Positions 1-64,000 of a stretch of 64,000 nt of DNA are shown here, one piece after another. The stretch is from contig JAHIMF010000041.1 of assembly GCA_018896645.1 (NCBI GenBank), positions 1,980-65,979 on the forward strand, in the 5' to 3' direction. This DNA comes from Patescibacteria group bacterium (GTDB taxonomy: Bacteria > Patescibacteriota > Patescibacteriia > UBA2591 > JABMQE01). The notes beneath the pieces are model-generated. The model worked only from the letters and a program-made list of their open reading frames with translations. It searched no databases and had not been told where the DNA came from. A program made the translations under genes and the position numbers. Within the stretch, counting starts at the first letter, position 1. Each line of letters opens with the position of its first letter.

Positions 1-162
1 TTTCATTTTTTTATTATCCCGCCGTTCATAGATAAAATTTTAAATAAAATAATTGGGGCTGATAAAGTCATAATTTTTAATCAAAGGTTTGAACGGTGGA
101 GCAGAAGGGTTTCTAGCAGATTTTTAGCGGGCGGTTATTTAATCAAGGCGGTTAAAAAATAG
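1..162 (+). CDS. 3' end of a gene truncated by the window edge (possibly a class I SAM methyltransferase)
   Basis: Frame 1 is open from base 1 (FHFFIIPPFIDK...RFLAGGYLIKAVKK) to TAG at 160-162. The product is a guess from the C-terminal strand pattern and context. Confidence 0.45.
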   Translation, partial: FHFFIIPPFIDKILNKIIGADKVIIFNQRFERWSRRVSSRFLAGGYLIKAVKK

Positions 163-175
163 CTCCCTTTAATTT

Positions 176-949
176 ATGGCTGACGATTTAGTAAAAAATA
201 TTACTTTTAGTTTTGATGACGGTAGCAGAGAAGATTTGAGATTGTTGGAGCTGCTAAACAGATACAACTTAAAAGGAACTTTTTATGTTCCCAAGAATTT
301 TCGTTTACGGACATTGACTGATGCCGATGTGAAACTTATCGCCAGAACCCAGGAAATTGGCGGGCACACGCTTCATCATCAGACATTGACCGAGCTGTCA
401 CCCGCACAACAAAGAAAAGAAATATTTGATTCTAAGAAATATTTGGAAGAATTGACAGGCAAAAAAGTGGGCGTGATGAGCTACCCCAATGGTCCTTACA
501 ATGCAGATATTATTGAGCTTCTCAAAGAAGCGGGTTATCTCGGCGCCCGGACTGTTAAGCGAGGGCCGTTTAGCTCTCCGAACAGTTTTGAGCTCGCTGT
601 CACTTTGCAATTTTATCCGTTTCCTTTGCGCAAGAAAGATAAAAACTCTTTTCTTTGGGGTCGGTATTTATTTGGCCCTCTTTGGTGGCATAGGGACCTA
701 ACAAAATACCTGCTGCCTATCTCATTTTTATCGTGGAAACGGTTGTCCAGAAACTCATTTGATTACATCAATAAACATGGAGGCACGCTCCATTTTTGGG
801 GTCATGGTTGGGAGATTGAGAAATATGGATTTTGGCAAGAGGTTGAGGCGTTTTTGAAGTATGTTTCCGGAAGAGACGATGTTGAATATGTTACTAACGG
901 CGAGCTTGTAAAAAAATTATTTTATGAAGATACTAATATTAATGGATAA
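176..949 (+). CDS. Polysaccharide deacetylase (CE4/NodB family)
   Basis: TFSFDDG, EIGGHTLHH, SYPNG and HFWGH CE4 motifs. Confidence 0.9.
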   Translation: MADDLVKNITFSFDDGSREDLRLLELLNRYNLKGTFYVPKNFRLRTLTDADVKLIARTQEIGGHTLHHQTLTELSPAQQRKEIFDSKKYLEELTGKKVGVMSYPNGPYNADIIELLKEAGYLGARTVKRGPFSSPNSFELAVTLQFYPFPLRKKDKNSFLWGRYLFGPLWWHRDLTKYLLPISFLSWKRLSRNSFDYINKHGGTLHFWGHGWEIEKYGFWQEVEAFLKYVSGRDDVEYVTNGELVKKLFYEDTNING

Positions 950-2171
950 ACTTCCCCCAGAAGACAAGGGCGGTGCGGAAATCGTTTGTTTAAATTTGGC
1001 CTGGGAATATCAAAAACAAGGTAATGAAGTGGGAGTTATCACAACTACTCGCAAGAAGGAATCACAAGGAAATTCTCTGGACCGCGGAGTGAAGGTCCAC
1101 CGGATTTATTCTAATTACCATAATCGTTGGCAGCCGTATGTCAGTTTGTATAATCCGTGGGTAGTTGCCAGGGTCAGGAAAATTTTGGCCAAAGAAAAAC
1201 CAGATATTGTCCATGCCCATGTTGTTCATAAACATTTGTCGTATTACAGCTTGAAGATAGTAAAAGAAATGGACATACCATTGGTTATTACTTTGCATGA
1301 TTGCCTATCAATTTGCTATAAAAAGTTCACTTGTTTTTATGACATTAAGGATTTGGATAATTCGCCTAATATTAATTATAAAGTCAAATCCTTAAAATGT
1401 TGGTGGTGCCAAAAATTAAGATATTTTCCTTTGCGCAATTTATTTGTCAGACGTTTTTTAAATACCTATCCTGATAAAGTCATAACAGTCAGTCAGGAGT
1501 TAAAAAAATTAGTGGAAGCCAATGGTATCAAAGTATCAGACACAATTCATAACGGTGTTGATGCGGATAATTTTAAGATTGATGATCAGGAAATTGAAAA
1601 TTTTAAAAAACTTTTTTCTTTGAGCGGGAAGAAGATAGTACTTTGCGCTGGTAGGTTGAATGAAACAAAGGGTTGTAATCAGCTTTTAGCTGCGATGAGG
1701 CGGGTTGGTCAAAATTTGACGGATGTTGTTTTACTGTTGCTTGCGAAAAAAGATGAATACAGCGAATCTTTGGTTAAGCGGGCCGCGGAGTCGGGCGTTA
1801 AAATAATTCTCACCGGCTGGCTGAACGGCAAAGATTTAATTGCGGCATATCATGCGGCCGATCTGGTAGTGACGCCCTCCATTTGTTTTGATACTTTTGG
1901 TATGGTAAACATTGAGGCAATGGCTTCTGAAAAGCCAGCCATCACCTCATGTTTTGGCGGCGGCAAGGAGATTGTAATTGATAACCAATCGGGTTATATA
2001 GTTAATCCTTTTGATGTTAATATATTCACCAAGCGGCTTAAAGCGCTGCTAACCGATGCTGACAAGGCCAAGGAGATGGGCGAATGCGGCAGAAAGATTG
2101 TGCAAGAGAAATTTCTTTTAGAATACTCGGCGCAAAAATATTTAAATTTATTTAAAGAATTAACCTCATGA
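924..2171 (+). CDS. Glycosyltransferase family 4
   Basis: GGAE N-terminus, TLHD, HNGVD, FGMVNIEAMA motif. Confidence 0.92.
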   Translation: MKILILMDKLPPEDKGGAEIVCLNLAWEYQKQGNEVGVITTTRKKESQGNSLDRGVKVHRIYSNYHNRWQPYVSLYNPWVVARVRKILAKEKPDIVHAHVVHKHLSYYSLKIVKEMDIPLVITLHDCLSICYKKFTCFYDIKDLDNSPNINYKVKSLKCWWCQKLRYFPLRNLFVRRFLNTYPDKVITVSQELKKLVEANGIKVSDTIHNGVDADNFKIDDQEIENFKKLFSLSGKKIVLCAGRLNETKGCNQLLAAMRRVGQNLTDVVLLLLAKKDEYSESLVKRAAESGVKIILTGWLNGKDLIAAYHAADLVVTPSICFDTFGMVNIEAMASEKPAITSCFGGGKEIVIDNQSGYIVNPFDVNIFTKRLKALLTDADKAKEMGECGRKIVQEKFLLEYSAQKYLNLFKELTS

Positions 2172-3613
2172 CGGATGCGATTTTATTTTTCCCAAAGACC
2201 GGGCCCAATTCAACGGCTCATCTCCCGATGAGCTTGCTTATGGTTGCGGCCCCTTTAGTTGAGCATGGTTATGAGGTTAAAATCATTGACCAGCGGTTAG
2301 AGGATGACTGGCAAGAAAAGTTGGCATCTGCTCTTAACGGCGGCGTTCTATTGGTTGGTTTTTCTGTGCTAACAGGCAAACAAATACTCTACGGTTTGGA
2401 AGCTTCTAAGTTCATTAAAGAAAACAGCAATGCTAAGGTGGTTTGGGGCGGGGTCCACCCCTCTTTATTGCCAAGACAAACTCTTGAGAATCATTATATT
2501 GATTTTGTAATTATTGGTGAAGGCGAGCAGGTGTTTGAGCGCTTGTTAGAGAAATTGAAAAATAGTGATGCCAATTATTCAGATGTGGATGGCCTCGGAT
2601 ATAAAAAAGATAGTGAAATATACATCAACGAGCAAAAGGATTTTATTGACCTAAATGCTCTGCCGTCGATTCCTTATAATTTAGTTGAAGTTGAGAAATA
2701 TGTTACCAAAAAATCATTCGCTTCGGGAAATCCTGGCCGAAATGTGGCTATTTATACCAGCCGCGGTTGTCCGCATCGTTGTGCGTTTTGCTACAACCTG
2801 AAATTTAACAAACGGCGCTGGCGAGGCAAGTCAGCCGAGAAGGTAATAATCGAGCTTGGACATTGGATAGACAGGTATAATATCAACGCTTTTGAAATTG
2901 AAGATGACGAATTTTTTGTTGATTTGAACCGCGTGCGTGAAATCTGCCTAAAAATCATTGAAAAAGGTTGGCAAATAGAAATATTTTCCAGCTCGCGGGT
3001 AAATTATTTAGAAAATATGGATGATGATTTTTTAAAATTGCTGTTTCGCGCTGGCTTCAAAACTTTGTCCTTCGGAGTAGAATCTGGCTCGCCAGAGATC
3101 CAAAAAGAAATTCATAAGGATATAACGAACGAACAGGTGTTCTCCGCAGTGAGGCGGTTGGGCAAAGCCGGCATCAATTCAAAATATTATTTTATGTGTG
3201 GTTTTCCCGGCGAGTCCATTGGGCAGTTGTACGAGACGATTGATTTGATTTACAAAATGAAGCAGGAGGACCGGCGCGTGCGCATTCCGCCTTGGCGCAT
3301 TTATACGCCATATCATGGCACCGAGTTGTATGAGAAGAGTATTCTGTCTGGTTGGCACCCGCCCAAGAACCTCAAGGCCTGGGCAAATTATGATTTTGAA
3401 ACAGCGAATATGCCCTGGCTGAACCGAAAAAAGAAAGTTATTATAAAAAACGCCGCTTGGATGTCAAAATATGTTGTTCTTGACAATAATGCCGGCGGCG
3501 GTATAAAATATAAACTGGGCCGGTTGTTTGGCAAGTGGATTGATTTCAGGTGGCGGCATCATTGGTTTTTCTTCGCGCCGGAAAGATCAATTCTATTGCT
3601 GGTAAAAGATTAG
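2168..3613 (+). CDS. Cobalamin-binding radical SAM protein (paralog 1)
   Basis: N-terminal B12-binding domain (WGGVHPS, GEGE), SRGCPHRCAFC, GVESGS. Confidence 0.92.
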   Translation: MTDAILFFPKTGPNSTAHLPMSLLMVAAPLVEHGYEVKIIDQRLEDDWQEKLASALNGGVLLVGFSVLTGKQILYGLEASKFIKENSNAKVVWGGVHPSLLPRQTLENHYIDFVIIGEGEQVFERLLEKLKNSDANYSDVDGLGYKKDSEIYINEQKDFIDLNALPSIPYNLVEVEKYVTKKSFASGNPGRNVAIYTSRGCPHRCAFCYNLKFNKRRWRGKSAEKVIIELGHWIDRYNINAFEIEDDEFFVDLNRVREICLKIIEKGWQIEIFSSSRVNYLENMDDDFLKLLFRAGFKTLSFGVESGSPEIQKEIHKDITNEQVFSAVRRLGKAGINSKYYFMCGFPGESIGQLYETIDLIYKMKQEDRRVRIPPWRIYTPYHGTELYEKSILSGWHPPKNLKAWANYDFETANMPWLNRKKKVIIKNAAWMSKYVVLDNNAGGGIKYKLGRLFGKWIDFRWRHHWFFFAPERSILLLVKD

Positions 3614-3716
3614 GTTAGTATAATGTTTGATTTTAAGCTAACCGCAGATTAAGGCGCTTGTTCCTCAATTAGGCTTTGTCTAAGTTTAACACGCCTCACA
3701 TTTAATTTATAGCATT

Positions 3717-5231
3717 ATGAAAGTTTTGCTGGTTAATCCGGCTCGCACCTATTATAAAGGTTCAAAGGGAGTGAGGTTAGGATTGCCTTTGGGTTTGATG
3801 TATATTGCCAGTGTTTTAGAGAAAAATTCCATTCCGGTAAAAATATTTGACACTCTTATTTCTGCTTCCACTAAAATTACAGAGCATTCAGACCATATTT
3901 ATCACGGGGTGGGTGATGATTTTTTTAAAGAGGTTATTGTCAGGGAAAAACCGGATGTGGTAGGGATTACTAGTCCGTTTACGGCTCAGGTTGGGAATTC
4001 TTGCGAGGCGGCTAGACTAATTAAAGAAGTTGATCCCAATATTTTTGTGGTTATCGGCGGACCTCATTTTGCAGTTTTGGGCCAAGAATTTTTAAAAGAA
4101 AACAAAAATATTGACGCCGCTATGATTGGCGAGGGCGAATTGGTAATGCCGACACTGCTAGAAACAATAGAAAATAACCAACCTTTTAATGCGATTGATG
4201 GATTGATTTATCGCTCTATTAATGACAGCGGAGAATCAGTGGTGATTGCGAATAATCCGAAGCTTATAAATGATTTGGATAGTTTGCCATTCCCAGCTTA
4301 TCATTTGATTGATATGGAAAGATACTTTGACTTTTTGAGAGAAGGTCTTTACGCTCGGCCGGGCCAACAAAAAAGGTCAATCTCAATGATTACGAGTCGG
4401 GGCTGTCCGTTTAATTGTGTTTTTTGTTCAATTCATTTGCATATGGGAAAAATTTGGCGCGCTCATTCGGCTGATTATGTAATTTCTCATATTGAGCGGG
4501 TGGTTAATAAATACGGGGTGGAGCACATATCGTTTGAAGATGATAATTTTACATCAAACTTCAAGAGATGCGAGAAGATCTTTGATTATTTATTAGAAAA
4601 AAAGATTAATATTACCTGGGATACTCCAAACGGAGTTCGGGCAGATACTCTAAATAAGGATTTGCTTAAAAAAATGAAAAAATCGGGCTGTACGGAGTTA
4701 GTAATCGGGACCGAGTCCGGAGATCAGGATACCTTGGATAATATTATTAAAAAAAATTTAAGATTAGAGAAAGTTGTTCAAGTTGCCCGATGGTGCAAGG
4801 AATTAAAGATTGAACTTAATTCTTTTTTCGTGATTGGTTTTCCCGGAGAAACTAAAGAGAAAATTCAGAAAACAATTGATTTTGCTTTTTTGCTTTATAA
4901 AAAATTTAACGTAAGACCGAATTTGATGACAGCTACTCCGTTAATCGGAACCGAACTACATAAGATAGTTGTCAGTAATGGATATCTAATAGAAGAGGTG
5001 ACGGCTGAAAATTTAGCTTTGGCAACTCAACCAAGAGGTAAGCCCTTAATCAAGACCCCCGAGTTTTCTCCTGAAGATTTAAAGGAGTCTGACAGAGAAT
5101 TGAAGACACGGTTAGCGAGATTAAATTTAGTCCGAAGATTAATAAACCCCAGGGAGTGGCTTAGGTTGTTGAGATTATTTTTAAGTAGGCCTTCAAGATT
5201 AATTTTGTATCTAAAAAAGCTTTGCGGTTGA
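3717..5231 (+). CDS. Cobalamin-binding radical SAM protein (paralog 2)
   Basis: PLGLMYIA, GGPH, GEGE, SRGCPFNCVFC, GTESG. Confidence 0.92.
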   Translation: MKVLLVNPARTYYKGSKGVRLGLPLGLMYIASVLEKNSIPVKIFDTLISASTKITEHSDHIYHGVGDDFFKEVIVREKPDVVGITSPFTAQVGNSCEAARLIKEVDPNIFVVIGGPHFAVLGQEFLKENKNIDAAMIGEGELVMPTLLETIENNQPFNAIDGLIYRSINDSGESVVIANNPKLINDLDSLPFPAYHLIDMERYFDFLREGLYARPGQQKRSISMITSRGCPFNCVFCSIHLHMGKIWRAHSADYVISHIERVVNKYGVEHISFEDDNFTSNFKRCEKIFDYLLEKKINITWDTPNGVRADTLNKDLLKKMKKSGCTELVIGTESGDQDTLDNIIKKNLRLEKVVQVARWCKELKIELNSFFVIGFPGETKEKIQKTIDFAFLLYKKFNVRPNLMTATPLIGTELHKIVVSNGYLIEEVTAENLALATQPRGKPLIKTPEFSPEDLKESDRELKTRLARLNLVRRLINPREWLRLLRLFLSRPSRLILYLKKLCG

Positions 5232-5234
5232 AAT

Positions 5235-5263
5235 TTGACTTTTAGCGGATAATTAGCTAAAAT
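5235..5263 (+). promoter_or_regulatory. Sigma70-type promoter for the CotH cassette
   Basis: TTGACT (5235-5240), 17 nt, TAAAAT (5258-5263); ATG at 5288. Confidence 0.6.
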
Positions 5264-5287
5264 TATACAAAAGATTACTTAAAAAGA

Positions 5288-8146
5288 ATGCCTAAACTGT
5301 TTAGAATATTTAAATATATTCCCGGAACCCAAAACAGGTTTTTTAAAAAACTTATTTTGGTTTTTTTCATTTTAGGTTTGATAGCTGTTATCTTTCTGAC
5401 AATTTTTGTGGCCGAGTATAAGGATTTTAATGACGTAATAAAGGCCAAGGTTCCGAAGTTGTCTTGGCTGGCTGAGTCTTACAATCTTCTGGATGTTCTT
5501 TATTTTTATTCTTATTTTCAGGAAACAAAATTACCTAAATACGAGATAATTATAGAAGAAGAAAATTTAAAAGTCCTTAATGAAAATTTGCCCGATATTA
5601 GTGAAATAACTTTGAGCGAGGAGTATAAAAAGAATTCAGTACCAGCGATCTTAAAATATAATGGAGAGGATTTTGAAGTAAAGGTAAGATATCGGGGAGA
5701 TTCGCAGGTTCATTGGGCATATCCTAAAAAGTCTTGGCGCGTGGAGTTAACAAATAAAACAATGGAAGACAAGGGTTTGATTAACGGTATGGAAAGTTTT
5801 AACTTGATTATAGGCGGGGACCGGTCTTTGGTCACAGAACAGCTAAGCTATTACCGATCCAAAAAATTAGGCTTAGCAGTGCCGCACAGCGAATTTGTTG
5901 ATTTAGAAATTAATGGAAAATATCAAGGAGCATATTGGCTTCTGGAGACCTGGGATAAAACATTCCTAGAGAAAAATAAAGTGGCATCAGATATAAACCT
6001 TTATGGCGAGAATGTTGAACGTTATGAACAAAAAAATATCTTTGCCAGTACTGACAGATGGACAAAATATACTTCAGACGAGATGGCGCTTTTTGATAAT
6101 TTTGCGGAAGTTGAGCAGTTATTGTACTTGTTAGAAATTCCAGACGAAGAATTTTATGAAAAAATTTCCGAACTGGTTGATTTGGACAGTTTCTATAAAT
6201 GGAACACGATTACTTTATTAGTCGGTGGCGATGGTCAGAAATATTCTAATAACATTCGAATGTATTTTGACAATACGCAGGGCAAGTTCAATTTTATTCC
6301 TTGGGATATCAGCCAGGTAGAAAGGCCAGAGCTTTATGATGCTTATGTAAGCCCGATTATAGACCGGATTTTAAGCAATCCAAGGTTTTTACAAGAGAGA
6401 AATAATTATTTATGGGATTATGTAAAAAATGAAGAAAATTTAGAGGATGACTTGAAATATTACGATGAGCTTTTTGGTAAAGTTAAAATTTCCTTTCATA
6501 AAGATCATTTAAAACTTTATAGTAATTTATTTTTTGACAGACAAGTTAGCAACCGAAGAAAATTGTTGATTGAACAGGTTGAGAACATAAAAAATAAACT
6601 TTCCGAAGCCAAGGTTTCGGTGGAAGCGAGGATTGACACTGATTTTAACAGTAGTCGAAGAGTAGTGGCGGACTTAAATTTTTTAACTCAAAATTTTAAT
6701 AGTTTAAACATAAAAAAAATTTCTTTTAGATGGGATGAGCCGGGAAGTTTTAAATTATATGATGATACCAATAATAATGGGATTTGGGACGATAAGGATC
6801 AGTTAGTCGGGAATTTTAAAAGAGATAATAAATGGCACGAAATTGATTTGAATAAAGAAATTTTTGCCAGGCGGGATTATGATGATTATAAGAAATTTAA
6901 ACAGGATAAGTTTTATCAAGAGAACTTTTTTAATCCCGTTAACATCATTATTACGCCATACCGTCTTTTCATAGTTTCGCAAGTACCTAAATTTGTGCCA
7001 GAAAATTTTAAATTTAAAATAGAGAATTCTTTAACCGGCAAAGAGGCCGATTTGACTAAGCGCTTTATTGACCTGGCCACTTTTGCTAATTTTGAAGATA
7101 TTTTTAAAAATAGAGAGCAATTTATTTTGGATAATCCGATTTTTAAGTTGAACGAAGAGGGGATAGTTTTACAAACTGGAATTTATCAAATTAACAAAGA
7201 CATAATAATACCCAAGAATACAAGCTTGACAATTCAAGTCGGGACGATTTTGAACTTTGCTTCTTCTACCTCCATGGTCTCTTATAGTCCGGTTAATATT
7301 TCCGGTACTAAGAATAATCCTATTATTTTTACGGCTCAAGATAAAAACAGGCCTTGGGGCGTCCTTGGTTTGACATCCGGAGCGGACGGCAGTATTATTA
7401 ATTATGCTATATTTGAACACGGAAGCGATGATTATATTAACGGAATCTATTTTTCCGGCATGGTTTCTAGTTATTTTGCCAAAACTGCGATTGACAACTC
7501 TACTTTCCAGTATGCCCAAGCTGATGACGGTTTAAACATCAAAAATTCTAGTTCTACTATATCCAATAGTTTTTTTCACCGCAATAGCGCTGATGGTCTA
7601 GATTTGGACTTTAGTAATTCTCGCGTGGAAAATAATCGTTTTATTGGCAATGGCAATGATGGTTTGGATCTCTCAAGTCATCAGCCATTTATTTTGAATA
7701 ATTATATTGAGGGATCGGGCGATAAAGGAATTAGCATTGGCGAAGATTCAAAAGCGATTATTATTAATAATTTGATGAAAGACAATAAAATTGGCATTGA
7801 GATAAAAGACCTTTCCGAACCGCAAGTGATTAATTGTACTATTATTGGCAATGAGATTGGCATAAATTCATACCAAAAGAAGGCAATCTTTGGAGGCGGA
7901 CATGGAAAAGTTTACAACTCTGTAATCTGGGCAAACGATGAGCAAATTACGTTTGACAATAAGTCCACAATCAGCATTAACCAAACTGACGTTGAGGGCG
8001 GTTACGAGGGTAATGGCAACCTGAATTTAGATCCAAAATTTGCTGATGATTTTAAAACTCAAAATAGCCAGATGAGGATTAATTTGGATTATTTAAAACA
8101 ATATTTAGAGATTTTGCCCAAAGAATTATTTATGGGAATATATTAG
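5288..8146 (+). CDS. Membrane-anchored CotH-family kinase with C-terminal right-handed beta-helix
   Basis: N-terminal TM helix; VKVRYRGD..HW..PKKSWRV, NNIRMYFD, FIPWD CotH motifs; DxNxNG loop; repeated DG(L/I)D / GDKGISIGE beta-helix turns. Confidence 0.85.
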   Translation: MPKLFRIFKYIPGTQNRFFKKLILVFFILGLIAVIFLTIFVAEYKDFNDVIKAKVPKLSWLAESYNLLDVLYFYSYFQETKLPKYEIIIEEENLKVLNENLPDISEITLSEEYKKNSVPAILKYNGEDFEVKVRYRGDSQVHWAYPKKSWRVELTNKTMEDKGLINGMESFNLIIGGDRSLVTEQLSYYRSKKLGLAVPHSEFVDLEINGKYQGAYWLLETWDKTFLEKNKVASDINLYGENVERYEQKNIFASTDRWTKYTSDEMALFDNFAEVEQLLYLLEIPDEEFYEKISELVDLDSFYKWNTITLLVGGDGQKYSNNIRMYFDNTQGKFNFIPWDISQVERPELYDAYVSPIIDRILSNPRFLQERNNYLWDYVKNEENLEDDLKYYDELFGKVKISFHKDHLKLYSNLFFDRQVSNRRKLLIEQVENIKNKLSEAKVSVEARIDTDFNSSRRVVADLNFLTQNFNSLNIKKISFRWDEPGSFKLYDDTNNNGIWDDKDQLVGNFKRDNKWHEIDLNKEIFARRDYDDYKKFKQDKFYQENFFNPVNIIITPYRLFIVSQVPKFVPENFKFKIENSLTGKEADLTKRFIDLATFANFEDIFKNREQFILDNPIFKLNEEGIVLQTGIYQINKDIIIPKNTSLTIQVGTILNFASSTSMVSYSPVNISGTKNNPIIFTAQDKNRPWGVLGLTSGADGSIINYAIFEHGSDDYINGIYFSGMVSSYFAKTAIDNSTFQYAQADDGLNIKNSSSTISNSFFHRNSADGLDLDFSNSRVENNRFIGNGNDGLDLSSHQPFILNNYIEGSGDKGISIGEDSKAIIINNLMKDNKIGIEIKDLSEPQVINCTIIGNEIGINSYQKKAIFGGGHGKVYNSVIWANDEQITFDNKSTISINQTDVEGGYEGNGNLNLDPKFADDFKTQNSQMRINLDYLKQYLEILPKELFMGIY

Positions 8147-8147
8147 T

Positions 8148-9842
8148 ATGCGTTTGCGATTTAGATATTTTTTCAGATTAACAAAATTTATATTAGCGCC
8201 GCTCGTGGTGTTGTTTATGATTGCGGCGGCGGTTTTTGTTATAGAGGCCAAGGATTTGCGGAGCCAGCCCGTTTTTGCCCGACTGATTGCGTTTATAGAT
8301 GCCAGAGGCATAAATAAGGTTTTAGATATTTTTTATCTTCATCATTCTTTTGAAAAGCGGAAATTGCCTACCTTCAAGCTTACTGTTGAGAAAGATTCCG
8401 AAAAAAAATTAGATGAGATGGCCCGGGCCGCGATTGCGGCGGATTTTCTCTTTGATGAAAATAAAGAATTTGTGCCGGCGACTCTTGTTTATAACGGTCA
8501 AAAATATCAAGTTGATATCCGTTATCGCGGGGACGGAGATATCCACTGGAAGTTCCCCAAAAAGTCCTGGAGGATTCGACTGAAAGGTGGCGAGCACATA
8601 ATGGGTTTTAACAATTTTGATTTGATTGTGCCCCGGGACCGGGGATTTGTTCTGGAAAATTTGAATAACTACCGAGCCGGAAAGCTGGGATTGCCGTCTT
8701 TGCGGGACCAGTTCGTTGACCTTGAAGTTAATGGCAGTTTTCATGGCCCATATTGGCTGGTAGATCATGACTACAGTGAATCATTAGAGGTTAGCAAGCG
8801 GCCGGCTGATGTCAATACTTACGGCGGTTATGTGCGGGGAAGGCCTCAATGGGAAGATACAAATGATACGGGCCGGTGGCAGAAGTACAGCGAGGACAAG
8901 GTTTCGCAGTTTGATAATTATGCGGAAATGGATAAACTTCTCGACTTTCTCAAAAATACAGAAACAGAAGAATTCTATTTGAGGATTGGGGAGCTCGTGG
9001 ACCTTAGAAGTATGTATGCTTGGCAAGTCCTGACGGAACTTTCTGGCAGTGATCATAATGGGTTTGGAAATAGCAGGTTATATTTTGATAACACTTTGGG
9101 TAAATTTAGTATTATCCCTTGGGACATAGAAGGCGGCGGGGCTCCACCTGACTATGCCTCCAATCTTTTGCTTGCCCGCATTTTTAAAAATCCTCAATTT
9201 TTACACGAGAAGAACGAATTACTGTGGAGCTATGTATCGGACGCGGCTAATTTGAAGGATGATTTGGCCCATTATGACGAATTATACAACGAAGTTAAGA
9301 CATCCTTTTATAAAGACCGCAAGAAGCAGGTAAGCAGTTACCAGTTTGATAAAGAGGTTAGATACTGGAGAGATACCTTAGAAGCACAATTTGAGGTTGC
9401 TAAAGAACGGTTTGCTCGAGCCGAGGTGCTTATTGGGACGGGTGCTATAGAAGGGACGACACGTTTTGATGTCATAACAACGAATTATGCCGGTTTAGAT
9501 TTTAGGGGAGTGTCATTTAAAAGTGATGCAAGCCGGGATTTTCAAGATTTAGCCTTATATTTTGACAGTAATTACAATGGTAATCTGGATTCTGCTGACG
9601 AATATATTGATAAATTTGAATTTGAGGATAATAGTTATCGCGTTCAATTTTCAAAAATTCTTTTTGCCGAAAGGAACTACCCGGATGATTATCGTGATTT
9701 TACAGCTTCCAAAGCAGAAATTTTACCGACCAGATACACTTTTTTTGTTGTTGGCGCGCCACTCGCGGCCTCTTTGACTTTTGATATCACTAATGTTTTT
9801 ACCGGTGAACAAGCAACGAAGTTGACAAACCAGTTAAAATAA
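8148..9842 (+). CDS. Membrane-anchored CotH-family kinase (second paralog, no beta-helix)
   Basis: N-terminal TM; IRYRGD..HWKFPKKSWRI, GNSRLYFDN, IIPWD; colinear with the upstream paralog. Confidence 0.85.
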   Translation: MRLRFRYFFRLTKFILAPLVVLFMIAAAVFVIEAKDLRSQPVFARLIAFIDARGINKVLDIFYLHHSFEKRKLPTFKLTVEKDSEKKLDEMARAAIAADFLFDENKEFVPATLVYNGQKYQVDIRYRGDGDIHWKFPKKSWRIRLKGGEHIMGFNNFDLIVPRDRGFVLENLNNYRAGKLGLPSLRDQFVDLEVNGSFHGPYWLVDHDYSESLEVSKRPADVNTYGGYVRGRPQWEDTNDTGRWQKYSEDKVSQFDNYAEMDKLLDFLKNTETEEFYLRIGELVDLRSMYAWQVLTELSGSDHNGFGNSRLYFDNTLGKFSIIPWDIEGGGAPPDYASNLLLARIFKNPQFLHEKNELLWSYVSDAANLKDDLAHYDELYNEVKTSFYKDRKKQVSSYQFDKEVRYWRDTLEAQFEVAKERFARAEVLIGTGAIEGTTRFDVITTNYAGLDFRGVSFKSDASRDFQDLALYFDSNYNGNLDSADEYIDKFEFEDNSYRVQFSKILFAERNYPDDYRDFTASKAEILPTRYTFFVVGAPLAASLTFDITNVFTGEQATKLTNQLK

Positions 9843-9855
9843 GCTAATGTGTGAC

Positions 9856-9985
9856 ATTAAAGCAATTATGAAAATACAAGAATAACGACGAATAGTTATT
9901 TTTATATTCTTGTATTCTTGTTATTTTCATAGCAGGTATCCCTCTATTTTTATAATTTCATAACTTCAATGCTTTAATGTTTTTT
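9856..9985. repeat. AT-rich ~8-nt-period imperfect inverted array (AAAATACA/AGAATA type)
   Basis: CATTAAAGCA...AAAATACAAGAATAAC followed by GTTATTTTTATATTCTTGTATTCTTG...TGCTTTAATG; related arrays at 25376 and 29784. Confidence 0.6.
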
Positions 9986-9993
9986 AATGAAAC

Positions 9994-10767
9994 ATGAAAC
10001 CCACTCTTCATTTCCAAAGATTTGAATTTAAATATCCAATGCATAAGCCAACGGCCGAGAAGATAATTCCAGCCCTATTAAAATATATGAGCTGGGATCC
10101 TTTTGTTTCGGGAAGGGGAGATAAATCTTACTTGGTAAATAGTCTTTATTTTGACAATAGCGGTTATGGCTGTTATTTTGAGAAGGAGTCGGGCGAGAAG
10201 TTTAGGAAAAAATTTCGTTTACGAGTTTATGAGAGCGAAGTTAAAGATGATACGAACATTTTTGTAGAAATAAAGAGAAAAAATAACGCTTTGATAATAA
10301 AGGACAGAGTGCATTTGCCAGCTAAAGATGCGAGGAGGATTTTAGTGAATAATAAATTGAATAGCTATGTTGGGCAAATCAGCGACGATGACATGATGGT
10401 TTTAAAAGAATTTTTATGGACTAAGAATTATAATTGCATGATGCCCAGAATTATGGTAGCATATAGGAGGAAACCGTTAGTAGCCAAGACAGACAGGAAT
10501 GTTCGGGTGACATTTGATTATGACATCCGCGCAAAATTAACAAACTGGTTTAATTGTAATAATTTTGCCTGGAAAGAGGTTTTGCCAGGCAGTTTAATTT
10601 TAGAGATAAAATATAATAATATCCTGCCTTTTTGGCTGCACGAGATTATCCAAAAATATCAACTGGAGCGGGTCGCTTTTTCAAAATATTGTAATGCGGT
10701 AAGGGCTTGTATGCCGCAGATTGACGATGGAAGCGGAAGGGACAGCGGAAACTATTTGGGTGTATAA
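9994..10767 (+). CDS. VTC-domain (polyphosphate polymerase-like, triphosphate tunnel metalloenzyme) protein
   Basis: RFEFKY, SLYFDN, KFRLRVY, FVEIKRK, YRR, VRVTFD, ILEIKY, FSKY, matching the Vtc4 catalytic-domain motif series. Confidence 0.88.
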   Translation: MKPTLHFQRFEFKYPMHKPTAEKIIPALLKYMSWDPFVSGRGDKSYLVNSLYFDNSGYGCYFEKESGEKFRKKFRLRVYESEVKDDTNIFVEIKRKNNALIIKDRVHLPAKDARRILVNNKLNSYVGQISDDDMMVLKEFLWTKNYNCMMPRIMVAYRRKPLVAKTDRNVRVTFDYDIRAKLTNWFNCNNFAWKEVLPGSLILEIKYNNILPFWLHEIIQKYQLERVAFSKYCNAVRACMPQIDDGSGRDSGNYLGV

Positions 10768-10786
10768 CTTTTAATAATAAAAAATT

Positions 10787-11470
10787 ATGCTAGACAACTT
10801 GTTTGGATCGGGAGGAGCAACAACTTTATCCGTTGGAACAATTATTGTTAACATCACACTCACTTTTTTATTGACGTTTATTATCGCCCTGGTTTATAGA
10901 AAGACCCACAAAGGATTATCATATTCCCAATCATTTGTGTTTACTTTGGTGCTTTTGGGGGTATTAATTTGTGTAGTGATGATGGTAATTGGCAGCAGTG
11001 TAGCTCGGGCCTTTGGAGCCCTGGGCGCATTTTCTTTAATTCGTTTTAGAACGGCAGTTAAAGACACCAAGGATACGGCTTTTGTGTTTTTTGCGGTAGC
11101 TATCGGAATGGCGATTGGAACTAATAATTATCATATTGCCATAATTGGCGTGATAATTATTTCTTTTATCATATTAATTTTGTCCCGTATAAATTTTGGC
11201 TCAATCAGGAAATATGATTACATTCTAACTTTTATGAGCGATAGCGATAAGGTCGCTGATGGGGCCACAAAACCAATTTTTAGCAAGTATCTGAAAACAA
11301 GCAATCTTTTGAATGTCTCGGCAAAGGAACATGGCAAGATTTTGGAAATGACTTTTAATGTTAAATTTTTTAGCGAAGACGACAGGGACAACCTTCTTAA
11401 AGAACTCAATGCGATTGAAGGCGTGAGCGAGGTAAATTTAATTAGCGCTAAGAATGACATTGAGTATTGA
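10787..11470 (+). CDS. DUF4956 family membrane protein
   Basis: SYSQSF, AFGALGAFSLIRFRTAVKD signature; several TM helices plus a soluble C-terminal domain. Confidence 0.88.
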   Translation: MLDNLFGSGGATTLSVGTIIVNITLTFLLTFIIALVYRKTHKGLSYSQSFVFTLVLLGVLICVVMMVIGSSVARAFGALGAFSLIRFRTAVKDTKDTAFVFFAVAIGMAIGTNNYHIAIIGVIIISFIILILSRINFGSIRKYDYILTFMSDSDKVADGATKPIFSKYLKTSNLLNVSAKEHGKILEMTFNVKFFSEDDRDNLLKELNAIEGVSEVNLISAKNDIEY

Positions 11471-11521
11471 TAGATTAGGATTGTATTTTTGTAGGTTGGG
11501 ATTAAATTATAATTTACTTTC

Positions 11522-13132
11522 ATGAATATCTCATACAAAAGAAAAATAATCATCACTGCCCTGATTATTTTTTTATTGGCAGTGGCAGTGCGGTCAGCGC
11601 CGGTGGTTTATAAGAGGTACTCACATAAATTAAGTTATTATCATTTAGTTGCCGCGCGCAATCTGGCGGAAAGTGGAAAGTTTGCGGTTGAAAGCGAGAA
11701 GAATGTAGTTTTATCCAGCCACCGCATTGGGCAAGAAGGAGCAACGCCAAAAAATATCGCTCACGAGTACACGCCGGTTATCTACGGCTGGATTTTTAAA
11801 CTCTTTGGTTTTGGCCAAACCTATCCGCTGTATATTAGCATGGCTCTTTACGCGCTTGGCAATGTTTTGCTTTTTTTCTTGATTCTAAAAATTTTCAATT
11901 ATCGAGCGGCAATAATTTTTAGCATTATTGACATTTTATGCCCAATTATTATTGTCTGGTCAAACGTTGCCGGTTCTTATGATCTGGCAATGTTTTTTTT
12001 CATTTTGGCGCTATTTGCATATTTTTATCAAGAGAAAGCAAAGCCACATTTATTGGTAATTTCCGGTTTGCTTTTAGGGGTGGCGGCATTATGCAGAACT
12101 CCGTTTTTGTTTTCCGTTATTCCCCTCGCGTCATACGAGTTAATCCAAAATCGTTCGCTCCGCCGTTTTTTTATTTTTACCATCCCGTTTAGCCTGGTAT
12201 TTTTAGGGCTTTTTGGTTTTAATTTTTTATTTAGCAGCCATAGCGGTGCGCCGGTTGGAGCCGTAAATTTTGACGGGCATTTATTTAGAGACCCTTATAC
12301 TTTTCATTTTGAGAAAGAAAAGTATTTTCAACAAGTCGGGGCGTCCAATAATGCCGATATGATCGGCTACCTTAGAGCTTATGGCCAACATTTAAGCTTA
12401 AAACAGCAGTTATGGTTTAGAATTAGCTCTGCTCGTTACTATTTAATATATACTTTTAGATTGATTACTTTTGGCGGCGTTGTAATGGTTTTTTTAGCCG
12501 GACTGGGTTTTTATTACCTATTTAAAATTAAAAAAAATCTTTTTTGGTTGGCTTTAATTTGGTTGATATCATGTTTCGGCATTCACATATTAATTGGAAC
12601 CTCAAACCACGATCATTTTTTGGAAGTTCGTTTTCCGGTAATTCTTTTAATGACTGGCGGTTTTCTGTTATTTTTTCAGTTCATTGAAAAACAAAAAATT
12701 CCAACCAAGACCGTAAATATTCTTTTTGTGCTGATTATGACCGTGGTCGTTTTACACTTGACAGAAGCAAACAAATGGTCGTTTCACGAGATGTATAGTA
12801 ATTCAGAAAGTAGCCAGCTTAAAGAGGTTATTGACATTTTGAAAGAACATCGGGATGAAATGAGCGATAGCGATGTTGTTGCCGTTAGTTTTTCTGAAGT
12901 CGCGCCAATTATTTTTAATTATTATACTAATAAAAGTTTTGTTTATTTCGCGCCGGAGACAATCCAAGAATTAATCAAACAGAATAAATTGCAAGATGGT
13001 TTTGATTATTTTGGGGTAACTAAGATTGTTGGCTATAGTCCAGCTTTTTCAGATGAGATTATGAAAAATGCTCGAGTTGGAAATATTACTTCATATGTAC
13101 CCGAAGAATGTACATTGTATTCGACGTATTAA
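11522..13132 (+). CDS. GT-C fold (ArnT/PMT-like, GT39/83) membrane glycosyltransferase
   Basis: Multi-TM protein with ARNL loop, P..Y motif and GLLLGVAALCR segment. Confidence 0.75.
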   Translation: MNISYKRKIIITALIIFLLAVAVRSAPVVYKRYSHKLSYYHLVAARNLAESGKFAVESEKNVVLSSHRIGQEGATPKNIAHEYTPVIYGWIFKLFGFGQTYPLYISMALYALGNVLLFFLILKIFNYRAAIIFSIIDILCPIIIVWSNVAGSYDLAMFFFILALFAYFYQEKAKPHLLVISGLLLGVAALCRTPFLFSVIPLASYELIQNRSLRRFFIFTIPFSLVFLGLFGFNFLFSSHSGAPVGAVNFDGHLFRDPYTFHFEKEKYFQQVGASNNADMIGYLRAYGQHLSLKQQLWFRISSARYYLIYTFRLITFGGVVMVFLAGLGFYYLFKIKKNLFWLALIWLISCFGIHILIGTSNHDHFLEVRFPVILLMTGGFLLFFQFIEKQKIPTKTVNILFVLIMTVVVLHLTEANKWSFHEMYSNSESSQLKEVIDILKEHRDEMSDSDVVAVSFSEVAPIIFNYYTNKSFVYFAPETIQELIKQNKLQDGFDYFGVTKIVGYSPAFSDEIMKNARVGNITSYVPEECTLYSTY

Positions 13133-13138
13133 ATAAAA

Positions 13139-13235
13139 GAGGTTACGCACTTTGATTATTTTTGGCTAAAATTAGTCAATAATAAAATTATTCGAGGTGT
13201 TAATATTAGCAAAATTTTTAATACTGCGTAACTTC
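13139..13235. mobile_element. MITE-like 97-bp element
   Basis: GAGGTTACGCA (13139-13149) and TGCGTAACTTC (13225-13235) are inverted repeats (10/11) around a non-coding AT-rich core. Confidence 0.5.
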
Positions 13236-13251
13236 GGTAGATAAAAAAGCC

Positions 13252-14712
13252 ATGGCTCGTATTGTACTAATAAACCCACAATTTAATTTACCAAGAAATA
13301 CCTATGATGAATCTTTGAACATGGGTATTATGTCAATTGCAAGCTATCTTGACGCTCATGGTTTGGATACAAAAATTCTTGATCAGGCGCGGCAGCGGAC
13401 ATTTTGGGATAGCTTGGGTAGGGAGTTAGCAGATGCTGAATATGTTGGTTTATCGGTCATGACGACTCAAATTCCAAATGCTTTAAAAGTAACCAGAGAA
13501 ATAAAAAAAAATAACCCAAATGTCAAAATTATTTGGGGTGGTATTCATCCAACGTTATTCCCCCGAGAAACAGTTGCCGAACCATTGATTGATTTTGTTG
13601 TTTATGGAGAAGGTGAAGTGCCATTACTTAAGCTCATACGCGGCGTTTCCATGGCAGAAATTAAAGGTTTGGGATATAAACATGATACTAAATGTATTAC
13701 TAACCCCCCAGGCGAGCTGTTTGATCTTAACGAGCTGCCGGTGTATAATTGGAATTTATTGCCTCAAGAGATACTTGAAAAAATGTCGCTTGTTCCGTTG
13801 GCAATGAGTCGTGGTTGCCCCCACCGATGCGCCTTTTGCATAAACACCATTACCAAAAACAAATGGCGAAGCATGTCGTTGCCCAAAATTATTGAGAATT
13901 TGCGATTGGTTAAAAAATCCCCCTATCTTAGAGGTAAATATGCTTCGTTTTCATTTGAAGAAAATTTTTTTGTCAATAAAGAACGTGTCAAAGAGATATG
14001 TAAGGCGATTATTTCAGAGTCGCTTTTAGTAGAATGGGAGGCTCCTTGTCGGGCTGATTATATTCGTGAAGGGTTTGTTGATGATGAACTTTTAACCTTA
14101 TTAAAAAGAGCCGGTTTACGGCGGATGGGCATTGGCGCCGAGTCGGGTTCAAATAGAGTACTTGCTCTTATTAAAAAAGATTTAACAGCCGAACAGACAA
14201 TTTATGCCAATCAAAAATTAGCTGAACATGGAATCAGTCCTTATTATGGTTTTATGGTGGGTTTACCTGGTGAGACTTGGGATGATGTGATTGCTACGTT
14301 AAATCTTATCGATCGAATCAAAAAAGATAATCCCCAGGCAGAAATTATGGGACCCCAGCCATTTCGGTTATATCCGGGCTCAGAATTATATAATGAGTGT
14401 ATTAATTTGGGCTGGAAGTCGCCGAAAAGCCTTAACGAATGGAAAAAAGTAATTAATGAGGAGCTTAATTATTTAAATATGAAAAATTATCCTTGGGTTA
14501 AAAATCCTGCAGTTATTGAAGCAATTGATGCATATGCCCGCTTTGGTTCAAATTCTTTCCGACAAGCCATGGCATTAGGTGTTAGCGCTCCCCGCATTTT
14601 TAAATTTTTGTTTGCTGTTATATGTAAAATTCGTTGGAAACTAAGGTTTTTTCGTTTCCCTTATGAATACCTTTTAGCGAAAAAATTAGTGACACTTTTT
14701 TCGCGAAATTAG
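13252..14712 (+). CDS. Cobalamin-binding radical SAM protein (paralog 3)
   Basis: WGGIHPT, GEGE, SRGCPHRCAFC, GAESGS. Confidence 0.92.
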   Translation: MARIVLINPQFNLPRNTYDESLNMGIMSIASYLDAHGLDTKILDQARQRTFWDSLGRELADAEYVGLSVMTTQIPNALKVTREIKKNNPNVKIIWGGIHPTLFPRETVAEPLIDFVVYGEGEVPLLKLIRGVSMAEIKGLGYKHDTKCITNPPGELFDLNELPVYNWNLLPQEILEKMSLVPLAMSRGCPHRCAFCINTITKNKWRSMSLPKIIENLRLVKKSPYLRGKYASFSFEENFFVNKERVKEICKAIISESLLVEWEAPCRADYIREGFVDDELLTLLKRAGLRRMGIGAESGSNRVLALIKKDLTAEQTIYANQKLAEHGISPYYGFMVGLPGETWDDVIATLNLIDRIKKDNPQAEIMGPQPFRLYPGSELYNECINLGWKSPKSLNEWKKVINEELNYLNMKNYPWVKNPAVIEAIDAYARFGSNSFRQAMALGVSAPRIFKFLFAVICKIRWKLRFFRFPYEYLLAKKLVTLFSRN

Positions 14713-14732
14713 TAGATAATATCAAAAAATCG

Positions 14733-15566
14733 TTATTTCTTTCTAAACACTATTTCTATCTTAGCAGCATTCAAATCGCGAGGATTTATATTTTCTAAAC
14801 CCATTAAAATATCATCATGAATTTTAACCTTAATTTGAGCTGCCTGGCTTTTGATGCTTTTTATTTCAAAATCGTATTTTTGGGCTAACTTCCTGTAATG
14901 TGGCAGGAGCTTTCGATTCATAAAGCAAGTTTTTTGATCGTTCACTCTTTTCCATGTTTTTGGGGAGTATTGCAGATGACGAAATTTATTATTGAATAAG
15001 AATTTTAGAAGTGGCAGAGAGCTGAATGGGTAATACAGATGGTCAACAAAATCTACGACATGGTACATAGTACCACTATTTTTTAGCCATTGATTAAAAT
15101 TTTTAAAAATTTGGTTTAAGTCTGGTATATGTTCAAGTGTTGTATGTGAGAATATGGTATCAATTTTCCCATTGTAGTCAGATAACAAATTTTTTTCATC
15201 AGCACCTTTTTTATAGATTTTTATTTTTCCAAAAAGTTCTTCCTTAACAATTTTATCAGGGAATAATTTTTCAATCTCAACTGCATACTGCGTGAGTTGC
15301 TTGGTTGCATTTTTGTCAATGCAGGGTTCTATGACAATAACTTTTTTGGCACCAGAATAGATGAGGTACAAAGCCGTATAGAGTTGATTACCAGCCCCAA
15401 CTTCAATAACAGTTTTGTTCGGGACGGACAAGGCATTAACATATTGTTCAGCAATAGCTACAAAAGACTTGGCACTTTTTGGTTTAGCTATTTTTTTTTT
15501 CAAGAAATAAAATAATTTTGGATTAAATTTTTTTCTAATTAAACGATATATAAGGTCAGGTATCAT
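14733..15566 (-). CDS. Class I SAM-dependent methyltransferase
   Basis: VIEVGAG motif I, FSHTTLEHI, LKNSG. ATG at 15566; a TTG at 15575 is an alternative start. Confidence 0.8.
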   Translation of the reverse strand: MIPDLIYRLIRKKFNPKLFYFLKKKIAKPKSAKSFVAIAEQYVNALSVPNKTVIEVGAGNQLYTALYLIYSGAKKVIVIEPCIDKNATKQLTQYAVEIEKLFPDKIVKEELFGKIKIYKKGADEKNLLSDYNGKIDTIFSHTTLEHIPDLNQIFKNFNQWLKNSGTMYHVVDFVDHLYYPFSSLPLLKFLFNNKFRHLQYSPKTWKRVNDQKTCFMNRKLLPHYRKLAQKYDFEIKSIKSQAAQIKVKIHDDILMGLENINPRDLNAAKIEIVFRKK

Positions 15567-15654
15567 TTTAGCCAAATATAAGATTAAATTTTTAAAAAAT
15601 TGTTGGATAGAGAAGGACTGTAGAACCAGAAAGACACAAGTGAATAGTTTAGGA

Positions 15655-16659
15655 CTAGGAGTCTGGCAATGAGACCGGGGAGCATGGTTTCTTTTTTAAC
15701 ATTATAACAGCATATATTATCAATGTCATTAGTGGAATAAATAGCAACATAACGACTCTTTGGCCGACGAGGAATGTACTAATATCTTCAGGAGCAATAG
15801 CAATTACTTTAAGAATAACAAACCAGCCAGCCTCAAAAATACCAATTCCACCAGGAGTAAAAGATATAAATAAGGCGAGCTGGGTGATAGGAATACTCAT
15901 GATGACAACACCGAGAGGAATGTTGATATTAAAAGTTTTAAAAAGAAGATAAAAGAGTAAACCTCGAGAAAGAAATTTCACAAATGAAATAAGAACCAGT
16001 TTAATAGAGAAGGGCTTAGTAAAAACAATACTTTGGGTTTCATCAAGTAGTTTTGCAGTATCAATCCTTTTTTGCAAGAAAGGGATTTTTTTTATAACCC
16101 TTATAGCTAGTTTGTAAAGAATAAAAAGGAGATGACTGACATCTTTGTTAATAAAAATGATAAAAACGATAAGTAACGCAATAGCCAAACAAGAAAGCGC
16201 CAGTGCTAAGCCCAGGCTGATAATGTTAAGAAAAAAGAGAAGAGATGGTACGACTACCAGTAAAAGGTTTATAAGATCAAAAATTCGTTCAATTAGGGTA
16301 GCGCTAGTTGCTTTAAAGAGAGATATTTTTTTAGAAGCTTTCAGAGCGGCGACCCTGGCGGTAAAACTGACTGGTTCATGAATAGTAAAGGAGCCGATCA
16401 AAAAGCTAAGTGTGTAGTAAAAGAAATATTCGATAAAAGACATGACTTTTGCTTTTTGGACATAGTTAACAATCAGCCCCCAGCGGTAGGAGAACAGGCC
16501 ACACATAATAAGAGAAGTAAAAAAAGAAAGAGTAAGATACGTAATATTTACTCCCAGCAATGAGCGCCAGGAGAAGTCTTTGTTAATATAAAGTATGAAG
16601 CCAAAAATTATAAGACCAAGGAGCAATAAAAGAATTTTTTTAGTAGTTATCTTTTTCAT
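15655..16659 (-). CDS. Flippase-like (lysylphosphatidylglycerol synthase TM / UPF0104) protein
   Basis: RW after TM2, ERIFD, TPGGIGIFEA motifs. Confidence 0.85.
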   Translation of the reverse strand: MKKITTKKILLLLLGLIIFGFILYINKDFSWRSLLGVNITYLTLSFFTSLIMCGLFSYRWGLIVNYVQKAKVMSFIEYFFYYTLSFLIGSFTIHEPVSFTARVAALKASKKISLFKATSATLIERIFDLINLLLVVVPSLLFFLNIISLGLALALSCLAIALLIVFIIFINKDVSHLLFILYKLAIRVIKKIPFLQKRIDTAKLLDETQSIVFTKPFSIKLVLISFVKFLSRGLLFYLLFKTFNINIPLGVVIMSIPITQLALFISFTPGGIGIFEAGWFVILKVIAIAPEDISTFLVGQRVVMLLFIPLMTLIIYAVIMLKKKPCSPVSLPDS

Positions 16660-16751
16660 ATTCTAGGAGGTTTGCTATAAAAGAAGCATTGGGTTATAAT
16701 TCGAGAAAGAAGAAGAGATGTCATGAGATTTTTTATAAGTTCTAATAAACA

Positions 16752-17618
16752 ATGATAATAGATCAAGAATTGACAAAAAAAATTGAAGCTTACTGCGATT
16801 CTTATATTGAAGGATCTGGTAGTATCGCCGCAGTATGCGGAGCAGGAGGAAAAGATCGTCATGTCCAAGCAATAATAGATAACTATGTGGGTAAGATTTT
16901 GATTAGATTATTAAAAAGGATAGATAAAATCAGCAATAAAAAGATTTTAGATTATGGTTGCGGTCTTGGGGGTTCAATTGTGGCATTTGAAGAAGAAGGG
17001 TTTAATGCGATTGGGGCCGAAGTTGATGCAAAGGCAGTGGAAATTTGCAAAATGAGGGTAAAAAATATTCAGAATATAATTCAAATTTCAGAAAACGGCC
17101 TGCCTTTCAAAGATGCCAGTTTTGATATAGTAACTAGCCAATTAGTGATAGAACACACGAAGGATCCCAATAAGTATCTCTTTGAAGCACTAAGAGTTTT
17201 AAAGCCGGGGGGCAAATTTTTACTAATCGCGCCTAATTATCTTTTTCCCTGGGAGGGTCATTATCGGGTGTTTTGGTTGCCGTATTTATTTCCTGTTTCT
17301 AAGAGATTATTTAAAGTTTACTTAAAGTTACGAGGAAGGGATTCTCGGTTAATAGATTACGTCAATCTTAAGATAACCCCAGGTTATATAAAAAAAACAC
17401 TAAGGGGGATAGGCTCTTTTACTATTGAAGACATGAGTGTTGATATTTTCAAAGAGAAACTGACAAGCCCTAAGGAAATTCCACTACCAATGGTTGCCAA
17501 TTTTTTTAGTAAGACCAGAACCAATCCTTTAGTAAAACTTTTCATCAGTTTTTTTATTGCTACCATCAAAATTAGCAAACTCTATTATCCAATGATATTG
17601 GTGATAAACAAGACTTAG
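16752..17618 (+). CDS. Class I SAM-dependent methyltransferase
   Basis: ILDYGCGLG, LPFKDASFD, VIEH, RVLKPGG. Confidence 0.9.
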   Translation: MIIDQELTKKIEAYCDSYIEGSGSIAAVCGAGGKDRHVQAIIDNYVGKILIRLLKRIDKISNKKILDYGCGLGGSIVAFEEEGFNAIGAEVDAKAVEICKMRVKNIQNIIQISENGLPFKDASFDIVTSQLVIEHTKDPNKYLFEALRVLKPGGKFLLIAPNYLFPWEGHYRVFWLPYLFPVSKRLFKVYLKLRGRDSRLIDYVNLKITPGYIKKTLRGIGSFTIEDMSVDIFKEKLTSPKEIPLPMVANFFSKTRTNPLVKLFISFFIATIKISKLYYPMILVINKT

Positions 17619-17620
17619 AC

Positions 17621-18784
17621 TTATTTTAAGCACGATTGAAGGACTTTTTCTGTTGTTCGAGCTACGTATTGAGCATCCGAACCAGACATTTTAGGAGTGA
17701 GTGGCAAAGATATAGTAGCCTTTGAGACTTTCTCACTTACAGGAAAATCACCAATGTGATAGCTCAAATCTTTTTTATAGAATGGATGGAGATGAATAGC
17801 TTTATAATGAATTGCGGCACCGATGCCTTGCGTGTTAAGCTTTTCAATAATCTTATTTCTTGCAAATTTAAATTTTGATAGATCTAGAATGAGCACATAA
17901 AGATGCAAGGCGTGGCGGTTTTTTTGAATATCAGAAGGTCGGTATTGGAGCCTAAGATAGTCTAGTTTTGAAAATACATTGTCATAGATTTTGGCATAGG
18001 CCTCTCTTGTTTTGAGGAATTTATTGATTTTATTAAGTTGATGGAGGCCCAAAGAAGCTTGGATATCCGTCATGTTATATTTATAGCCGGGATAGATAAT
18101 TTCACTTAAGATTAATTTTTTACTCTCATATCTTTTCCAAGCATCAGTGCTTAAGCCATGCAATCTTAGTATTTTAATCTTTTCCGCTATTTTTTCATCA
18201 TTAGTAGTAATCATACCACCTTCACCCGTGGTTATATTTTTGTTTGCATAAAAGCTAAAGCATGTCAGGTTACCAAAACTACCAATTTTTTTTCCTTTAT
18301 ATTTGGCACCTACTGCATGAGCCGCATCTTCAATAATTATTAAATTGTATTTTTTAGCGATTTTTTTTATTTTATCCATATCGCAAGGCAGTCCTCCGAA
18401 ATGGACCGGAATAATCGCTTTAGTTTTTGGAGTAATTTTAGCCTCAATTAAATTCGGATTGATATTTAATGTCTTAAGTTCAATATCCGCGAGGATTGGT
18501 CTGGCGCCCACATGTTTAATGACATTTACTGTGGCGGCAAATGTTAGAGGAGTGGTGATTACCTCATCTCCCGGACCAATATTTGAAACTAACAGCCCAA
18601 GGTGAAGAGCGGCAGTGCAGGAGTTTACTGCCAATGCATATTTAGCTCCCACATATTTCGCAAAGTTTTTTTCAAACCTAAAACACTTCGGGCCGGTCCC
18701 TATCCAACCTGATTTTAAAGTGTCAACCACCTCATTAATTTCCTCGTCACCAATAAAAGGTGCGCCAAAAATTATTTTTTTCAT
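17621..18784 (-). CDS. DegT/DnrJ/EryC1/StrS NDP-sugar aminotransferase
   Basis: NSCTAALH, IIEDAAHA, FSFYANKNITTGEGG (PLP lysine). Confidence 0.93.
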   Translation of the reverse strand: MKKIIFGAPFIGDEEINEVVDTLKSGWIGTGPKCFRFEKNFAKYVGAKYALAVNSCTAALHLGLLVSNIGPGDEVITTPLTFAATVNVIKHVGARPILADIELKTLNINPNLIEAKITPKTKAIIPVHFGGLPCDMDKIKKIAKKYNLIIIEDAAHAVGAKYKGKKIGSFGNLTCFSFYANKNITTGEGGMITTNDEKIAEKIKILRLHGLSTDAWKRYESKKLILSEIIYPGYKYNMTDIQASLGLHQLNKINKFLKTREAYAKIYDNVFSKLDYLRLQYRPSDIQKNRHALHLYVLILDLSKFKFARNKIIEKLNTQGIGAAIHYKAIHLHPFYKKDLSYHIGDFPVSEKVSKATISLPLTPKMSGSDAQYVARTTEKVLQSCLK

Positions 18785-18824
18785 AATAATCCTTTTATAA
18801 AAGTAAATAAAAAAGACTAAAATC

Positions 18825-19595
18825 CTAAAGCCAGAAATGATAAAAATTTTCTTTTTTTTCTAATCGGTATCCACATTTTTCATATAATCTGCAAGCTGCA
18901 GTGTTTGCTTCTTGAGTAATGACCTGTCCAAACTTATATTTATGAGAGATGAACCAGGATTGAGCAGACTTAACTAAAGATGTACCTAAACCCATTCCTC
19001 TCGCATTGGGGCTAACAGCAATTAAACCAATGTCTCCTCTATTATTTTTTTTGCCTAAGGTAATCATTCCAACAATTTTGCCTTTTTTTTTGGTAACTAG
19101 TACAGCATCTGCTATGGTTTTGTTCAGTGAATTGGTTATCCAAATTTTATACAGAGCCTCAAATTTTTTTTTGCTGATTTTCTGATCAACATTATATCTT
19201 GAGTAGAGACCGGCTTGGATTGCAAGATTTTTTAGTTCCGTATTTGGTAAGTTTTTATTGTGTTCCTCGACTTTGATATTTAATTGTAAATGTTTAACGG
19301 GTATTTTTTTTAGATTGATGATGTAGATTACTTTACGATCTGCAAGAAATCCGTTTAGGGTTTCTGCCGCTTTTTGAGAAGCCTCATCAGTACTATCAGA
19401 TGCCCAGTAGACTAAAGAAACCCTACTCTTCCTTAAACTTGTAAGGATTTTTTTCAGTGAATTTAAGTTTAGTTTATTAGGTATGATTTTTGCCACAGTA
19501 AACCCGAAAAAATCAGTGTCCCATTTAAGTATCTCCCATTCTGGATTTTGTTGATTTTTAATAGTAGTTTTTTTCAATTTTTTATGTGGGTTCAT
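18825..19595 (-). CDS. WecD/RffC-like NDP-4-amino-sugar N-acetyltransferase (GNAT)
   Basis: LKWDTDFFG, SRY, LYKIWI, IGLIAV..ARGMGLG, TQ..N..A.RLYEKCGY. Confidence 0.82.
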   Translation of the reverse strand: MNPHKKLKKTTIKNQQNPEWEILKWDTDFFGFTVAKIIPNKLNLNSLKKILTSLRKSRVSLVYWASDSTDEASQKAAETLNGFLADRKVIYIINLKKIPVKHLQLNIKVEEHNKNLPNTELKNLAIQAGLYSRYNVDQKISKKKFEALYKIWITNSLNKTIADAVLVTKKKGKIVGMITLGKKNNRGDIGLIAVSPNARGMGLGTSLVKSAQSWFISHKYKFGQVITQEANTAACRLYEKCGYRLEKKENFYHFWL

Positions 19596-20778
19596 TTTTT
19601 TCTATTAAAGATTTATAATATTTTGCAATTTTAGGTATAATTTTTTTTTGTGAATGATGCAAGGTAACATAATCCAAGGCATTGCTTTCTATTCCAATTT
19701 TAAGATTTTTGTCTTGGATTAATTTAGTAATAACTTGAGCTAGGTCGGCAATATCTTTTTCTTTAACTAAAAATCCATTATAGCCATTTTTAATAATTTC
19801 TGGCAGGCCGCCAGTAGCAAAAGCAACGGCAGGCAAGCCAGAAGCCATGGCTTCCAGGGGAGTAATTCCTTGAGGTTCGCCTTTTCCTTGATAGGTTATA
19901 GACGGTATCACCAGGATATCGGCAAGATTATATATTTCAGGTAATTTTTTGTGGGCTATGCTTCCTAAAAAAAGAACTTTTTTTTCTAGATTATTCTCTT
20001 TAATCTTGTTTTCTAAAATTTCTTTTTGAGAACCGTCTCCAACATAGACAAGTTTGAGAGGAGTGCTCGGATTCCCTTTAATTATCTTTAATAATGCTAA
20101 TAGGGGGTAGATTACTCCTTTTCTTTCAGTCATTCTGGAAACGCACAGAACAACAAAATCTTCTTTATTAATAGAAAGTTTTTCCCTATTTATTTTTTTG
20201 AGCTCTAAATTGGGACGAAAGACAGAGGTATCTATAAAATTGTTTATCCTAACGATTTTTTTAGGATTGATATTTTTTGAGATAAGATCATCATCTATGT
20301 ATTTTGCGGTCGAGGTAATGAGTGTTGCTCGCCCGTAGGCCTTTATTATTTTTTTTAAAAAATATTTTTTAAGGGTTTTGTCGCGGCTTAAATATTCTGA
20401 TGATTCTATAAAGCCGTGAGCAGAAAGAATCAGCGGTTTTTTTAATAGCCGAGTTAAGGGATAGCTGACATTCGCCGCTGAAAAGTCCATAGCATGAACT
20501 ATGTCGTATCTTTTACTGATGAAAGCTTTGTAAATATTAAAAAGCAACAAAGATTTATTTAATTGATAGGCAATAATGGTTAACAGTGATGATTTTTTTA
20601 AAAAGCGGGTAATAGTTGTGACAAAATTATTTTTTGTGGTGGCCATCTTTTTTATACCGAAAGCACTGATTATATCCACATCATGCCCTAAATCTTTAAG
20701 TCCTAAAGAAAGGACGTTCATGTATACAACCAATCCTCCTTCATGGGGCCTAGTATTTGTGCAAATACAAATTTTCAT
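19582..20778 (-). CDS. Glycosyltransferase family 4
   Basis: EPQGITPLEAMASG, RKG, SAHG. Confidence 0.9.
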   Translation of the reverse strand: MKICICTNTRPHEGGLVVYMNVLSLGLKDLGHDVDIISAFGIKKMATTKNNFVTTITRFLKKSSLLTIIAYQLNKSLLLFNIYKAFISKRYDIVHAMDFSAANVSYPLTRLLKKPLILSAHGFIESSEYLSRDKTLKKYFLKKIIKAYGRATLITSTAKYIDDDLISKNINPKKIVRINNFIDTSVFRPNLELKKINREKLSINKEDFVVLCVSRMTERKGVIYPLLALLKIIKGNPSTPLKLVYVGDGSQKEILENKIKENNLEKKVLFLGSIAHKKLPEIYNLADILVIPSITYQGKGEPQGITPLEAMASGLPAVAFATGGLPEIIKNGYNGFLVKEKDIADLAQVITKLIQDKNLKIGIESNALDYVTLHHSQKKIIPKIAKYYKSLIEKNEPT

Positions 20779-20863
20779 AATATTATGCTATGATTTAAAA
20801 TGAAACATAAACGCATTAGTGGTGAGTAGCACTTAATCGGCAAATAAATTGTAAATCTCTTAT

Positions 20864-20925
20864 AGTATACGATTTATTCGGCGCTACGTCAACACATTGA
20901 CAATGGAATTAGAGCATTATATAGT
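20864..20925. promoter_or_regulatory. Back-to-back sigma70 promoters
   Basis: Plus strand: TTGACA (20897-20902), 17 nt, TATAGT (20920-20925). Minus strand: TTGACG (20892-20887), 17 nt, TATACT (20869-20864). Confidence 0.7.
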
Positions 20926-20931
20926 TAAGCT

Positions 20932-22347
20932 ATGAAAATATTATTAATAAATGAACCCTTGCGCGACAGTATCGCTGATAATGACCAAGTTAACCTAGCC
21001 GAAGAAAGCCACATGATTCCTCCTTTGGGTTTGCTTTATATTGCTTCAGTTATTAAAAAAAAATCAACTCATAATGTTAGGCTTTTTGATTGCCAAGTTG
21101 ATAAGTTATCATATGATGGTATTCGAGAAGCAGTAAAGAAAATTAAACCCGATGTCGTGGGCATGAATACGCTCACCTTTACCCTTATTGAGGTTTTGGA
21201 AGTGGCGCGACTGGTGAAAGAAGTTGATCCTAAAATAAAAGTTATTTTAGGCGGGGTTCATGTAAACATTTACCCCGAAGAAACCATTTCATTTCCTGAA
21301 GTGGATTTTTTAATACTTGGCGAGGGAGAGAATGTTATTGTTGAACTGTTAGATGCGATTAGCGATGAGGACAAGCTACGGCAAGTGACTGGCGTTGTTT
21401 TTAAGAATTCTCAAGGTGAAATTATAAATACTGGAAAGCGCCCGCTTATAACTAATCTGGATGAAATACCCTTTCCAGCGCGCGAGTTAACGGCTTATCA
21501 GAAATATACAGGCTTGCTCTCAAGCGAGTCGCCAATTACCAGTATGTTAACCTCCCGCGGTTGTCCATATAATTGTTTATTTTGTCACCGTCCCCATTTT
21601 GGCAGAATTTTTAGGGCTAGGAGCGCTGGCAATGTAGTAAAAGAGATGATACTTTGTAGGGATATGGGTATTAAAGAAATTATTATTTATGATGATACAT
21701 TTACGATTGATAGACAGCGTGTGGTTGATATTTGTAAGCAGTTAATAGATAATAAGGTGAAGATTAAATGGGACGTGCGAGCTCGCGTAGATACAGTTGA
21801 TAAAGAATTACTTAATTTAATGAAAGAAGCTGGCTGTGTGCGGATTCACTATGGTGTGGAAGCAGGGACTCAAAAAATATTAGATGTTTTGCGTAAAGGA
21901 ATAACACTTGATATGGCTTATGATGTTTTTAAAATGACAAAGCGGGCCGGTATCGGAACTTTGGGTTATTTTATGATTGGCTCACCTCGGGAAACCAGGG
22001 AAGATATTATGGCTACGATAAAATTTGCTACTAGTTTGAAGGCGGATTATATTTTTGCTGGCATCACTACTTTATTTCCAGCAACTGATTTATATCAGAT
22101 GGCGCTTAAGGAAGGTGTGATTAAAACAGATGTATGGAAAGAGTTTGCGCGTAGCCCACAAGAGAATTTTGTTCCGCCAATCTGGGATAAAGAGCTTTCG
22201 CAAGAAGAACTTGGCGAATTGATTAAAATGTTTTATAGAAAATTTTATAAACGGCCTAGCTATATTATTAAGAACCTATTAAGCATCCGGTCTCTCGAGG
22301 AGTTTAGGCGAAAATTTTCAGCCGGGTTTAATATTTTAAGAATTTGA
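20932..22347 (+). CDS. Cobalamin-binding radical SAM protein (paralog 4)
   Basis: PPLGLLYIA, GGVH, GEGE, SRGCPYNCLFC. Confidence 0.92.
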   Translation: MKILLINEPLRDSIADNDQVNLAEESHMIPPLGLLYIASVIKKKSTHNVRLFDCQVDKLSYDGIREAVKKIKPDVVGMNTLTFTLIEVLEVARLVKEVDPKIKVILGGVHVNIYPEETISFPEVDFLILGEGENVIVELLDAISDEDKLRQVTGVVFKNSQGEIINTGKRPLITNLDEIPFPARELTAYQKYTGLLSSESPITSMLTSRGCPYNCLFCHRPHFGRIFRARSAGNVVKEMILCRDMGIKEIIIYDDTFTIDRQRVVDICKQLIDNKVKIKWDVRARVDTVDKELLNLMKEAGCVRIHYGVEAGTQKILDVLRKGITLDMAYDVFKMTKRAGIGTLGYFMIGSPRETREDIMATIKFATSLKADYIFAGITTLFPATDLYQMALKEGVIKTDVWKEFARSPQENFVPPIWDKELSQEELGELIKMFYRKFYKRPSYIIKNLLSIRSLEEFRRKFSAGFNILRI

Positions 22348-22351
22348 TGAT

Positions 22352-23764
22352 ATGTCTACACTACTCGTAAATCCTCCCTACAGCGAAAAGATATACCAAT
22401 CTAAGAAAGCGCCTTCGGTTCAGCCGCCGATTGGCTTGGCCTACTTGGCGGCTTTTTTAGAACAGGAAGGCGAGAAGGTAGGAATTTTGGATGCCAATGC
22501 CGAACAGTTGAGTGTTGAAGAAACCGCCAGGCGTATTTGTGATTCTGGCGCTAAATTTATTGGATTTGGCGCGGTGACTCCGATTATTCCTATTGTTTAT
22601 AGAATTGCCGGGTTGGTGAGAAAGGATTCTGATGCAGTAATTTTTGTTGGCGGTCCCCATGTCACTTTTATGGACGATGTCACCCTAAATGACTGCCAGG
22701 CAATTGATTATATTGTTCGTGGTGAAGGTGAGCTTGTGATAAACAATTTAATAAGGACGGTTAAAGTTAATGGTGATATTTCTAGAGTTCGGGGGATTAC
22801 TTACAGAAAGGGTGATAGTATTGTAAAGAATGAGCCGGAAAAACTTATTACTGATATTAATACACTCCCGTTTCCGGCCCGGCATTTACTGCCATTGGAT
22901 TTATATCGGCCATCGCCGTTATTTGATCGTGGTTATAAAGGCAAGAGCTATGCCCGGATTATGACGACCCGGGGTTGTCCGACTCGCTGTATCTTTTGTG
23001 TTTCTCCTCATTTCTGGGGTCGAGTTCGGATACGCAGCGCCGAGAATGTTTTTGCTGAAATAAAACATTTGTATGATATTTATGATGTTAGACACATAGA
23101 TTTCTTGGATGACACTTTAACTTTGGCGCCATCACGGATGGAGAAAATCTGCGACCTAATGATTGAACATAGTTATAAGATTAATTGGACTTGCTATTCC
23201 CGTGTTGATACTCTTAGCGAGGCGCTGGTCAAAAAAATGAAAATGGCTGGGTGCTCTGTTATTCAGCTCGGGGTAGAAAGCGGGAATCAGAAAATTATTA
23301 AAAGAATCAAAAAAAATATCCGTCTTGAGGATGTGGAGCGGGTGGCGCGGATTGTTAGAAAAAATAATATTAAACTGATGGCAGACTTTATGATTGGCCT
23401 GCCCGGCGAGACCGAGGAAACAGTGATCCAAACGATTGACTTTGCTAAAAAAATAAAGCCCAACATTGCGGCTTTTTGTATTACTACACCCCTGCCAGGT
23501 ACTGAATTATACTGGGAGCTTCGTCGTGAAGGCAAGATTAAACCAGGTTATATCTGGGGCAATATGGGTTTGCACTATGGTTCAAACTATAGCACTGAAT
23601 ATTTATCAAGCGGTCGGTTAAGTGAATTATATCACTTAGCTCATAAGAAATTTTATTTGCGTTTTAAGTTTTTTGGACAGTCGTTTGTCTGGCTTTTAAA
23701 AAACCCGTATGATATAAAGAATTATTTTTACTTGGCAAAAGATTTGCTTTTAAAGAGGGTTTAG
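22352..23764 (+). CDS. Cobalamin-binding radical SAM protein (paralog 5)
   Basis: PPIGLAYLA, GGPH, RGEGE, TRGCPTRCIFC, GVESG. Confidence 0.92.
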   Translation: MSTLLVNPPYSEKIYQSKKAPSVQPPIGLAYLAAFLEQEGEKVGILDANAEQLSVEETARRICDSGAKFIGFGAVTPIIPIVYRIAGLVRKDSDAVIFVGGPHVTFMDDVTLNDCQAIDYIVRGEGELVINNLIRTVKVNGDISRVRGITYRKGDSIVKNEPEKLITDINTLPFPARHLLPLDLYRPSPLFDRGYKGKSYARIMTTRGCPTRCIFCVSPHFWGRVRIRSAENVFAEIKHLYDIYDVRHIDFLDDTLTLAPSRMEKICDLMIEHSYKINWTCYSRVDTLSEALVKKMKMAGCSVIQLGVESGNQKIIKRIKKNIRLEDVERVARIVRKNNIKLMADFMIGLPGETEETVIQTIDFAKKIKPNIAAFCITTPLPGTELYWELRREGKIKPGYIWGNMGLHYGSNYSTEYLSSGRLSELYHLAHKKFYLRFKFFGQSFVWLLKNPYDIKNYFYLAKDLLLKRV

Positions 23765-24411
23765 TTTTTTTTAAATCCCATTACAGTAATTGGCGATAAA
23801 AAACCAAAGAGAAAAATATTATTCTTTTTTACTAATGAAAAATTATTTTTCGAGAGAATATTAACTATTTCCTTTGATGCAGTAAAAGTCGTCAGAGCGC
23901 CTTTGGTATGCAGGCGCTCTTTTATTTTCTTGAAAAAAGTATAGAGATTATTTTTATTTTTAATCTCAACAAGCAACAGGTGATTTGTCACTCGAGCCAG
24001 TTCAGTCAAAGCTTTCAGAAGAGCATTTTGGGGCAATAAATGCAAAGTGTTAAGGCAGACACAGAGATCAAACTGATTATCAGAGAATGGAAGCTGGGTG
24101 AGGTCAGCCTTTAGAAATGAGACATTGGGTTGCCCTTTCGTTTCTTTTTTGGCAATGGTTATCATATCTTCGGCAAAATCAATGCCAATAATTTTGCTTT
24201 CAGAGAATTTTTGTGCCAGTTTTGTTGTTAAATCCCCCCGGCCGGAACCCGCGTCTAAGATCGTCTGTGGTTTGGATCCAATCATCAGGAGTAGTTTTCT
24301 GCGCGCCCATTTTTGAGCTTTAAAGGCAAGGGATTTTGGGGAATCATAGTATCCTTTTTCTTCTTGGGCCGCTTTATTGAAAAATTTTTTTACATCATTT
24401 TCTTGATTCAT
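23761..24411 (-). CDS. Class I SAM-dependent methyltransferase
   Basis: ILDAGSGRG, GIDFA, LPFSDNQFD. Confidence 0.88.
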   Translation of the reverse strand: MNQENDVKKFFNKAAQEEKGYYDSPKSLAFKAQKWARRKLLLMIGSKPQTILDAGSGRGDLTTKLAQKFSESKIIGIDFAEDMITIAKKETKGQPNVSFLKADLTQLPFSDNQFDLCVCLNTLHLLPQNALLKALTELARVTNHLLLVEIKNKNNLYTFFKKIKERLHTKGALTTFTASKEIVNILSKNNFSLVKKNNIFLFGFLSPITVMGFKKN

Positions 24412-25366
24412 CTTTGTGTCTGAAAAGCTTAAGCATTTTTTTTATTATAAAATAAAATTTATCATAAACCAGCCAATGAATAATTTTTTTGCTTACCAGC
24501 CAATTGAAAATTTGATAGTTGTACATGTCGGCGGCCAGACCATGGCTTGGTTTTTTAAAAGAGTGAATTTTTAGTTCGCCAATTATGTTATTTGGTTTAA
24601 TCGGGCCGATACCTAATGATTCGCCAATTTTAAGGTGGCTGATTTCTTGGGGAAAAAAACCCATCATTTGGGTAGCAACACTATCAGTGGTGACGGGGTT
24701 AAATCCGGCGATAAGAGTGTCTAGTTTAACACATGTACCCAGAACTGGGCCAGTGCCTTCCATAGCTTGGGTGGCGTCAATTAGGGAGAGATGGGGACTG
24801 ATAGCTTTGGCGAGCTGGGCGATGGATTTATGCAAGCCTTTGAGATGAATTTTATGGATTGAAGTTTCGCTAGCCAAGCCCATCAAATTTTTCATTGACA
24901 AAGAAGCCAGGGTTGCAGTGTGGGTTTTCATCACCGGCAGGGAGATTATGTAGTCAGCTTCGAATACTACTTTATAGATTTCTAAAAATTTAAGGGGGCT
25001 GGCTGGGATTTCCACTCGCCTTGTTAATTGAGTATTCAGATTGACCACCTTAATTTTATCGTTTTCCAGTTTTCTAAAACCGCTGCGTTCAATCGCCTTT
25101 TTGGTCATTATTTTTGAAGAAGTGCCTTCGGCGATAATAATATTTTTGCCTAAAGCAAGAAGCGCGGTAGTCAACTCTCGGGCGACTTCAAAACTGGTGA
25201 TAGCGCACGATGTGTAGTCGTCCACGGCCGCAGCGCGGAGATTGACTTTGATAAGAATATTTTTTTTATCTTTTAAAATTTCAGGTAAATTAAGAGCGTC
25301 AAAGACTGATTTGACGGCTCCTGGTTGTTTGGCGATAACGACAGTTGAATTCTGGTATTGACTCAT
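24395..25366 (-). CDS. DUF362 domain protein
   Basis: ILIKVN, IAEG, SLPVMKTH, SLSMKNLMG, AMEGTGP, D..A...MG. Confidence 0.85.
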   Translation of the reverse strand: MSQYQNSTVVIAKQPGAVKSVFDALNLPEILKDKKNILIKVNLRAAAVDDYTSCAITSFEVARELTTALLALGKNIIIAEGTSSKIMTKKAIERSGFRKLENDKIKVVNLNTQLTRRVEIPASPLKFLEIYKVVFEADYIISLPVMKTHTATLASLSMKNLMGLASETSIHKIHLKGLHKSIAQLAKAISPHLSLIDATQAMEGTGPVLGTCVKLDTLIAGFNPVTTDSVATQMMGFFPQEISHLKIGESLGIGPIKPNNIIGELKIHSFKKPSHGLAADMYNYQIFNWLVSKKIIHWLVYDKFYFIIKKMLKLFRHKDESRK

Positions 25367-25436
25367 AGACTATTTAAAAATATAAAAATACAAGATTACA
25401 AGAATATAAAAATAACGAGAATTTATTCCTGTATTT

Positions 25437-26513
25437 TTATCTAGCGAGTCGTTTTCTAATTATGGGTCCTAGATGTTGAGCTAGGGAGATTGGTATAAAA
25501 TATTTCCAGATAAATGAGATAAATTTGAAACCGAGGTTGTGAGTTGTTAGATTTTGTTTCGAAGGTTTTGCCTGCCCGCCGTAGCCTTGGCGAAGGCGGG
25601 AGTTTTCTGGATATAAATAGAAAATATAATTATTTTGAATTTTTGCGCCCCATTTTTCTTTATACCTTTTTTGATTTTCGTAACGAACTGGTCCAAAATC
25701 AAAGCTTGTGTAGCCGTGTTCACAGCCCCACTTGATAAATTCCCAATGAGCCAAATCGTTAGGGCGGCAGTTCCAGAATTTTTTTAAAGAAGGATTTTTG
25801 GTAATGTGGATATTTTTTCCGCAAGTAAAACCCATTAGTGCGGCCACTACCAGCCCGTCTTTAGTGACTAGATATAATTTTAAGTCATTACTAAAACATT
25901 TTAGTTTGTTTAAAAAGTAATCAAGAGAATGCGGCGGCGTACCAAATCGTTTCATTGATTTGAGGTACAGAGGGTAAAAATGATTTTTGATCGCTTCGGG
26001 TGAATTGTTTTGAGAACACTTTAGGTTTGCGGACTCTGATTTCTTGATTGCTTTGCGGACGCTATAGTCAAATTTTTTGAAAAGCGAGTCGGGGTCTTTA
26101 TCTAAGATAAGAACAGCCCTGGAGTCATTTGGTTGCTTTTGGAAATGTTTCTGTAAAGAAGAGGATTGGATGTTTAATCCAGAGATAATTTTTAAATAAT
26201 TAATATTTTTTTCTTGCAAAAAGTTTTTTAATGCCTGGACGATTTCAGCTGGACTGACGATTGGATTTATTATAATTAAATCTCCATAGTCGGCAAAGGG
26301 CATGGAGATTAATTTTTTGTTTTTGCGAACGGCTGGAAGCAAGGCGATGATTTGTCCTTGATTTTTGATGAGGAGATAATTTGGCTTGTAATAGTAAGTT
26401 TCTTTTAGAACATTTTTGAAATTTGTGGTTTCACTAAAACGACAGAAGGGAGATTGTTGAATCAATTTGTCCCATATTTTTTCAGTATCGTTGGATAAGA
26501 GTTTGATTTCCAT
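25437..26513 (-). CDS. FemAB-like GNAT-fold acyl/aminoacyl transferase
   Basis: LISMPFADYG, FYPLY..SMKRFGTP, FDFG, YKEKWGA; carries an inserted RLRQGYGGQA peptide. Confidence 0.8.
   Translation of the reverse strand: MEIKLLSNDTEKIWDKLIQQSPFCRFSETTNFKNVLKETYYYKPNYLLIKNQGQIIALLPAVRKNKKLISMPFADYGDLIIINPIVSPAEIVQALKNFLQEKNINYLKIISGLNIQSSSLQKHFQKQPNDSRAVLILDKDPDSLFKKFDYSVRKAIKKSESANLKCSQNNSPEAIKNHFYPLYLKSMKRFGTPPHSLDYFLNKLKCFSNDLKLYLVTKDGLVVAALMGFTCGKNIHITKNPSLKKFWNCRPNDLAHWEFIKWGCEHGYTSFDFGPVRYENQKRYKEKWGAKIQNNYIFYLYPENSRLRQGYGGQAKPSKQNLTTHNLGFKFISFIWKYFIPISLAQHLGPIIRKRLAR
25570..25600. repeat. GC-rich palindromic element inside a CDS
   Basis: GCCTGCCCGCCGTAGCCTTGGCGAAGGCGGG; CCCGCC/GGCGGG stem; same GCCTGCCCGCC head occurs intergenically at 48904. 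Confidence 0.75.
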
Positions 26514-26518
26514 AAGGT

Positions 26519-27373
26519 CTATTTTAACTCTCTTCTGATAGCAGCAATTTGGTCAACCATAATCCCAAAGAAGAATATTAAGATGGTTGAAACGAAAAGA
26601 AGTATTGTTGAGTCGGAAATATTACGGCTTAAGATATCGTTTACAAGAAGAAAAATTGTTAGCAGAAAGAGGACAAAAGTAAGGGGCAGGAAGATTCGCA
26701 GGGGCGAGAATAAAGTGATTAGTCTGACGATGAGCATAAAAGTGTTTACAGCATCAGCTGGCTTGACACTGCTTTTCCCTTGGCGTTTGTTTATGGTAAT
26801 TGGAACGTATTTAACGTTTAGGCCGGTCTTAAAGAAGGTGAGAGTAATAGTTGTTGTTAAAGAGAAGCCATCGGGAAAGAGGTGGGCAAAACGCAAAAAA
26901 TGTTTTCTTTTTATTAATCTAAAGCCAGAGTTTAAGTCTGGTATTTTGTGTCCCGAAAGATAGTTTGCCGCCAGGTGCAAAATTTTTTTCCCCGGCTGTC
27001 TAAGCCACGGCCCTTGGTAGCCTTGCCGGGCGCCAATTATCATATCATACTCGTTTGTGTGTTTTAATAATTCAGAGATGTATTTTGGATTGTGCTGGCC
27101 GTCAGCATCATAAAACATAACCCAATCGTATTTGGCATTTTTTACGCCGGTTTTTAAGGAAGCGCCATAACCTTTATTATAGGGGTGGTTGATTGGTTTA
27201 ATGCAGCTGATTTTTTTTAAGAGCTCTTTTGTTTGGTCGTTTGACCCGTCGTTAACAACAATAATTTCGTGTTCAATATTAAAATCAGCCAGCTGACATT
27301 TGAGTTGGTTTAGAACTTCGTTTATTGATTTTTCTTCGTTATAAGCCGGGACAATTATTGATAGCTGTTTCAT
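26519..27373 (-). CDS. Glycosyltransferase family 2 (DPM1-like, two C-terminal TM helices)
   Basis: IIVPAYNEE, VNDGS.D, NKGYGA, DADGQH, DLNSGFR. Confidence 0.92.
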   Translation of the reverse strand: MKQLSIIVPAYNEEKSINEVLNQLKCQLADFNIEHEIIVVNDGSNDQTKELLKKISCIKPINHPYNKGYGASLKTGVKNAKYDWVMFYDADGQHNPKYISELLKHTNEYDMIIGARQGYQGPWLRQPGKKILHLAANYLSGHKIPDLNSGFRLIKRKHFLRFAHLFPDGFSLTTTITLTFFKTGLNVKYVPITINKRQGKSSVKPADAVNTFMLIVRLITLFSPLRIFLPLTFVLFLLTIFLLVNDILSRNISDSTILLFVSTILIFFFGIMVDQIAAIRRELK

Positions 27374-28239
27374 GGTGATGTTTTCTCTTGGCTTAGATAT
27401 TGGCCCAAAGATATAAAATTAAATTTATCTAATAATTTTTCAAATTTTTTAAACGCATTTTTTTTGTTCCAATAGAGCAATTTTTTTTTGTGCCAGGGCG
27501 CCGAAACATTTGGAATATGAGGGTCAAGCTCATGTTGGTGAATATAGATAACCGGAATAGTTTTTTTAGCGATGGATTTCAGTAAGAGTGAAAAGAAAAA
27601 GAGCGGGAACAAACGAAAATAGATGCCGCCAGCAACCGGGATATTTAAGCCAGCTATGTTTTTAGCGGCAATAGGAAATTCAAGAATTGAAGATTCACTA
27701 TCAGATTTTTTGACATCATTAAAACTAATTTTGTATGGTTGGCAAGAGATCATGGCGTTTTTTTTCATAACCTGAAATGCGGGGAATATGCTTGAATCAC
27801 AAATGTAGTGATATTTTTGAAGGATTGGCAGGAGCCATTTAGTGCTATTGTTCAAAGAACATCGCGGGGCGCGGAATATTTTAGGGGATGTGCCGGTTAT
27901 GGCCGTTAATACAGCCGTGGATTTTTTTATTTCTTGTTCGCAGGAATCTGGGTTCATGTCCCACAGGGCGAGATGAGAATATCCGTGATTTGCGATTTCA
28001 TGACCCGATATTATTATTTTTTTTATCAGTCCCGGGTATTTTTCCGCTAACTGCCCCAATACAAAAAAGGTGGCAGTACATTTTTTTTGCTGTAATAGTT
28101 TGAGAAGTTTTTCAGTTGCCGGGACAACCGTATCAGACAAATTATTTTTGTTTTTGGGGAGATAGTTTTTTAAAAATTCTGAATTATGCCAGAATTCCAA
28201 ATCAATCGTAAGGATAATTTTTGGTTTTTTTGGGTTCAT
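27370..28239 (-). CDS. Polysaccharide deacetylase (DUF3473/XrtA-system-like)
   Basis: TIDLE.W, ATFFVLG, HEIANHGYSH, FRAP, P.AGGIYFRL.P, YIHQHELDP. Confidence 0.88.
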   Translation of the reverse strand: MNPKKPKIILTIDLEFWHNSEFLKNYLPKNKNNLSDTVVPATEKLLKLLQQKKCTATFFVLGQLAEKYPGLIKKIIISGHEIANHGYSHLALWDMNPDSCEQEIKKSTAVLTAITGTSPKIFRAPRCSLNNSTKWLLPILQKYHYICDSSIFPAFQVMKKNAMISCQPYKISFNDVKKSDSESSILEFPIAAKNIAGLNIPVAGGIYFRLFPLFFFSLLLKSIAKKTIPVIYIHQHELDPHIPNVSAPWHKKKLLYWNKKNAFKKFEKLLDKFNFISLGQYLSQEKTSP

Positions 28240-28300
28240 TATTTTTAAAGAAAAGTTTTTTTTAATTCTTGTCTCGCGGTATATTAGAGTAGCGTTGGAC

Positions 28301-29701
28301 CTATTGTCCCCTAAATTTTAAAACAATATTTATAGTTTTTAAAATAATGCTTAAATCCAGAAACAAAGAATAGTTTTTAATGTAATATAAATCATATTGA
28401 AGTTTTTCCAAAGTTTCTTTTTTGGAGCCGCCGTAAGCTGGACCTTCAATTTGAGCCCAACCGGTGAGACCCGGCTTAACCAGTAATCGTTGGCGATAAA
28501 ACGGTATTTCTTTCTCTAATTCTTGGACAAATTCCGGTCTTTCCGGTCTTGGCCCCACAAAGCTCATCTCGCCGCGGATTATATTAATAAGCTGAGGAAT
28601 TTCATCAAGGCGGCTTTTGCGCAGGAATTTTCCAACAGGGGTGACGCGCGGATCATCTTTTTGGGCCCATTTGGGGCCGTGTTTTTCGGCATTAATGTAC
28701 ATAGAGCGGAATTTCATGGCGAGAAAGGCTTTTCTGTTTTTGCCGGTTCTTTTTTGTTTGAATATAATCGGGCCCTTGCTGCCTATTTTAATGGCTATTG
28801 CAATAAGAGGAGCGATTATGATTGAGGGGACAAGGACAACGCATCCCAGAGTAAAGTCGAAAATTTTTTTAAAGAATTCATAGTAAACTTTTTTATGGGT
28901 GGTGATATTTTCTAAAAGCCATATTTGGTTTATGGTCGTAAGGGGAATTTTTCCGATAACGACTTCATAAAAAGTTGGCAAGTCAACAAAAGCCACTTTA
29001 AGGGGGATACAGTCTAAAAGGGTTTTTTGTAAGTCATCGGCTTTATGAATATCCGAAGTGATAATAAGCTGCTCAATTTTTTCTTGTTCAATAATGCTTT
29101 TTAGGCTTGACAGGTTATTAATAATTTTTATTGATTGCGGCAGATTAATTTCATTTGATTCACAATTATCTTTATCAATAAATGCAACTAACTTGTAGCC
29201 CAACTGCGGATGGCTAATAATTTGTTCAGCAAGATTCAAAGATTCCTTATTGATGCCGATTATGGCGACATTGCTTAGCAGGCGGCTTGATTTTAAGGTT
29301 TTATTAAATAAATTACGCCAAAGATAAATCAAACCAAAAGAAATGATAATATTTAGAAATAAATTGGTTTTTGGAGTAATAAGCAGCTGGGGGATAAAGT
29401 AAAAAATCAGAACAGTTAAACCAGCGCTAAAAAGGTAAGCCCTAATCAAAGTTTGATAAAAGTTTGATTTATTAACCGCGGTTTTAAGTTCGTAAAGATT
29501 ATGGATGTAAAAGATAATAATCCAAAAAAGATACACAAAGATAAAAGGCAAAAAGTGCAGCTGCCAAATCTCTGAATTAAAATCAAAATTAAACTCGTTG
29601 CGGTACCTTATAAGCAAAGTTAAAATCAAAGAAATTTCCAGGATTAGAAAATCACCAATAAGGAGAACAAGTTTTTTAATCAGGGTTGTAGAATTATTCA
29701 T
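28301..29701 (-). CDS. Polyprenyl-phosphate glycosylphosphotransferase (priming sugar transferase)
   Basis: Four N-terminal TMs, KFRSM, DPRVT.VGKFLRKSRLDEIPQ, GEMSFVGPRPERP, DLYYIKN. Confidence 0.95.
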   Translation of the reverse strand: MNNSTTLIKKLVLLIGDFLILEISLILTLLIRYRNEFNFDFNSEIWQLHFLPFIFVYLFWIIIFYIHNLYELKTAVNKSNFYQTLIRAYLFSAGLTVLIFYFIPQLLITPKTNLFLNIIISFGLIYLWRNLFNKTLKSSRLLSNVAIIGINKESLNLAEQIISHPQLGYKLVAFIDKDNCESNEINLPQSIKIINNLSSLKSIIEQEKIEQLIITSDIHKADDLQKTLLDCIPLKVAFVDLPTFYEVVIGKIPLTTINQIWLLENITTHKKVYYEFFKKIFDFTLGCVVLVPSIIIAPLIAIAIKIGSKGPIIFKQKRTGKNRKAFLAMKFRSMYINAEKHGPKWAQKDDPRVTPVGKFLRKSRLDEIPQLINIIRGEMSFVGPRPERPEFVQELEKEIPFYRQRLLVKPGLTGWAQIEGPAYGGSKKETLEKLQYDLYYIKNYSLFLDLSIILKTINIVLKFRGQ

Positions 29702-29707
29702 AAGCCC

Positions 29708-29736
29708 ATTATAGCTAATTTTTACAGGTTTGTCAA
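29708..29736 (-). promoter_or_regulatory. Consensus sigma70 promoter, probably giving a leaderless mRNA
   Basis: TTGACA (29736-29731), 17 nt, TATAAT (29713-29708), then 6 nt to the ATG at 29701. Confidence 0.75.
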
Positions 29737-29783
29737 TTTTGTTTTCCTTGTATAATTTTGTGGGGGATGATATAATTAGAATG

Positions 29784-29945
29784 CATTAAAGCATTAAAAA
29801 TATAAAAATAAAATAATATAAAAATAAATGAAGAGGTGATTTTATATTATTTTATTATTTTATTTTTATATTCTTGTATTTTTATAATCGTTCTCGTGCT
29901 TTAATGTTTTAGTATTTTTATATTTTTAAGTTTTTATATTTTTAT
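29784..29945. repeat. AT-rich ~8-nt-period imperfect inverted array
   Basis: GCATTAAA GCATTAAA AATATAAA AATA... mirrored by TATTTTTA TATTCTTG TATTTTTA...TGCTTTAATG. Confidence 0.6.
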
Positions 29946-29946
29946 T

Positions 29947-32151
29947 ATGTCCCGTCTTGAAAGTATTTATGTCAATATCATAAAATTTGGAACCTATGTT
30001 ATTCTTTTTGTTCCATTGCTTATCACTAAGCAATTTTATTTTCCTTATATTTTTGGCAAGGCAATTACTATCCGGTCTATCGTTGAGATAATGGCAGTTG
30101 TTTATATTCTTTTGGTTTTGCATAATCCTCGCTTCAAGCCGCGATGTTCGTTATTATTCTGGGGGGTTGTTGTTTTTATGGGCGTAAAAGTCTTAAGCAC
30201 CCTTATGGGCGTCAATGTCTATCATAGTTTTTGGAGTAATTACGAGCGGATGGAAGGGCTTCTGACCTTGCTGCATTTTGGAATATTATTTGTGATTGTC
30301 AGTGGTGTTTTTAAAGAAAAAAAGGAATGGCTGACATTATTTAGAATAGCCGTTAGCGCCAGTTTTTGCGTGGCTTTATATGGATTGGGACAAAAATTAG
30401 GCCTTTCTTCATTGCTTCATTCTGACATTGAAAAAATTGACAGTACTATTGGCAACTCGTCTTACGTAGCAATCTATCTAGTAATGAATTTTTTTATTAC
30501 TGTCTACCTGTTTATTAAAGACCGGAATCTTTTTTGGCGGATATTTTATGGAATAATATTGCTTCTGGATGTAATAATTATTTTTTTCACAGCCAGCCGG
30601 GGTGGTATGCTGGGACTATTGGGCGGAATTTTTCTTTTGTTGATTTTTGTAGTGTTTTTTACTCCTATCGGGTTGGTCAAAAAAGGCTATAAATATTCAG
30701 CAATAGGAACAGTTATTTTTTTAATTTTGACTGTAGGCACAATTTATTTAAATAAAGGCAAAGAGTTCATAAATAATATTCATGTTTTAAGAAAACTGAC
30801 CACCATCTCTTTTGCTGACAGAACCATCCAGGATCGTTTTATTAATTGGAATATTGGCTGGCAGGGCTGGAAGGAGCGGCCAATATTAGGTTATGGTCCG
30901 GAAAATTATTATGTGTCGTTTAATAAGTATTATAATTCACGGACAAGTGAACCTTGGTTTGATCGGGCCCATAATATCATTTTTGATCAGCTCAATTCCA
31001 GTGGGATTTTAGGCCTTGCCAGTTACTTGTTTATTCTTTGTGTTAGTTTATATTATCTTTGGAAAAAGAGAAATAGGGATTTTTGGCTTTCAGTTAGTTT
31101 TATTGGGCTGATTTTCGGTTATTTTTTTGCTAACCTTTTTGTTTTTGATAATTCCAGCACCTATGCGATATTCTTTTTAGTTTTGGCTTTTATAAACTTT
31201 ATAGTTTCGGGTCAGGAAGATGCCGAAGACGAACAAGCAGAACCTTCTAGAAAATCAGTTAGTGTTTTTATACCCTTGGGTCTATTAGCTGTTCTAACGT
31301 TTAGTTTATATTTTTTTAATATCCGCCCGGCGATTGCCAACAATATCGGCATTGAGGCCTACAAATATTCGCGGGTTAATTATTCTAAATCAGTAGATTT
31401 ATTTAAGAAAGCCTTGGCTTACAATACTTTTGGGAATCCGGAAATGAGTTTGCGCATAGGCGATTATGCGCTTCACCTTTTTAATGAGCTTGATGAGGAA
31501 AAAAGGGAAGTAAAAGAAATTCTAGATTTTGCAATCCAGGAGCTGGAGGCAAGTATTAATGAGGAGCCTTTAAATGCTCGATATTATTTGTATGTTGCCA
31601 GTCTATACAATGTGCGTTCCCGGGTTGAAAACCGGGAAGAGAATCTAAATATGGTTCTTAAACATCTTAACAAAGCTAAAGAATTAAGCCCAGAGCGCAT
31701 TGAAGTTTATTTTCAACTGGGACAGATTGCTCTTTCTGCTGGTGACAGAGGACAAGCAGTGAGAGATTTTGAAAAAGCGTTTAAGATTAGACCCGATAGC
31801 AATGACACTCAACTGAATCTTATGTTGGCCTACCTTTATGTTGGAGATAAAGAGAAAATTGATAAACAATTTGAAATTTTAAGAGATTTTGGTTTTGTTG
31901 TTTTGGGCGGTAATCAGGTTGAGAAATTAGTTGCCGCATTATATGCCATAAAAGAACTTGATAAAATTATTCAACTTTTAGAAGCCTACCTGGCAAGTTA
32001 TCCATCGTCAGAGTTTTACGCTAAATTAGCTACGGTTTGTTTGGAAGCGGGGAATAAAGAGAAGGCAAGAGAATATACATTGAAAGCGATGGAGTTAAAT
32101 CCGGACTTGAAAGAAGAAGGAGAAGTTTTTTTAGAACAGTTGGAAGAATAA
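29947..32151 (+). CDS. O-antigen ligase/oligosaccharyltransferase-like (Wzy_C) membrane protein with C-terminal TPRs
   Basis: ERMEG, STIGNS, TASRGG, RPILGYGPENY, FDRAHN; TPR helices at the C-terminus. Confidence 0.88.
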   Translation: MSRLESIYVNIIKFGTYVILFVPLLITKQFYFPYIFGKAITIRSIVEIMAVVYILLVLHNPRFKPRCSLLFWGVVVFMGVKVLSTLMGVNVYHSFWSNYERMEGLLTLLHFGILFVIVSGVFKEKKEWLTLFRIAVSASFCVALYGLGQKLGLSSLLHSDIEKIDSTIGNSSYVAIYLVMNFFITVYLFIKDRNLFWRIFYGIILLLDVIIIFFTASRGGMLGLLGGIFLLLIFVVFFTPIGLVKKGYKYSAIGTVIFLILTVGTIYLNKGKEFINNIHVLRKLTTISFADRTIQDRFINWNIGWQGWKERPILGYGPENYYVSFNKYYNSRTSEPWFDRAHNIIFDQLNSSGILGLASYLFILCVSLYYLWKKRNRDFWLSVSFIGLIFGYFFANLFVFDNSSTYAIFFLVLAFINFIVSGQEDAEDEQAEPSRKSVSVFIPLGLLAVLTFSLYFFNIRPAIANNIGIEAYKYSRVNYSKSVDLFKKALAYNTFGNPEMSLRIGDYALHLFNELDEEKREVKEILDFAIQELEASINEEPLNARYYLYVASLYNVRSRVENREENLNMVLKHLNKAKELSPERIEVYFQLGQIALSAGDRGQAVRDFEKAFKIRPDSNDTQLNLMLAYLYVGDKEKIDKQFEILRDFGFVVLGGNQVEKLVAALYAIKELDKIIQLLEAYLASYPSSEFYAKLATVCLEAGNKEKAREYTLKAMELNPDLKEEGEVFLEQLEE

Positions 32152-32260
32152 TTAATAGAGTTAATATGGTAGTTAATAAAGTAGTTAATAATGGCGACGG
32201 CAGGTCTATTAACCTTATTAACAATTTTATTAACTCTATTAACAACCGTATTAACAATTT
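32152..32260. repeat. GTTAATA / TATTAAC inverted periodic array
   Basis: About four GTTAATA-like units, a GC spacer, then about five TATTAAC units. Confidence 0.7.
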
Positions 32261-32316
32261 GAATAATCAAAATAAGGACTTCAATTCCTTAATTGATAAA
32301 TGAATGAATAGTAACT

Positions 32317-34353
32317 ATGTCTAAAAGATTTTTTTTATTCATATTTTTTTTGATAGCATCATTCTTCACCAGCAATGCAGTTTTTGCTTATCTGCCAACT
32401 GATCCGGGTTTTAGAACCGAACAGTGGTATTTACAGAAAATTAAAGCTTCTCAAGCCTGGGATTTTACTAAGGGTTCGGAAGATATTGTGATAGCAATTT
32501 TAGATTCTGGCGTAGATATTGACCATCCCGATCTTAAAGATAATATTTGGGTTAATGCCGGAGAGATATCAGGGGATGGGATTGACAATGATAATAATGG
32601 TTATATTGACGATATCCATGGCTGGGATTTTGTTGGTAATGACAATAATCCTCAACCTGATATTTTGGGCGTTCCTTATAACGAAGCCGGAGCTAACCAC
32701 GGTACGATTATAGCCGGAGTCTTGGGTGCCCGGGGAGACAATGCTAAAGGTATTGCCGGTATCACCTGGTATTCAAAAATTATGCCTCTGCGGGTGCTTA
32801 ACAGTGTTGGACTTGGTGATTCTGGTGCCGCGGTCCAAGCCATTGATTATGCAATAGTCCAGGGGGCGGATATTATTAACATGAGTTTTGTGGGGCCAGA
32901 CTATAGTTCGGCGATGTACCAAGCGGTTCGACGGGCCTGGGAAAAGGGTATAATTATTGTCGCAGCCGCGGGCAATGATTCAGTTGAGCAAGGTGATGAC
33001 TTGGATACCTATCATAGTTTTCCTGTGTGTTATGATGGGGCGGACAATATGGTCATCGGGGTGGCGGCAGTGGATGACAAGGACCGTAAGTCGGTTTTTT
33101 CAAACTTTGGCAATACCTATGTAGATGTTGCGGCACCGGGTGTTTCTTTTTATAGCACTCTTTTTCAGGACTTTTCTTCTCCTGATTTTCAGAATGAATA
33201 TGGCGGCTATTGGTCTGGGACTTCGGTGGCTACGCCCTTAGTTTCCGGGGCGGCTGCCTTGATTAAATCCTTAAGTCCAAATTTTTCCAATAAAAAAGTG
33301 AGAGATATTATTATTGCAAGCGCAGAGAATATAGATCCTGCTAATCCAGATATCGCTGGCAAGTTGGGTGGGGGTCGGCTTAATCTTTACAAAGCCTTAG
33401 ATTTGGCCTATAGCCAGCTTTTTAATATAGATTTGACTAAAAATATTATCACTGGCGCCGGCATTGGCGGCGGACCACATGTTAGAGTTTTTCAATCATC
33501 AGGCATAGCAATAACTAGCTTTTTTGCCTATGATGAAGGATTCCGGGGGGGTGTAACAGCAGTTGGTTGTGATTTGGATGGCGATGGGACGAGTGAAATT
33601 ATCGCTGGCGCCGGCATTGGCGGCGGACCCCATGTTAGAATTTTTGACCGTAAAGGAAAGCTTATCAATCTTTTTTTTGCTTATGATGAGCGATTTCGCG
33701 GCGGGGTTAATGTTGCTTGTGGTGATTTAGATGGTGACGGCAGGGACGAAATTGTCACTGGCGCCGGCATTGGCGGCGGACCCCATGTGCGTATTTTTAA
33801 TGGGGATGGACAGTTGGTTAATCACTTTTTTGCTTACAGTGAAAATTTTCGCGGCGGGGTGAATGTAGAAGTGGGGGATTTAGATAACAACGGCCGAGCC
33901 GAGATTTTCACTGGGCCCGCTTCCGCCGGCGGTCCCCAGGTTAGAATTTTTGATTGGCATGGGGCAGTGGTTGGCCAATTTTTTGCTTATAAAAAGGATT
34001 TTCGCGGGGGAATAGATATTGGCCTGGGTGATTTAGATGATAATGGCAGCCAAGAGATTATTGTCGGTGTTTCTCGCGGGGGCAGTTCTTATATCCGGGT
34101 TTTTGATCAATCATTTATTTTACGTTATCAATTTTTAGCTTACTTAGATGAATTCCAAGGAGGCGTCAATTTGGCTGTGGCTGACTTAGAGAGTGATGGC
34201 CGGGCCGAGATTATTACTGGTGCTGGCCAAGGCGGCGGTCCCCAAGTGCGGATATTTAATATAGAGGGCAAACCCTTGTCGCAGTTTTTCGCTTATTCTA
34301 AGTATTTTCGTGGGGGAGTGAACGTGGGGACGATGAAGAGTAATGGGGAATAA
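32317..34353 (+). CDS. Secreted S8 subtilisin-like protease with FG-GAP/VCBS-like repeats
   Basis: Signal peptide; triad AILDSG, NHGT, GTSVA; AAGN; 51-aa repeats GAGIGGGPHVRIF...FFAY..FRGGV.V..GDLDGDG. Confidence 0.93.
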   Translation: MSKRFFLFIFFLIASFFTSNAVFAYLPTDPGFRTEQWYLQKIKASQAWDFTKGSEDIVIAILDSGVDIDHPDLKDNIWVNAGEISGDGIDNDNNGYIDDIHGWDFVGNDNNPQPDILGVPYNEAGANHGTIIAGVLGARGDNAKGIAGITWYSKIMPLRVLNSVGLGDSGAAVQAIDYAIVQGADIINMSFVGPDYSSAMYQAVRRAWEKGIIIVAAAGNDSVEQGDDLDTYHSFPVCYDGADNMVIGVAAVDDKDRKSVFSNFGNTYVDVAAPGVSFYSTLFQDFSSPDFQNEYGGYWSGTSVATPLVSGAAALIKSLSPNFSNKKVRDIIIASAENIDPANPDIAGKLGGGRLNLYKALDLAYSQLFNIDLTKNIITGAGIGGGPHVRVFQSSGIAITSFFAYDEGFRGGVTAVGCDLDGDGTSEIIAGAGIGGGPHVRIFDRKGKLINLFFAYDERFRGGVNVACGDLDGDGRDEIVTGAGIGGGPHVRIFNGDGQLVNHFFAYSENFRGGVNVEVGDLDNNGRAEIFTGPASAGGPQVRIFDWHGAVVGQFFAYKKDFRGGIDIGLGDLDDNGSQEIIVGVSRGGSSYIRVFDQSFILRYQFLAYLDEFQGGVNLAVADLESDGRAEIITGAGQGGGPQVRIFNIEGKPLSQFFAYSKYFRGGVNVGTMKSNGE

Positions 34354-34406
34354 AGTTATAAGTTATTGGTTAGATATTTATTAATGTTAGAAGGATTGTT
34401 TTCAAC

Positions 34407-34865
34407 ATGGAAATCTTTAGAAAAATCATCAACTTAATTAGAGCCCATCCTTATATTCAAACTCACCACAAGTTAAAGCAATTTATAAAATTTGCTATTG
34501 TGGGGGCTTGTTGCGCTGTGATTGATTTTGGTATTTATTTAATTTTAACCCGCTTTGCCAATTTTAATTATTTAATAGCCAATCTTATATCTTTTTCATT
34601 GGCCGCAACTGCCAATTTTATTTTTAACAAGTTTTGGACTTTTCGGGATTATGCAAAGAAGAGGTTGCATGTGCAGTATATTAAATTCATTATCATTGCA
34701 GTTTGCGGTTTATTTTTAAACGAGTTGATTTTATATTTGCTTACTGACAAACTGGATTTGCACGATATACTTTCTAAAACAGCGGCAACAGTTATTATTC
34801 TTTCTTGGAACTTTACCATGCAGCGGGCCTGGACATTTAAAAATGCAGGTGAACTTTTAGAATGA
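34407..34865 (+). CDS. GtrA family flippase-like protein
   Basis: QFIKFAIVG, NFIFNKFWTF, WNF...R.WTF. Confidence 0.9.
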   Translation: MEIFRKIINLIRAHPYIQTHHKLKQFIKFAIVGACCAVIDFGIYLILTRFANFNYLIANLISFSLAATANFIFNKFWTFRDYAKKRLHVQYIKFIIIAVCGLFLNELILYLLTDKLDLHDILSKTAATVIILSWNFTMQRAWTFKNAGELLE

Positions 34866-34899
34866 CTTGTTTTTTAGAATATTTGAGGCTATAATGATA

Positions 34900-35111
34900 G
34901 TAACTTATAGTAATAAGCTCGGCTCGCTTCGCCCATTCGGCCCCGAGCTCTCCTCGAGTCTGAGCGACCTCGGAGTCGAAGACATGGCCGAGGGGTCGCC
35001 TTCGCGTAACACAATAGTAATACGATGGTAACTCATTGTTTCCTACAATGTATTACTATTGTATTACGCGAGTCCTGACGAAGTCAGGACGAGCTTATTA
35101 CTATAAGTTAC
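34900..35111. mobile_element. Composite nested inverted-repeat element (212 bp)
   Basis: Perfect 22-bp inverted ends GTAACTTATAGTAATAAGCTCG (34900-34921 / 35090-35111); second 21/22 inverted pair at 35002-35023 / 35050-35071; third copy of the unit at 48020. Confidence 0.8.
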
Positions 35112-35173
35112 CACCCTCTGTTCACTGCAATTATTTTTTAAATTTTGAAATTCTAATTTTTAATTCCAATCAT

Positions 35174-36235
35174 ATGCCTGAAAATTTTGTTTCTGGAAAA
35201 AAAAATGTTTTAGTAACAGGCGGAGCTGGCTTTATTGGCTCCCACCTTTGTGAAAAACTAGTTAAAAATAATCATGTACTTTGCCTTGATAATTTTAGCA
35301 CGGGGCAAGAAAGTAATATTGATCATTTGATTCAAAATCCTGATTTTAAGTTCATTAAACATGACATTACCGAACCAATAGATTTAGAAAAATCCCGCGA
35401 GGCCCAGATGTTTAAAATTGAATTTCAGGGTATCCAGGAAATTTATCATCTGGCTTGTCCAACCTCTCCCAAGGAGTACAATAAATACCCAATTGAAACC
35501 TTACTGGCTAATTCTTACGGCGTAAAAAATACTCTTGATTTGGCAATTAAATATAAAGCCAAATTTTTATTTAGCTCGACTGATGCTGTCTACGGCGAAC
35601 CCCAACCGAACCAGGAGCCTTTTAAAGAAGATTATTGGGGCTATGTTAATCATTTGGGTCCCCGGGGTTGCTATGATGAGGGTAAACGATTTGCCGAAAC
35701 TTTAATTGTTAACCATCGAAAAAAATTTAATATTGATACTAAAATTGCAAGAATTGCCAATACTTTTGGTCCTTTGATGAGACTTGATGATGGCCGAGTG
35801 ATTCCGGATTATATTAATTCGGCATTAAAGGGCAAGCCAATACTTATCCATGGTGATCAAAACACGGTCAGCACCTTTCTGTATATCAGCGATTTAATTG
35901 ATGCCCTAACCAAGATGATGGCCTCCAGCGAACCGGGACCTATTAATATTGGGAGTGCCGAAGAATATAGATTAGAGGATATAGCTAAACAAATTATAGA
36001 TCTGGCGGGTTCAAAATCAAAAACAGCATTTGAGGCTCCGCCGCCATATACCACAGTTCAGAATGTGCCAGATTTAACTTTAGTCAAAGAAAAGCTTGGT
36101 TGGTTTCCACTTGTGAAATTAGAAGAGGGTTTAAAGGAAACTATTGAAAAGATGCGAGGCGCAAAAGTGATCAAACCTCTGACTCCCTTTGATATAGTTG
36201 GCGCCCCCCAGCCTAAAGAGGAAGAGGATGAATAG
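35174..36235 (+). CDS. UDP-glucuronate decarboxylase (UXS)-like NAD-dependent epimerase/dehydratase
   Basis: TGGAGFIGSHL, IYHLACP.SP, YWG.VN..GPRGCYDEGKR. True start likely ATG 35174, because the upstream extension is translated repeat DNA. Confidence 0.88.
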   Translation: MPENFVSGKKNVLVTGGAGFIGSHLCEKLVKNNHVLCLDNFSTGQESNIDHLIQNPDFKFIKHDITEPIDLEKSREAQMFKIEFQGIQEIYHLACPTSPKEYNKYPIETLLANSYGVKNTLDLAIKYKAKFLFSSTDAVYGEPQPNQEPFKEDYWGYVNHLGPRGCYDEGKRFAETLIVNHRKKFNIDTKIARIANTFGPLMRLDDGRVIPDYINSALKGKPILIHGDQNTVSTFLYISDLIDALTKMMASSEPGPINIGSAEEYRLEDIAKQIIDLAGSKSKTAFEAPPPYTTVQNVPDLTLVKEKLGWFPLVKLEEGLKETIEKMRGAKVIKPLTPFDIVGAPQPKEEEDE

Positions 36236-36237
36236 AT

Positions 36238-36969
36238 ATGAAAATATTTATCATAATTCCAGCTTATAATGAAAGAGAGGCTGTTAATAGGGTAATAGAG
36301 AGAGCTCAATGTTATGGGCAGGTGGTGTTAGTTGACGATGGATCAACAGATGATACACTAAAAAGAGTTCAGAGTTGCGGGGTGCTCACACTGCGGCATT
36401 GCGTTAATTGTGGCCAGGGCGCAGCTTTAAAAACCGGCATTGATTACGCTTTAGCTAGTGGAGCCGAGATTATTGTAACCATGGATTCTGACGGTCAGCA
36501 CCGGCCAGAAGAGATTCCTCAGATAGTGAAGCCGATTGAGAGGGGTGAAGTAGATATTGTTTTGGGTTCTAGATTTTTGGAAGTTAGCACAAATGGCACC
36601 CCGCACAACTCACTTCGTTCGTATGCAGGGCGGGCAAAAGACCACAAAGACTGCATGAAATTTAAAATACCTTTTTCAAAAGAGTGGTTGGTCTTAAAAC
36701 CAGCGATTTTTTTTGAAAGGCTCTTTACGGGGTTAAAACTGACTGATGTTCATCAGGGGTTCCGGGCAATGTCCCGTGAAGCCGCCAAAAAAATTCAAAT
36801 AACCCAAGATAAAATGGCGCATGCCACTGAAATTATTTCAGAAATTAAAAGAAATAAATTACGTTGCAAAGAAGTGCCGGTAACTGTGGTTTATAATGAA
36901 TATGGGCAGGGGATGGGAGGTGCCTGGAAGATTTTGAAAGATTTGTTTTTCAAGAAAATAGTATATTGA
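36238..36969 (+). CDS. Glycosyltransferase family 2 (DPM1-like) with an in-frame repeat insertion
   Basis: IIPAYNE, VDDGSTD, N.GQGAALKTG, DSDGQH, GSRFL, TD...GFRA. Confidence 0.9.
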   Translation: MKIFIIIPAYNEREAVNRVIERAQCYGQVVLVDDGSTDDTLKRVQSCGVLTLRHCVNCGQGAALKTGIDYALASGAEIIVTMDSDGQHRPEEIPQIVKPIERGEVDIVLGSRFLEVSTNGTPHNSLRSYAGRAKDHKDCMKFKIPFSKEWLVLKPAIFFERLFTGLKLTDVHQGFRAMSREAAKKIQITQDKMAHATEIISEIKRNKLRCKEVPVTVVYNEYGQGMGGAWKILKDLFFKKIVY

Positions 36970-37050
36970 TTAATTGTTACATTGCTAAATTATTGCATTG
37001 CTGATGTGGATGATTGCTAACAATTTAGCAATTTGACAATGTAACAATTG
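36970..37050. repeat. 8-nt-period ATTG/CAAT inverted array
   Basis: ATTGTTAC ATTGCTAA...CAATTTAG CAATTTGA CAATGTAA CAAT; same family at 50930 and 52916. Confidence 0.7.
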
Positions 37051-37083
37051 GAACTAATTAATAATGGGCTAACAATTCTAACC

Positions 37084-37419
37084 ATGTTACCTCAACAAAT
37101 CATTGCTATTATTTTAATCCTAATCATTTTTTCGCGCATCGTTGTCCGTTTCCGTCGCAAGGAGATTTCTAAAAAAGAATTTGGCATTTGGACGGTTTTT
37201 TGGTTGTTGGCTTTGGGGGTAGTTTTATTTCTGCGCCAGGTCGATGCCTTTGTCCGGAGTATTGGTATTGTCGGCCGGGGGATTGATGTTATTGTTTATG
37301 TTTCCATTGCATTGATTTTTTATTTAATTTTTAGAATTATTGTGCGTTTGGATAAAATTGAACGGGAGATTACCAGGGTGGTGCGGAAAGTGGCGCTGGA
37401 TGAGGCGGACAAAAAGTAG
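37084..37419 (+). CDS. DUF2304 family small membrane protein
   Basis: GI.GRGID, three TMs, LDKIEREITRVVRKVAL tail; typically paired with a DPM1-like GT2; ATG at 37084. Confidence 0.88.
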   Translation: MLPQQIIAIILILIIFSRIVVRFRRKEISKKEFGIWTVFWLLALGVVLFLRQVDAFVRSIGIVGRGIDVIVYVSIALIFYLIFRIIVRLDKIEREITRVVRKVALDEADKK

Positions 37420-37442
37420 GGGTTTATTGCATAAACCCCTAT
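37416..37442. repeat. GTAG-type REP-like palindrome
   Basis: GTAGGGGTTTAT TGC ATAAACCCCTAT; includes the TAG stop of the DUF2304 gene. Confidence 0.7.
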
Positions 37443-37467
37443 GGATTTACATTTGGAATATGAATAT

Positions 37468-37514
37468 AAAAAAAGACCGAGGTCATCGCTTCTGCTGATG
37501 AACCTCGGTTTTTT
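37468..37514. terminator. Bidirectional intrinsic terminator
   Basis: A7, ACCGAGGT...ACCTCGGT stem, T-tract; lies between convergent genes. Confidence 0.7.
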
Positions 37515-37549
37515 GGACTTTTTGGTGGAAAGGAAGATATAGAAACAAT

Positions 37550-38314
37550 CTATTTCCTTGTCAAAAACGTTGTTCCGGGGTAAGAATCTCTGGGCCCATT
37601 TATCCTTTTTAATAAAATACTAGGTTCCTTGCCGTTAATTAGGGCTACTTCCACCTCTTTTGCGGTAGCGAGTTTTGCGGCTTCTATTTTGCTTAGCATC
37701 CCACCGCGGCTAATCGTAGAATCTGTTTTTTTAGCCAGTTGGATAATCCCTTTATCAATCAGAGGGACTTCTTTGATTAGTTCTGCCTCTGGTAACCCAT
37801 AATCACAGAATAGACCATCTACATCAGTCATAATAACCAGTATATCAGCTTTAATTAGCACTGCTATTTTAGCAGACAGTTTGTCATTATCAGCCAGATC
37901 TTTTAAAGCTTTAAGCTCCTCATCCATAACGGCGTCATTGGCATTGACTATGGTCACTTCCCCCCACTTAAATCCTTGCAAAAGTCTTTCTTGAGTGCAA
38001 AACTTATGATCATCTTCAAGATCGTAATAGGTGTAAAGGGCTTGGCCAATGCGAATTGACAGTTGGTCAAAAAAACGGGAATAGACATTCATTAATCTAT
38101 TTTGACCCACCATAGCGGCTCGCGCCGGGGGGTATCCCTTGTCTTTAATCATCCCGGTAGCTACGGCTCCAGAGGTGACCAAGATAATTTCATGACCTTG
38201 TTGATGTAATGTCCCAATTTGCTGAACAAGATGGCCAATAAAAGTTTCATCCAAGCCACTGGTCGTTTGAGCACTGCTTAACAATGAGCTTCCCACTTTG
38301 ATTACTATCCTCAT
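37550..38314 (-). CDS. proB: Glutamate 5-kinase (short form, no PUA domain)
   Basis: RIVIKVGSS, LVTSGAVA.G, A.VGQ, N.NDAV, DNDKLSA, TDVDGL, GGM.SKIEAAK; GGGAGG RBS. Confidence 0.9.
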   Translation of the reverse strand: MRIVIKVGSSLLSSAQTTSGLDETFIGHLVQQIGTLHQQGHEIILVTSGAVATGMIKDKGYPPARAAMVGQNRLMNVYSRFFDQLSIRIGQALYTYYDLEDDHKFCTQERLLQGFKWGEVTIVNANDAVMDEELKALKDLADNDKLSAKIAVLIKADILVIMTDVDGLFCDYGLPEAELIKEVPLIDKGIIQLAKKTDSTISRGGMLSKIEAAKLATAKEVEVALINGKEPSILLKRINGPRDSYPGTTFLTRK

Positions 38315-38420
38315 TGATTTCCTCCCGTTTAGTTATTTTTGTGTAGGAAAAACTTGTTTAAAGACCTTATCACACCTCACAAATCTTGTCAAGACCCTTC
38401 TAAAATGCTACAATTATCCT

Positions 38421-39524
38421 ATGAAAAAGGCAGCCGTGATAATTGTTACATACAATGCGGAAAAGTATATTGAGCCACTTTTTGAGAGCTTAGCTAAGCA
38501 AGATTATCCTAAAGATGATTTTAGGCTTTTTTTGGTTGAGAATAAATCCGAGGATAAAACAATAGCAGAGATTAAAAAATGGGTTGATGCAGAGATAAAT
38601 AGGAATGGCTCTAATATTTCTAATAAATCTAATATCTTGAATAAGGATTTTTTGGATGTGGAGATTATTGAGAATAAGAAGAATCTGGGTTTTGCTGGGG
38701 GATATAATGTCGGAATGAATAAATCGTTGGATAGGGGATTTGATTATATTGTTTTATTAAATCAGGACATGGAAGTGGATGAGCACTGGCTAAGCGAGAT
38801 GGTGAAAAAAGTAGAATCAGACAAAAGTATCGGTGCAGTGCAATCCCTGATGTTGCTCACTAAAAAACGAGACAAAATAAATTCAACAGGTGAGCGTTTA
38901 AATTATTTAGGCATTGGATATAGTGGTAATTATCAATTATTAATTATCAATTATCAACCCAAGGATAACATAATCAGCTATGCTAGCGGTGCAGCCGTAT
39001 TATTCAAGTCAGACGTGCTCAAACGCGTTGGCTTATTCGACGAGTCATTTTTTATGTATCACGAGGATTCAGATTTGAGCTGGCGAGTTCGTCTGGCTGG
39101 TTATGACATTGTTTTAGCAGATAAGGCGATTGTTTATCATGATTATAAATTTAATCGTAATCCCAAGACATTTTATTGGACCGAGAAAAATCGTTTAACG
39201 TTTCTTTTGAAGAATTTTGAATTTAAGACATTAGTATTAATTTTTCCAATATTTGCGGTTATGGAATGCGGGATGTTGTTGCACGCGTTAGTAACCGGCT
39301 GGTTTTGGCAGAAGATCAAAAGTTATGGCTGGGTTTTGCGAAATTTAGGCAATATTTTAAAGTCAAGAAAAGAGGTGCAGGAATTGCGCAAGGTGCGTGA
39401 TCGTGATTTAAAAAAGTATTTGGTGGCAGGAATAGAGTTTGGAGGGCTGGAGAATGTATTGCTTAAATATGTGGCTAATCCAGTGTTAAAATTATACTGG
39501 TGGGTTGTGAAGAGGCTTATCTAA
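38421..39524 (+). CDS. Glycosyltransferase family 2 (rhamnosyltransferase-like)
   Basis: IIVTYN, NLGFAGGYN.G, LLNQD, GLFDESFFMYHED.DL.WR; ATG at 38421 is 6 nt after TACAAT (TTGTCA, 17 nt, TACAAT). Confidence 0.9.
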   Translation: MKKAAVIIVTYNAEKYIEPLFESLAKQDYPKDDFRLFLVENKSEDKTIAEIKKWVDAEINRNGSNISNKSNILNKDFLDVEIIENKKNLGFAGGYNVGMNKSLDRGFDYIVLLNQDMEVDEHWLSEMVKKVESDKSIGAVQSLMLLTKKRDKINSTGERLNYLGIGYSGNYQLLIINYQPKDNIISYASGAAVLFKSDVLKRVGLFDESFFMYHEDSDLSWRVRLAGYDIVLADKAIVYHDYKFNRNPKTFYWTEKNRLTFLLKNFEFKTLVLIFPIFAVMECGMLLHALVTGWFWQKIKSYGWVLRNLGNILKSRKEVQELRKVRDRDLKKYLVAGIEFGGLENVLLKYVANPVLKLYWWVVKRLI

Positions 39525-39552
39525 ATCACGAATATTAAGGCTGTTTGAAAAT

Positions 39553-39724
39553 TGTTATTCCGAGCGTAGCGAGCTTTTTTTTCATTCCGAACGGAGTCCC
39601 GCACGCATGCGGGGCGCAGTGAGGAATCCCTTAACTCTAGAAAATGGAAGGATGGGGTGGAAAGCCTGCGGTGAAGGGATTCCTCGCTGCGGCTCGGAAT
39701 GAAAAAAAACTTCGTTCGAAATAG
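39553..39724. repeat. REP-doublet (REPIN-like) element of the GTCATTCC type with a nested hairpin
   Basis: T8-CATTCCGA / TCGGAATG-A8 and GCAGTGAGGAATCCCTT / AAGGGATTCCTCGCTGC inverted pairs; extra hairpin GTCCCGCA-CGCA-TGCGGGGC in the left arm. Confidence 0.8.
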
Positions 39725-39795
39725 TAGAACAGTGTTTTCGGACAGTCTCATATATTCGTTTTAATTCGTGAATAATTCGAGTAATATTAGTGCTT

Positions 39796-40968
39796 ATGAA
39801 GATAGCTATTATCACCTCTACTTTCCCGCCCTACCGCGGCGGCATCGGCAATGTGGCCTATCAGGAAGCCCGGGAATTAGCGCGGCTTGGCAATCAGGTG
39901 ACAATTTTTACACCCAGGTATGATACGACCCAAGATAAAGTCCAAAAGGTTGATGGCCTTATTGTCAAGCGGCTTTTTTCATTGCTCAAATTTGGCAATG
40001 CGGCTTTTTTGCCGCAGCTTTTGTGGTCGTTGGGGGATTTTAATGTTTGGTATTTGCATTACCCGTTTTTTGGCGGTGCGGAGATTGTATGGCTTTTAAA
40101 GAAATTCAAGAAGTCAAAAAAAATAATTATTCGTTATCATATGGATGTGGTGGGCAGAGGATCGTTAGAATTTTTTTTTAACGCTCACTCCCGCTATATC
40201 ATGCCCAAAATTATCAAATCAGCGGACAGGGTAATTGTCTCGTCCTATGATTATGCTCATCATTCCAATATTAAAGAATTAATTTCAGGCAATCAAAAAA
40301 AATTTACAGAGATTCCTTTTGGGGTGGATTTGAAAAGTTTTATTCCCAGCTCAAAAGACGATTTATTTTTAGATGAATTAGGCGTGGCAGCAGAAGATAA
40401 GATAGCCATGTTTATAGGGACCTTGGATAAAGCCCATTATTTTAAAGGAGTGGAAATTTTGCTTCAGGCGTTTAGTTTGCTCGAAGACCGGCCTTACAAA
40501 TTAGTAATTGTTGGCGAAGGAGATTTGCGTTCACATTACGAAAAGATGGCTGAAAAATTAGGTATTACTAAAAAAGTAATTTTTGCCGGCGCGCCCAGCG
40601 ATAGAGATTTACCGGCATTTTATAACATTGCTGATGTTGTGGTTTTGCCTTCAATTGATAAAAGCGAGGCTTTTGGTTTGGTTTTAATAGAAGCCATGGC
40701 TTGCGCCAAACCCGTGATAGCTTCTGATTTGGCTGGGGTGAGGAGCGTGGTTGAAGATGGCGTTAATGGGTTTTTAGTTAAGCCCAAGAATACTGGTGAA
40801 TTGGCTAATCGGATTGATTATGTTTTGAGCAACATTGAGACTGCTAAGCAAATGGGGGGGAGAGGTCGGGAGAAAGTTGAGCGGGTTTATAATTGGGAAC
40901 GGGTTGGGCAAGATTTATCACGAATATTACACGAATTATTCACGAATTGCAATCGAATTTATATATGA
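39796..40968 (+). CDS. Glycosyltransferase family 4
   Basis: FPPYRGGIG, PFGVD, FKG, SEAFGLVLIEAMAC; ATG at 39796. Confidence 0.92.
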   Translation: MKIAIITSTFPPYRGGIGNVAYQEARELARLGNQVTIFTPRYDTTQDKVQKVDGLIVKRLFSLLKFGNAAFLPQLLWSLGDFNVWYLHYPFFGGAEIVWLLKKFKKSKKIIIRYHMDVVGRGSLEFFFNAHSRYIMPKIIKSADRVIVSSYDYAHHSNIKELISGNQKKFTEIPFGVDLKSFIPSSKDDLFLDELGVAAEDKIAMFIGTLDKAHYFKGVEILLQAFSLLEDRPYKLVIVGEGDLRSHYEKMAEKLGITKKVIFAGAPSDRDLPAFYNIADVVVLPSIDKSEAFGLVLIEAMACAKPVIASDLAGVRSVVEDGVNGFLVKPKNTGELANRIDYVLSNIETAKQMGGRGREKVERVYNWERVGQDLSRILHELFTNCNRIYI

Positions 40969-41023
40969 ATAATTAACTTAAATTATCTCTAATGAGCTCT
41001 GATAACTTGGATAATATTTACGC

Positions 41024-43537
41024 ATGCTAAATAAACTCATTTCTCAAATCCAACGCGACAAAAACTATACTTTCACCACTTTAGCGATTTTGTGCGTGGT
41101 TTTTTTGTGGTTTGTAATACAGGTGGTGTATCCGTCAACTTCTGGGGTTATTGGTTTTGGCGGGCGATTGGTTGCTTTTAGCGCCTTTTTATTTTATTGG
41201 TTTATTGGGGCTTCTTGGTTAGCAGGCATTTTTAAAAAGATTGTCAAATTTAGTAATGTTTGGTCATTTGTTTTTGGAATTTTCTTAATGCTTTATTTAA
41301 TTAGTTTTGTAATGGCATTTTGGATTGTGTTTTATAAGATAACGGTAGTGCTCATGGCGATGAGTTTGATGATTTTGATTTTGGGCATTTCTTTTTTATA
41401 TAGGAGAGTAACTAGTCACTCGTCATTCGACCCTGAGCTCATGACCGAAGGGTCACTAGTCACTGGGGATTCTTTTTCTCCAGAAGAATCTAAACAAGAA
41501 TTAGTGGTTACTAATAATACTTCTTTTGGGGATTCCTTAATCCTTGGCCACTGGGTTTGGCCGTCATTAGCAGTAGCCGCTATCATTGCCATCGGACTTC
41601 TATTCCTCGCTCGTACTGGCGACTATATGATTACCCCTTGGTCTGATGTGAGTCCTTTATATTTATACTTTTATGCCTTCATCTCTTTTATTATTTTTCT
41701 CTTGATTTTTTCTCGGACGCGGTTAAGAACCCTATTGATTATTATCATTCTTCATTCGTTTTTACTGCACTCTTATTTACCAATTGTTTATAAAACAGGT
41801 TTTGGCGGCGATAAGTGGCGGCATATTGCGGCCGAGAGATCGCTCCAAGCTGGAGAGGTTTATTCGCCGAGTTTGTTTGGCGAAGAAAAGCTGACGATGA
41901 GAAAGATTGGTCCGTTTTCAGTGCCCGAGGTTTTTATTGTTGGCAATAAAACCTCTTATGCTAATCAATGGGGTTTAACTATTGCTTTATCTTGGATATT
42001 AAATATTGATGTCTTTTGGATTGACCTTTTGCTTGTATTCGCCTTGTGGTCAATTTTTATTCCCTTATTTTTGATTAAAATCGGTTCTTTTTTTATCAAA
42101 GATAAAATATTTCTCGGACTGTTAACGTTTGTGCCTTCGCTTTTTTATCCTTTGCAGGTTTATGGCTCTATTACCATTCCCGTGGCGTTTGGTTTTTTGT
42201 ATTTTGTTTTTATGCTTGCTTTGTGGCTTTTATATTTGCATAAAAATGAATGGGATAAGCGATTTTTTGGGTTTTTATTGATATTAACGGCTTTGATGTA
42301 TTTTAATTATTTTATTTATTTTGTTCTAATACTGGAGATTGGGGCTATAATTTTTGTATTTAAAAAATATATATTACCGCGCCTCTTGCAGGGTCGCTCG
42401 CCTTCAAAAAAGTTTATATTTTACTTGTTGTTTTTGCTGGGATTTTGTGTTGTCTTTATTCCTGTTCTTGATAAACTAATTGGCCTATCTAATTTTGATG
42501 TGGGGGGCTTGATTCATTTTTGGAAAATCCCAAGACAGTTGGAAGAATTTTTTCTGGGTAAACTTTTGGGGTTGGGTGAATTTGTTCCTTTTCCAACATT
42601 TATTTCTCAAGGCAATTTTATATTTATGCAACTTTCCCGATATTCTTTATCCAGCACCACTTTTTTGAATTTTGTTTATTGGCAAAAATATATCAGCATT
42701 TTTTTATGGCTTTTGATTGTTTATGGAATGACCCGTATTGGCAAAGTCAAGGCTATGCGTGTAGCGACTCTTTGGCTTATTTTTATTTTTATCCTTTTAA
42801 CCAATCATTTTTTATCAATGTATTACATGGATGGGGTGCGGTTATTGACGAAACGTCTGGATTTAGTCATTGCGTTTTTTCTATTGCCCATGCTCGCGCT
42901 CGGAATTTACCGGATAGTTTTTCGAAACTCAAAAATTGTCAGTCATAATGCCAAAATTATTGCCCTGGGCTTGCTTTTGGTGGTTTCTTCAAGTGTTGCT
43001 TACGCTTCCGGGCCAAAATTGGAAGTAGTGACCGAGGATGAACTGGAAGCCGCGGAATATGTGTTTAAAGAAATTAAGAAATTAAGAAACAAGAAACAAG
43101 AAACTAGTGAACTAGAAATTGGGGACGATCCCAGCGACCAATTACTAATTAATAGTGACGAGGTTAATAATGTTAATAGAGTTAATAATAAATGGTATTA
43201 TTGTGTGTTGGCTAATACTTGGCCGCTTTTAGGATTAGAGGCAGTGTCTAATAGGCGTGTTGTAACCGGGGGCTTTCCGGTTTATACTGAATACGCGCAA
43301 CCGGAACGGGTGCAGCTTTGGAAAAAAATGATTAGCGAGCCCTCAATTCGGTACTTAGAAAAAAGCCTGGAGATTACCGGAGCTGATCATTGTTATTTTA
43401 TGATAGAGAAAAAATGGTTTGATGTTGAGGAAAAAAAGCAAGAGGAAAAATTGGAGCGGACTATAGAGATGCTGGGGAAGTATGAGAGGTTTGGGGAAGT
43501 GTATGTATTTTATTATGAGGGTGAGGACCACGAATAG
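41024..43537 (+). CDS. Large polytopic membrane protein, probably GT-C-like, with repeat-derived insertions
   Basis: Numerous TM helices, GGDKWRH loop motif, soluble C-terminal domain; context is a glycan locus. Confidence 0.6.
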   Translation: MLNKLISQIQRDKNYTFTTLAILCVVFLWFVIQVVYPSTSGVIGFGGRLVAFSAFLFYWFIGASWLAGIFKKIVKFSNVWSFVFGIFLMLYLISFVMAFWIVFYKITVVLMAMSLMILILGISFLYRRVTSHSSFDPELMTEGSLVTGDSFSPEESKQELVVTNNTSFGDSLILGHWVWPSLAVAAIIAIGLLFLARTGDYMITPWSDVSPLYLYFYAFISFIIFLLIFSRTRLRTLLIIIILHSFLLHSYLPIVYKTGFGGDKWRHIAAERSLQAGEVYSPSLFGEEKLTMRKIGPFSVPEVFIVGNKTSYANQWGLTIALSWILNIDVFWIDLLLVFALWSIFIPLFLIKIGSFFIKDKIFLGLLTFVPSLFYPLQVYGSITIPVAFGFLYFVFMLALWLLYLHKNEWDKRFFGFLLILTALMYFNYFIYFVLILEIGAIIFVFKKYILPRLLQGRSPSKKFIFYLLFLLGFCVVFIPVLDKLIGLSNFDVGGLIHFWKIPRQLEEFFLGKLLGLGEFVPFPTFISQGNFIFMQLSRYSLSSTTFLNFVYWQKYISIFLWLLIVYGMTRIGKVKAMRVATLWLIFIFILLTNHFLSMYYMDGVRLLTKRLDLVIAFFLLPMLALGIYRIVFRNSKIVSHNAKIIALGLLLVVSSSVAYASGPKLEVVTEDELEAAEYVFKEIKKLRNKKQETSELEIGDDPSDQLLINSDEVNNVNRVNNKWYYCVLANTWPLLGLEAVSNRRVVTGGFPVYTEYAQPERVQLWKKMISEPSIRYLEKSLEITGADHCYFMIEKKWFDVEEKKQEEKLERTIEMLGKYERFGEVYVFYYEGEDHE

Positions 43538-43555
43538 CACAAAAGACCACAAATT

Positions 43556-43584
43556 TTGCCATTATAGTTTGGTTTGTGTATAAT
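43556..43584 (+). promoter_or_regulatory. Sigma70-type promoter upstream of the phosphoesterase/rml genes
   Basis: TTGCCA (43556-43561), 17 nt, TATAAT (43579-43584). Confidence 0.65.
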
Positions 43585-43747
43585 GCAATTAGTGATATTT
43601 ATCCATTTAGCATCTTTTCATTTATCATCTTTTTATTAATTTATTTGTTTATTAATTTATTGAATTTATTAATAAACTAATAAAAGCGAGCGAGCGCAAT
43701 AAATCAGTAAAAAATATGATAAATGGATATATGGAAAATGAAAATGT

Positions 43748-44263
43748 ATGAAACTCGGCGTTATCTCCGATACCCACGGGGAAATAGAAAAAATTAAAAA
43801 AGTCCTTGAAATTTTCAAAAAAAGAAGCGTAGAAATGATTATTCATGCCGGGGACATGGACAGGGTTAGAAATTTAGAAGTGTTTCAAGGCATTGGGGTG
43901 CCTTTAAAAATGGCAATTGGCAATATAGATGAAGAGCCTGTTTTGTATCCGCCGAAAGCCAAAGAATTAGGCCTTGATTTTGAAATGAACAGTTTTTTGA
44001 ATGTAGAAGCCGGGGAAAGGCGATTGTTTTTATTTCACGGTAATGTGTTGGGCGGGCTTGAGCAGGTATTTGATACCTTGATTACTTCTCGCAAATATGA
44101 TGTTATAATATACGGACATACGCACAAGCCGCGGAATGAATATAAAGATAATGTATTGATTTTAAACCCCGGTAGTTTACAATCAATTCAGTTGGGGATT
44201 AAAGATTCAGCGGCAGTGTATGATACAGAGACTAACAAGGCAAAGATTATAGAGGTTAATTAA
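43748..44263 (+). CDS. YfcE/MJ0936-family metallophosphoesterase
   Basis: SDTHG, HAGD, GN.D, FHG, GHTH, NPGS. Confidence 0.92.
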   Translation: MKLGVISDTHGEIEKIKKVLEIFKKRSVEMIIHAGDMDRVRNLEVFQGIGVPLKMAIGNIDEEPVLYPPKAKELGLDFEMNSFLNVEAGERRLFLFHGNVLGGLEQVFDTLITSRKYDVIIYGHTHKPRNEYKDNVLILNPGSLQSIQLGIKDSAAVYDTETNKAKIIEVN

Positions 44264-44298
44264 ACAAGCAATCGAATAAATAAGTAAAGTAGATTATT

Positions 44299-46344
44299 AT
44301 GAAACTTTTAATTACCGGCGGGGCCGGGTTTATCGGCTCCAATTTTATCCGTTATATTTTAAAAAAATATCCAGGTTATAAAATTATTAATCTGGATAAA
44401 TTAACTTATGCCGGGAACTTGGAGAATTTGCGTGACTTATCCGCCCCTGGCGGAGAGAATGATCCCAGATATAAATTTGTTAAAGGTGATATTTGTGATG
44501 AGAAAATTGTCAGTGAAGCGGCCAAGGATGTTGATGCAATAGTGAACTTTGCGGCAGAAAGCATTTCAGAAGAAACCTACTTACCGATTTGGAACAGAGG
44601 AAATATAGAAGTTACTACCCTGAAAGAACTGTTTGAGAAAGTTGTTCATCAAAATAAGACAAAGGTGGTGGTCCGAAAAGACAGAGAAATAATTAATTTT
44701 GCTCATAAAAATTATAAAGTTCTATCATATAAAGGTGGTATTGGCTATTGGATGCCAATTAAGCAAATGAGTAGACATAAGTATAAAGGCAAATTAATAA
44801 GACTGAGTCAAAAATGGGGAGAGATTACTGCCACACCCAATCATTCAATTTATGACTGTGATTTTAATTTGACCACCCCCCTTAAAAATCCAGAACTTTT
44901 AGGTTTAAGAAACATAAACCACATTTCCAAAAAAAAGAAATATCTGAATTTTTCAGGTAAAAAGTTAAAGGTCCTATTAAGAGTTTTGGGAGCCTACATT
45001 TCTGAAGGTTGGACAACATATAATAAAAGGAATGGGAGCTATCATTTTGGTATATCTAATACTGATGAAGAACAGATAGTATTGCTAAAAGATGATTTAT
45101 TATCGCTGGGTTATAGACCGAATATTACCAAAACAAAGGGTGGATTATTTCAGCTAATAATTAGTAATAAAGGTTTTTTTAATTTTGTTAGAAAAGAGGC
45201 GGGATTTAGATCAGCAGGTAAATTTATTCCCTCTTTTATTTTTCAGCTAGAGACTTCTCTACAACAAGAATTTTTGCGGCTGTTAGTGTGGGGAGATGGG
45301 CAAGAGATAGTAAATAAAAATTATAAAACCACAAGATATGTTACTAAATCTAAAAAATTAGCTACAGGGCTATCTTTATTGCTTTCTCTATTTCATTATA
45401 ATTATTCTGTAGGTTATGATAAAAGATTCAATGCTTACATCATTGTTTGGGGTAATGATTATACGATTTCATTAATAAATAAAGAATATACAGAAATACC
45501 TTACGACGGTTATGTTTATGATATTTCAGTAGATAATTTAAAAAACTTTGTTTGCGGAGTAGGGAATATAGTTGTTCATAATACGCATGTGGACCGCTCG
45601 CTTTACGAACCTGGTAGTTTTATTAAAACCGATGTTTATGGCACTTGGGTTTTGCTTGAGGTAGTGAAAAGGTTTAAGATTAAAAAATATTTGCAGGTCT
45701 CAACTGATGAAGTTTATGGTGATGTTTCTAGCCCCAATTTTTCAAAAGAGACGGACTTGTTGCACCCCTCGTCTCCTTATTCTGCTTCTAAGGCTGGCGG
45801 TGATATGCAGGTATTGGCAAGTCACCGAACTTTTGACTTACCGATTTTAATTACCAGAAGTTCTAATAATTATGGACCTTTCCAATATCCAGAAAAAATT
45901 GTACCTTTGTTTATAACGAATTGTCTGGAAAATAAGGAAGTGCCGGTTTATGACGGGGGAACGCAGATCAGGGATTGGTTGTATGTTGAGGATAATTGTA
46001 CGGGCATTGATACGGTATTACACAAAGGCGAGTTTGGCGAGATTTATAATATCGGCGCTAATCAAGAGCCGGAAATTACTAATTTGGAGTTGACCAAAAC
46101 AATATTAAAATTAACCGAGAAAGATGAATCTTTAATCAAACACGTTACTGGTCTTAGGCCTGGTCATGACCAACGTTATGCAGTGGACACTACAAAGATT
46201 CGTAAATTAGGATGGGAACCCAAAATGAGTTTTAAGGAGGGCATGAGTCAAACGGTTTATTGGTATGTTAAGAATCAGGATTGGTGGAAGAAGATAAAGA
46301 GCGGAGAATATCTTGAGTATTATAAGAAGCATTATCGCGAGTGA
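44299..46344 (+). CDS. rfbB: dTDP-glucose 4,6-dehydratase, intein-containing precursor (340 aa after splicing)
   Basis: TGGAGFIGSNF, LDKLTYAGN, NFAAE|THVDRS split by the intein, STDEVYG, PSSPYSASKA, YGP.QYPEK, RPGHD.RYA. Confidence 0.95.
   Translation: MKLLITGGAGFIGSNFIRYILKKYPGYKIINLDKLTYAGNLENLRDLSAPGGENDPRYKFVKGDICDEKIVSEAAKDVDAIVNFAAESISEETYLPIWNRGNIEVTTLKELFEKVVHQNKTKVVVRKDREIINFAHKNYKVLSYKGGIGYWMPIKQMSRHKYKGKLIRLSQKWGEITATPNHSIYDCDFNLTTPLKNPELLGLRNINHISKKKKYLNFSGKKLKVLLRVLGAYISEGWTTYNKRNGSYHFGISNTDEEQIVLLKDDLLSLGYRPNITKTKGGLFQLIISNKGFFNFVRKEAGFRSAGKFIPSFIFQLETSLQQEFLRLLVWGDGQEIVNKNYKTTRYVTKSKKLATGLSLLLSLFHYNYSVGYDKRFNAYIIVWGNDYTISLINKEYTEIPYDGYVYDISVDNLKNFVCGVGNIVVHNTHVDRSLYEPGSFIKTDVYGTWVLLEVVKRFKIKKYLQVSTDEVYGDVSSPNFSKETDLLHPSSPYSASKAGGDMQVLASHRTFDLPILITRSSNNYGPFQYPEKIVPLFITNCLENKEVPVYDGGTQIRDWLYVEDNCTGIDTVLHKGEFGEIYNIGANQEPEITNLELTKTILKLTEKDESLIKHVTGLRPGHDQRYAVDTTKIRKLGWEPKMSFKEGMSQTVYWYVKNQDWWKKIKSGEYLEYYKKHYRE
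44560..45582 (+). mobile_element. Intein with LAGLIDADG homing endonuclease (341 aa)
   Basis: Starts Ser (SISEET), block B TATPNH, endonuclease motifs LGAYISEG and LVWGDG, block F VYDISV, ends VVHN followed by Thr; removal restores AAETHVDRS. Confidence 0.93.
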
Positions 46345-46390
46345 TTGAATAATTAAGTAACTAACTAATCGAGTAATTAGGTAATTATTT

Positions 46391-47098
46391 ATGTCAAAAC
46401 CAAAGATATACCCATCGGTTGTTACTTGGGGAGCGGATTGGAGACAGCAATTAAGAGATGTTAAAAAATTGAAATTAAGGGAGGCGACTGTTTTTTTGAC
46501 TGGAATTGACAAAGATGCACATCAAGAATTCTATAGATTTTTAAAAAATAGCGGGATTAAAAAAATACCTCATATTCATTTGCGGCATGATTTTGATGAG
46601 GACGAAATTAAAGACTTGACTAAAGAATATGGCGTAGATTATTTTACGATTCATTTTAAAACAGTTGAGCATTATTTGAATTGGAATAAAAGCTTGAAGG
46701 ATAAAATGTGTGTTGAATATAATGCTGATGAATGGGAAGGAGTAAAAATTAACGATTTTGAATTTATAAAAGAGATTGCCGGGGTTTGTGTTGATATTGG
46801 GCACTATGCCGCTGAAAATTTGTTGAATCGGTTTAATACCATCGAATTGTTTAAAAAAGTGATTGACACTTATCCCGTTGTAATAAATCATCTAAATGGC
46901 AAATATTTTGTTAAAAACAAAGATGGATGCGATGAAATAAAGCGAGGACATTTAGTGGTTGACATAAAAAAAGATTTTGAATATTTGGATGATGTGCCTA
47001 GAAAATTATTTACTAAAAATGTTTATCTTGAATTAAGGAATACGATACCGGAACAGATTGAGATAAGGGATTATTTGTATGGGAAATATTTTAAATAA
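46391..47098 (+). CDS. Hypothetical protein, possibly xylose-isomerase-like TIM barrel
   Basis: Long ORF in the operon; HIHLR, VE, CVDIGH, HLNG and LE pattern resembles metal-binding TIM barrels. Confidence 0.5.
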   Translation: MSKPKIYPSVVTWGADWRQQLRDVKKLKLREATVFLTGIDKDAHQEFYRFLKNSGIKKIPHIHLRHDFDEDEIKDLTKEYGVDYFTIHFKTVEHYLNWNKSLKDKMCVEYNADEWEGVKINDFEFIKEIAGVCVDIGHYAAENLLNRFNTIELFKKVIDTYPVVINHLNGKYFVKNKDGCDEIKRGHLVVDIKKDFEYLDDVPRKLFTKNVYLELRNTIPEQIEIRDYLYGKYFK

Positions 47099-47101
47099 AA
47101 A

Positions 47102-47194
47102 TTTCTACCCGACTTTAGTCGAGGGTTCGCGAAGCATTAGCTTCAGACGAAGGCAACTAAAGTTGTCCGACCCTGACCTAAAGGTCGGTAGAAA
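47102..47194. repeat. Multi-hairpin palindromic element
   Basis: Outer TTTCTACC/GGTAGAAA, inner AGGGT/ACCCT, four short hairpins. Confidence 0.7.
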
Positions 47195-47204
47195 GTGAAA
47201 AACC

Positions 47205-48023
47205 ATGAAATACCTAATTTTCGGCAATGGCTATCTTGGCCAACAATTTCATAAATATTTTAAAGGCTCGGTGATGAGTGAGGTTTTTGTTAAGAAAGAG
47301 GAAGATGCTTTGCGTGAGATTGAGAAACATGAGCCGGAATGGGTGCTAAATTGCGCTGGGATAACTGGCCGGCCTAATATTGATTGGTGCGAAGATAATA
47401 AACAGGAGACATTTGAGGGCAATGTTTTATTACCCTTGATGATTGCTAAAGCTTGCAAAAAAGTTGGGGTTAAGATGTTGCATTTGGGCTCGGGCTGCGT
47501 ATATTCCGGCGATAATAATAGGAAGGGCTGGAGCGAAAAAGACGCGCCAAATTTTAGCGGCAGTTTTTATTCTAAAACCAAGGCCTTAAGCGAGGATATG
47601 TTAAAAGATTATAATGTTTTGCAATTGCGTTTGCGGATGCCAATTGATAATGATATTTCCAGTGAAAGAAACTTCATTAAAAAAATTACTGGTTATAAAA
47701 AAGTGATTGATATAAAAAATTCCATGACTATTGTTGATGATTTACTGCATGTTGCTGACACTTTGATGTCAAGAAATAAAACCGGAATTTATAATATGGT
47801 TAATCCCGGACCGATGAGCCATAGAGAAATTCTTGATTTGTATAAAGAGATGGTTGACTCAAAGTTTAATTACGATATTATTTCAGTTGATGAGTTGCAT
47901 AAAACGACTAAGGCGGAGAGGAGTAATTGTGTTTTAAATATGGAGAAATTAACGAAAGAAGTGGAGTTAAAGCCGTTGAAAGAGCGTTTGACTGAAATCT
48001 TTCAGAGAACACAGGAAAAGTAA
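47205..48023 (+). CDS. RmlD-family NDP-4-keto-rhamnose reductase, NRS/ER (bifunctional epimerase-reductase)-like
   Basis: G.GYLG, NCAGITGRPNIDWCE, GSGCVY, NFSGSFYSKTK, LRLRMPI, RNFIKKI. Confidence 0.85.
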   Translation: MKYLIFGNGYLGQQFHKYFKGSVMSEVFVKKEEDALREIEKHEPEWVLNCAGITGRPNIDWCEDNKQETFEGNVLLPLMIAKACKKVGVKMLHLGSGCVYSGDNNRKGWSEKDAPNFSGSFYSKTKALSEDMLKDYNVLQLRLRMPIDNDISSERNFIKKITGYKKVIDIKNSMTIVDDLLHVADTLMSRNKTGIYNMVNPGPMSHREILDLYKEMVDSKFNYDIISVDELHKTTKAERSNCVLNMEKLTKEVELKPLKERLTEIFQRTQEK

Positions 48024-48094
48024 CTTATAGTAATAAGCTCGCTCACTGCGGTTCGCTTCGCGTAATACAGTTGTAACTCAATAGTCACTCATTG
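48020..48094 (+). repeat. Third copy of the GTAACTTATAGTAATAAGCTCG unit
   Basis: Identical 22-mer at 48020-48041, short variable core, then TCGCGTAATACA; includes the TAA stop of the upstream gene. Confidence 0.8.
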
Positions 48095-48157
48095 TAATAT
48101 TTTAAATTTAATCTGCCTTACAGCTTATAGCTTTAAGGCTTTACAGCTCAAAAATTT

Positions 48158-48880
<723 letters not shown>

Positions 48881-48954
48881 TTTAAGCATTGAACCATTCG
48901 CACGCCTGCCCGCCTCTGGAGGGAATGGTTCCAAGATTGCAACTGTTTAAAAAG

Positions 48955-48985
48955 AAAAAACCACTCCGGTAAACCGTGAGTGGTT
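48955..48985 (-). terminator. Intrinsic terminator for the antisense two-gene island
   Basis: CCACTC...GAGTGG stem preceded by an A-tract on the plus strand. Confidence 0.6.
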
Positions 48986-49141
48986 GTAGATTTTATGATT
49001 GGTATCCTACGATTGATTTTGGAATCTCGATTATGCCGCTTTGATGGCCTTGGTTAGTTTTTCAACTTCTCACGTAATCAAAATTACCAGAATAGTTAGG
49101 ATGATAAGCTATTTAAGCAGCGGTTCCTCCCATCTTTGTTT

Positions 49142-49810
49142 TTATTCTTCCATTCTGCGCAGACACTCCCAATATAACAGTTCGCAATTACGGCAATCTA
49201 CACAAACTGAGCTCCAGGGCGTGCTGCACATGCGGACACCTCTACCCTTATAGCGTTTCAGTATTTCCAGTAAGACTTCGGTTTTGATGCAGTAATAATC
49301 ATTAAGAATACTTTTCCGCCATTCGTAGTCTTCTGACATAACCACATTTGCCTGATTATAATAACGCATAAATGTCATAACAACCGGTACTCCTTGAGCC
49401 AGGTAATACTCAACTAGTGAATCCTGAACTCCCAGGCCCCAGCTATTTGTTCTGATGCGCACAAACATTACATTCTTTGGGCACTCAACGAACAGGGACT
49501 CTCTGCCATTACAAGTAAAGACTACTGGTGCCGGAAAGTCAAAACGAGGATGCGAGGTGTTGAAGAAACGGTGTTCATACTGGTTAGTGGATTCAATAAC
49601 ATATTCTCGTTGAATATTGCTATCATGACCACTATTAATACGAACAATTTTCCCTGCCGCTTCTTGGGGAGTAGGAAACAATGGCTTGTCTAGTGTCCGA
49701 TAGAATCTCCCACCATTATAGAAGCACTCGGCACATCCCATGGGACATTCTCCGGTCTGGGGGATACAGTCAATCAAATTAGTGTTAGCCAGCTTGGGGT
49801 TTCTGTCCAT
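49142..49810 (-). CDS. Small radical-SAM-like Fe-S protein
   Basis: CPMGCAECFY (CxxxCxxC) near the N-terminus, C-x7-CxxCxxC at the C-terminus; AAAGGAG RBS before ATG 49810. Confidence 0.7.
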   Translation of the reverse strand: MDRNPKLANTNLIDCIPQTGECPMGCAECFYNGGRFYRTLDKPLFPTPQEAAGKIVRINSGHDSNIQREYVIESTNQYEHRFFNTSHPRFDFPAPVVFTCNGRESLFVECPKNVMFVRIRTNSWGLGVQDSLVEYYLAQGVPVVMTFMRYYNQANVVMSEDYEWRKSILNDYYCIKTEVLLEILKRYKGRGVRMCSTPWSSVCVDCRNCELLYWECLRRMEE

Positions 49811-49985
49811 AATCTTCTCCTTTGAGCACAATTGTTTCAGGATATTTCGGAAGAGGTTCATTAGGAATAAAGCCCCGCTTCAAAAGTGCTTCCCCAACAG
49901 CCCAGAGCCGAACATTTAGGAACCGTTCTCCCATTGAGGGGTCATTATTCTGCTCGGTGCGCCCCTTCCTTTTTGAACGAGCCAT
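49785..49985 (-). CDS. Small hypothetical protein (66 aa)
   Basis: Strong AAGGAGG RBS; promoter TTGACA (50065-50060), 17 nt, TAATAT (50042-50037). Confidence 0.65.
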   Translation of the reverse strand: MARSKRKGRTEQNNDPSMGERFLNVRLWAVGEALLKRGFIPNEPLPKYPETIVLKGEDYGQKPQAG

Positions 49986-50065
49986 AGTTTCTCCTCCTTT
50001 TTTGAGTGGTTTTTGTAGGTTTATTTCGTTGGCTTTATATTATTCTTTTATAATCTTTTTGTCAA

Positions 50066-50920
50066 ATGGATATTCTTCATCTCAAAAAAATTCTCAAATT
50101 AACTAAAGCTGGGTTGATTTTGTTTTTTGTTTTTCTCTTTTGCTATTTATTTTATAAAGATTTTGTACCTTCTGGAAAATTAGTTATCATTAATAATTTT
50201 CAAAATAAATCGCAATTGATTTCTGATTTATATCCTGATGTGCGGGTGGAAAAAATTAAGCAAGACGAGCAGGGAAATTTTTATCAAACAATGTTTATTG
50301 ATCCAGTATATTTTAAGATAAACCCGCCGCGGGCGTTTAGGAAAGCGACGATAAAAATTGTTTATAAAAATAAAGAGCAATCATTGTTTCAAATTGGTTT
50401 AAAGCTTGGGGAAGAAGGTTGGGTATTTGATTTTAAGACTTTGGAATTTCAAAAGATCGATGATTTATCGTGGTATAAATTGCAAAAAGATAATCTTATC
50501 CTTTTACAAAAATCCAGGCGATACCGAGAGATCGACGATTTTTTACTGGAGCCGCCCACCCAGGGCCGGATTGCTCAATTTGGCTATACTTTAGAGCTTG
50601 CCAACCCGGCTGATTATTTATTAACAGCCCTTAACACAAAAACTGATCTTAATCATATCAGTTATATCATTGCTCGATACATCCAACCAGAGGTTGACGA
50701 CAGTGATATCAAAACAGCCCAGGCTGAGTTTTTTATTGATCGTTCTTTTCTTGTTGATGGGAAATTAGTATTTATTTTTTCTGCTCCGGAAATGGATGTT
50801 AATAAGCGCGAAATAGACATTTACGAAATTCAAGTTGCTCTAGAACGGGAACCCCTTAAATTGGGCAACACTATCAGACAAGCTGGGGGATATTTGAAGG
50901 ATATCATAGTAAATTTTTAA
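50066..50920 (+). CDS. Membrane-anchored hypothetical protein
   Basis: N-terminal TM helix, 284-aa ORF. Confidence 0.7.
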   Translation: MDILHLKKILKLTKAGLILFFVFLFCYLFYKDFVPSGKLVIINNFQNKSQLISDLYPDVRVEKIKQDEQGNFYQTMFIDPVYFKINPPRAFRKATIKIVYKNKEQSLFQIGLKLGEEGWVFDFKTLEFQKIDDLSWYKLQKDNLILLQKSRRYREIDDFLLEPPTQGRIAQFGYTLELANPADYLLTALNTKTDLNHISYIIARYIQPEVDDSDIKTAQAEFFIDRSFLVDGKLVFIFSAPEMDVNKREIDIYEIQVALEREPLKLGNTIRQAGGYLKDIIVNF

Positions 50921-50929
50921 TAGGTTTTC

Positions 50930-50995
50930 ATTGTTACATTGTTTTATTGCTTATTTTTCTTGTTAACAATGTAGCAATGAAGCAATGTAACAATG
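50930..50995. repeat. 8-nt-period ATTG/CAAT inverted array
   Basis: ATTGTTAC ATTGTTTT ATTGCT...CAATGTAG CAATGAAG CAATGTAA CAATG. Confidence 0.7.
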
Positions 50996-51087
50996 GGCGC
51001 CATTGACTAGCCATTAACTGAGTAACCTGAAAAGCCATAATTATTCAACAATCAAAACTAAACATCTTTCTTTGGTTTTCGGCTAAA

Positions 51088-51270
51088 TTGTTTAAGCAGT
51101 GTTTTGTGATTTGTTTGGCTGCGCTTTTAATATTTCTTATTATTGAAGACGCCAAATGCGGCTTTGTATTGAATTATTTTGATCTGGGCAAGCTTTTTGT
51201 TTTATGTATTTTTTTGGGTATTGGCGCCTTGTTGACGAGTAAAAAGGGCGAATTTCTTAGTGAATTGTGA
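51088..51270 (+). CDS. Small two-TM membrane protein (start uncertain)
   Basis: Two hydrophobic segments separated by IE...GFV..YFDL. Confidence 0.5.
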   Translation: MFKQCFVICLAALLIFLIIEDAKCGFVLNYFDLGKLFVLCIFLGIGALLTSKKGEFLSEL

Positions 51271-52831
51271 TTTTGTAGATTCCGTTTTTGTCGCCTATTT
51301 CAGCGTGAAGATAGATAAAATTTTTGTCCTTGTTGGGAAACAAATTGTAAATTTTTTTCACCTCAAGTAAATTAACAATGTTGCGTCGATTTCGGCTATC
51401 AAGCTCCAATGCATAGATTATATCTTTGCCGGCATTTTTCAGGGAGAGCAGTAAATAGTTTTGTTCTTTTGTGGATATAATTTTTTTGATTTCCGAGCTA
51501 AACCGGCTAAGAATGTATCTGGTGTCTTGCAAGGGTTTGCCATTGGAGTCGTAATTTTTTAAATCAGTTTGCCAAATTTCAAAATCATTATAATAAATCA
51601 AAGTTTGTGAAGCGGGTAAATAAAGGACATCTTTAGCTTTTGTTTCATTAAGAATAACTTCTTTAGTTTTGGTATTGATAAGCCAGATTTTTTGTTCGTG
51701 CCCTCTTTGGAAAAAGTCACCAGCAAGGGCTGATGATCCCCGCCCGGGAAAATCATCAGCCCTTGCTGGTGATTGAACTAATAATAATTCATCATCAATT
51801 TTAGAAAGAGAATACAGCGTACCTTGGTTTTGGGAGGAACCAAGCGGTAGCTCCAAGAGACAAGTCTTGGAAATCGCTTCAATTCTTAGGCTGCTGCCGT
51901 CTGTAGTCAAACCTACATAATTTAGGCACCAGTTCTCTTGCCATTTTTTAAGATAGAAAATATTCCAATCCTTGGCTATTAAAAAATCATCAAGACTTTG
52001 AGTTTTTATTTGCAGAAAAGGTTTTATTTTTTTTGTGAAAAGATTTATTTGATAGGTAGTGTTTTTTCTGGCGCCGTAAATAAGATTAGGATTTTGATGG
52101 TCCCACTTTAGATTGTCTAGCGGCGTATAGTTTTGGAAAGAATTTACTGATGTATTTTCTCCGGTTTCTGCATTGATGATTATATAATTTTTATATTCTG
52201 GTTTTTGTTCAGTAATTAATATTTTTTGGCTGGTATTATTCCATTTGATGTCAATAATTGAATCATGAGTTTCAAACAGGGTAGTCGTTTGTTCGGTTTT
52301 GATATCCAGTAGTTTTAAGGTGTTATTTAATAAGAGAGCCGTTTTTTGCTGATCCGGGGCAATCTGCACCTGGCTGATGTTTCCTTGAGTGAGCGCTTGA
52401 ATTTCCGGCTGCAAACGGAAGAGCAGCACTTGGTCAGCAAAAGTTGCTTCATTGCTGGTGATAGTTAATCTCTTGACCCAGGGGTGATAATCAGGTTTTG
52501 TCAGTTTAATAAGATATTCATTAGGAATAAGATTATTAATAATCAAAGGTGTTTTTTGAATATTTTTTTGCTCTTGGCTTTGGGTGGCAGCGATGATTCT
52601 AAATAAAGTCCTCCAGGCGCTGCCTGAAAATAGATTTTGACGAGGTTGGTTGTCAATATAGACAGAAGCAGCTTTTGGGTAAGTTTCAAGAATTAAACTG
52701 CCGGTTTTAACAATTTCGTGTTTTTTAAAATCATAACGAAAACCACTGCTAGCGAGAATTAGCAAAGGCGCAGTGATTAGGAAAAGTATGATGATTGAGA
52801 GGTAAATTAAGCGGCGGAGAGTGATGTTCAT
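51257..52831 (-). CDS. PEGA-domain membrane-anchored protein with a probable beta-propeller
   Basis: TM, then GFRYDF...VKTGSL...TYPK.ASVYID; TP..I.NL.P.EY.I...K.DY..W.K; ATG at 52831. Confidence 0.8.
   Translation of the reverse strand: MNITLRRLIYLSIIILFLITAPLLILASSGFRYDFKKHEIVKTGSLILETYPKAASVYIDNQPRQNLFSGSAWRTLFRIIAATQSQEQKNIQKTPLIINNLIPNEYLIKLTKPDYHPWVKRLTITSNEATFADQVLLFRLQPEIQALTQGNISQVQIAPDQQKTALLLNNTLKLLDIKTEQTTTLFETHDSIIDIKWNNTSQKILITEQKPEYKNYIIINAETGENTSVNSFQNYTPLDNLKWDHQNPNLIYGARKNTTYQINLFTKKIKPFLQIKTQSLDDFLIAKDWNIFYLKKWQENWCLNYVGLTTDGSSLRIEAISKTCLLELPLGSSQNQGTLYSLSKIDDELLLVQSPARADDFPGRGSSALAGDFFQRGHEQKIWLINTKTKEVILNETKAKDVLYLPASQTLIYYNDFEIWQTDLKNYDSNGKPLQDTRYILSRFSSEIKKIISTKEQNYLLLSLKNAGKDIIYALELDSRNRRNIVNLLEVKKIYNLFPNKDKNFIYLHAEIGDKNGIYKITIH
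51717..51772. repeat. Perfect 21-bp inverted repeat inside a CDS
   Basis: TCACCAGCAAGGGCTGATGAT, 14-nt loop, ATCATCAGCCCTTGCTGGTGA. Confidence 0.85.
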
Positions 52832-52915
52832 ATTGATTGACAAAAGGAGGTTTTGGGGGTAGAGTAAAGATGATGGATGTGAAGTAAGATTTTTCGTACA
52901 TTGTATATAATGTTC

Positions 52916-52996
52916 AATTGTCCGATTGCTCGATTGATAAATTGTTTAGAATGATTTTGTAACAATCGAACAATTGAACAATGAAACAATGAGCAA
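52916..52996. repeat. 8-nt-period ATTG/CAAT inverted array
   Basis: ATTGTCCG ATTGCTCG ATTGATAA ATTGTT...CAATCGAA CAATTGAA CAATGAAA CAATGAG. Confidence 0.7.
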
Positions 52997-53052
52997 GGGG
53001 CATATTTAAACAACAGAAATCAAAATAATAGAAAGTTTTACGCAACCCCACC

Positions 53053-54306
53053 ATGTCTAAATTTATCATCACCGGCGGTAAAAAGCTTTCCGGTGAAATC
53101 CCAGTTAATGGCGCAAAAAATGCAGCTTTGAAAATTATTCCAGCTGCCTTGCTTTTTGATGAAAAGATTACTATTAGCAATGTGCCTAAAATTGAAGATG
53201 TGACTCGGCTGTTAGAAATTGTAAAAGATTTGGGGGTGGAAGTCAAGCAAAAAGGCAACACGGTTAAAATTCAAGCGGGTGATATTAAATCAGGTGAACT
53301 TTCCCGCGATTTGGTGCCAAAATTGCGAGCTTCTAATATGCTGATTGGTCCCCTGCTTTTGCGGGTAGGCGAGGTCGTGATTCCTCATGCCGGGGGTTGC
53401 GCTATTAGCCGGCGCCCGATTGATGTTTGGGTAAATCTTTTTAAACAACTTGGCGCAGAGGTGGAACAAGGCCCCAAATTATATACTTTCAAAGCTCGAA
53501 AAATGCGCGGCGCCAAATTGGTGTTTCCTTTTATTTCGGTAACTGCTACTGAAGCCTTGATGATGACAGCCGTATTGTTGTCTGGAAAAACAACTATTGT
53601 TAATGCAGCCATGGAGCCAGAAATCCCGGCCTTGGCTGATTATCTTAACGAATGCGGCGCAAAGATAAAAGGCGCCGGTACTAGCGAGATTGTGATCGAG
53701 GGCGTTAAACAGCTTAAAGCCCGACCTTTCACCGTGATACCTGACAGAATTGAAGCTGGCAGTTTTGCGTGTCTTGGAGCGGCTACTCGAAGTAGAATAA
53801 AGATCACTCATTGTAATCCGAATCACCTTGAGGTGCCTTTGGCGATTTTAGAGCAGATGGGCGTTAATTTTGTTGTTGGCAAGGACTACATTCAAATTAA
53901 AGAAGTTAGCGACCTAAAAGCAACAAAAATTAAAACCCATGAATATCCAGGTTTTCCTACTGATTTGCAATCTCCGTTTACTACTTTATTGACCCAAGCC
54001 AAGGGGGACAGCTTAGTTCATGAAACGATTTTTGAAGGTCGGCTTTTTTATACTGATATTTTAAATCAGATGGGAGCCGAGATTATTATGTGTGATCCTC
54101 ATCGGGTAATTGTCCAGGGGCCAACAAAACTCTATGGCACTAAAGTTGCCAGCCCGGATATCCGGGCCGGTATTGCTTTAATCATTGCTGGCTTGATTGC
54201 CGAAGGCGAAACCGAGATAGATAATATTTATCAGATTGATCGGGGATATGAAGATATTGAAGGGCGGCTGAAAAAGCTGGGGGCGGGGATAAAGCGATTG
54301 GAGTGA
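53053..54306 (+). CDS. murA: UDP-N-acetylglucosamine 1-carboxyvinyltransferase
   Basis: GAKNAAL, LRAS, GGCAI.RRPID, SVTATE, NAAMEPEI, PDRIEAGSF, YPGFPTDLQ, DIRAG, IDRGYE. Confidence 0.97.
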   Translation: MSKFIITGGKKLSGEIPVNGAKNAALKIIPAALLFDEKITISNVPKIEDVTRLLEIVKDLGVEVKQKGNTVKIQAGDIKSGELSRDLVPKLRASNMLIGPLLLRVGEVVIPHAGGCAISRRPIDVWVNLFKQLGAEVEQGPKLYTFKARKMRGAKLVFPFISVTATEALMMTAVLLSGKTTIVNAAMEPEIPALADYLNECGAKIKGAGTSEIVIEGVKQLKARPFTVIPDRIEAGSFACLGAATRSRIKITHCNPNHLEVPLAILEQMGVNFVVGKDYIQIKEVSDLKATKIKTHEYPGFPTDLQSPFTTLLTQAKGDSLVHETIFEGRLFYTDILNQMGAEIIMCDPHRVIVQGPTKLYGTKVASPDIRAGIALIIAGLIAEGETEIDNIYQIDRGYEDIEGRLKKLGAGIKRLE

Positions 54307-54413
54307 GATTTCTATTATTAGAAAACTGATATAGCGCGAGCGGTAGAAGTTGGTGATTAAGATTCGCGGCAAGAAAGTGATTATTGACGATTGGAAAAAA
54401 TAAATTTAAAAAG

Positions 54414-54446
54414 AAAAGCCGGGAGCTTGTAAGCCCTCGGCTTTTT
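54414..54446. terminator. Bidirectional intrinsic terminator
   Basis: AAAAGCCG...CGGCTTTTT between convergent murA and the pseudogene. Confidence 0.7.
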
Positions 54447-54476
54447 GATTATCCGTCATCCGGCGGAGAATCTATT

Positions 54477-56911
54477 TTATTTCACCAGCACCATTCTCCT
54501 CGTCTCTTGATAATTTCCTACGCAGAGGCGATAGAGATAGGCGCCAGTTCCAAATCCGCTTCCATCCCAAGCCACTTCGTACTGGCCGGCTCCCTGACGA
54601 CCCGCCACCAACGTTGCCACTCGCTGACCAATGGCGTCATAAATGGTCAACATGACATCACTGGCTTCTGGCAGATTGTAGGTGATGGTCGTAGCCAGGT
54701 TGAAGGGGTTGGGAAAGTTTTGTTGCAGAGCAATCTTGAAAGCAGTTGTTGCTTTCGCTTTTTTTACCACCTCCTTGCTTGCTTTTCCACCATTAATATA
54801 TATTACGGTATAAACAATGCCAATATTGTTTTTATATAGAACCGATGCTAAAACCGGGGTCCCGCTCTGTATATTAAAAAACAGAAACGAGTGAATGTAG
54901 CTTTCCCCATTGGGCGCGAAAACCCTGGCGTTTAACTCTCTTGAGATAAACTGGGCGATATTATTGTCACCACTGCCCGTTGAACAGGCAATAAGAACAA
55001 TATCAGGACTTGGGTTGAGATAAGGACTGATTTTTTCCCAAACATCAGCATCTCCAATCTCTATCCTCCAGGGATTATCCTGACCCGCAACTATTTTGTA
55101 ACTAATACCTTTAGTGTTGCCATGGCCACCGATGACCAATAAATCTATCATACCAGCGGGTTTATAGCCATAATTCTCTCCCATGCTTATGATATTAGCT
55201 ACAAATTTATTCCTACAATCTGCTTCAACGATTCGCAGGTCAAATCGCACATCCAGGAATCTCTGGATTATTTCAGGGTTTTGGTAAAACGCCCGGCTGT
55301 AATCCGTTTTAGGCAAAGCAATCACCGCCAGGGGCCGCATGTGTGAGCCAGGCTCATCAGTAAAGGCTTGCCTCTGATTCCTATGCTCCTATAGATGAGA
55401 AAGAACCTTTACGGTGTACCTGCCAAAAAAAGAGATATTATATTGTTTGAATATATATCGGGCTGGCTCTGATGTCCCATACTTTTCATGCAATTGTTTT
55501 AGCCGATATAAATCCTCACCAATATTATTATCTCCCAACCCTTTTAAAGGATTGCTTTTCTTTAATTCCTTGAAAAAATCACCGTCCAAGCCAGTATAAT
55601 ACTTCACTGGCTTTTCAAATTCTTGCTCATCTAAAACCACATCAAAGCCTATACTGCGTAGACCGTCGCCCGCTCTTTCTCGCCCAGATTCGGGCGCCAT
55701 GGCTCTGGGGAAAAAGATTGCTTGAGTCAAGACCTTAATTATACGAGAGAGTAAGGCCTTGTTTCCTTCGCCAAGTCCATTGCCTATTTTACCCAAACTC
55801 GCAGCTGCTGTATCTTGGGCACGCCATTCCTTATCATTTAAAAAGATTCTGATTAACAGCTCTGCGTGTTGGGAATTACCTATTTCGCCCGATGCCCAGA
55901 CAGCCGCCCATCGAAGATAGTCATTATCGCTTTTTAGGGCCAGGGTTAAAAGATTTTCAGCTTCTGGACTAACTTCACCTATTTTGCCCAAAGCATACAT
56001 TGACTGAATGAGCAGGTCTACCAGCCAATAATCTTTATCCCAACCATTTTGAAAGCCCAAATCTATAATTTCTATCAGGAACGGCGCAATTCTTGAAACA
56101 CCAATTTCACCCAACCAATATATGGCTTCCTTTTTAATGAGTTTTGATTGGTCAAGATCATTTTTTACTACAAAAATCAACGCATCTATTATTTTGTCTA
56201 ATGCCTTTGTTTCGATGATAGTCAGGTCGTCTTTGTTCACCAAAACAACAGCTATCCCACCTAAAATTTTTACTGCGTTTCTTCGGACAAAGGGGTCTCT
56301 ATGGTTTTTTAATCCTTTTATCAACGGGTCCACGGTTCTGGGATCTTTTATCTTAATTAAATTATCAGTTGCATCGTTTATGATGGATAGCTTGGCGCCA
56401 TAAAAAAGAGCAATCAAGTTTCTCGCCGTCTCCATATCTTGTCTAACAGCCACGCCTCTTTGTTCCAGCTCTCTTAGGGCGCCAATTATTAGAACCTGGT
56501 AATTACGCTATTCTCTTCTACAATGTGGACAAGGAGGACATTTATTGACCACTCAGTTCCAAATTTACCCAATGCCAGTATAGCTTTTATTCTTTCTTGA
56601 ATACCAGTATGAGGCTGAGGATTAAGCAGTATGGTCCCTATCGGCTTCTCAACATCCCAACCAAAACGAGCTTGAAGAGCCAGGTAGAAGTCAACACAAT
56701 TAAGCATAGTGTCAAACCTTTCTTTGGTTGATTCACCGGCTACTCCTTTCACTAAATGCGGATTATTATCGCCTTCTTCCAAAAACCTATAATATGCTGC
56801 TTTCAATCTATCCTGCTGTGGACCGGGGGCCAGTTGACAAATGCTATTATCGTAGGTCCCCGTGATAATTGCAATGACTACGACTATTACTACTAATAAA
56901 TGCTTTTTCAT
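54477..56911 (-). pseudogene. Disrupted secreted protein: signal peptide, HEAT repeats, clan-CD-like peptidase domain, T9SS-A/FlgD-like C-terminal domain
   Basis: Three ORFs join via a frameshift near 56490-56508 and an in-frame TAG at 55389-55391; RBS AAGGAG before ATG 56911; promoter TTGACA (57085-57080), 17 nt, TATCCT. Confidence 0.8.
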
Positions 56912-57124
56912 TGTTCTCTCCTTTCCAAGAGAAAAAGTGACAGAAAAATATTTAACTCCAGCCAAAAAGTTCATTAAAGTGTCCAAATAAGGCCTTTCAT
57001 GCCTTTTGGAAGCAGGTTTAGAGGAATGAATTTTCAAGGAGCGAATTTATTAAATAAGGATAGTATGGTTTAGAATTTTTGTCAAAGCTTTGCTATAAAA
57101 ATGTTATTGTGGAAATTATGGGAT

Positions 57125-57151
57125 TAGCGACAAGGCAAAGCTTTGTCGCTA
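57125..57151. repeat. GTAG-type REP-like palindrome
   Basis: TAGCGACAAGGC AAA GCTTTGTCGCTA. Confidence 0.65.
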
Positions 57152-57227
57152 TATTAAGATTATCCACATTTTGCTAATAAAAAATTTATATGATACAATA
57201 AAACAAGTTAGATTGGTTATGAGTTAT

Positions 57228-57285
57228 CAGCCAGAGGTTGACCTCCCCCAAAGGCGGATGAGCATCTGGTCCAAACCTTTGGCTG
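57228..57285. repeat. CAGCCA...TGGCTG palindromic element with a nested insert
   Basis: CAGCCAGAGGTT / AACCTTTGGCTG arms inside AT-rich AGTTA/TAAC repeats. Confidence 0.65.
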
Positions 57286-57360
57286 GGAAAAGTTAGAAAT
57301 TATCAAGTTAACCTATAACCAGTCTAACTTTTCTAATCAGTTTAACTCGCATCATTTTTT

Positions 57361-58722
57361 ATGAAAAATCTAAAGCCTCAAGAACCTAATTTAGGTAGCT
57401 CTAAAAATCCAACCGTCCCGGCCAATTTTAGAAAAAATATTTTTATTATTTTGATTTTGTTTTTATTGACTGCTTCATTCGGATTTGGCATTTATACCGG
57501 CCAACATTGGGGAGATTTAAACTCTAATGTTAATCAAAACGATAAAGAAGAAACAGCTCTTCAGGAAACTGAAGAAAACCAGCAATACGGCGAGCTTAAA
57601 GATAAAAATGAGATACCAAAATATCTAACCAAGGATGTCAACGCCCAACTTTTTTTAGAGGTTTGGGATATTATTCATAATAAATATGTTGATCCGGTTG
57701 AGGACATCAAATTATTTTATGGCGCTTTGGCCGGAAGCGTGGCGGCGCTTGGCGATCCTTATAGCATGTTTTTAGAGCCTAAAATCACCAGCGATTTTAC
57801 TGAAGAACTACAAGGCAAGTTTGAAGGTATTGGCGCCGAGATTGCCATTAAAGCCGACCGCCTAACAATTGTGGCGCCCCTGCCAGATACCCCGGCCGAA
57901 CAAGCAGGGATTAAAGCTGGCGATAAAGTATATTTGATTGATGACTATGATACTACCGGCATTACTCTGGAAGAGGCGGTAAAAAGAATCCGCGGGCCGC
58001 AGGGAACCCCGGTGGTTTTAACGGTCATGCGCGAAGACAATGGCGATGAGCCTTTAAAAATCGAAATTATCCGGGACGAGATTCATTTTAAAAGTGTTCG
58101 AGGTGAAATGAAGGAAGAGGATATTGGCTATATTAAAATTTCTCATTTTAATGAAGATACCACAGCCAGCTTTGAAGAAGTTCTTGATGAACTTTTAGAC
58201 CAAGGAGCTCAAACGATTATTTTGGATTTACGGAATAATCCCGGGGGCTATTTAAAACGCGCGATTGATATTGCCAGCTTTTGGGTAGATGATGATGTGA
58301 TTGTTATTGAAAAATTTGGTGAAAATTATCCAGATCCATTGCCGATTGATAAAAAACGGGTCCACAAATCAACTTTGCCGGCGATTTTGAAAGGAGTCAA
58401 AACCGTGGTTTTGGTAAACCTGGGTTCGGCCTCGGGCTCGGAGATTGTGGCCGGCGCTTTGCAGGATTACGGTCTGGCTACAATTATTGGTAAAAAGACT
58501 TTTGGTAAAGGCTCGGTTCAAGAGCTAGAAGAGCTCTCTGACGGTTCTTCGGTCAAAATTACCATTGCTAAGTGGCTGACGCCCAAGGGTCGTTGCATAG
58601 CTGATGAGGGGATTGAGCCGGATATTGAGGTAGAGATGACTGGCGAGGATTATAGCAATGATTTAGATCCCCAGTTGGATAAAGCAATTGAGATAATTAA
58701 AGGAGAGGACTTGACGGAATAA
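57361..58722 (+). CDS. ctpA: Carboxyl-terminal processing protease (S41A, PDZ domain)
   Basis: LGDPYS, FEGIGAEI, ILDLRNNPGG, GSASGSEIVAGALQD, TFGKGSVQ, W.TPKG. Confidence 0.93.
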   Translation: MKNLKPQEPNLGSSKNPTVPANFRKNIFIILILFLLTASFGFGIYTGQHWGDLNSNVNQNDKEETALQETEENQQYGELKDKNEIPKYLTKDVNAQLFLEVWDIIHNKYVDPVEDIKLFYGALAGSVAALGDPYSMFLEPKITSDFTEELQGKFEGIGAEIAIKADRLTIVAPLPDTPAEQAGIKAGDKVYLIDDYDTTGITLEEAVKRIRGPQGTPVVLTVMREDNGDEPLKIEIIRDEIHFKSVRGEMKEEDIGYIKISHFNEDTTASFEEVLDELLDQGAQTIILDLRNNPGGYLKRAIDIASFWVDDDVIVIEKFGENYPDPLPIDKKRVHKSTLPAILKGVKTVVLVNLGSASGSEIVAGALQDYGLATIIGKKTFGKGSVQELEELSDGSSVKITIAKWLTPKGRCIADEGIEPDIEVEMTGEDYSNDLDPQLDKAIEIIKGEDLTE

Positions 58723-58745
58723 TTTTTTAAATAAACAATATAGAT

Positions 58746-59066
58746 ATGGATGAAGACCAGGAAAAATTAAATAAACCCATGACCTTAAAGACACTTGGTG
58801 AATTTTCCGAGCAGGTTTTGTTGCCAGCTGTTGATAGGATGATTGACAAAAAGTTGGACAAAACCAAAGATGAGCTGGAAGAAAAAATGGATCGAGTTAA
58901 GGGTGAAACGTTTGAGAATATGGAGTATAACAAAAAGGAAATCCTTCAGGAGCTAAAGAAAGAAAAAGAAAAAAACGCGCAACATCGAACCATTGCAACT
59001 GATATTTTTGAAAAGCATAATTTGGCTAATCCAGAAGAATTAGAAATTTTGAAAGAATCAGTTTGA
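58746..59066 (+). CDS. Hypothetical helical protein
   Basis: 106-aa charged coiled-coil-like ORF. Confidence 0.65.
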   Translation: MDEDQEKLNKPMTLKTLGEFSEQVLLPAVDRMIDKKLDKTKDELEEKMDRVKGETFENMEYNKKEILQELKKEKEKNAQHRTIATDIFEKHNLANPEELEILKESV

Positions 59067-59108
59067 TGGGAAAGAATATGAAAAAAAATCACAACGTTGA
59101 TAAGGTTT

Positions 59109-59137
59109 CGGTCAAAGACCGGCCAGTCTCTGGCTGG
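59109..59137. repeat. Double-hairpin element within GTTAATAA repeats
   Basis: CGGTC-AAA-GACCG followed by CCAGTC-TCT-GGCTGG. Confidence 0.65.
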
Positions 59138-59166
59138 AATAATGTTAATAAGATTAATAAATTGAC

Positions 59167-59610
59167 ATGAAAGTAATACTTTTGAAAAATATTGACAATC
59201 TGGGTAAGAAAGGCGAAGTCAAGGAGGTAGCGAACGGCTTTGCTCGTAATTTTTTATTGCCAAAAAAGATGGCTGTTGCGGCATCTCCTGGAAACTTAAA
59301 AATGGCGCGGGAGATGAAGCAAGGTGAAGAGGAAAAAAGAAAAAAAGGAAAAATTAATTTGCGGGAATTAAAGAAAAAGCTGGCTGGCAAAGAAGTCAGA
59401 ATTAGGGCTAAAGCCAGTAAAGAAGGGCATTTATTTGCCGGTATCGGGGCCGACAAGATAAACGAAGTTTTAGCGGATGCGATGGGCGTCAAAATAAAAC
59501 CTTCAATGATAAAATTAAATAAAAAGATTAAGACATTGGGTGAGCATAGGGTAGAGGTTAAGGTGGGGGATGGAAGAGTAGAGGTGAAAGTGAGAGTAGA
59601 GAAGGAGTAA
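59167..59610 (+). CDS. rplI: 50S ribosomal protein L9
   Basis: MKVILL..I.NLGKKGEVKEVANGFARNFLLPK; G.LF..I; IKTLGEH.V.V. Confidence 0.97.
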   Translation: MKVILLKNIDNLGKKGEVKEVANGFARNFLLPKKMAVAASPGNLKMAREMKQGEEEKRKKGKINLRELKKKLAGKEVRIRAKASKEGHLFAGIGADKINEVLADAMGVKIKPSMIKLNKKIKTLGEHRVEVKVGDGRVEVKVRVEKE

Positions 59611-59723
59611 ATTTTTATTTATAACCAATAACAAATCCCAGCCAAGGGCAAAGTTGAGCTTAGCTTAGCTCTGCTGGCCACCTTCTGGGTGATAATTTTA
59701 TAACTCATGACTCTTTTTGACCC

Positions 59724-61442
59724 ATGAAATCTAAATTTACCCTGAACCATTCTTCTAGTTCTTCAAATGTACAGATTAAGAGCGATAGGAATAAAAATTT
59801 TTCAAGAAAATTTAAGTTATCTACAAAAGGTACAGGGTTTATTTTTGTAGTTGGAGGAGTGATGTCAGGCATTGGTAAAGGTACCACCACGGCTTCCATT
59901 GGCAAGATTTTGCAAAGCCGCGGTTTTAAAGTTACGGCGGTAAAAATCGATCCCTATATCAATGTTGACGCCGGCACTATGAATCCAATTGAGCATGGTG
60001 AGGTTTTTGTAACTGATGACGGCGATGAGACGGATCAGGATATTGGTAATTATGAACGATTTTTAGACCAAGATATTACCACTGATAATTATATGACCAC
60101 GGGCCGGGTTTATGAAACCGTGATTCATAAAGAAAGAAATTTGGACTATGGCGGTAAGTGCGTAGAAGTAGTGCCCCATATTCCCGAGGAAGTAATCAGG
60201 CGGATTGAAAAAGTAGCTCGTAGGGGCTACGATTTTGTTTTGATAGAGGTTGGCGGGACAGTAGGGGAATATCAGAATATTTTATTTCTTGAGGCGGCTC
60301 GAATGATGAAAATAAAACACCCTGGAGATGTTTTATTTGTTTTAGTCAGTTATTTACCCATCCCCGCTAAAATAGGCGAGATGAAAACCAAACCAACGCA
60401 GTATGCCGCGCGCACTTTAAATTCAGCCGGGATTCAGCCGGATTTTATTATTTGTCGTTCAGAGAAACCTTTGGACAAGCCACGGAAGCAGAAGATATCT
60501 ATTTTTTGTAATATTCAGCCAGAAGATGTTATTAGCGCTCCAGATGCGGATTCTATTTACGAAATTCCGGTTAATTTTGAGAAAGATAAAATTGGCGAGA
60601 GGATTTTGAACAAATTTGGGCTTAAATGCGGTAAAAAGGATTTAAAGGATTATAAAAAATTAAATCAAACAGTAAAAAGAGTCAAACGCCAGGTAACCAT
60701 TGGAATAATTGGCAAGTATTTTGCCACTGGCAAGTTTGTGCTTTCTGATGCATATATTTCGGTGATTGAAGCCGTTAAGCATGCTTGCTGGGGGCACAAA
60801 CGAAAACCAGAAATTTTATGGTTGAACAGCGAGGAGTATGAGCAAGATAAAAAGAAATTAAATGAACTTAAAAAATTAGACGGAATTATTATTCCTGGTG
60901 GTTTTGGCTCCAGGGGGGTGAAAGGTAAAATTTTGGTTATTCAATATGCGCGAAAGAATAACGTTCCTTATTTAGGACTATGCTATGGCATGCAGTTAGC
61001 CACGGTGGAATTTGCGCGCAATGTTTGCGGTATGCGAGGTGCGCATACTACGGAGATTGAGTCAGATACCAAATATCCGGTGATTCACGTGATGCCAGAC
61101 CAGGAAAAGAAACTTTTGGCTCGTGATTATGGCGGGACCATGAGATTGGGCGCCTGGCCATGCGTTTTAAAAAAAGGCACTAAGAGCTCCAAAGCCTACG
61201 GCCAGCGAAAGATAGAAGAACGGCACCGGCATCGGTATGAGTTAAATAATAAATACAGAGAAAGATTAGAGAAAAAAGGTTTGAATATTGCCGGCACTTC
61301 ACCGGATGGCAAGCTGGTAGAAATCATTGAACTGCCTAAACATAAGTTTTTTGTGGGGGTGCAGTTTCATCCGGAGTTTAAAAGCCGGCCATTGCGTCCG
61401 CACCCGTTGTTTCGGGAATTTGTGAAAGCGGCGATTAGCTGA
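59724..61442 (+). CDS. pyrG: CTP synthase with a 34-aa N-terminal insertion
   Basis: FIFVVGGVMSGIGKG, KIDPYINVDAGTMNP.EHGEVFVT, KTKPTQ, PGGFG.RG, LGLCYGMQ, ERHRHRYE, QFHPEF. Confidence 0.97.
   Translation: MKSKFTLNHSSSSSNVQIKSDRNKNFSRKFKLSTKGTGFIFVVGGVMSGIGKGTTTASIGKILQSRGFKVTAVKIDPYINVDAGTMNPIEHGEVFVTDDGDETDQDIGNYERFLDQDITTDNYMTTGRVYETVIHKERNLDYGGKCVEVVPHIPEEVIRRIEKVARRGYDFVLIEVGGTVGEYQNILFLEAARMMKIKHPGDVLFVLVSYLPIPAKIGEMKTKPTQYAARTLNSAGIQPDFIICRSEKPLDKPRKQKISIFCNIQPEDVISAPDADSIYEIPVNFEKDKIGERILNKFGLKCGKKDLKDYKKLNQTVKRVKRQVTIGIIGKYFATGKFVLSDAYISVIEAVKHACWGHKRKPEILWLNSEEYEQDKKKLNELKKLDGIIIPGGFGSRGVKGKILVIQYARKNNVPYLGLCYGMQLATVEFARNVCGMRGAHTTEIESDTKYPVIHVMPDQEKKLLARDYGGTMRLGAWPCVLKKGTKSSKAYGQRKIEERHRHRYELNNKYRERLEKKGLNIAGTSPDGKLVEIIELPKHKFFVGVQFHPEFKSRPLRPHPLFREFVKAAIS
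59740..59837. mobile_element. MITE-like in-frame insertion in pyrG
   Basis: Ends CCCTGAACC / GGTACAGGG (8/9 inverted), flanked by direct TTTA (59736-59739, 59838-59841); removal gives MKSKFIFVVGG. Confidence 0.75.
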
Positions 61443-61482
61443 TTAATTTGCTTTTTCTAATTTTATGTGTTATACTTGAACA

Positions 61483-61779
61483 ATGAGCACTAAAGAAATT
61501 CAGGAAAAAATTATTTCAGAACTCCCCGTTTTAAAGGAAAAATACCAGGTTAAAAAGCTGGGTATTTTTGGTTCAAGGGTTCGGGGAGATGATGAGCCGG
61601 GGTGTGACGGCGATACAGACATTATGGTAGAATTTTATTCTCCACCCGGTTTTTTTGATTTTATTAGGTTAGAAAATTTTTTAGCTAAGACCTTAAACAA
61701 GAAAGTTGATTTGGTGACGAAGAAGGCCTTGAAGCCAGCGATTAAAAAAGGGGTTTTAAAAGAAATGGTTTATGTCTAA
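61483..61779 (+). CDS. Minimal nucleotidyltransferase (MntA-type antitoxin)
   Basis: IFGS.VRG...D.D, KVDLVT; promoter TTGCTT, 17 nt, TATACT ends 6 nt before the ATG. Confidence 0.88.
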   Translation: MSTKEIQEKIISELPVLKEKYQVKKLGIFGSRVRGDDEPGCDGDTDIMVEFYSPPGFFDFIRLENFLAKTLNKKVDLVTKKALKPAIKKGVLKEMVYV

Positions 61780-62094
61780 AAGAGAGGCAAAACTTTATTT
61801 TGACGACATAAAAGATTCTATTAGGAAAATAGAAAGATATACAAGTGGTTTATCCCACAATGAGTTTGTAAATGATGCGATGAGGGTTGATGCGGTGGTG
61901 AGGAATTTGTCTGTTATTGGCGACCAGTGGAAATAAAATCTCAACATCCTCTTATTCCTTGGGAGGAAGTTATTGGAATGAGAAACAAAGTTATTCATGA
62001 GTATTTTGGGGTTGATGAAGATATTCTGTGGAAAACGGTCAAAGAGGATTTGCCAGTTTTCAAAGAACAGATTGATGAACTTTTGGATTTTTAA
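61772..62094 (+). pseudogene. Frameshifted HepT/DUF86 (HEPN) toxin
   Basis: MSKREAKLYFDDI...DAVVRNLSVIG, then a frame change near 61922 into PVEIKSQHPLIPWEEVIGMRNKVIHEYFGVD...; RxxxxH motif lies in the second frame. Confidence 0.85.
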
Positions 62095-62152
62095 ATTATT
62101 GCGGCGATTAAATAGTCATAATTCACAAGGCATGTAACAGGAGGGATGAGGG

Positions 62153-62296
62153 ATGGATAATCAGGGGTTTTGGTTTGCGCTGTTTGTTTTTGTGGTTGTA
62201 ATTGCTGGTTTATGGTATTCTGCTACGTTTAGCAGGAAGGTACTTAGTGATTTATGGCATGCTTTAATTGGGATGCCGGAGGAGGATGAGGATTAA
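62153..62296 (+). CDS. Small single-TM protein (47 aa), absent from the ORF track
   Basis: AGGAGGG RBS 7 nt upstream; MDNQGFWFALFVFVVVIAGLWYSATFSRKVLSDLWHALIGMPEEDED; followed by a terminator. Confidence 0.65.
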   Translation: MDNQGFWFALFVFVVVIAGLWYSATFSRKVLSDLWHALIGMPEEDED

Positions 62297-62312
62297 TATC
62301 AGGAAATAAAAC

Positions 62313-62351
62313 AAATCCGCCGCTCAAGAGTAGAGAGTGACGGATTTTTTT
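62313..62351 (+). terminator. Intrinsic terminator
   Basis: ATCCGCCGCTC...GAGTGACGGAT stem followed by a T-tract. Confidence 0.7.
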
Positions 62352-62357
62352 ATGTAA

Positions 62358-62393
62358 CACTCCTACATTCCGATATATCGGAATGTAGGAGTG
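62358..62393. repeat. Perfect 36-bp palindrome
   Basis: CACTCCTACATTCCGATA|TATCGGAATGTAGGAGTG. Confidence 0.9.
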
Positions 62394-62417
62394 AACTAAA
62401 TTGGGTAATGATATAAG

Positions 62418-62451
62418 AAAAAAAAACCACAAGCGGGTGCTCGTGGCTTTA
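62418..62451 (-). terminator. Intrinsic terminator for the rpmA operon
   Basis: A9, CCACAAGC...GCTCGTGG stem. Confidence 0.65.
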
Positions 62452-62471
62452 TTATTTGTGCAGGAACGGCG

Positions 62472-62834
62472 CTATTCAGGGATCGCTTCCAGGCACCTTT
62501 GGGCATCAGCTTGTTGTTCTGTCGCTTTTTTCCTCCAGGAATAAATGGCGCCTCTCAAGTAGAAACTCCTCCACCTCCTATCTAAAGGGTCTTGTTGGAA
62601 ACGATAAAGCAGGTATTCCAGAAGACCAGCGTCATGAGCGTCAGCCCATTCCATCAGCCCTCCAAAAAGAGGCCCAAAACAGCATTCAGCTATTTGTCTT
62701 TTATTGTCATCATGCGTGAAGCTTACATCAGCTCCTTCTGGATGAGTTATGCCGCAATTCTCACAACTTATTCCTATGTCAGAACCAGCAGTTCCGTATA
62801 CACAGTGGACAAAGTGTTCAAGTTCACTCATCAT
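62472..62834 (-). CDS. Cys-rich hypothetical protein (possible Zn binding)
   Basis: AAGGAG RBS before ATG 62834; HCVHC, CENC...H, ECC motifs. Confidence 0.65.
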   Translation of the reverse strand: MMSELEHFVHCVYGTAGSDIGISCENCGITHPEGADVSFTHDDNKRQIAECCFGPLFGGLMEWADAHDAGLLEYLLYRFQQDPLDRRWRSFYLRGAIYSWRKKATEQQADAQRCLEAIPE

Positions 62835-62865
62835 GACTTTCTCCTTTTTATTTTTGTAGTTGAAT

Positions 62866-63147
62866 TTATTTCTCCGGCACAATATTGACAAAATTTGTCA
62901 ACCTTAATTCGCCAGTAAATTTTTTTACCTTCTTTTTTACAAATTTAACAATACCAGGAGCTGTGGCGAAAAGAGTGTCGTCATTGCCGCGTTTGACATT
63001 TTCGCCGGCGTGATATTTAGTTCCCCGTTGGCGGATTATAATAGCGCCGGCTTTGGCAAGTTGTCCGCCGTATAATTTTACGCCCAATCTTTGTGATTGT
63101 GAGTCGCGGCCAAGGGCTGTTGAGCCGCCCGCTTTTTTATGCGCCAT
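62866..63147 (-). CDS. rpmA: 50S ribosomal protein L27
   Basis: [15 protein letters not shown]...RLGVK..GGQ...[22 protein letters not shown]. Confidence 0.98.
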
Positions 63148-63193
63148 ACTTTGTTATTTATTATTTATTATTTATCTATTTATTATTCAATAA

Positions 63194-63292
63194 TGTCATT
63201 GCGAGCGACTGTAGGACTTGATAAATAAGAGTAATCTTTGTGATAGTCAAATTTAGGTAGACAGCAAGTCCAAAAAAGAGCGAAGCAATCCC
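63194..63292. repeat. GTCATTGCGAG...GAAGCAATC REP-like unit split by an inverted-repeat insert
   Basis: TGTCATTGCGAGCGAC (63194-63209) and GAGCGAAGCAATCCC (63278-63292) separated by GGACTTG...CAAGTCC (63214-63271). Confidence 0.65.
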
Positions 63293-63328
63293 GATGCTAT
63301 CCTGTAGACATAATTCCTGCTTGTTTTT

Positions 63329-63357
63329 AGAATATCATGCGAAGTGCAGCTTGTCAA
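63329..63357 (-). promoter_or_regulatory. Sigma70 promoter for rpmA
   Basis: TTGACA (63357-63352), 17 nt, TATTCT with an extended TG. Confidence 0.65.
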
Positions 63358-63385
63358 GAGAGGGTTTTGAGGGTAAGATTGAAGT

Positions 63386-64000
63386 ATGCGATATTTACTT
63401 ATATTATTTATAATTTTAAGTTTTGCTGGTTGTAAAAAACAGGTGGCTGATTTTAATGATTCGTTTAATGTGATAGAGAAAAATTTGGCTTTGGTGAATA
63501 AATATAACAAAGTTAAGGAAGAGATTGGGGCTATTCGTGAAAAAATAGAAGACTATAATAAAGAACTGCTTGAGGAAGGGGATATGGAAATTGAGGAATC
63601 TATACCTCAAGCGACTTCAACTCCGGCTCCAGCGGAAGAACTTATCATTCCTGATACTTTTGATTTGCCAGTTAAATTTGCGCCCCAATCGCCGTTTGCG
63701 GTTTGGGACGATTTGCATAATGAAGCTTGTGAAGAAGCGGCCATGATTATCGCGGAAAAATATTTAAAAAATGAGAATTTAGATAAGCAGATTATGGAAG
63801 ATGAGATTCAAGAGTTGATAAAATGGGAGGAGGAGCAGGGTTATACGATTGATGTAACAGCGGCTGAAACCGTTGAGATTCTAGAAGATTATTTTGGGCT
63901 TAAAGCCGAGGTTACAAACGAGGTTACGGTTGAGCGGATTAAGCAAGAATTAGTTTTGGGTAAGATAGTTATTACACCCCACGCGGGTCGCCAATTAGGC
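63386..64000 (+). CDS. Lipoprotein with a C39-like cysteine peptidase domain (runs off the window)
   Basis: MRYLLILFIILSFAGC lipobox; LPVKFAPQSPFAVW...NEACEEAA motif; frame open to the window end. Confidence 0.8.
   Translation, partial: MRYLLILFIILSFAGCKKQVADFNDSFNVIEKNLALVNKYNKVKEEIGAIREKIEDYNKELLEEGDMEIEESIPQATSTPAPAEELIIPDTFDLPVKFAPQSPFAVWDDLHNEACEEAAMIIAEKYLKNENLDKQIMEDEIQELIKWEEEQGYTIDVTAAETVEILEDYFGLKAEVTNEVTVERIKQELVLGKIVITPHAGRQLG

Follow-up and report, generated by a model that had tools for sequence, protein, structure and literature searches.

A CotH-CotH-VTC-DUF4956 cassette in a glycan locus of a Patescibacteria-like genome: a possible route for polyphosphate to the cell surface

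The cassette and its published relatives

The window, i.e. the whole stretch of 64,000 nt that was analysed, carries a four-gene cassette in the order cotH1-cotH2-VTC-DUF4956 within a surface-glycan locus of a Patescibacteria-like genome (Table 1). All ORFs are intact and lie on the + strand, and contigs from three DNA runs, one of which may derive from the source sample, showed neither letter differences nor indels where the stretch was covered. ORFs, Pfam matches and hydrophobic segments confirm the composition put forward by an earlier sequence-only reading, namely two N-anchored CotH proteins, a soluble VTC protein and a multi-TM DUF4956 protein. The intergenic gaps are, in order, 56 nt (5' of cotH1), 1, 151, 19 and 51 nt, the last one separating DUF4956 from a GT-C gene that is a neighbour and is not conserved with the VTC/DUF4956/CotH trio. 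The cassette had also been given its own promoter; a sigma-70-like match is indeed present upstream of cotH1, but it should be noted that the region has 36 consensus matches of this kind, where shuffles gave 22.9 +/- 4.5. No Rfam matches were found in positions 1-20000 of the window. The host is a small groundwater bacterium.

Table 1. Features of the cassette and the adjacent gene; positions are those of the window.
Feature	Position	Strand	Remarks
Sigma-70-like promoter consensus match (candidate)	5235..5263	+	10/12, spacer 17, in the gap 5' of cotH1
CotH1, 952 aa	5288..8146	+	Pfam CotH E 9e-27
CotH2, 564 aa	8148..9842	+	Pfam CotH E 6e-18; paralogue without beta-helix
VTC, 257 aa	9994..10767	+	E 3e-43; soluble triphosphate-tunnel protein
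DUF4956, 227 aa	10787..11470	+	E 1e-13
GT-C-type membrane glycosyltransferase (adjacent context)	11522..13132	+	PMT_2 E 1e-6

Genes for CotH, a poly-phosphate polymerase and DUF4956 have been described as accessory genes of Gram-positive pel loci, with their function unassigned (bioRxiv 10.1101/768473). The same trio forms SIR_1592-1594 of S. intermedius, where it was reported in pel operons only, the knockouts keep Pel and hardly alter it, and the authors expected cytoplasmic polyP (bioRxiv 10.1101/2024.04.20.589940). CotH and polyphosphate-polymerase-domain genes are also present in NELoc-2 of C. perfringens (PMC11677781). The module was earlier said to lack any known functional description; this is right in that no function is established in the papers found, but the trio itself is in print as Pel accessory genes.

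The cassette resembles the Pel accessory cluster in having the same three contiguous families beside polysaccharide genes, and in how the domains are read, with CotH secreted, VTC cytoplasmic and an ACT domain on the MgtC-like membrane protein. However, no Pel-specific families were detected among the 17 ORFs of window 1-22347, and a genome-wide search for pelG alone did not find PelG in the 96% complete host genome; the trio here stands outside a pel operon. A further difference is that the window has two CotH proteins assigned to a His-type subclass with beta-helix, while the Pel cluster has one CotH-FN3 protein said to keep the catalytic residues.

The VTC protein

The VTC protein is a single domain with no SPX, no three-helix membrane domain and no hydrophobic segment. 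Its fold model (pLDDT 92.9) matched Vtc4 (3g3r) with a Foldseek TMq of 0.79, as against at most 0.52 for the listed hydrolase and cyclase TTMs, and the only strong matches of profile A1 to the PDB were Vtc2/3/4 (E 7e-19). Identity to Vtc4 is only 19%. The residues K13, R75, R77, K94, E204 and K231 correspond to Vtc4 K200, R264, R266, K281, E426 and K458; K13, R75, E204, K206 and K231 are invariant in 88/88 VTCs paired with DUF4956, and R77 in 87/88. In a mapping made by sequence and in part inferred, three of the four positions that form the acid patch of hydrolases are basic (R9, K103/R105 and K206), as in Vtc4. The fourth is an invariant Glu11; it is acidic in hydrolase TTMs and Thr198 in Vtc4.

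As judged from the alignments and the model, fold and catalytic residues are of the Vtc4 type, hence the Vtc4-like motif series and polymerase-like character proposed earlier are upheld, and the protein probably polymerises polyP. The yeast VTC complex (Vtc4/Vtc3/Vtc1; PDB 3G3Q, 3G3R, 7YTJ, 8I6V; PMC9911596) shares with the cassette the TTM fold, the Vtc4 catalytic residues and a membrane partner encoded next door. It differs in its SPX and fused membrane domains, in having Thr198 for Glu11, and in the partner, which is a three-helix DUF202 protein in the case of Vtc1 and a predicted five-helix MgtC-like protein with an ACT domain here. The Vtc4 TTM in isolation is slow unless channel-coupled. 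Four unannotated faecal 'bacteriophage' records also matched the VTC protein, with 23-29% identity.

The DUF4956 protein

The DUF4956 model has five predicted helices (16-40, 48-68, 72-86, 94-111 and 115-134) followed by an ACT-like domain (145-220). The prediction puts the conserved R86-F87-R88, K92 and D96 at the inner side, and R74 at the outer side of the small-residue helix 3; the basic residues are located at helix ends. MgtC/SapB scores were below the curated cut-offs (18.8 vs 31.4 bits for Pfam, 37.9 vs 214 for NCBIfam). The MgtC profile was weakly matched by 108 of 143 DUF4956 members, the weak match covering helices 2-5. The ACT-like domain resembled the C-terminal part of MgtC (7QA5, Z 8.8; 2LQJ, Z 8.6) no better than it did other ACT folds. 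What sets DUF4956 apart from MgtC/SapB, besides scores far below the cut-offs, is an invariant RFR motif of its own and its position, nearly always beside VTC.

Fold searches, which are dominated by the ACT domain, gave no Vtc channel subunit among the matches, and an Atlas search with the membrane part, DUF4956 clusters left out, gave only 0.77 matches. HH-align detected no relation between the DUF4956 and VTC profiles. It seems from profiles and model that DUF4956 is MgtC-like and not Vtc1-like, hence its role as a channel is only putative. Of the split synthase-translocase suggested earlier, the Vtc4-like VTC half has stood, but the other half has five MgtC-like helices and an ACT domain and not the three helices of Vtc1. 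For 88 non-redundant VTC/DUF4956 pairs the best inter-protein covariation (z 8.1) was inside the range of shuffled pairings (6.5-9.1), and the mirror correlation of 0.90 in the same pairs is expected from co-inheritance. If VTC is a polymerase, we give about an even chance to a DUF4956 oligomer serving as its docking site and pore.

The CotH proteins

CotH1 and CotH2 scored 94.8 and 65.9 bits against PF08757 (cut-off 23.8 bits) and are 36% identical over 580 columns. Each has a single N-terminal hydrophobic segment (23-41 in CotH1, 14-32 in CotH2), and by the positive-inside rule the anchors are N-in in both proteins and in 36/44 homologues. Both are accordingly predicted to be outward-facing, as had been suggested. 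CotH1 has a Ca-binding-like motif at 493-504 and a right-handed beta-helix at about 717-912; the beta-helix of the sequence-only reading is thereby confined to CotH1, being absent from CotH2. The C-terminal region of CotH1 had no match at E 1 among PDB sequences, hence it gives no substrate hint.

The catalytic-loop Asn, the metal Asp (D251) and the adenine-sandwich Tyr142/Trp245 of B. subtilis CotH are retained, the residues kept, together with an Arg two residues past the Asn, being Asn322, Arg324, Asp340, Tyr239 and Trp339 in CotH1, and Asn308, Arg310, Asp326, Tyr225 and Trp325 in CotH2. At the position of the catalytic-base Asp (D228) two independent profile alignments place His303 in CotH2 and Gly316 in CotH1. 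An Asp precedes this position by one residue (D302 in CotH2, D315 in CotH1) and is conserved in only 6/51 homologues. In the same 51 homologues the base position holds His in 41, and the adenine-pocket Tyr and Trp are present in 46 and 42, respectively; Lys, Glu, Asn, the metal Asp and the adenine aromatics are all highly conserved. Arg/Lys at Asn+2 was found in 50/54 His-type CotH proteins vs 1/19 of the Asp-type, and we place CotH1 and CotH2, by alignment, in a His/Arg, beta-helix subclass. An Asp-type, canonical-looking CotH partners the same VTC-DUF4956 pair at other loci. An alternative register, in which H-x-D equals N-x-D and the base Asp is kept (Asp in 28/51), was rejected, as both profile alignments place His on Asp; both window proteins are also without Asp there.

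Compared with the Bacillus spore-coat kinase CotH (PDB 5JD9/5JDA), which was solved with Mg/AMP, the two proteins share the fold family (profile E 1e-41), the catalytic Asn, the metal Asp and the adenine-sandwich Tyr/Trp. Unlike it they are membrane-anchored and predicted to face outwards, have His/Gly at D228 and Arg at Asn+2, include a beta-helix fusion (CotH1) and belong to a non-sporulating host. Loss of the catalytic-base Asp abolishes the activity of B. subtilis CotH. As the best alignment register has no such Asp in either protein, 'kinase' is for the two a family label: the fold and the adenine pocket of the CotH kinases proposed earlier remain, but the base is replaced. The proposal that CotH uses polyP instead of ATP is weakened by the same replacement and by the retention of both adenine-sandwiching aromatics.

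Co-occurrence and genomic context

DUF4956 was present in 16 of the 201 class genomes, and CotH accompanied it in 16/16 and VTC in 15/16. The co-occurrence of the trio, which the sequence-only reading had named as a check, is tight and far above chance. VTC was at most 400 bp from DUF4956 in 67/80 loci. CotH was less strictly placed, being on a separate contig or more than 18 kb off in 2/16 class genomes and not detected by profile in 9/44 well-flanked loci. None of the 80 loci had a VTC-DUF4956 fusion; four long DUF4956 ORFs taken as fusions proved to be open-frame extensions in GC-rich DNA. In a control set, all three families were found at the genome level in Bacteroides thetaiotaomicron, Corynebacterium glutamicum and Methanosarcina acetivorans.

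Among diderm loci eight had a HlyD-like adaptor adjoining DUF4956 or VTC and two a TolC-family protein; one Hymenobacter locus combined DUF4956, adaptor and TolC, with VTC not within 8 kb. Phosphate transporters, a porin, phosphatases and a pyrophosphatase flank some loci. Glycan genes were located within 6 kb in 12/15 class loci vs a base rate of 22%, but outside Patescibacteria in only 9/30 and 2/23 loci (two samples). The glycan setting noted earlier therefore holds for this lineage and is scarce in the samples from elsewhere, i.e. it is lineage-specific.

PPK1, PPK2 and PPX were not found in any of the 16 trio genomes, the host's included, hence no cytoplasmic route for polyP recycling was found. 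This absence is weak evidence, as the families are rare across the whole class (PPX over cut-off in 4/201 genomes, PPK2 in 1/201). A DUF202 channel over cut-off was found in 0/16 trio genomes, and the host genome is without any DUF202 match.

Proposed mechanism and alternatives

The earlier interpretation as a whole is partly supported. We tentatively suggest, from context, membrane-coupled polyP synthesis and export that feeds an atypical surface phosphotransferase, a reading we consider possible but short of probable. VTC would use ATP to polymerise polyP at the inner membrane face, and DUF4956 is predicted to dock VTC and pass the chain outwards. Outside, the anchored CotH-fold proteins would use the exported polyP to add phosphate to surface glycans, the presumed acceptor. 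In CotH2, His303 may be the base or carry the phosphate, with Arg310 adding a further contact to the anion. CotH1 might, because the His is absent, be a less active partner of CotH2 that binds the substrate through its beta-helix. We counted in favour the Vtc4 fold and residues, the slowness of a Vtc4 TTM not coupled to a channel, the proximity of VTC and DUF4956, the absence of PPK/PPX and DUF202, the N-in CotH anchors, the adaptors and TolC, and the glycan genes. Counted against were the MgtC kinship, the helix-end basic residues of DUF4956, Glu11, the CotH-less loci and the Hymenobacter locus; the kept adenine pocket, which fits a nucleotide donor, speaks against it as well. Also on this side are the absent catalytic-base Asp, the scarce glycan neighbours outside Patescibacteria and, for S. 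intermedius, the knockouts keeping Pel and the cytoplasmic polyP expected by the authors.

Two alternatives accept export and differ on CotH. It seems unlikely that CotH is (nearly) non-catalytic and serves to bind polyP as it emerges and to fix it on the glycan layer, where the chain would form an anionic surface coat that binds metal. The base Asp is missing in both window proteins, CotH1 is without the His too, and the subclass has gained Arg/Lys at Asn+2, all of which would suit an anchor; against this, Lys, Glu, Asn, the metal Asp and the adenine aromatics are conserved, the His is kept in 41/51 as expected for an active site, and canonical-looking Asp-type proteins accompany the same pair elsewhere. 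Alternatively, exported polyP might recharge a CotH-bound adenine nucleotide, an outward-facing polyP:ADP/AMP phosphotransferase giving ATP-equivalents outside the membrane. The retained Tyr/Trp sandwich, the Mg/AMP of the Bacillus structure and the His and Arg added to the catalytic loop are consistent with this, but we hold it very unlikely, as the Asp-type partners are without His/Arg and we know of no kinase-fold protein that recharges a bound nucleotide from polyP.

The other alternatives dispense with exported polyP. In one, similarly unlikely to the anchor, polyP is cytoplasmic and DUF4956, as an MgtC-like scaffold or regulator in the membrane, adjusts VTC through its ACT domain to the status of phosphate, Mg or ATP; CotH is then a surface enzyme that uses a nucleotide and has a loose link to the pair. 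This agrees with the MgtC kinship and the ACT domain, with MgtC being regarded as a context-dependent regulator of Pi/ATP, with the published S. intermedius reading, with the phosphate-related neighbours of some loci and with the two genomes in which CotH is on a separate contig or distant. However, polyP-degrading or -using enzymes were not found in the 16 genomes, and both the exported CotH in 16/16 and the adaptors and TolC beside the pair in diderms are left unexplained. Finally, VTC could be a triphosphatase or short-chain phosphotransferase, the cassette handling another phosphorylated metabolite for envelope synthesis. Glu11, the low identity to Vtc4 and the case of AtTTM3, which has many tunnel residues in common with Vtc4 yet makes no polyP, point this way; a fold clearly closer to Vtc4 than to any listed hydrolase, the basic residues at the other acid-patch positions and the invariant K458 equivalent make it quite improbable.

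Further, we speculate on a second, PPK-independent polyP machine in bacteria and archaea. Its free Vtc4-type polymerase would sit on a pore of MgtC fold, oligomeric and without kinship to Vtc1, through which polyP is threaded out of the cell. Outside, where ATP is absent, a kinase-fold ecto-enzyme of the His type would phosphorylate surface glycans with this polyP, either directly or via a bound adenine nucleotide that the polyP recharges. This wider proposal is doubtful. It addresses the means by which polyP reaches the outside of bacterial cells and the energy source of exported kinase-fold proteins; if true, it would assign transport to the MgtC fold and set apart a kinase subclass with His for Asp. 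Should polyP stay inside, the cassette would provide a new bacterial polyP polymerase in genomes without PPK. A 2026 preprint describes PPK-independent extracellular polyP of unexplained origin in Bacillus cereus, in which no VTC4 homologue was found. The trio offers named, deletable candidates in tractable organisms, and the S. intermedius deletions exist already.

The cassette and its surroundings

The four open reading frames placed by the sequence-only reading were confirmed in the window (cotH1, cotH2, VTC and DUF4956; see table). The promoter claimed for them is present as a 10/12 consensus match, and is a consensus match only. Neighbouring genes encode GT4s, B12 radical-SAM enzymes, methyltransferases, a DegT aminotransferase and a deacetylase. 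The host genome is 1.33 Mb in size and 96% complete, and a search of it detected no TolC-family gene. Its closest named homologues come from Buchananbacteria, Kuenenbacteria, Falkowbacteria and Magasanikbacteria, which points to a member of the Patescibacteria. The DNA runs holding the sequence are from groundwater, and the contigs of three runs gave zero conflicting letters wherever they covered the stretch.

Five B12-dependent radical SAM genes are clustered in the glycan locus, and one of the four scanned had its best score with a P-methyltransferase model, below the cut-off. Elsewhere in the window an intein bearing a LAGLIDADG domain (residues about 102-428) splits an RmlB-like, NAD-dependent sugar dehydratase, and the gene for a protein whose C-terminal domain is FlgD-Ig / T9SS-like has a GC content above its surroundings, in a genome without a detected outer-membrane efflux gene.

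Positions of the features in the window and in fetched DNA loci (L-numbers)
Feature	Source	Position	Strand	Remark
CotH1	window	5288-8146	+	952 aa
CotH2	window	8148-9842	+	564 aa
VTC	window	9994-10767	+	257 aa
DUF4956	window	10787-11470	+	227 aa
GT-C-type protein	window	11522-13132	+	downstream of DUF4956
B12-dependent radical SAM genes	window	2168-5231, 13252-14712, 20932-23764		
Sugar dehydratase	window	44299-46344	+	adjoins RmlA-like gene
FlgD-Ig / T9SS-like protein	window	54477-55340	-	287 aa
TPR and beta-sandwich-like protein	L102	4982-6109		
TPR and beta-sandwich-like protein	L101	5396-6400		
Thymidylate-kinase-like / P-loop protein	L192	4028-5695		
Thymidylate-kinase-like / P-loop protein	L195	9417-11075		
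Thymidylate-kinase-like / P-loop protein	L027	13584-14162		by motif only
Stand-alone beta-helix protein	L205 (G000:C46)	561-1748		395 aa
Adaptor, DUF4956, TolC	L125	6724-9964		Hymenobacter plasmid

Co-occurrence of VTC, DUF4956 and CotH

Among the 201 genomes of the class, VTC gave a strong match in 15 and a weak one (E above 1e-9) in four more, while DUF4956 was found in 16 and CotH in 21. The co-occurrence anticipated for the three families was borne out: all 15 genomes with a strong VTC carry DUF4956, the sixteenth DUF4956 lying at a contig end of a 73% complete genome, and all 16 DUF4956 genomes, from 14 families, carry CotH, at most 10 kb away in 14. It should be noted that no P value is given because related genomes are not independent. 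The distribution of the cassette is patchy, with VTC in 2 of 21 close relatives, host genome included.

Further afield, the best 80 of 560 GTDB loci, a biased set picked by DUF4956 motif and similarity, included 73 with VTC, no more than 400 bp away in 67, and 59 with CotH; for loci flanked by 5 kb or more on each side the numbers were 43/44 and 35/44. DUF4956 was present in 8/201 genomes of a phylum sample centred on one Alteromonadaceae genome and 20/81 of one centred on a Planctomycetota genome. Counted by hand, and leaving out two loci already obtained, the fetched loci of these samples had VTC in 9/10 and 19/23 and CotH in 6/10 and 18/23, respectively, several misses being short contigs. 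On annotated Planococcus and Pseudobutyrivibrio plasmids the trio adjoins glycosyltransferases. On the Hymenobacter plasmid (L125) VTC and CotH were not found within 8 kb. Eight records titled 'uncultured Gammaproteobacteria' (L044, L045, L048, L049, L051, L052, L053 and L059) hold close Patescibacteria-type cassettes and are probably mislabelled.

The claimed glycan-locus context held for the class and for Patescibacteria-like GTDB loci, a group sorted by hand according to title and identity: 12/15 and 18/25 loci have glycan-synthesis genes no more than 6 kb away, against 135/627 sampled positions of the host genome. Such genes were detected in only 9/30 other loci and 2/23 phylum-sample loci, where window-derived queries are also less sensitive. 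The GT-C gene is present next to the cassette, but this neighbour is not conserved across loci. In 21 diderm loci (L101, L102 and 19 more) an unannotated, single-anchor TPR and beta-sandwich-like protein adjoins a His-type CotH or DUF4956; two scanned representatives gave no Pfam family over the cut-off. Other partners seen in diderms are HlyD-like adaptors, at 8 loci, and TolC-family proteins, at 2, with phosphate transporters, a porin, phosphatases and a pyrophosphatase scattered among the loci. In L192, L195 and L027 thymidylate-kinase-like / P-loop proteins lie inside or just upstream of the cassette.

The VTC and DUF4956 proteins

Among PDB entries, a VTC profile built from 103 homologues picked out Vtc4, Vtc2 and Vtc3, with a best E of 7e-19, and the AlphaFold model (pLDDT 92.9) matched Vtc4 with a TMq of 0.79, the best non-Vtc TTM among the matches listed reaching 0.52. 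Counted by hand on the profile alignment, K13, R75, R77, K94, E204, K206 and K231 correspond to Vtc4 K200, R264, R266, K281, E426, K428 and K458. These are invariant among the 103 homologues and, barring one R77K, in 88 locus-derived VTCs; R264A/R266A/E426N inactivates Vtc4 (PMC9911596, in part). The Vtc4-like character first noticed is hence upheld in both fold and catalytic residues. Four glutamates of hydrolase TTMs are described as giving way to basic residues in Vtc4 (PMC4641920, in part). When these positions were mapped by sequence, three proved basic in the window protein (R9, K103 or R105, K206). The remaining one, E11, is an invariant Glu and corresponds to a Thr of Vtc4, so that other chemistry is conceivable. 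We nevertheless consider it likely that VTC is a polymerase.

The DUF4956 model (pLDDT 91) shows five helices, with an ACT-like domain at the C-terminus, and 108/143 members match MgtC weakly, below its cut-offs; therefore the protein is not a Vtc1-type subunit. DUF202 was not found over the cut-off in the host genome or 15 other trio genomes, with one sub-threshold match. Helix 3 is rich in Gly/Ala/Ser; its predicted inner end carries R86 and R88 (99% each), K92 and D96, and its outer end R74 (75%). In yeast VTC, basic TM1 residues are reported to line the channel (PMC9911596, in part). The helix-3 charges would suit a helix that lines a pore or a patch at which a polyanion docks, and prove neither. 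Covariation between VTC and DUF4956 stayed within the range of shuffled pairings.

The CotH proteins

Each CotH has a single anchor near its N-terminus, and the N-side of this anchor is the more positive one (+4/0 and +5/+1). An anchor was detected in 41/56 homologues, and the same bias occurs in 36/44 homologues with a detected anchor. The kinase fold of both is therefore predicted to face outward, in agreement with the orientation first proposed. A Ca-binding-like DxNxNG motif occurs in both, and in 6/55 homologues.

In B. subtilis CotH, D228 and D251 are reported as essential and Tyr142/Trp245 as sandwiching the adenine (10.1101/469122, PMC12189002; both in part); we placed these on 5JD9 via a 23-residue spacing and a one-residue offset. 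A 51-sequence CotH profile matched 5JD9 (E 1e-41) and placed a His, present in 41/51 sequences, at the position of D228; profile-profile alignment with 26 lower-scoring CotH domains gave the same register (probability 100). The position is His303 in CotH2 and Gly316 in CotH1; the Asn, the metal Asp and both adenine aromatics are retained. With no Asp at the catalytic-base position, the window proteins are not canonical CotH kinases; a neighbouring Asp (D302, D315) could conceivably stand in.

Among 87 distinct CotH domains of the fetched loci (4 duplicates removed, window proteins left out), 54 were His-type, with Arg/Lys at Asn+2 in 50 and a beta-helix in 43; 19 were Asp-type, with Arg/Lys in 1 and a beta-helix in 0; 14 were of other type. 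Two CotH subclasses so accompany the VTC-DUF4956 pair. The gain of His and Arg suggests that the chemistry has changed and acts on an anionic substrate.

The Patescibacteria loci L046, L063 and L070 likewise have two CotH paralogues that differ in length, so the duplication seen in the window is recurrent. The stand-alone beta-helix protein of L205, encoded in another glycan locus of the host genome, is 36% identical to CotH1 residues 602-922 and could complement CotH2, which lacks a beta-helix.

Possible function of the module

The module is real, conserved and functionally unexplained, and its gene set is already in print. In the parts of the sources available, the trio appears as Pel accessory genes (10.1101/768473; 10.1101/2024.04.20.589940), and C. 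perfringens NELoc-2 lists such genes (PMC11677781); that no functional description is known hence stands, the trio being printed there as a gene set only. According to the available part of 10.1101/2024.04.20.589940, trio deletions retain Pel, a DUF4956 mutant shows a small drop in aggregation, polyP is expected to stay in the cytoplasm, and pel operons are the only place where the trio was found, a claim on which its supplementary tables bear. The window copy differs in lying outside pel loci and in having the His-type, beta-helix CotH subclass. Our literature search, with most subscription journals outside its coverage, found no paper proposing export or a His subclass (further sources: passages of PMC13454231, PMC13484657 and PMC12419801; abstract of PMC13712879).

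The cassette may act as a VTC in separate parts that supplies a phosphotransferase at the surface, with a membrane protein outside the Vtc1 family. We hold this tentatively as the most likely single reading; that some form of export takes place, all such readings taken together, is fairly probable. The proposal that CotH uses polyP instead of ATP is, in its simple form, argued against by the kept adenine pocket. PPK1, PPK2 and PPX, rare class-wide anyway, were not found in the host genome or 15 other trio genomes.

Follow-up and report, generated by a model that had tools for sequence, protein, structure and literature searches.

Dispersed repeat families within protein-coding genes of a Patescibacteria group bacterium and their candidate partner genes

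Results

Repeat-encoded peptides in the window

The window analyzed here, a 64,000-nt stretch from a Patescibacteria group bacterium (GCA_018896645.1, JAHIMF010000041.1:1980-65979; genome G000), carries repeats both within and between genes (Table 1). An initial annotation had described peptides encoded by hairpin or periodic DNA in at least seven genes, and all ten peptides were confirmed in frame in the named ORFs. They had been taken for palindromic inserts. Compared with homologs, eight are net insertions and one is the lengthening of a variable loop, but NYQLLIINYQ is a same-length overwrite. Likewise, the GC hairpins are palindromic, but about half of the inserts, the AT-rich ones, are tandem words. 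The inserts fall into two tiers: AT-rich tandem words of 7-9 nt (tier 1) and GC hairpins with covarying stems, nested in tier 1 (tier 2).

Table 1. Repeats in the window, in order of position
Feature	Position	Strand	Description
Fem-type 30-nt unit in FemAB/GNAT gene, encoding RLRQGYGGQA	25571..25600	-	26-nt GC hairpin with CAGG tail
Inverted TAAAAATA / TTAAAGCA arrays	29775..29948	.	Intergenic
Gene-less two-armed copy, inverted GTTAATA array pair	32147..32259	.	Intergenic
GT2 36238 insertion, ~24 aa	36580..36660	+	GC hairpin (36597-36641) flanked by CACAAA-like words
Inverted 8-nt arrays	36972..37065	.	Intergenic
GT2 38421 site 1, ~22-aa insertion	38580..38650	+	9-nt TCTAATA-type array; insertion hot spot
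GT2 38421 site 2, loop overwritten (NYQLLIINYQ)	38928..38957	+	AATTATC heptamer array
TCACGAAT arms around long GC hairpin	39525..39792	.	Intergenic; fold -107 kcal/mol
TCACGAAT array as C-terminal codons of glycosyltransferase 39790-40968	40917..40968	+	From window sequence alone; not listed in the initial annotation
Membrane protein site 1	41408..41469	+	GTCACTA words around nested 26-nt GC hairpin (41426-41451)
Membrane protein site 2	43064..43189	+	AAGAAAT/AAGAAAC, CAATTA and GTTAATA words in a mosaic resembling a gene-less cassette
Inverted AT-word arrays	43595..43749	.	Intergenic
SAPGG in RmlB N-extein	44440..44454	+	15-nt palindrome; core of SASGG family
Inverted CAATGTA arrays	50913..51019	.	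Intergenic
PEGA-domain gene hairpin	51717..51772	-	56 nt, near-perfect
pyrG element at codon 5, +34 aa	59736..59841	+	98-nt CCCTG.ACC...GGT.CAGGG between two TTTA repeats

At the hairpin sites, the Fem insert matches a gap of exactly 10 aa in homolog P0001 (68% identity), which was supplied by a protein search; among 151 genomes searched at an E value of 1e-25, only G000 contained a Fem homolog. In the predicted structure model, pLDDT was lowest at residues 308-313, and this insert was the least ordered part. SAPGG in RmlB corresponds to a 5-aa gap in genome G001, and the PEGA insert to a 22-24-aa gap in all 22 distant homologs (~25-35% identity). The equivalent span in GT2 36238 is 50 aa long; of 120 proteins listed, 78 could be parsed, and 59 of these have 24-26 aa there. 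The 34-aa pyrG insert was missing at all 21 relatives' loci, and G001 has a single TTTA in an identical start context. Alternative in-frame starts within the insert are limited to CTG at codon 7 and ATT at codon 18.

Among the word arrays, site 1 of GT2 38421 spans 53 aa, compared with 31 aa in 13 of 22 parsed homologs; the 9 homologs in which it is longer carry other words or hairpins. Site 2 is 28 aa long, against 26-32 aa in 23 of 24 homologs, which marks it as an overwrite. In the membrane protein, residues 129-147 lengthen an already variable loop, so that the ends of the insert cannot be fixed, and the two peptides listed at residues 685-722 make up one insertion, missing in 29/29 homologs. 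At the two sites covered by contigs of other sequencing runs, the inserts are not assembly artifacts: the GT2 36238 insert was spanned without difference in run X2, from the study of the possible source, and the 685-722 insert in run X6, from a different study. In the runs compared, no empty alleles were found, nor any joint skipping an insert among those listed.

GC hairpins and the small GIY-YIG gene

The claim of several frame-preserving families with dispersed relatives was borne out in this genome. The Fem-type unit occurs in 17 full copies in G000 and the examined part of G001, 9 of them in genes. The SASGG pattern has 111 matches in G000 (palindromes may count twice) as opposed to 2 in a shuffled genome, the hairpin of membrane protein site 1 has 13 matches, and that of GT2 36238 has two intergenic relatives. 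For the PEGA hairpin, G000 contains a single relative, and its matches in 19 of 401 genomes are at about control level; it is thus barely a family. SASGG stems covary, compensatory changes at the nucleotide level were seen in hairpin stems, and GC hairpins are often nested in tier-1 arrays or in one another.

The PyrG hairpin family comprises 28 copies, 9 of which have 4-nt direct repeats (permutation mean, 2.5), whereas such repeats were found at 0/17 Fem and 0/75 SASGG copies. Lengths that fit the reading frame were found in 9 of 11 coding copies but in 6 of 17 non-coding ones (p 0.024). Exact long copies of the pyrG element numbered only 3 in a wider scan of contig collections, all in delta-proteobacterial records. 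A reading of the element as a classical MITE was set aside when it emerged as a member, with a long loop, of a hairpin family of ~24-100 nt. No partner arm for the PyrG termini was found around a gene within 1.5 kb, and the search for partner genes yielded none for the hairpins of the PyrG, SASGG, PEGA or GT2-36238 type.

A search for GIY-YIG genes flanked by the insert units had been proposed, and the Fem-type hairpin is indeed found upstream of one such small gene at 52 of 76 loci, compared with 0 of 978 control windows (four of the 80 loci were cut at the 5' end and left out). Downstream it was found at 0/76, and thus the gene is not bracketed. By eye, the hairpin at these loci is often at a tRNA 3' end. 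The long hairpin at 39525..39792 resembles, again by eye, the repeats that precede the C12 GIY-YIG gene; the alignment of the GIY-YIG proteins of C57 and C12 covers only 29 aa.

AT-rich word arrays

In coding DNA we counted 149 arrays of period 7 or 8, more than expected by chance: shuffling the codon order twice gave 1 and 3, and each of three synonymous shuffles gave 12-17. Word arrays are present in 98 of ~1,190 ORFs, UvrC among them. Within genes, words run one way only (49:0, 28:0 and 11:0). Inverted partners within 250 nt were found for 144 of 283 intergenic arrays (control, 19) and for 6 of 162 coding arrays (control, 5). Thus, the coding arrays are single arms.

Dispersed copies were found for 33 of 63 inserts in G000 (relative to G001), as opposed to 87 of 630 controls: roughly one in two coding insertions specific to the lineage possesses dispersed copies. 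This test was used for the inserts; a classifier scoring periodicity and hairpins, which misses short nested hairpins, flagged 15/65 and 4/53. Comparing G000 with 738 kb of G001, we found 0 pairs with a frameshifted insert copy; at a median identity of 59%, G001 has diverged too far for exact insertion rules to be fixed.

Word-armed cassettes

Inverted word arms (score of at least 30) flank 11 of 18 genes for a four-helix-bundle protein and 4 of 4 GxxExxY genes but only 19 of 1,087 other genes. In relatives, 17 of 22 GxxExxY loci have inverted flanks, and at 5 of the 22 a whole stop-free cassette lies in frame in a host gene: RecG three times, ValRS, and a GT2, in the loop that corresponds to site 1 of 38421. 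No intein Pfam match was found in the GT2-GxxExxY fusion. Bundle genes are fused via an arm to pilin-like ORFs in 5/5 long ORFs read, two of them Pfam confirmed. The four-helix-bundle family has 20 matches with word arms, spread over the chromosome. No earlier description of a word-armed cassette was found in the literature searched, which covered Rickettsia palindromic elements (RPEs) through reviews.

Several inserts in the window match cassette arms. The right part of membrane protein site 1 is identical at 18/18 nt to the upstream arm of a four-helix-bundle cassette on C86, and site 2 at 37/41 nt to the arm of a cassette on C84. AATTATC is the commonest word in the genome, and site 2 of GT2 38421, built of it, matches the arm of a four-helix-bundle cassette on C92; the best match of site 1, a GxxExxY cassette on C72, is weak (score of 36 versus 31 for the control). 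Genome-wide, 104 of 162 coding arrays match cassette arms, a modest excess over 66 for reversed controls. Shared arms may only mean that cassettes duplicate with their flanks or land in pre-existing arrays.

The heptamer count correlated with the bundle-gene count across 61 genomes (rho of 0.49, or 0.78 when 24 family means are used, related genomes not being independent) and with the GxxExxY count (rho of 0.47). At least 2 heptamer matches are still present in 6 of the 18 genomes that have no bundle gene, and a GxxExxY match is missing from 6 of 14 array-rich genomes.

Discussion

We consider it probable that the inserts are pieces of genome-wide repeat families derived from selfish micro-elements with predicted nuclease mobilizers encoded nearby, and that they are translated as neutral surface loops. 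In tier 1, the cassette seen in the genomes consists of a tandem-word arm, a GxxExxY nuclease or four-helix-bundle gene, and an inverted arm; it would insert both between and within genes. The likeliest cutter would be the PD-(D/E)XK GxxExxY protein, with the Avd-like bundle protein as a likely binding partner, both on prediction. Gene-less two-armed copies stay between genes, whereas in genes a single arm remains, which could arise if the gene and one arm were lost or if one arm were converted. The fixed GC hairpins of tier 2, 15-100 nt long and often situated in tier-1 arrays or in each other, would insert independently. The Fem-type hairpin, coupled to the small GIY-YIG gene, may be nicked by its product, by analogy with Ssn nucleases and their hairpins. 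Selection would then retain copies with the frame held, no stops, and tolerant loops, in line with the biases observed. The mobilizer encoded elsewhere that the initial annotation postulated would accordingly be not one system but several, with GxxExxY, four-helix-bundle and small GIY-YIG genes as candidates in a predicted role.

RPEs are dispersed repeats found in frame in unrelated housekeeping genes; they measure ~105-150 bp, each family encodes a conserved peptide, and their mobilizer was not shown (PMC10969869, PMC3184786). The inserts described here are likewise in frame in unrelated protein genes and missing in homologs; unlike RPEs, they have units of 15-102 nt, half of them non-palindromic tandem words, are nested, and have candidate partner genes linked to them. 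Ssn is a single-domain GIY-YIG gene of ~90 aa beside dispersed NTS/SRM hairpins, for which the authors raise an IS-like origin; NTS are rarely in genes (2%) (PMC11893778). A small single-domain GIY-YIG gene also adjoins a hairpin family here, Fem-type only, but this hairpin is upstream only and 9 of its 17 copies are in genes. The published SRM motif had 0 matches in the window and 5 chance-like ones in the genome, and it matched no insert. rRNA intervening sequences with 23S_rRNA_IVP occur in CPR bacteria in ORF-bearing and ORF-less forms (10.1101/2024.02.27.582315); the same four-helix-bundle family is found here, but as chromosome-wide genes with word arms whose sequences also lie inside proteins. 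Borg ORF tandem repeats add disordered segments to proteins (PMC9879509), with locus-unique units divisible by three, whereas units here are mostly 7-8 nt and common to dozens of loci. In-frame palindromes (RPEs, intragenic REPs) and hairpin-nuclease pairs (Ssn/SRM) are thus already known. Cyanobacterial heptamer STRR arrays reportedly contain 20-30-nt hairpins nested in the arrays and in each other, some of them coding, with no partner gene named.

More tentatively, the cassettes might constitute an undescribed class of mobile element in Patescibacteria: a ~130-aa PD-(D/E)XK nuclease or Avd-like bundle between inverted arrays of 7-9-nt words, without a transposase, integrase or splicing domain, inserted in frame, translated as a guest domain and decaying to single arms. 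This class and the GIY-YIG-driven hairpins would then jointly account for about half of all new loop insertions in these proteomes. We know of no role for TIGR02436 and TIGR04256 proteins. Were such a class real, it would give a function to two long-uncharacterized protein families and explain the spread of bacterial heptamer arrays. The spread of repeats too small to encode proteins (RPEs, heptamer arrays, many REP-like hairpins) is a long-standing question, and the pairing of specific repeats with specific small genes allows binding, cleavage and mobility assays to be designed directly. Selfish DNA persists even in a reduced genome, word arrays having reached UvrC and hairpins PyrG, which bears on annotation, phylogeny and the origin of new protein loops.

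The best-surviving alternative, which we nevertheless regard as unlikely, is that local slippage during replication, together with host recombination, generates the AT arrays, with small genes merely landing in or carrying arrays and no dedicated mobilizer. The tandem, low-complexity nature of the arrays agrees with it, as do the absence of partner genes from some array-rich genomes and the frequent matches of reversed controls to arms. However, a small set of words is shared by dozens of unlinked sites, the prevailing periods are 7 and 8 even though these disrupt codons, inverted pairs make up half of the intergenic arrays, and homologous loops without the insert contain no seed of the word. 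Slippage also cannot produce GC hairpins.

Selection of the inserts for what the new loops do (binding, regulation or surface variation), a strong form of the protein novelty originally proposed, is less likely still. It would suit the repeated targeting of the same loops across the order, the many surface or glycan genes among the targets, and the 28:0 bias of AAGAAAC toward the orientation encoding a polar peptide, although both orientations are stop-free. Yet most homologs have no insert at all, stems covary at the nucleotide level, and peptides at one site are wholly different between relatives. Extra residues are indeed seen, but the same loops carry different, unrelated repeats in different relatives, and tolerated passengers appear to fit this pattern better than selected function.

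Removal or skipping of the elements in RNA, in the style of rRNA intervening sequences or hairpin-guided splicing, would leave the proteins normal, and we judge it quite improbable. rRNA intervening sequences are a known setting of the bundle protein (10.1101/2024.02.27.582315), and two-armed copies fold strongly, but coding arrays are single arms (6/162 paired), 0 frameshifting copies were found in the comparison with 738 kb of G001, the window has 0 Rfam matches, and the frame is kept and stops are avoided everywhere, which would be needless if the elements were removed.

Telomerase-like writing of words from an RNA template by an Avd-like bundle and a reverse transcriptase (RT) is most improbable. 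PF05635 is homologous to Avd (PMC10053308), weak Avd matches were obtained in this analysis, and G000 has one RT; however, that RT adjoins an Avd gene of its own, the arrangement of a diversity-generating retroelement, and the RT count falls with rising heptamer count (rho of -0.39). RT-driven word synthesis is largely refuted by the RT distribution, with an RT in only 1 of 14 array-rich genomes.

GTAG/CGTC REPs are 20-40-nt hairpins, some in ORFs, that occur as dimers and clusters (PMC3733652). Movement of the hairpins by the RAYT (Y1) transposase of the genome, as for such classical REPs, is hardly credible: two Y1 genes with palindromic flanks and a GTAG-tagged palindrome family are present, but, by eye, both genes adjoin palindromes unlike all ten inserts, and the inserts have no terminal GTAG/CGTC tag, their tails being CAGG, CAAG or TAAA. 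The insert at 41421 does contain CGTCAT, but within a word array.

Inserts in the window proteins

The source genome of the window (G000) comprises 1.33 Mb in 92 contigs, the window being positions 1980-65979 of contig C16. Housekeeping genes come after a locus for glycan biosynthesis in the window. The named homologs of its proteins are mostly from Patescibacteria, so the source is treated here as a CPR bacterium. The initial annotation described ten peptides encoded by hairpin or periodic DNA in seven genes, and all ten were located in frame where it had placed them. Compared with homologs, most are net insertions: 10 aa in the FemAB-like protein (Fem), 5 aa in RmlB, ~24 aa in GT2 36238 and 22 aa at site 1 of GT2 38421. 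The 34-aa PyrG insert is missing at 21 of 21 relatives' loci, the PEGA insert (22-24 aa) is absent in 22 distant homologs, and residues 685-722 of the membrane protein are missing from 29 of 29. Two sites depart from the claim: membrane-protein residues 129-147 add length to an already variable loop, and NYQLLIINYQ in GT2 38421 replaces a loop of unchanged length. As to an assembly artefact, two inserts (GT2 36238 and membrane-protein residues 685-722) are spanned unchanged by contigs of other sequencing runs, among the contigs listed. The start context of pyrG is the same in the distant relative G001, and no further common start codon is met until past the first conserved strand; the PyrG insert is therefore unlikely to be an annotation slip.

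Scale across the genome

The phenomenon is real, genome-wide and order-wide. A de novo scan of G000 found 637 tandem arrays, of which 197 lie in coding DNA, 353 between genes and 87 at gene edges. Arrays of period 7/8 number 149 in coding DNA, as opposed to 1-3 in codon-order shuffles, and 98 genes hold 162 arrays of period 7 to 9 outside the cassettes described below. Across 294 G000-G001 ortholog pairs with at least 45% identity, covering 738 kb of G001, there were 65 insertions of at least 5 aa in G000 and 53 in G001. Among those of up to 60 aa, a dispersed copy was present in the same genome for 33 of 63 G000 insertions (controls, 87/630) and 33 of 53 G001 insertions (controls, 88/530). 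The UvrC of G001 holds inserts other than those of G000 UvrC. The insertion on contig C21 is likely another intein. A GTAG-tagged 28-nt palindrome family has ~14-18 copies across the genome.

Word arms and cassettes

G000 has 20 matches to the PF05635 four-helix bundle and 4 to GxxExxY nucleases. These genes are flanked by inverted arrays of AT-rich 7-9-nt words, each cassette group having its own word; an inverted flank score of at least 30 was reached by 11 of the 18 bundle genes scored and all 4 GxxExxY genes, versus 19 of 1,087 other ORFs. Pieces of the membrane protein are identical to cassette arms at 18/18 and 37/41 nt; the GT2 inserts match arms more weakly relative to controls.

Inverted arms occur at 17 of 22 GxxExxY loci of relatives. 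At 5 of the 22 (L352, L353, L354, L355, L358), a whole stop-free arm-GxxExxY-arm cassette lies in frame within a GT2 or within proteins that we take, from motifs, to be ValRS and RecG; one GT2-embedded cassette sits in the loop equivalent to GT2 38421 site 1. In all five long bundle ORFs read (L379-L383), a word arm connects the bundle to the N-terminal end of a pilin-like protein. Across 61 genomes, whose kin are not independent, one heptamer pattern covaried with GxxExxY count (rho 0.47) and with bundle-gene count (rho 0.49; family means, 0.78), where some weak PF05635 matches may be Avd. Exceptions occur in both directions.

GC hairpins and nuclease genes

The Fem-type hairpin has a constant 26 nt, extended to 30 nt in 15 of 17 copies by a terminal CAGG, TAAA or CAAG; none of the 17 showed a target duplication. 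Its stem covaries, and the outer pair was Watson-Crick in each of the 15 distinct sequences. The PyrG type varies in its loop and has 4-nt direct repeats in 9 of 28 copies. Coding copies of this type fit the reading frame more often than the others do (9 of 11 versus 6 of 17). Long PyrG-type elements with TTTA repeats are also present in three delta-proteobacterial records (L268-L270), so the family extends beyond CPR. The SASGG core measures 15 nt, with an AT word usually following it; its stem covaries as well, the pairs being Watson-Crick in 83/99 and 88/99 matches. Hairpins occur inside arrays and inside other hairpins.

A small GIY-YIG gene on contig C57, a candidate mobiliser, has Fem-type units upstream. 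Among its metagenome relatives such a unit lies upstream in 52 of 76 and downstream in 0 of 76 (control windows, 0/978). By eye, genes of this clade (L271-L350) often stand directly after or between tRNA genes, and many of the hairpins follow a tRNA 3' end. No partner gene was found for the other hairpin types. The GIY-YIG gene on C12 and its GTCATTCCG-type hairpins are likely an Ssn-like pair. The sequence directly after the GIY-YIG gene on C70 resembles RNase P RNA, so that this nuclease gene may sit in or beside the RNase P RNA gene.

Relation to known systems

As far as the available parts of the sources describe them, the inserts work like RPEs (PMC10969869, PMC3184786) and intragenic REPs (PMC3733652), and the Fem hairpin like Ssn/SRM (PMC11893778); the inserts, however, do not have the size of RPEs, the REP tag or the SRM motif. 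The words differ from Borg repeats in unit length and uniqueness, going by the accessible portion of PMC9879509. Four-helix-bundle genes in CPR rRNA insertions are already published, according to the part available of 10.1101/2024.02.27.582315. The term 'GxxExxY' occurs in 3 papers of the literature searched, once in each of the 2 listed. Our search of listings and abstract openings, with most subscription papers out of reach, found neither GxxExxY nor bundle cassettes with word arms described. Tentatively, these cassettes might be a new class of mobile element, although we lean against it.

Mechanism and alternatives

Layouts, matching sequences and nesting were observed here, together with covariation, co-occurrence and biases of selection. 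On the reading that we find rather plausible, the repeats would be cut or bound by partner proteins, the elements would move, single arms would be cassette remnants, and the inserted loops would be translated and neutral.

Slippage, with the genes as passive cargo, is improbable but the strongest competitor. Inverted partners accompany 144 of 283 intergenic arrays and 6 of 162 coding ones; coding arrays match cassette arms in 104 of 162 cases versus 66 of 162 controls, a modest excess.

Retention of the inserts for a selected function seems somewhat less probable still. In each of three loops, two in GT2 38421 and one in GT2 36238, the words or hairpins differ between relatives, which points to repeated independent insertion where loops tolerate it. 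The model of Fem has a pLDDT of 91.9, and the insert is its only segment below 50.

Removal at the RNA level we regard as quite unlikely. In genes, AATTATC has an orientation ratio of 49:0, its opposite strand containing stops; AAGAAAC has 28:0, with both strands open and a hydrophobic reverse reading. Single arms, open frames and this orientation bias favor translation of the inserts.

Synthesis of the words by a reverse transcriptase is very improbable: the heptamer pattern ran against RT count (rho -0.39; 61 genomes, kin not independent). The RT and bAvd pair on C35 is likely a diversity-generating retroelement. Equally remote is mobilisation of the hairpins by a RAYT; the two RAYT-like Y1 genes (L056, L057) have palindromes of their own. 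At L057, one hairpin occurs both within the Y1 gene and downstream of it.

Coordinates of individual features in the window and elsewhere in G000
Location	Label	Feature
Window 39525-39792		Long hairpin similar to those at the C12 GIY-YIG gene
Window 44299-46344		RmlB gene with ~341-aa intein containing a LAGLIDADG domain; G001 without intein
Window 54477-57037		GC-richer islet encoding FlgD/Por-tail protein and HEAT-repeat protein
C12:2804	L083	Another small GIY-YIG gene, with GTCATTCCG-type hairpins upstream of it
C21:1124		Gene with 461-aa insertion beginning with Cys, absent in G001 ortholog
C35	L142:1306-2725	Reverse transcriptase and bAvd gene, on opposite strands as listed
C57:30987	L085	UvrC with ~five segments derived from repeats: SASGG core, several word arrays
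C70:37372	L084	GIY-YIG gene with inverted flanks, RNase P RNA-like sequence directly after
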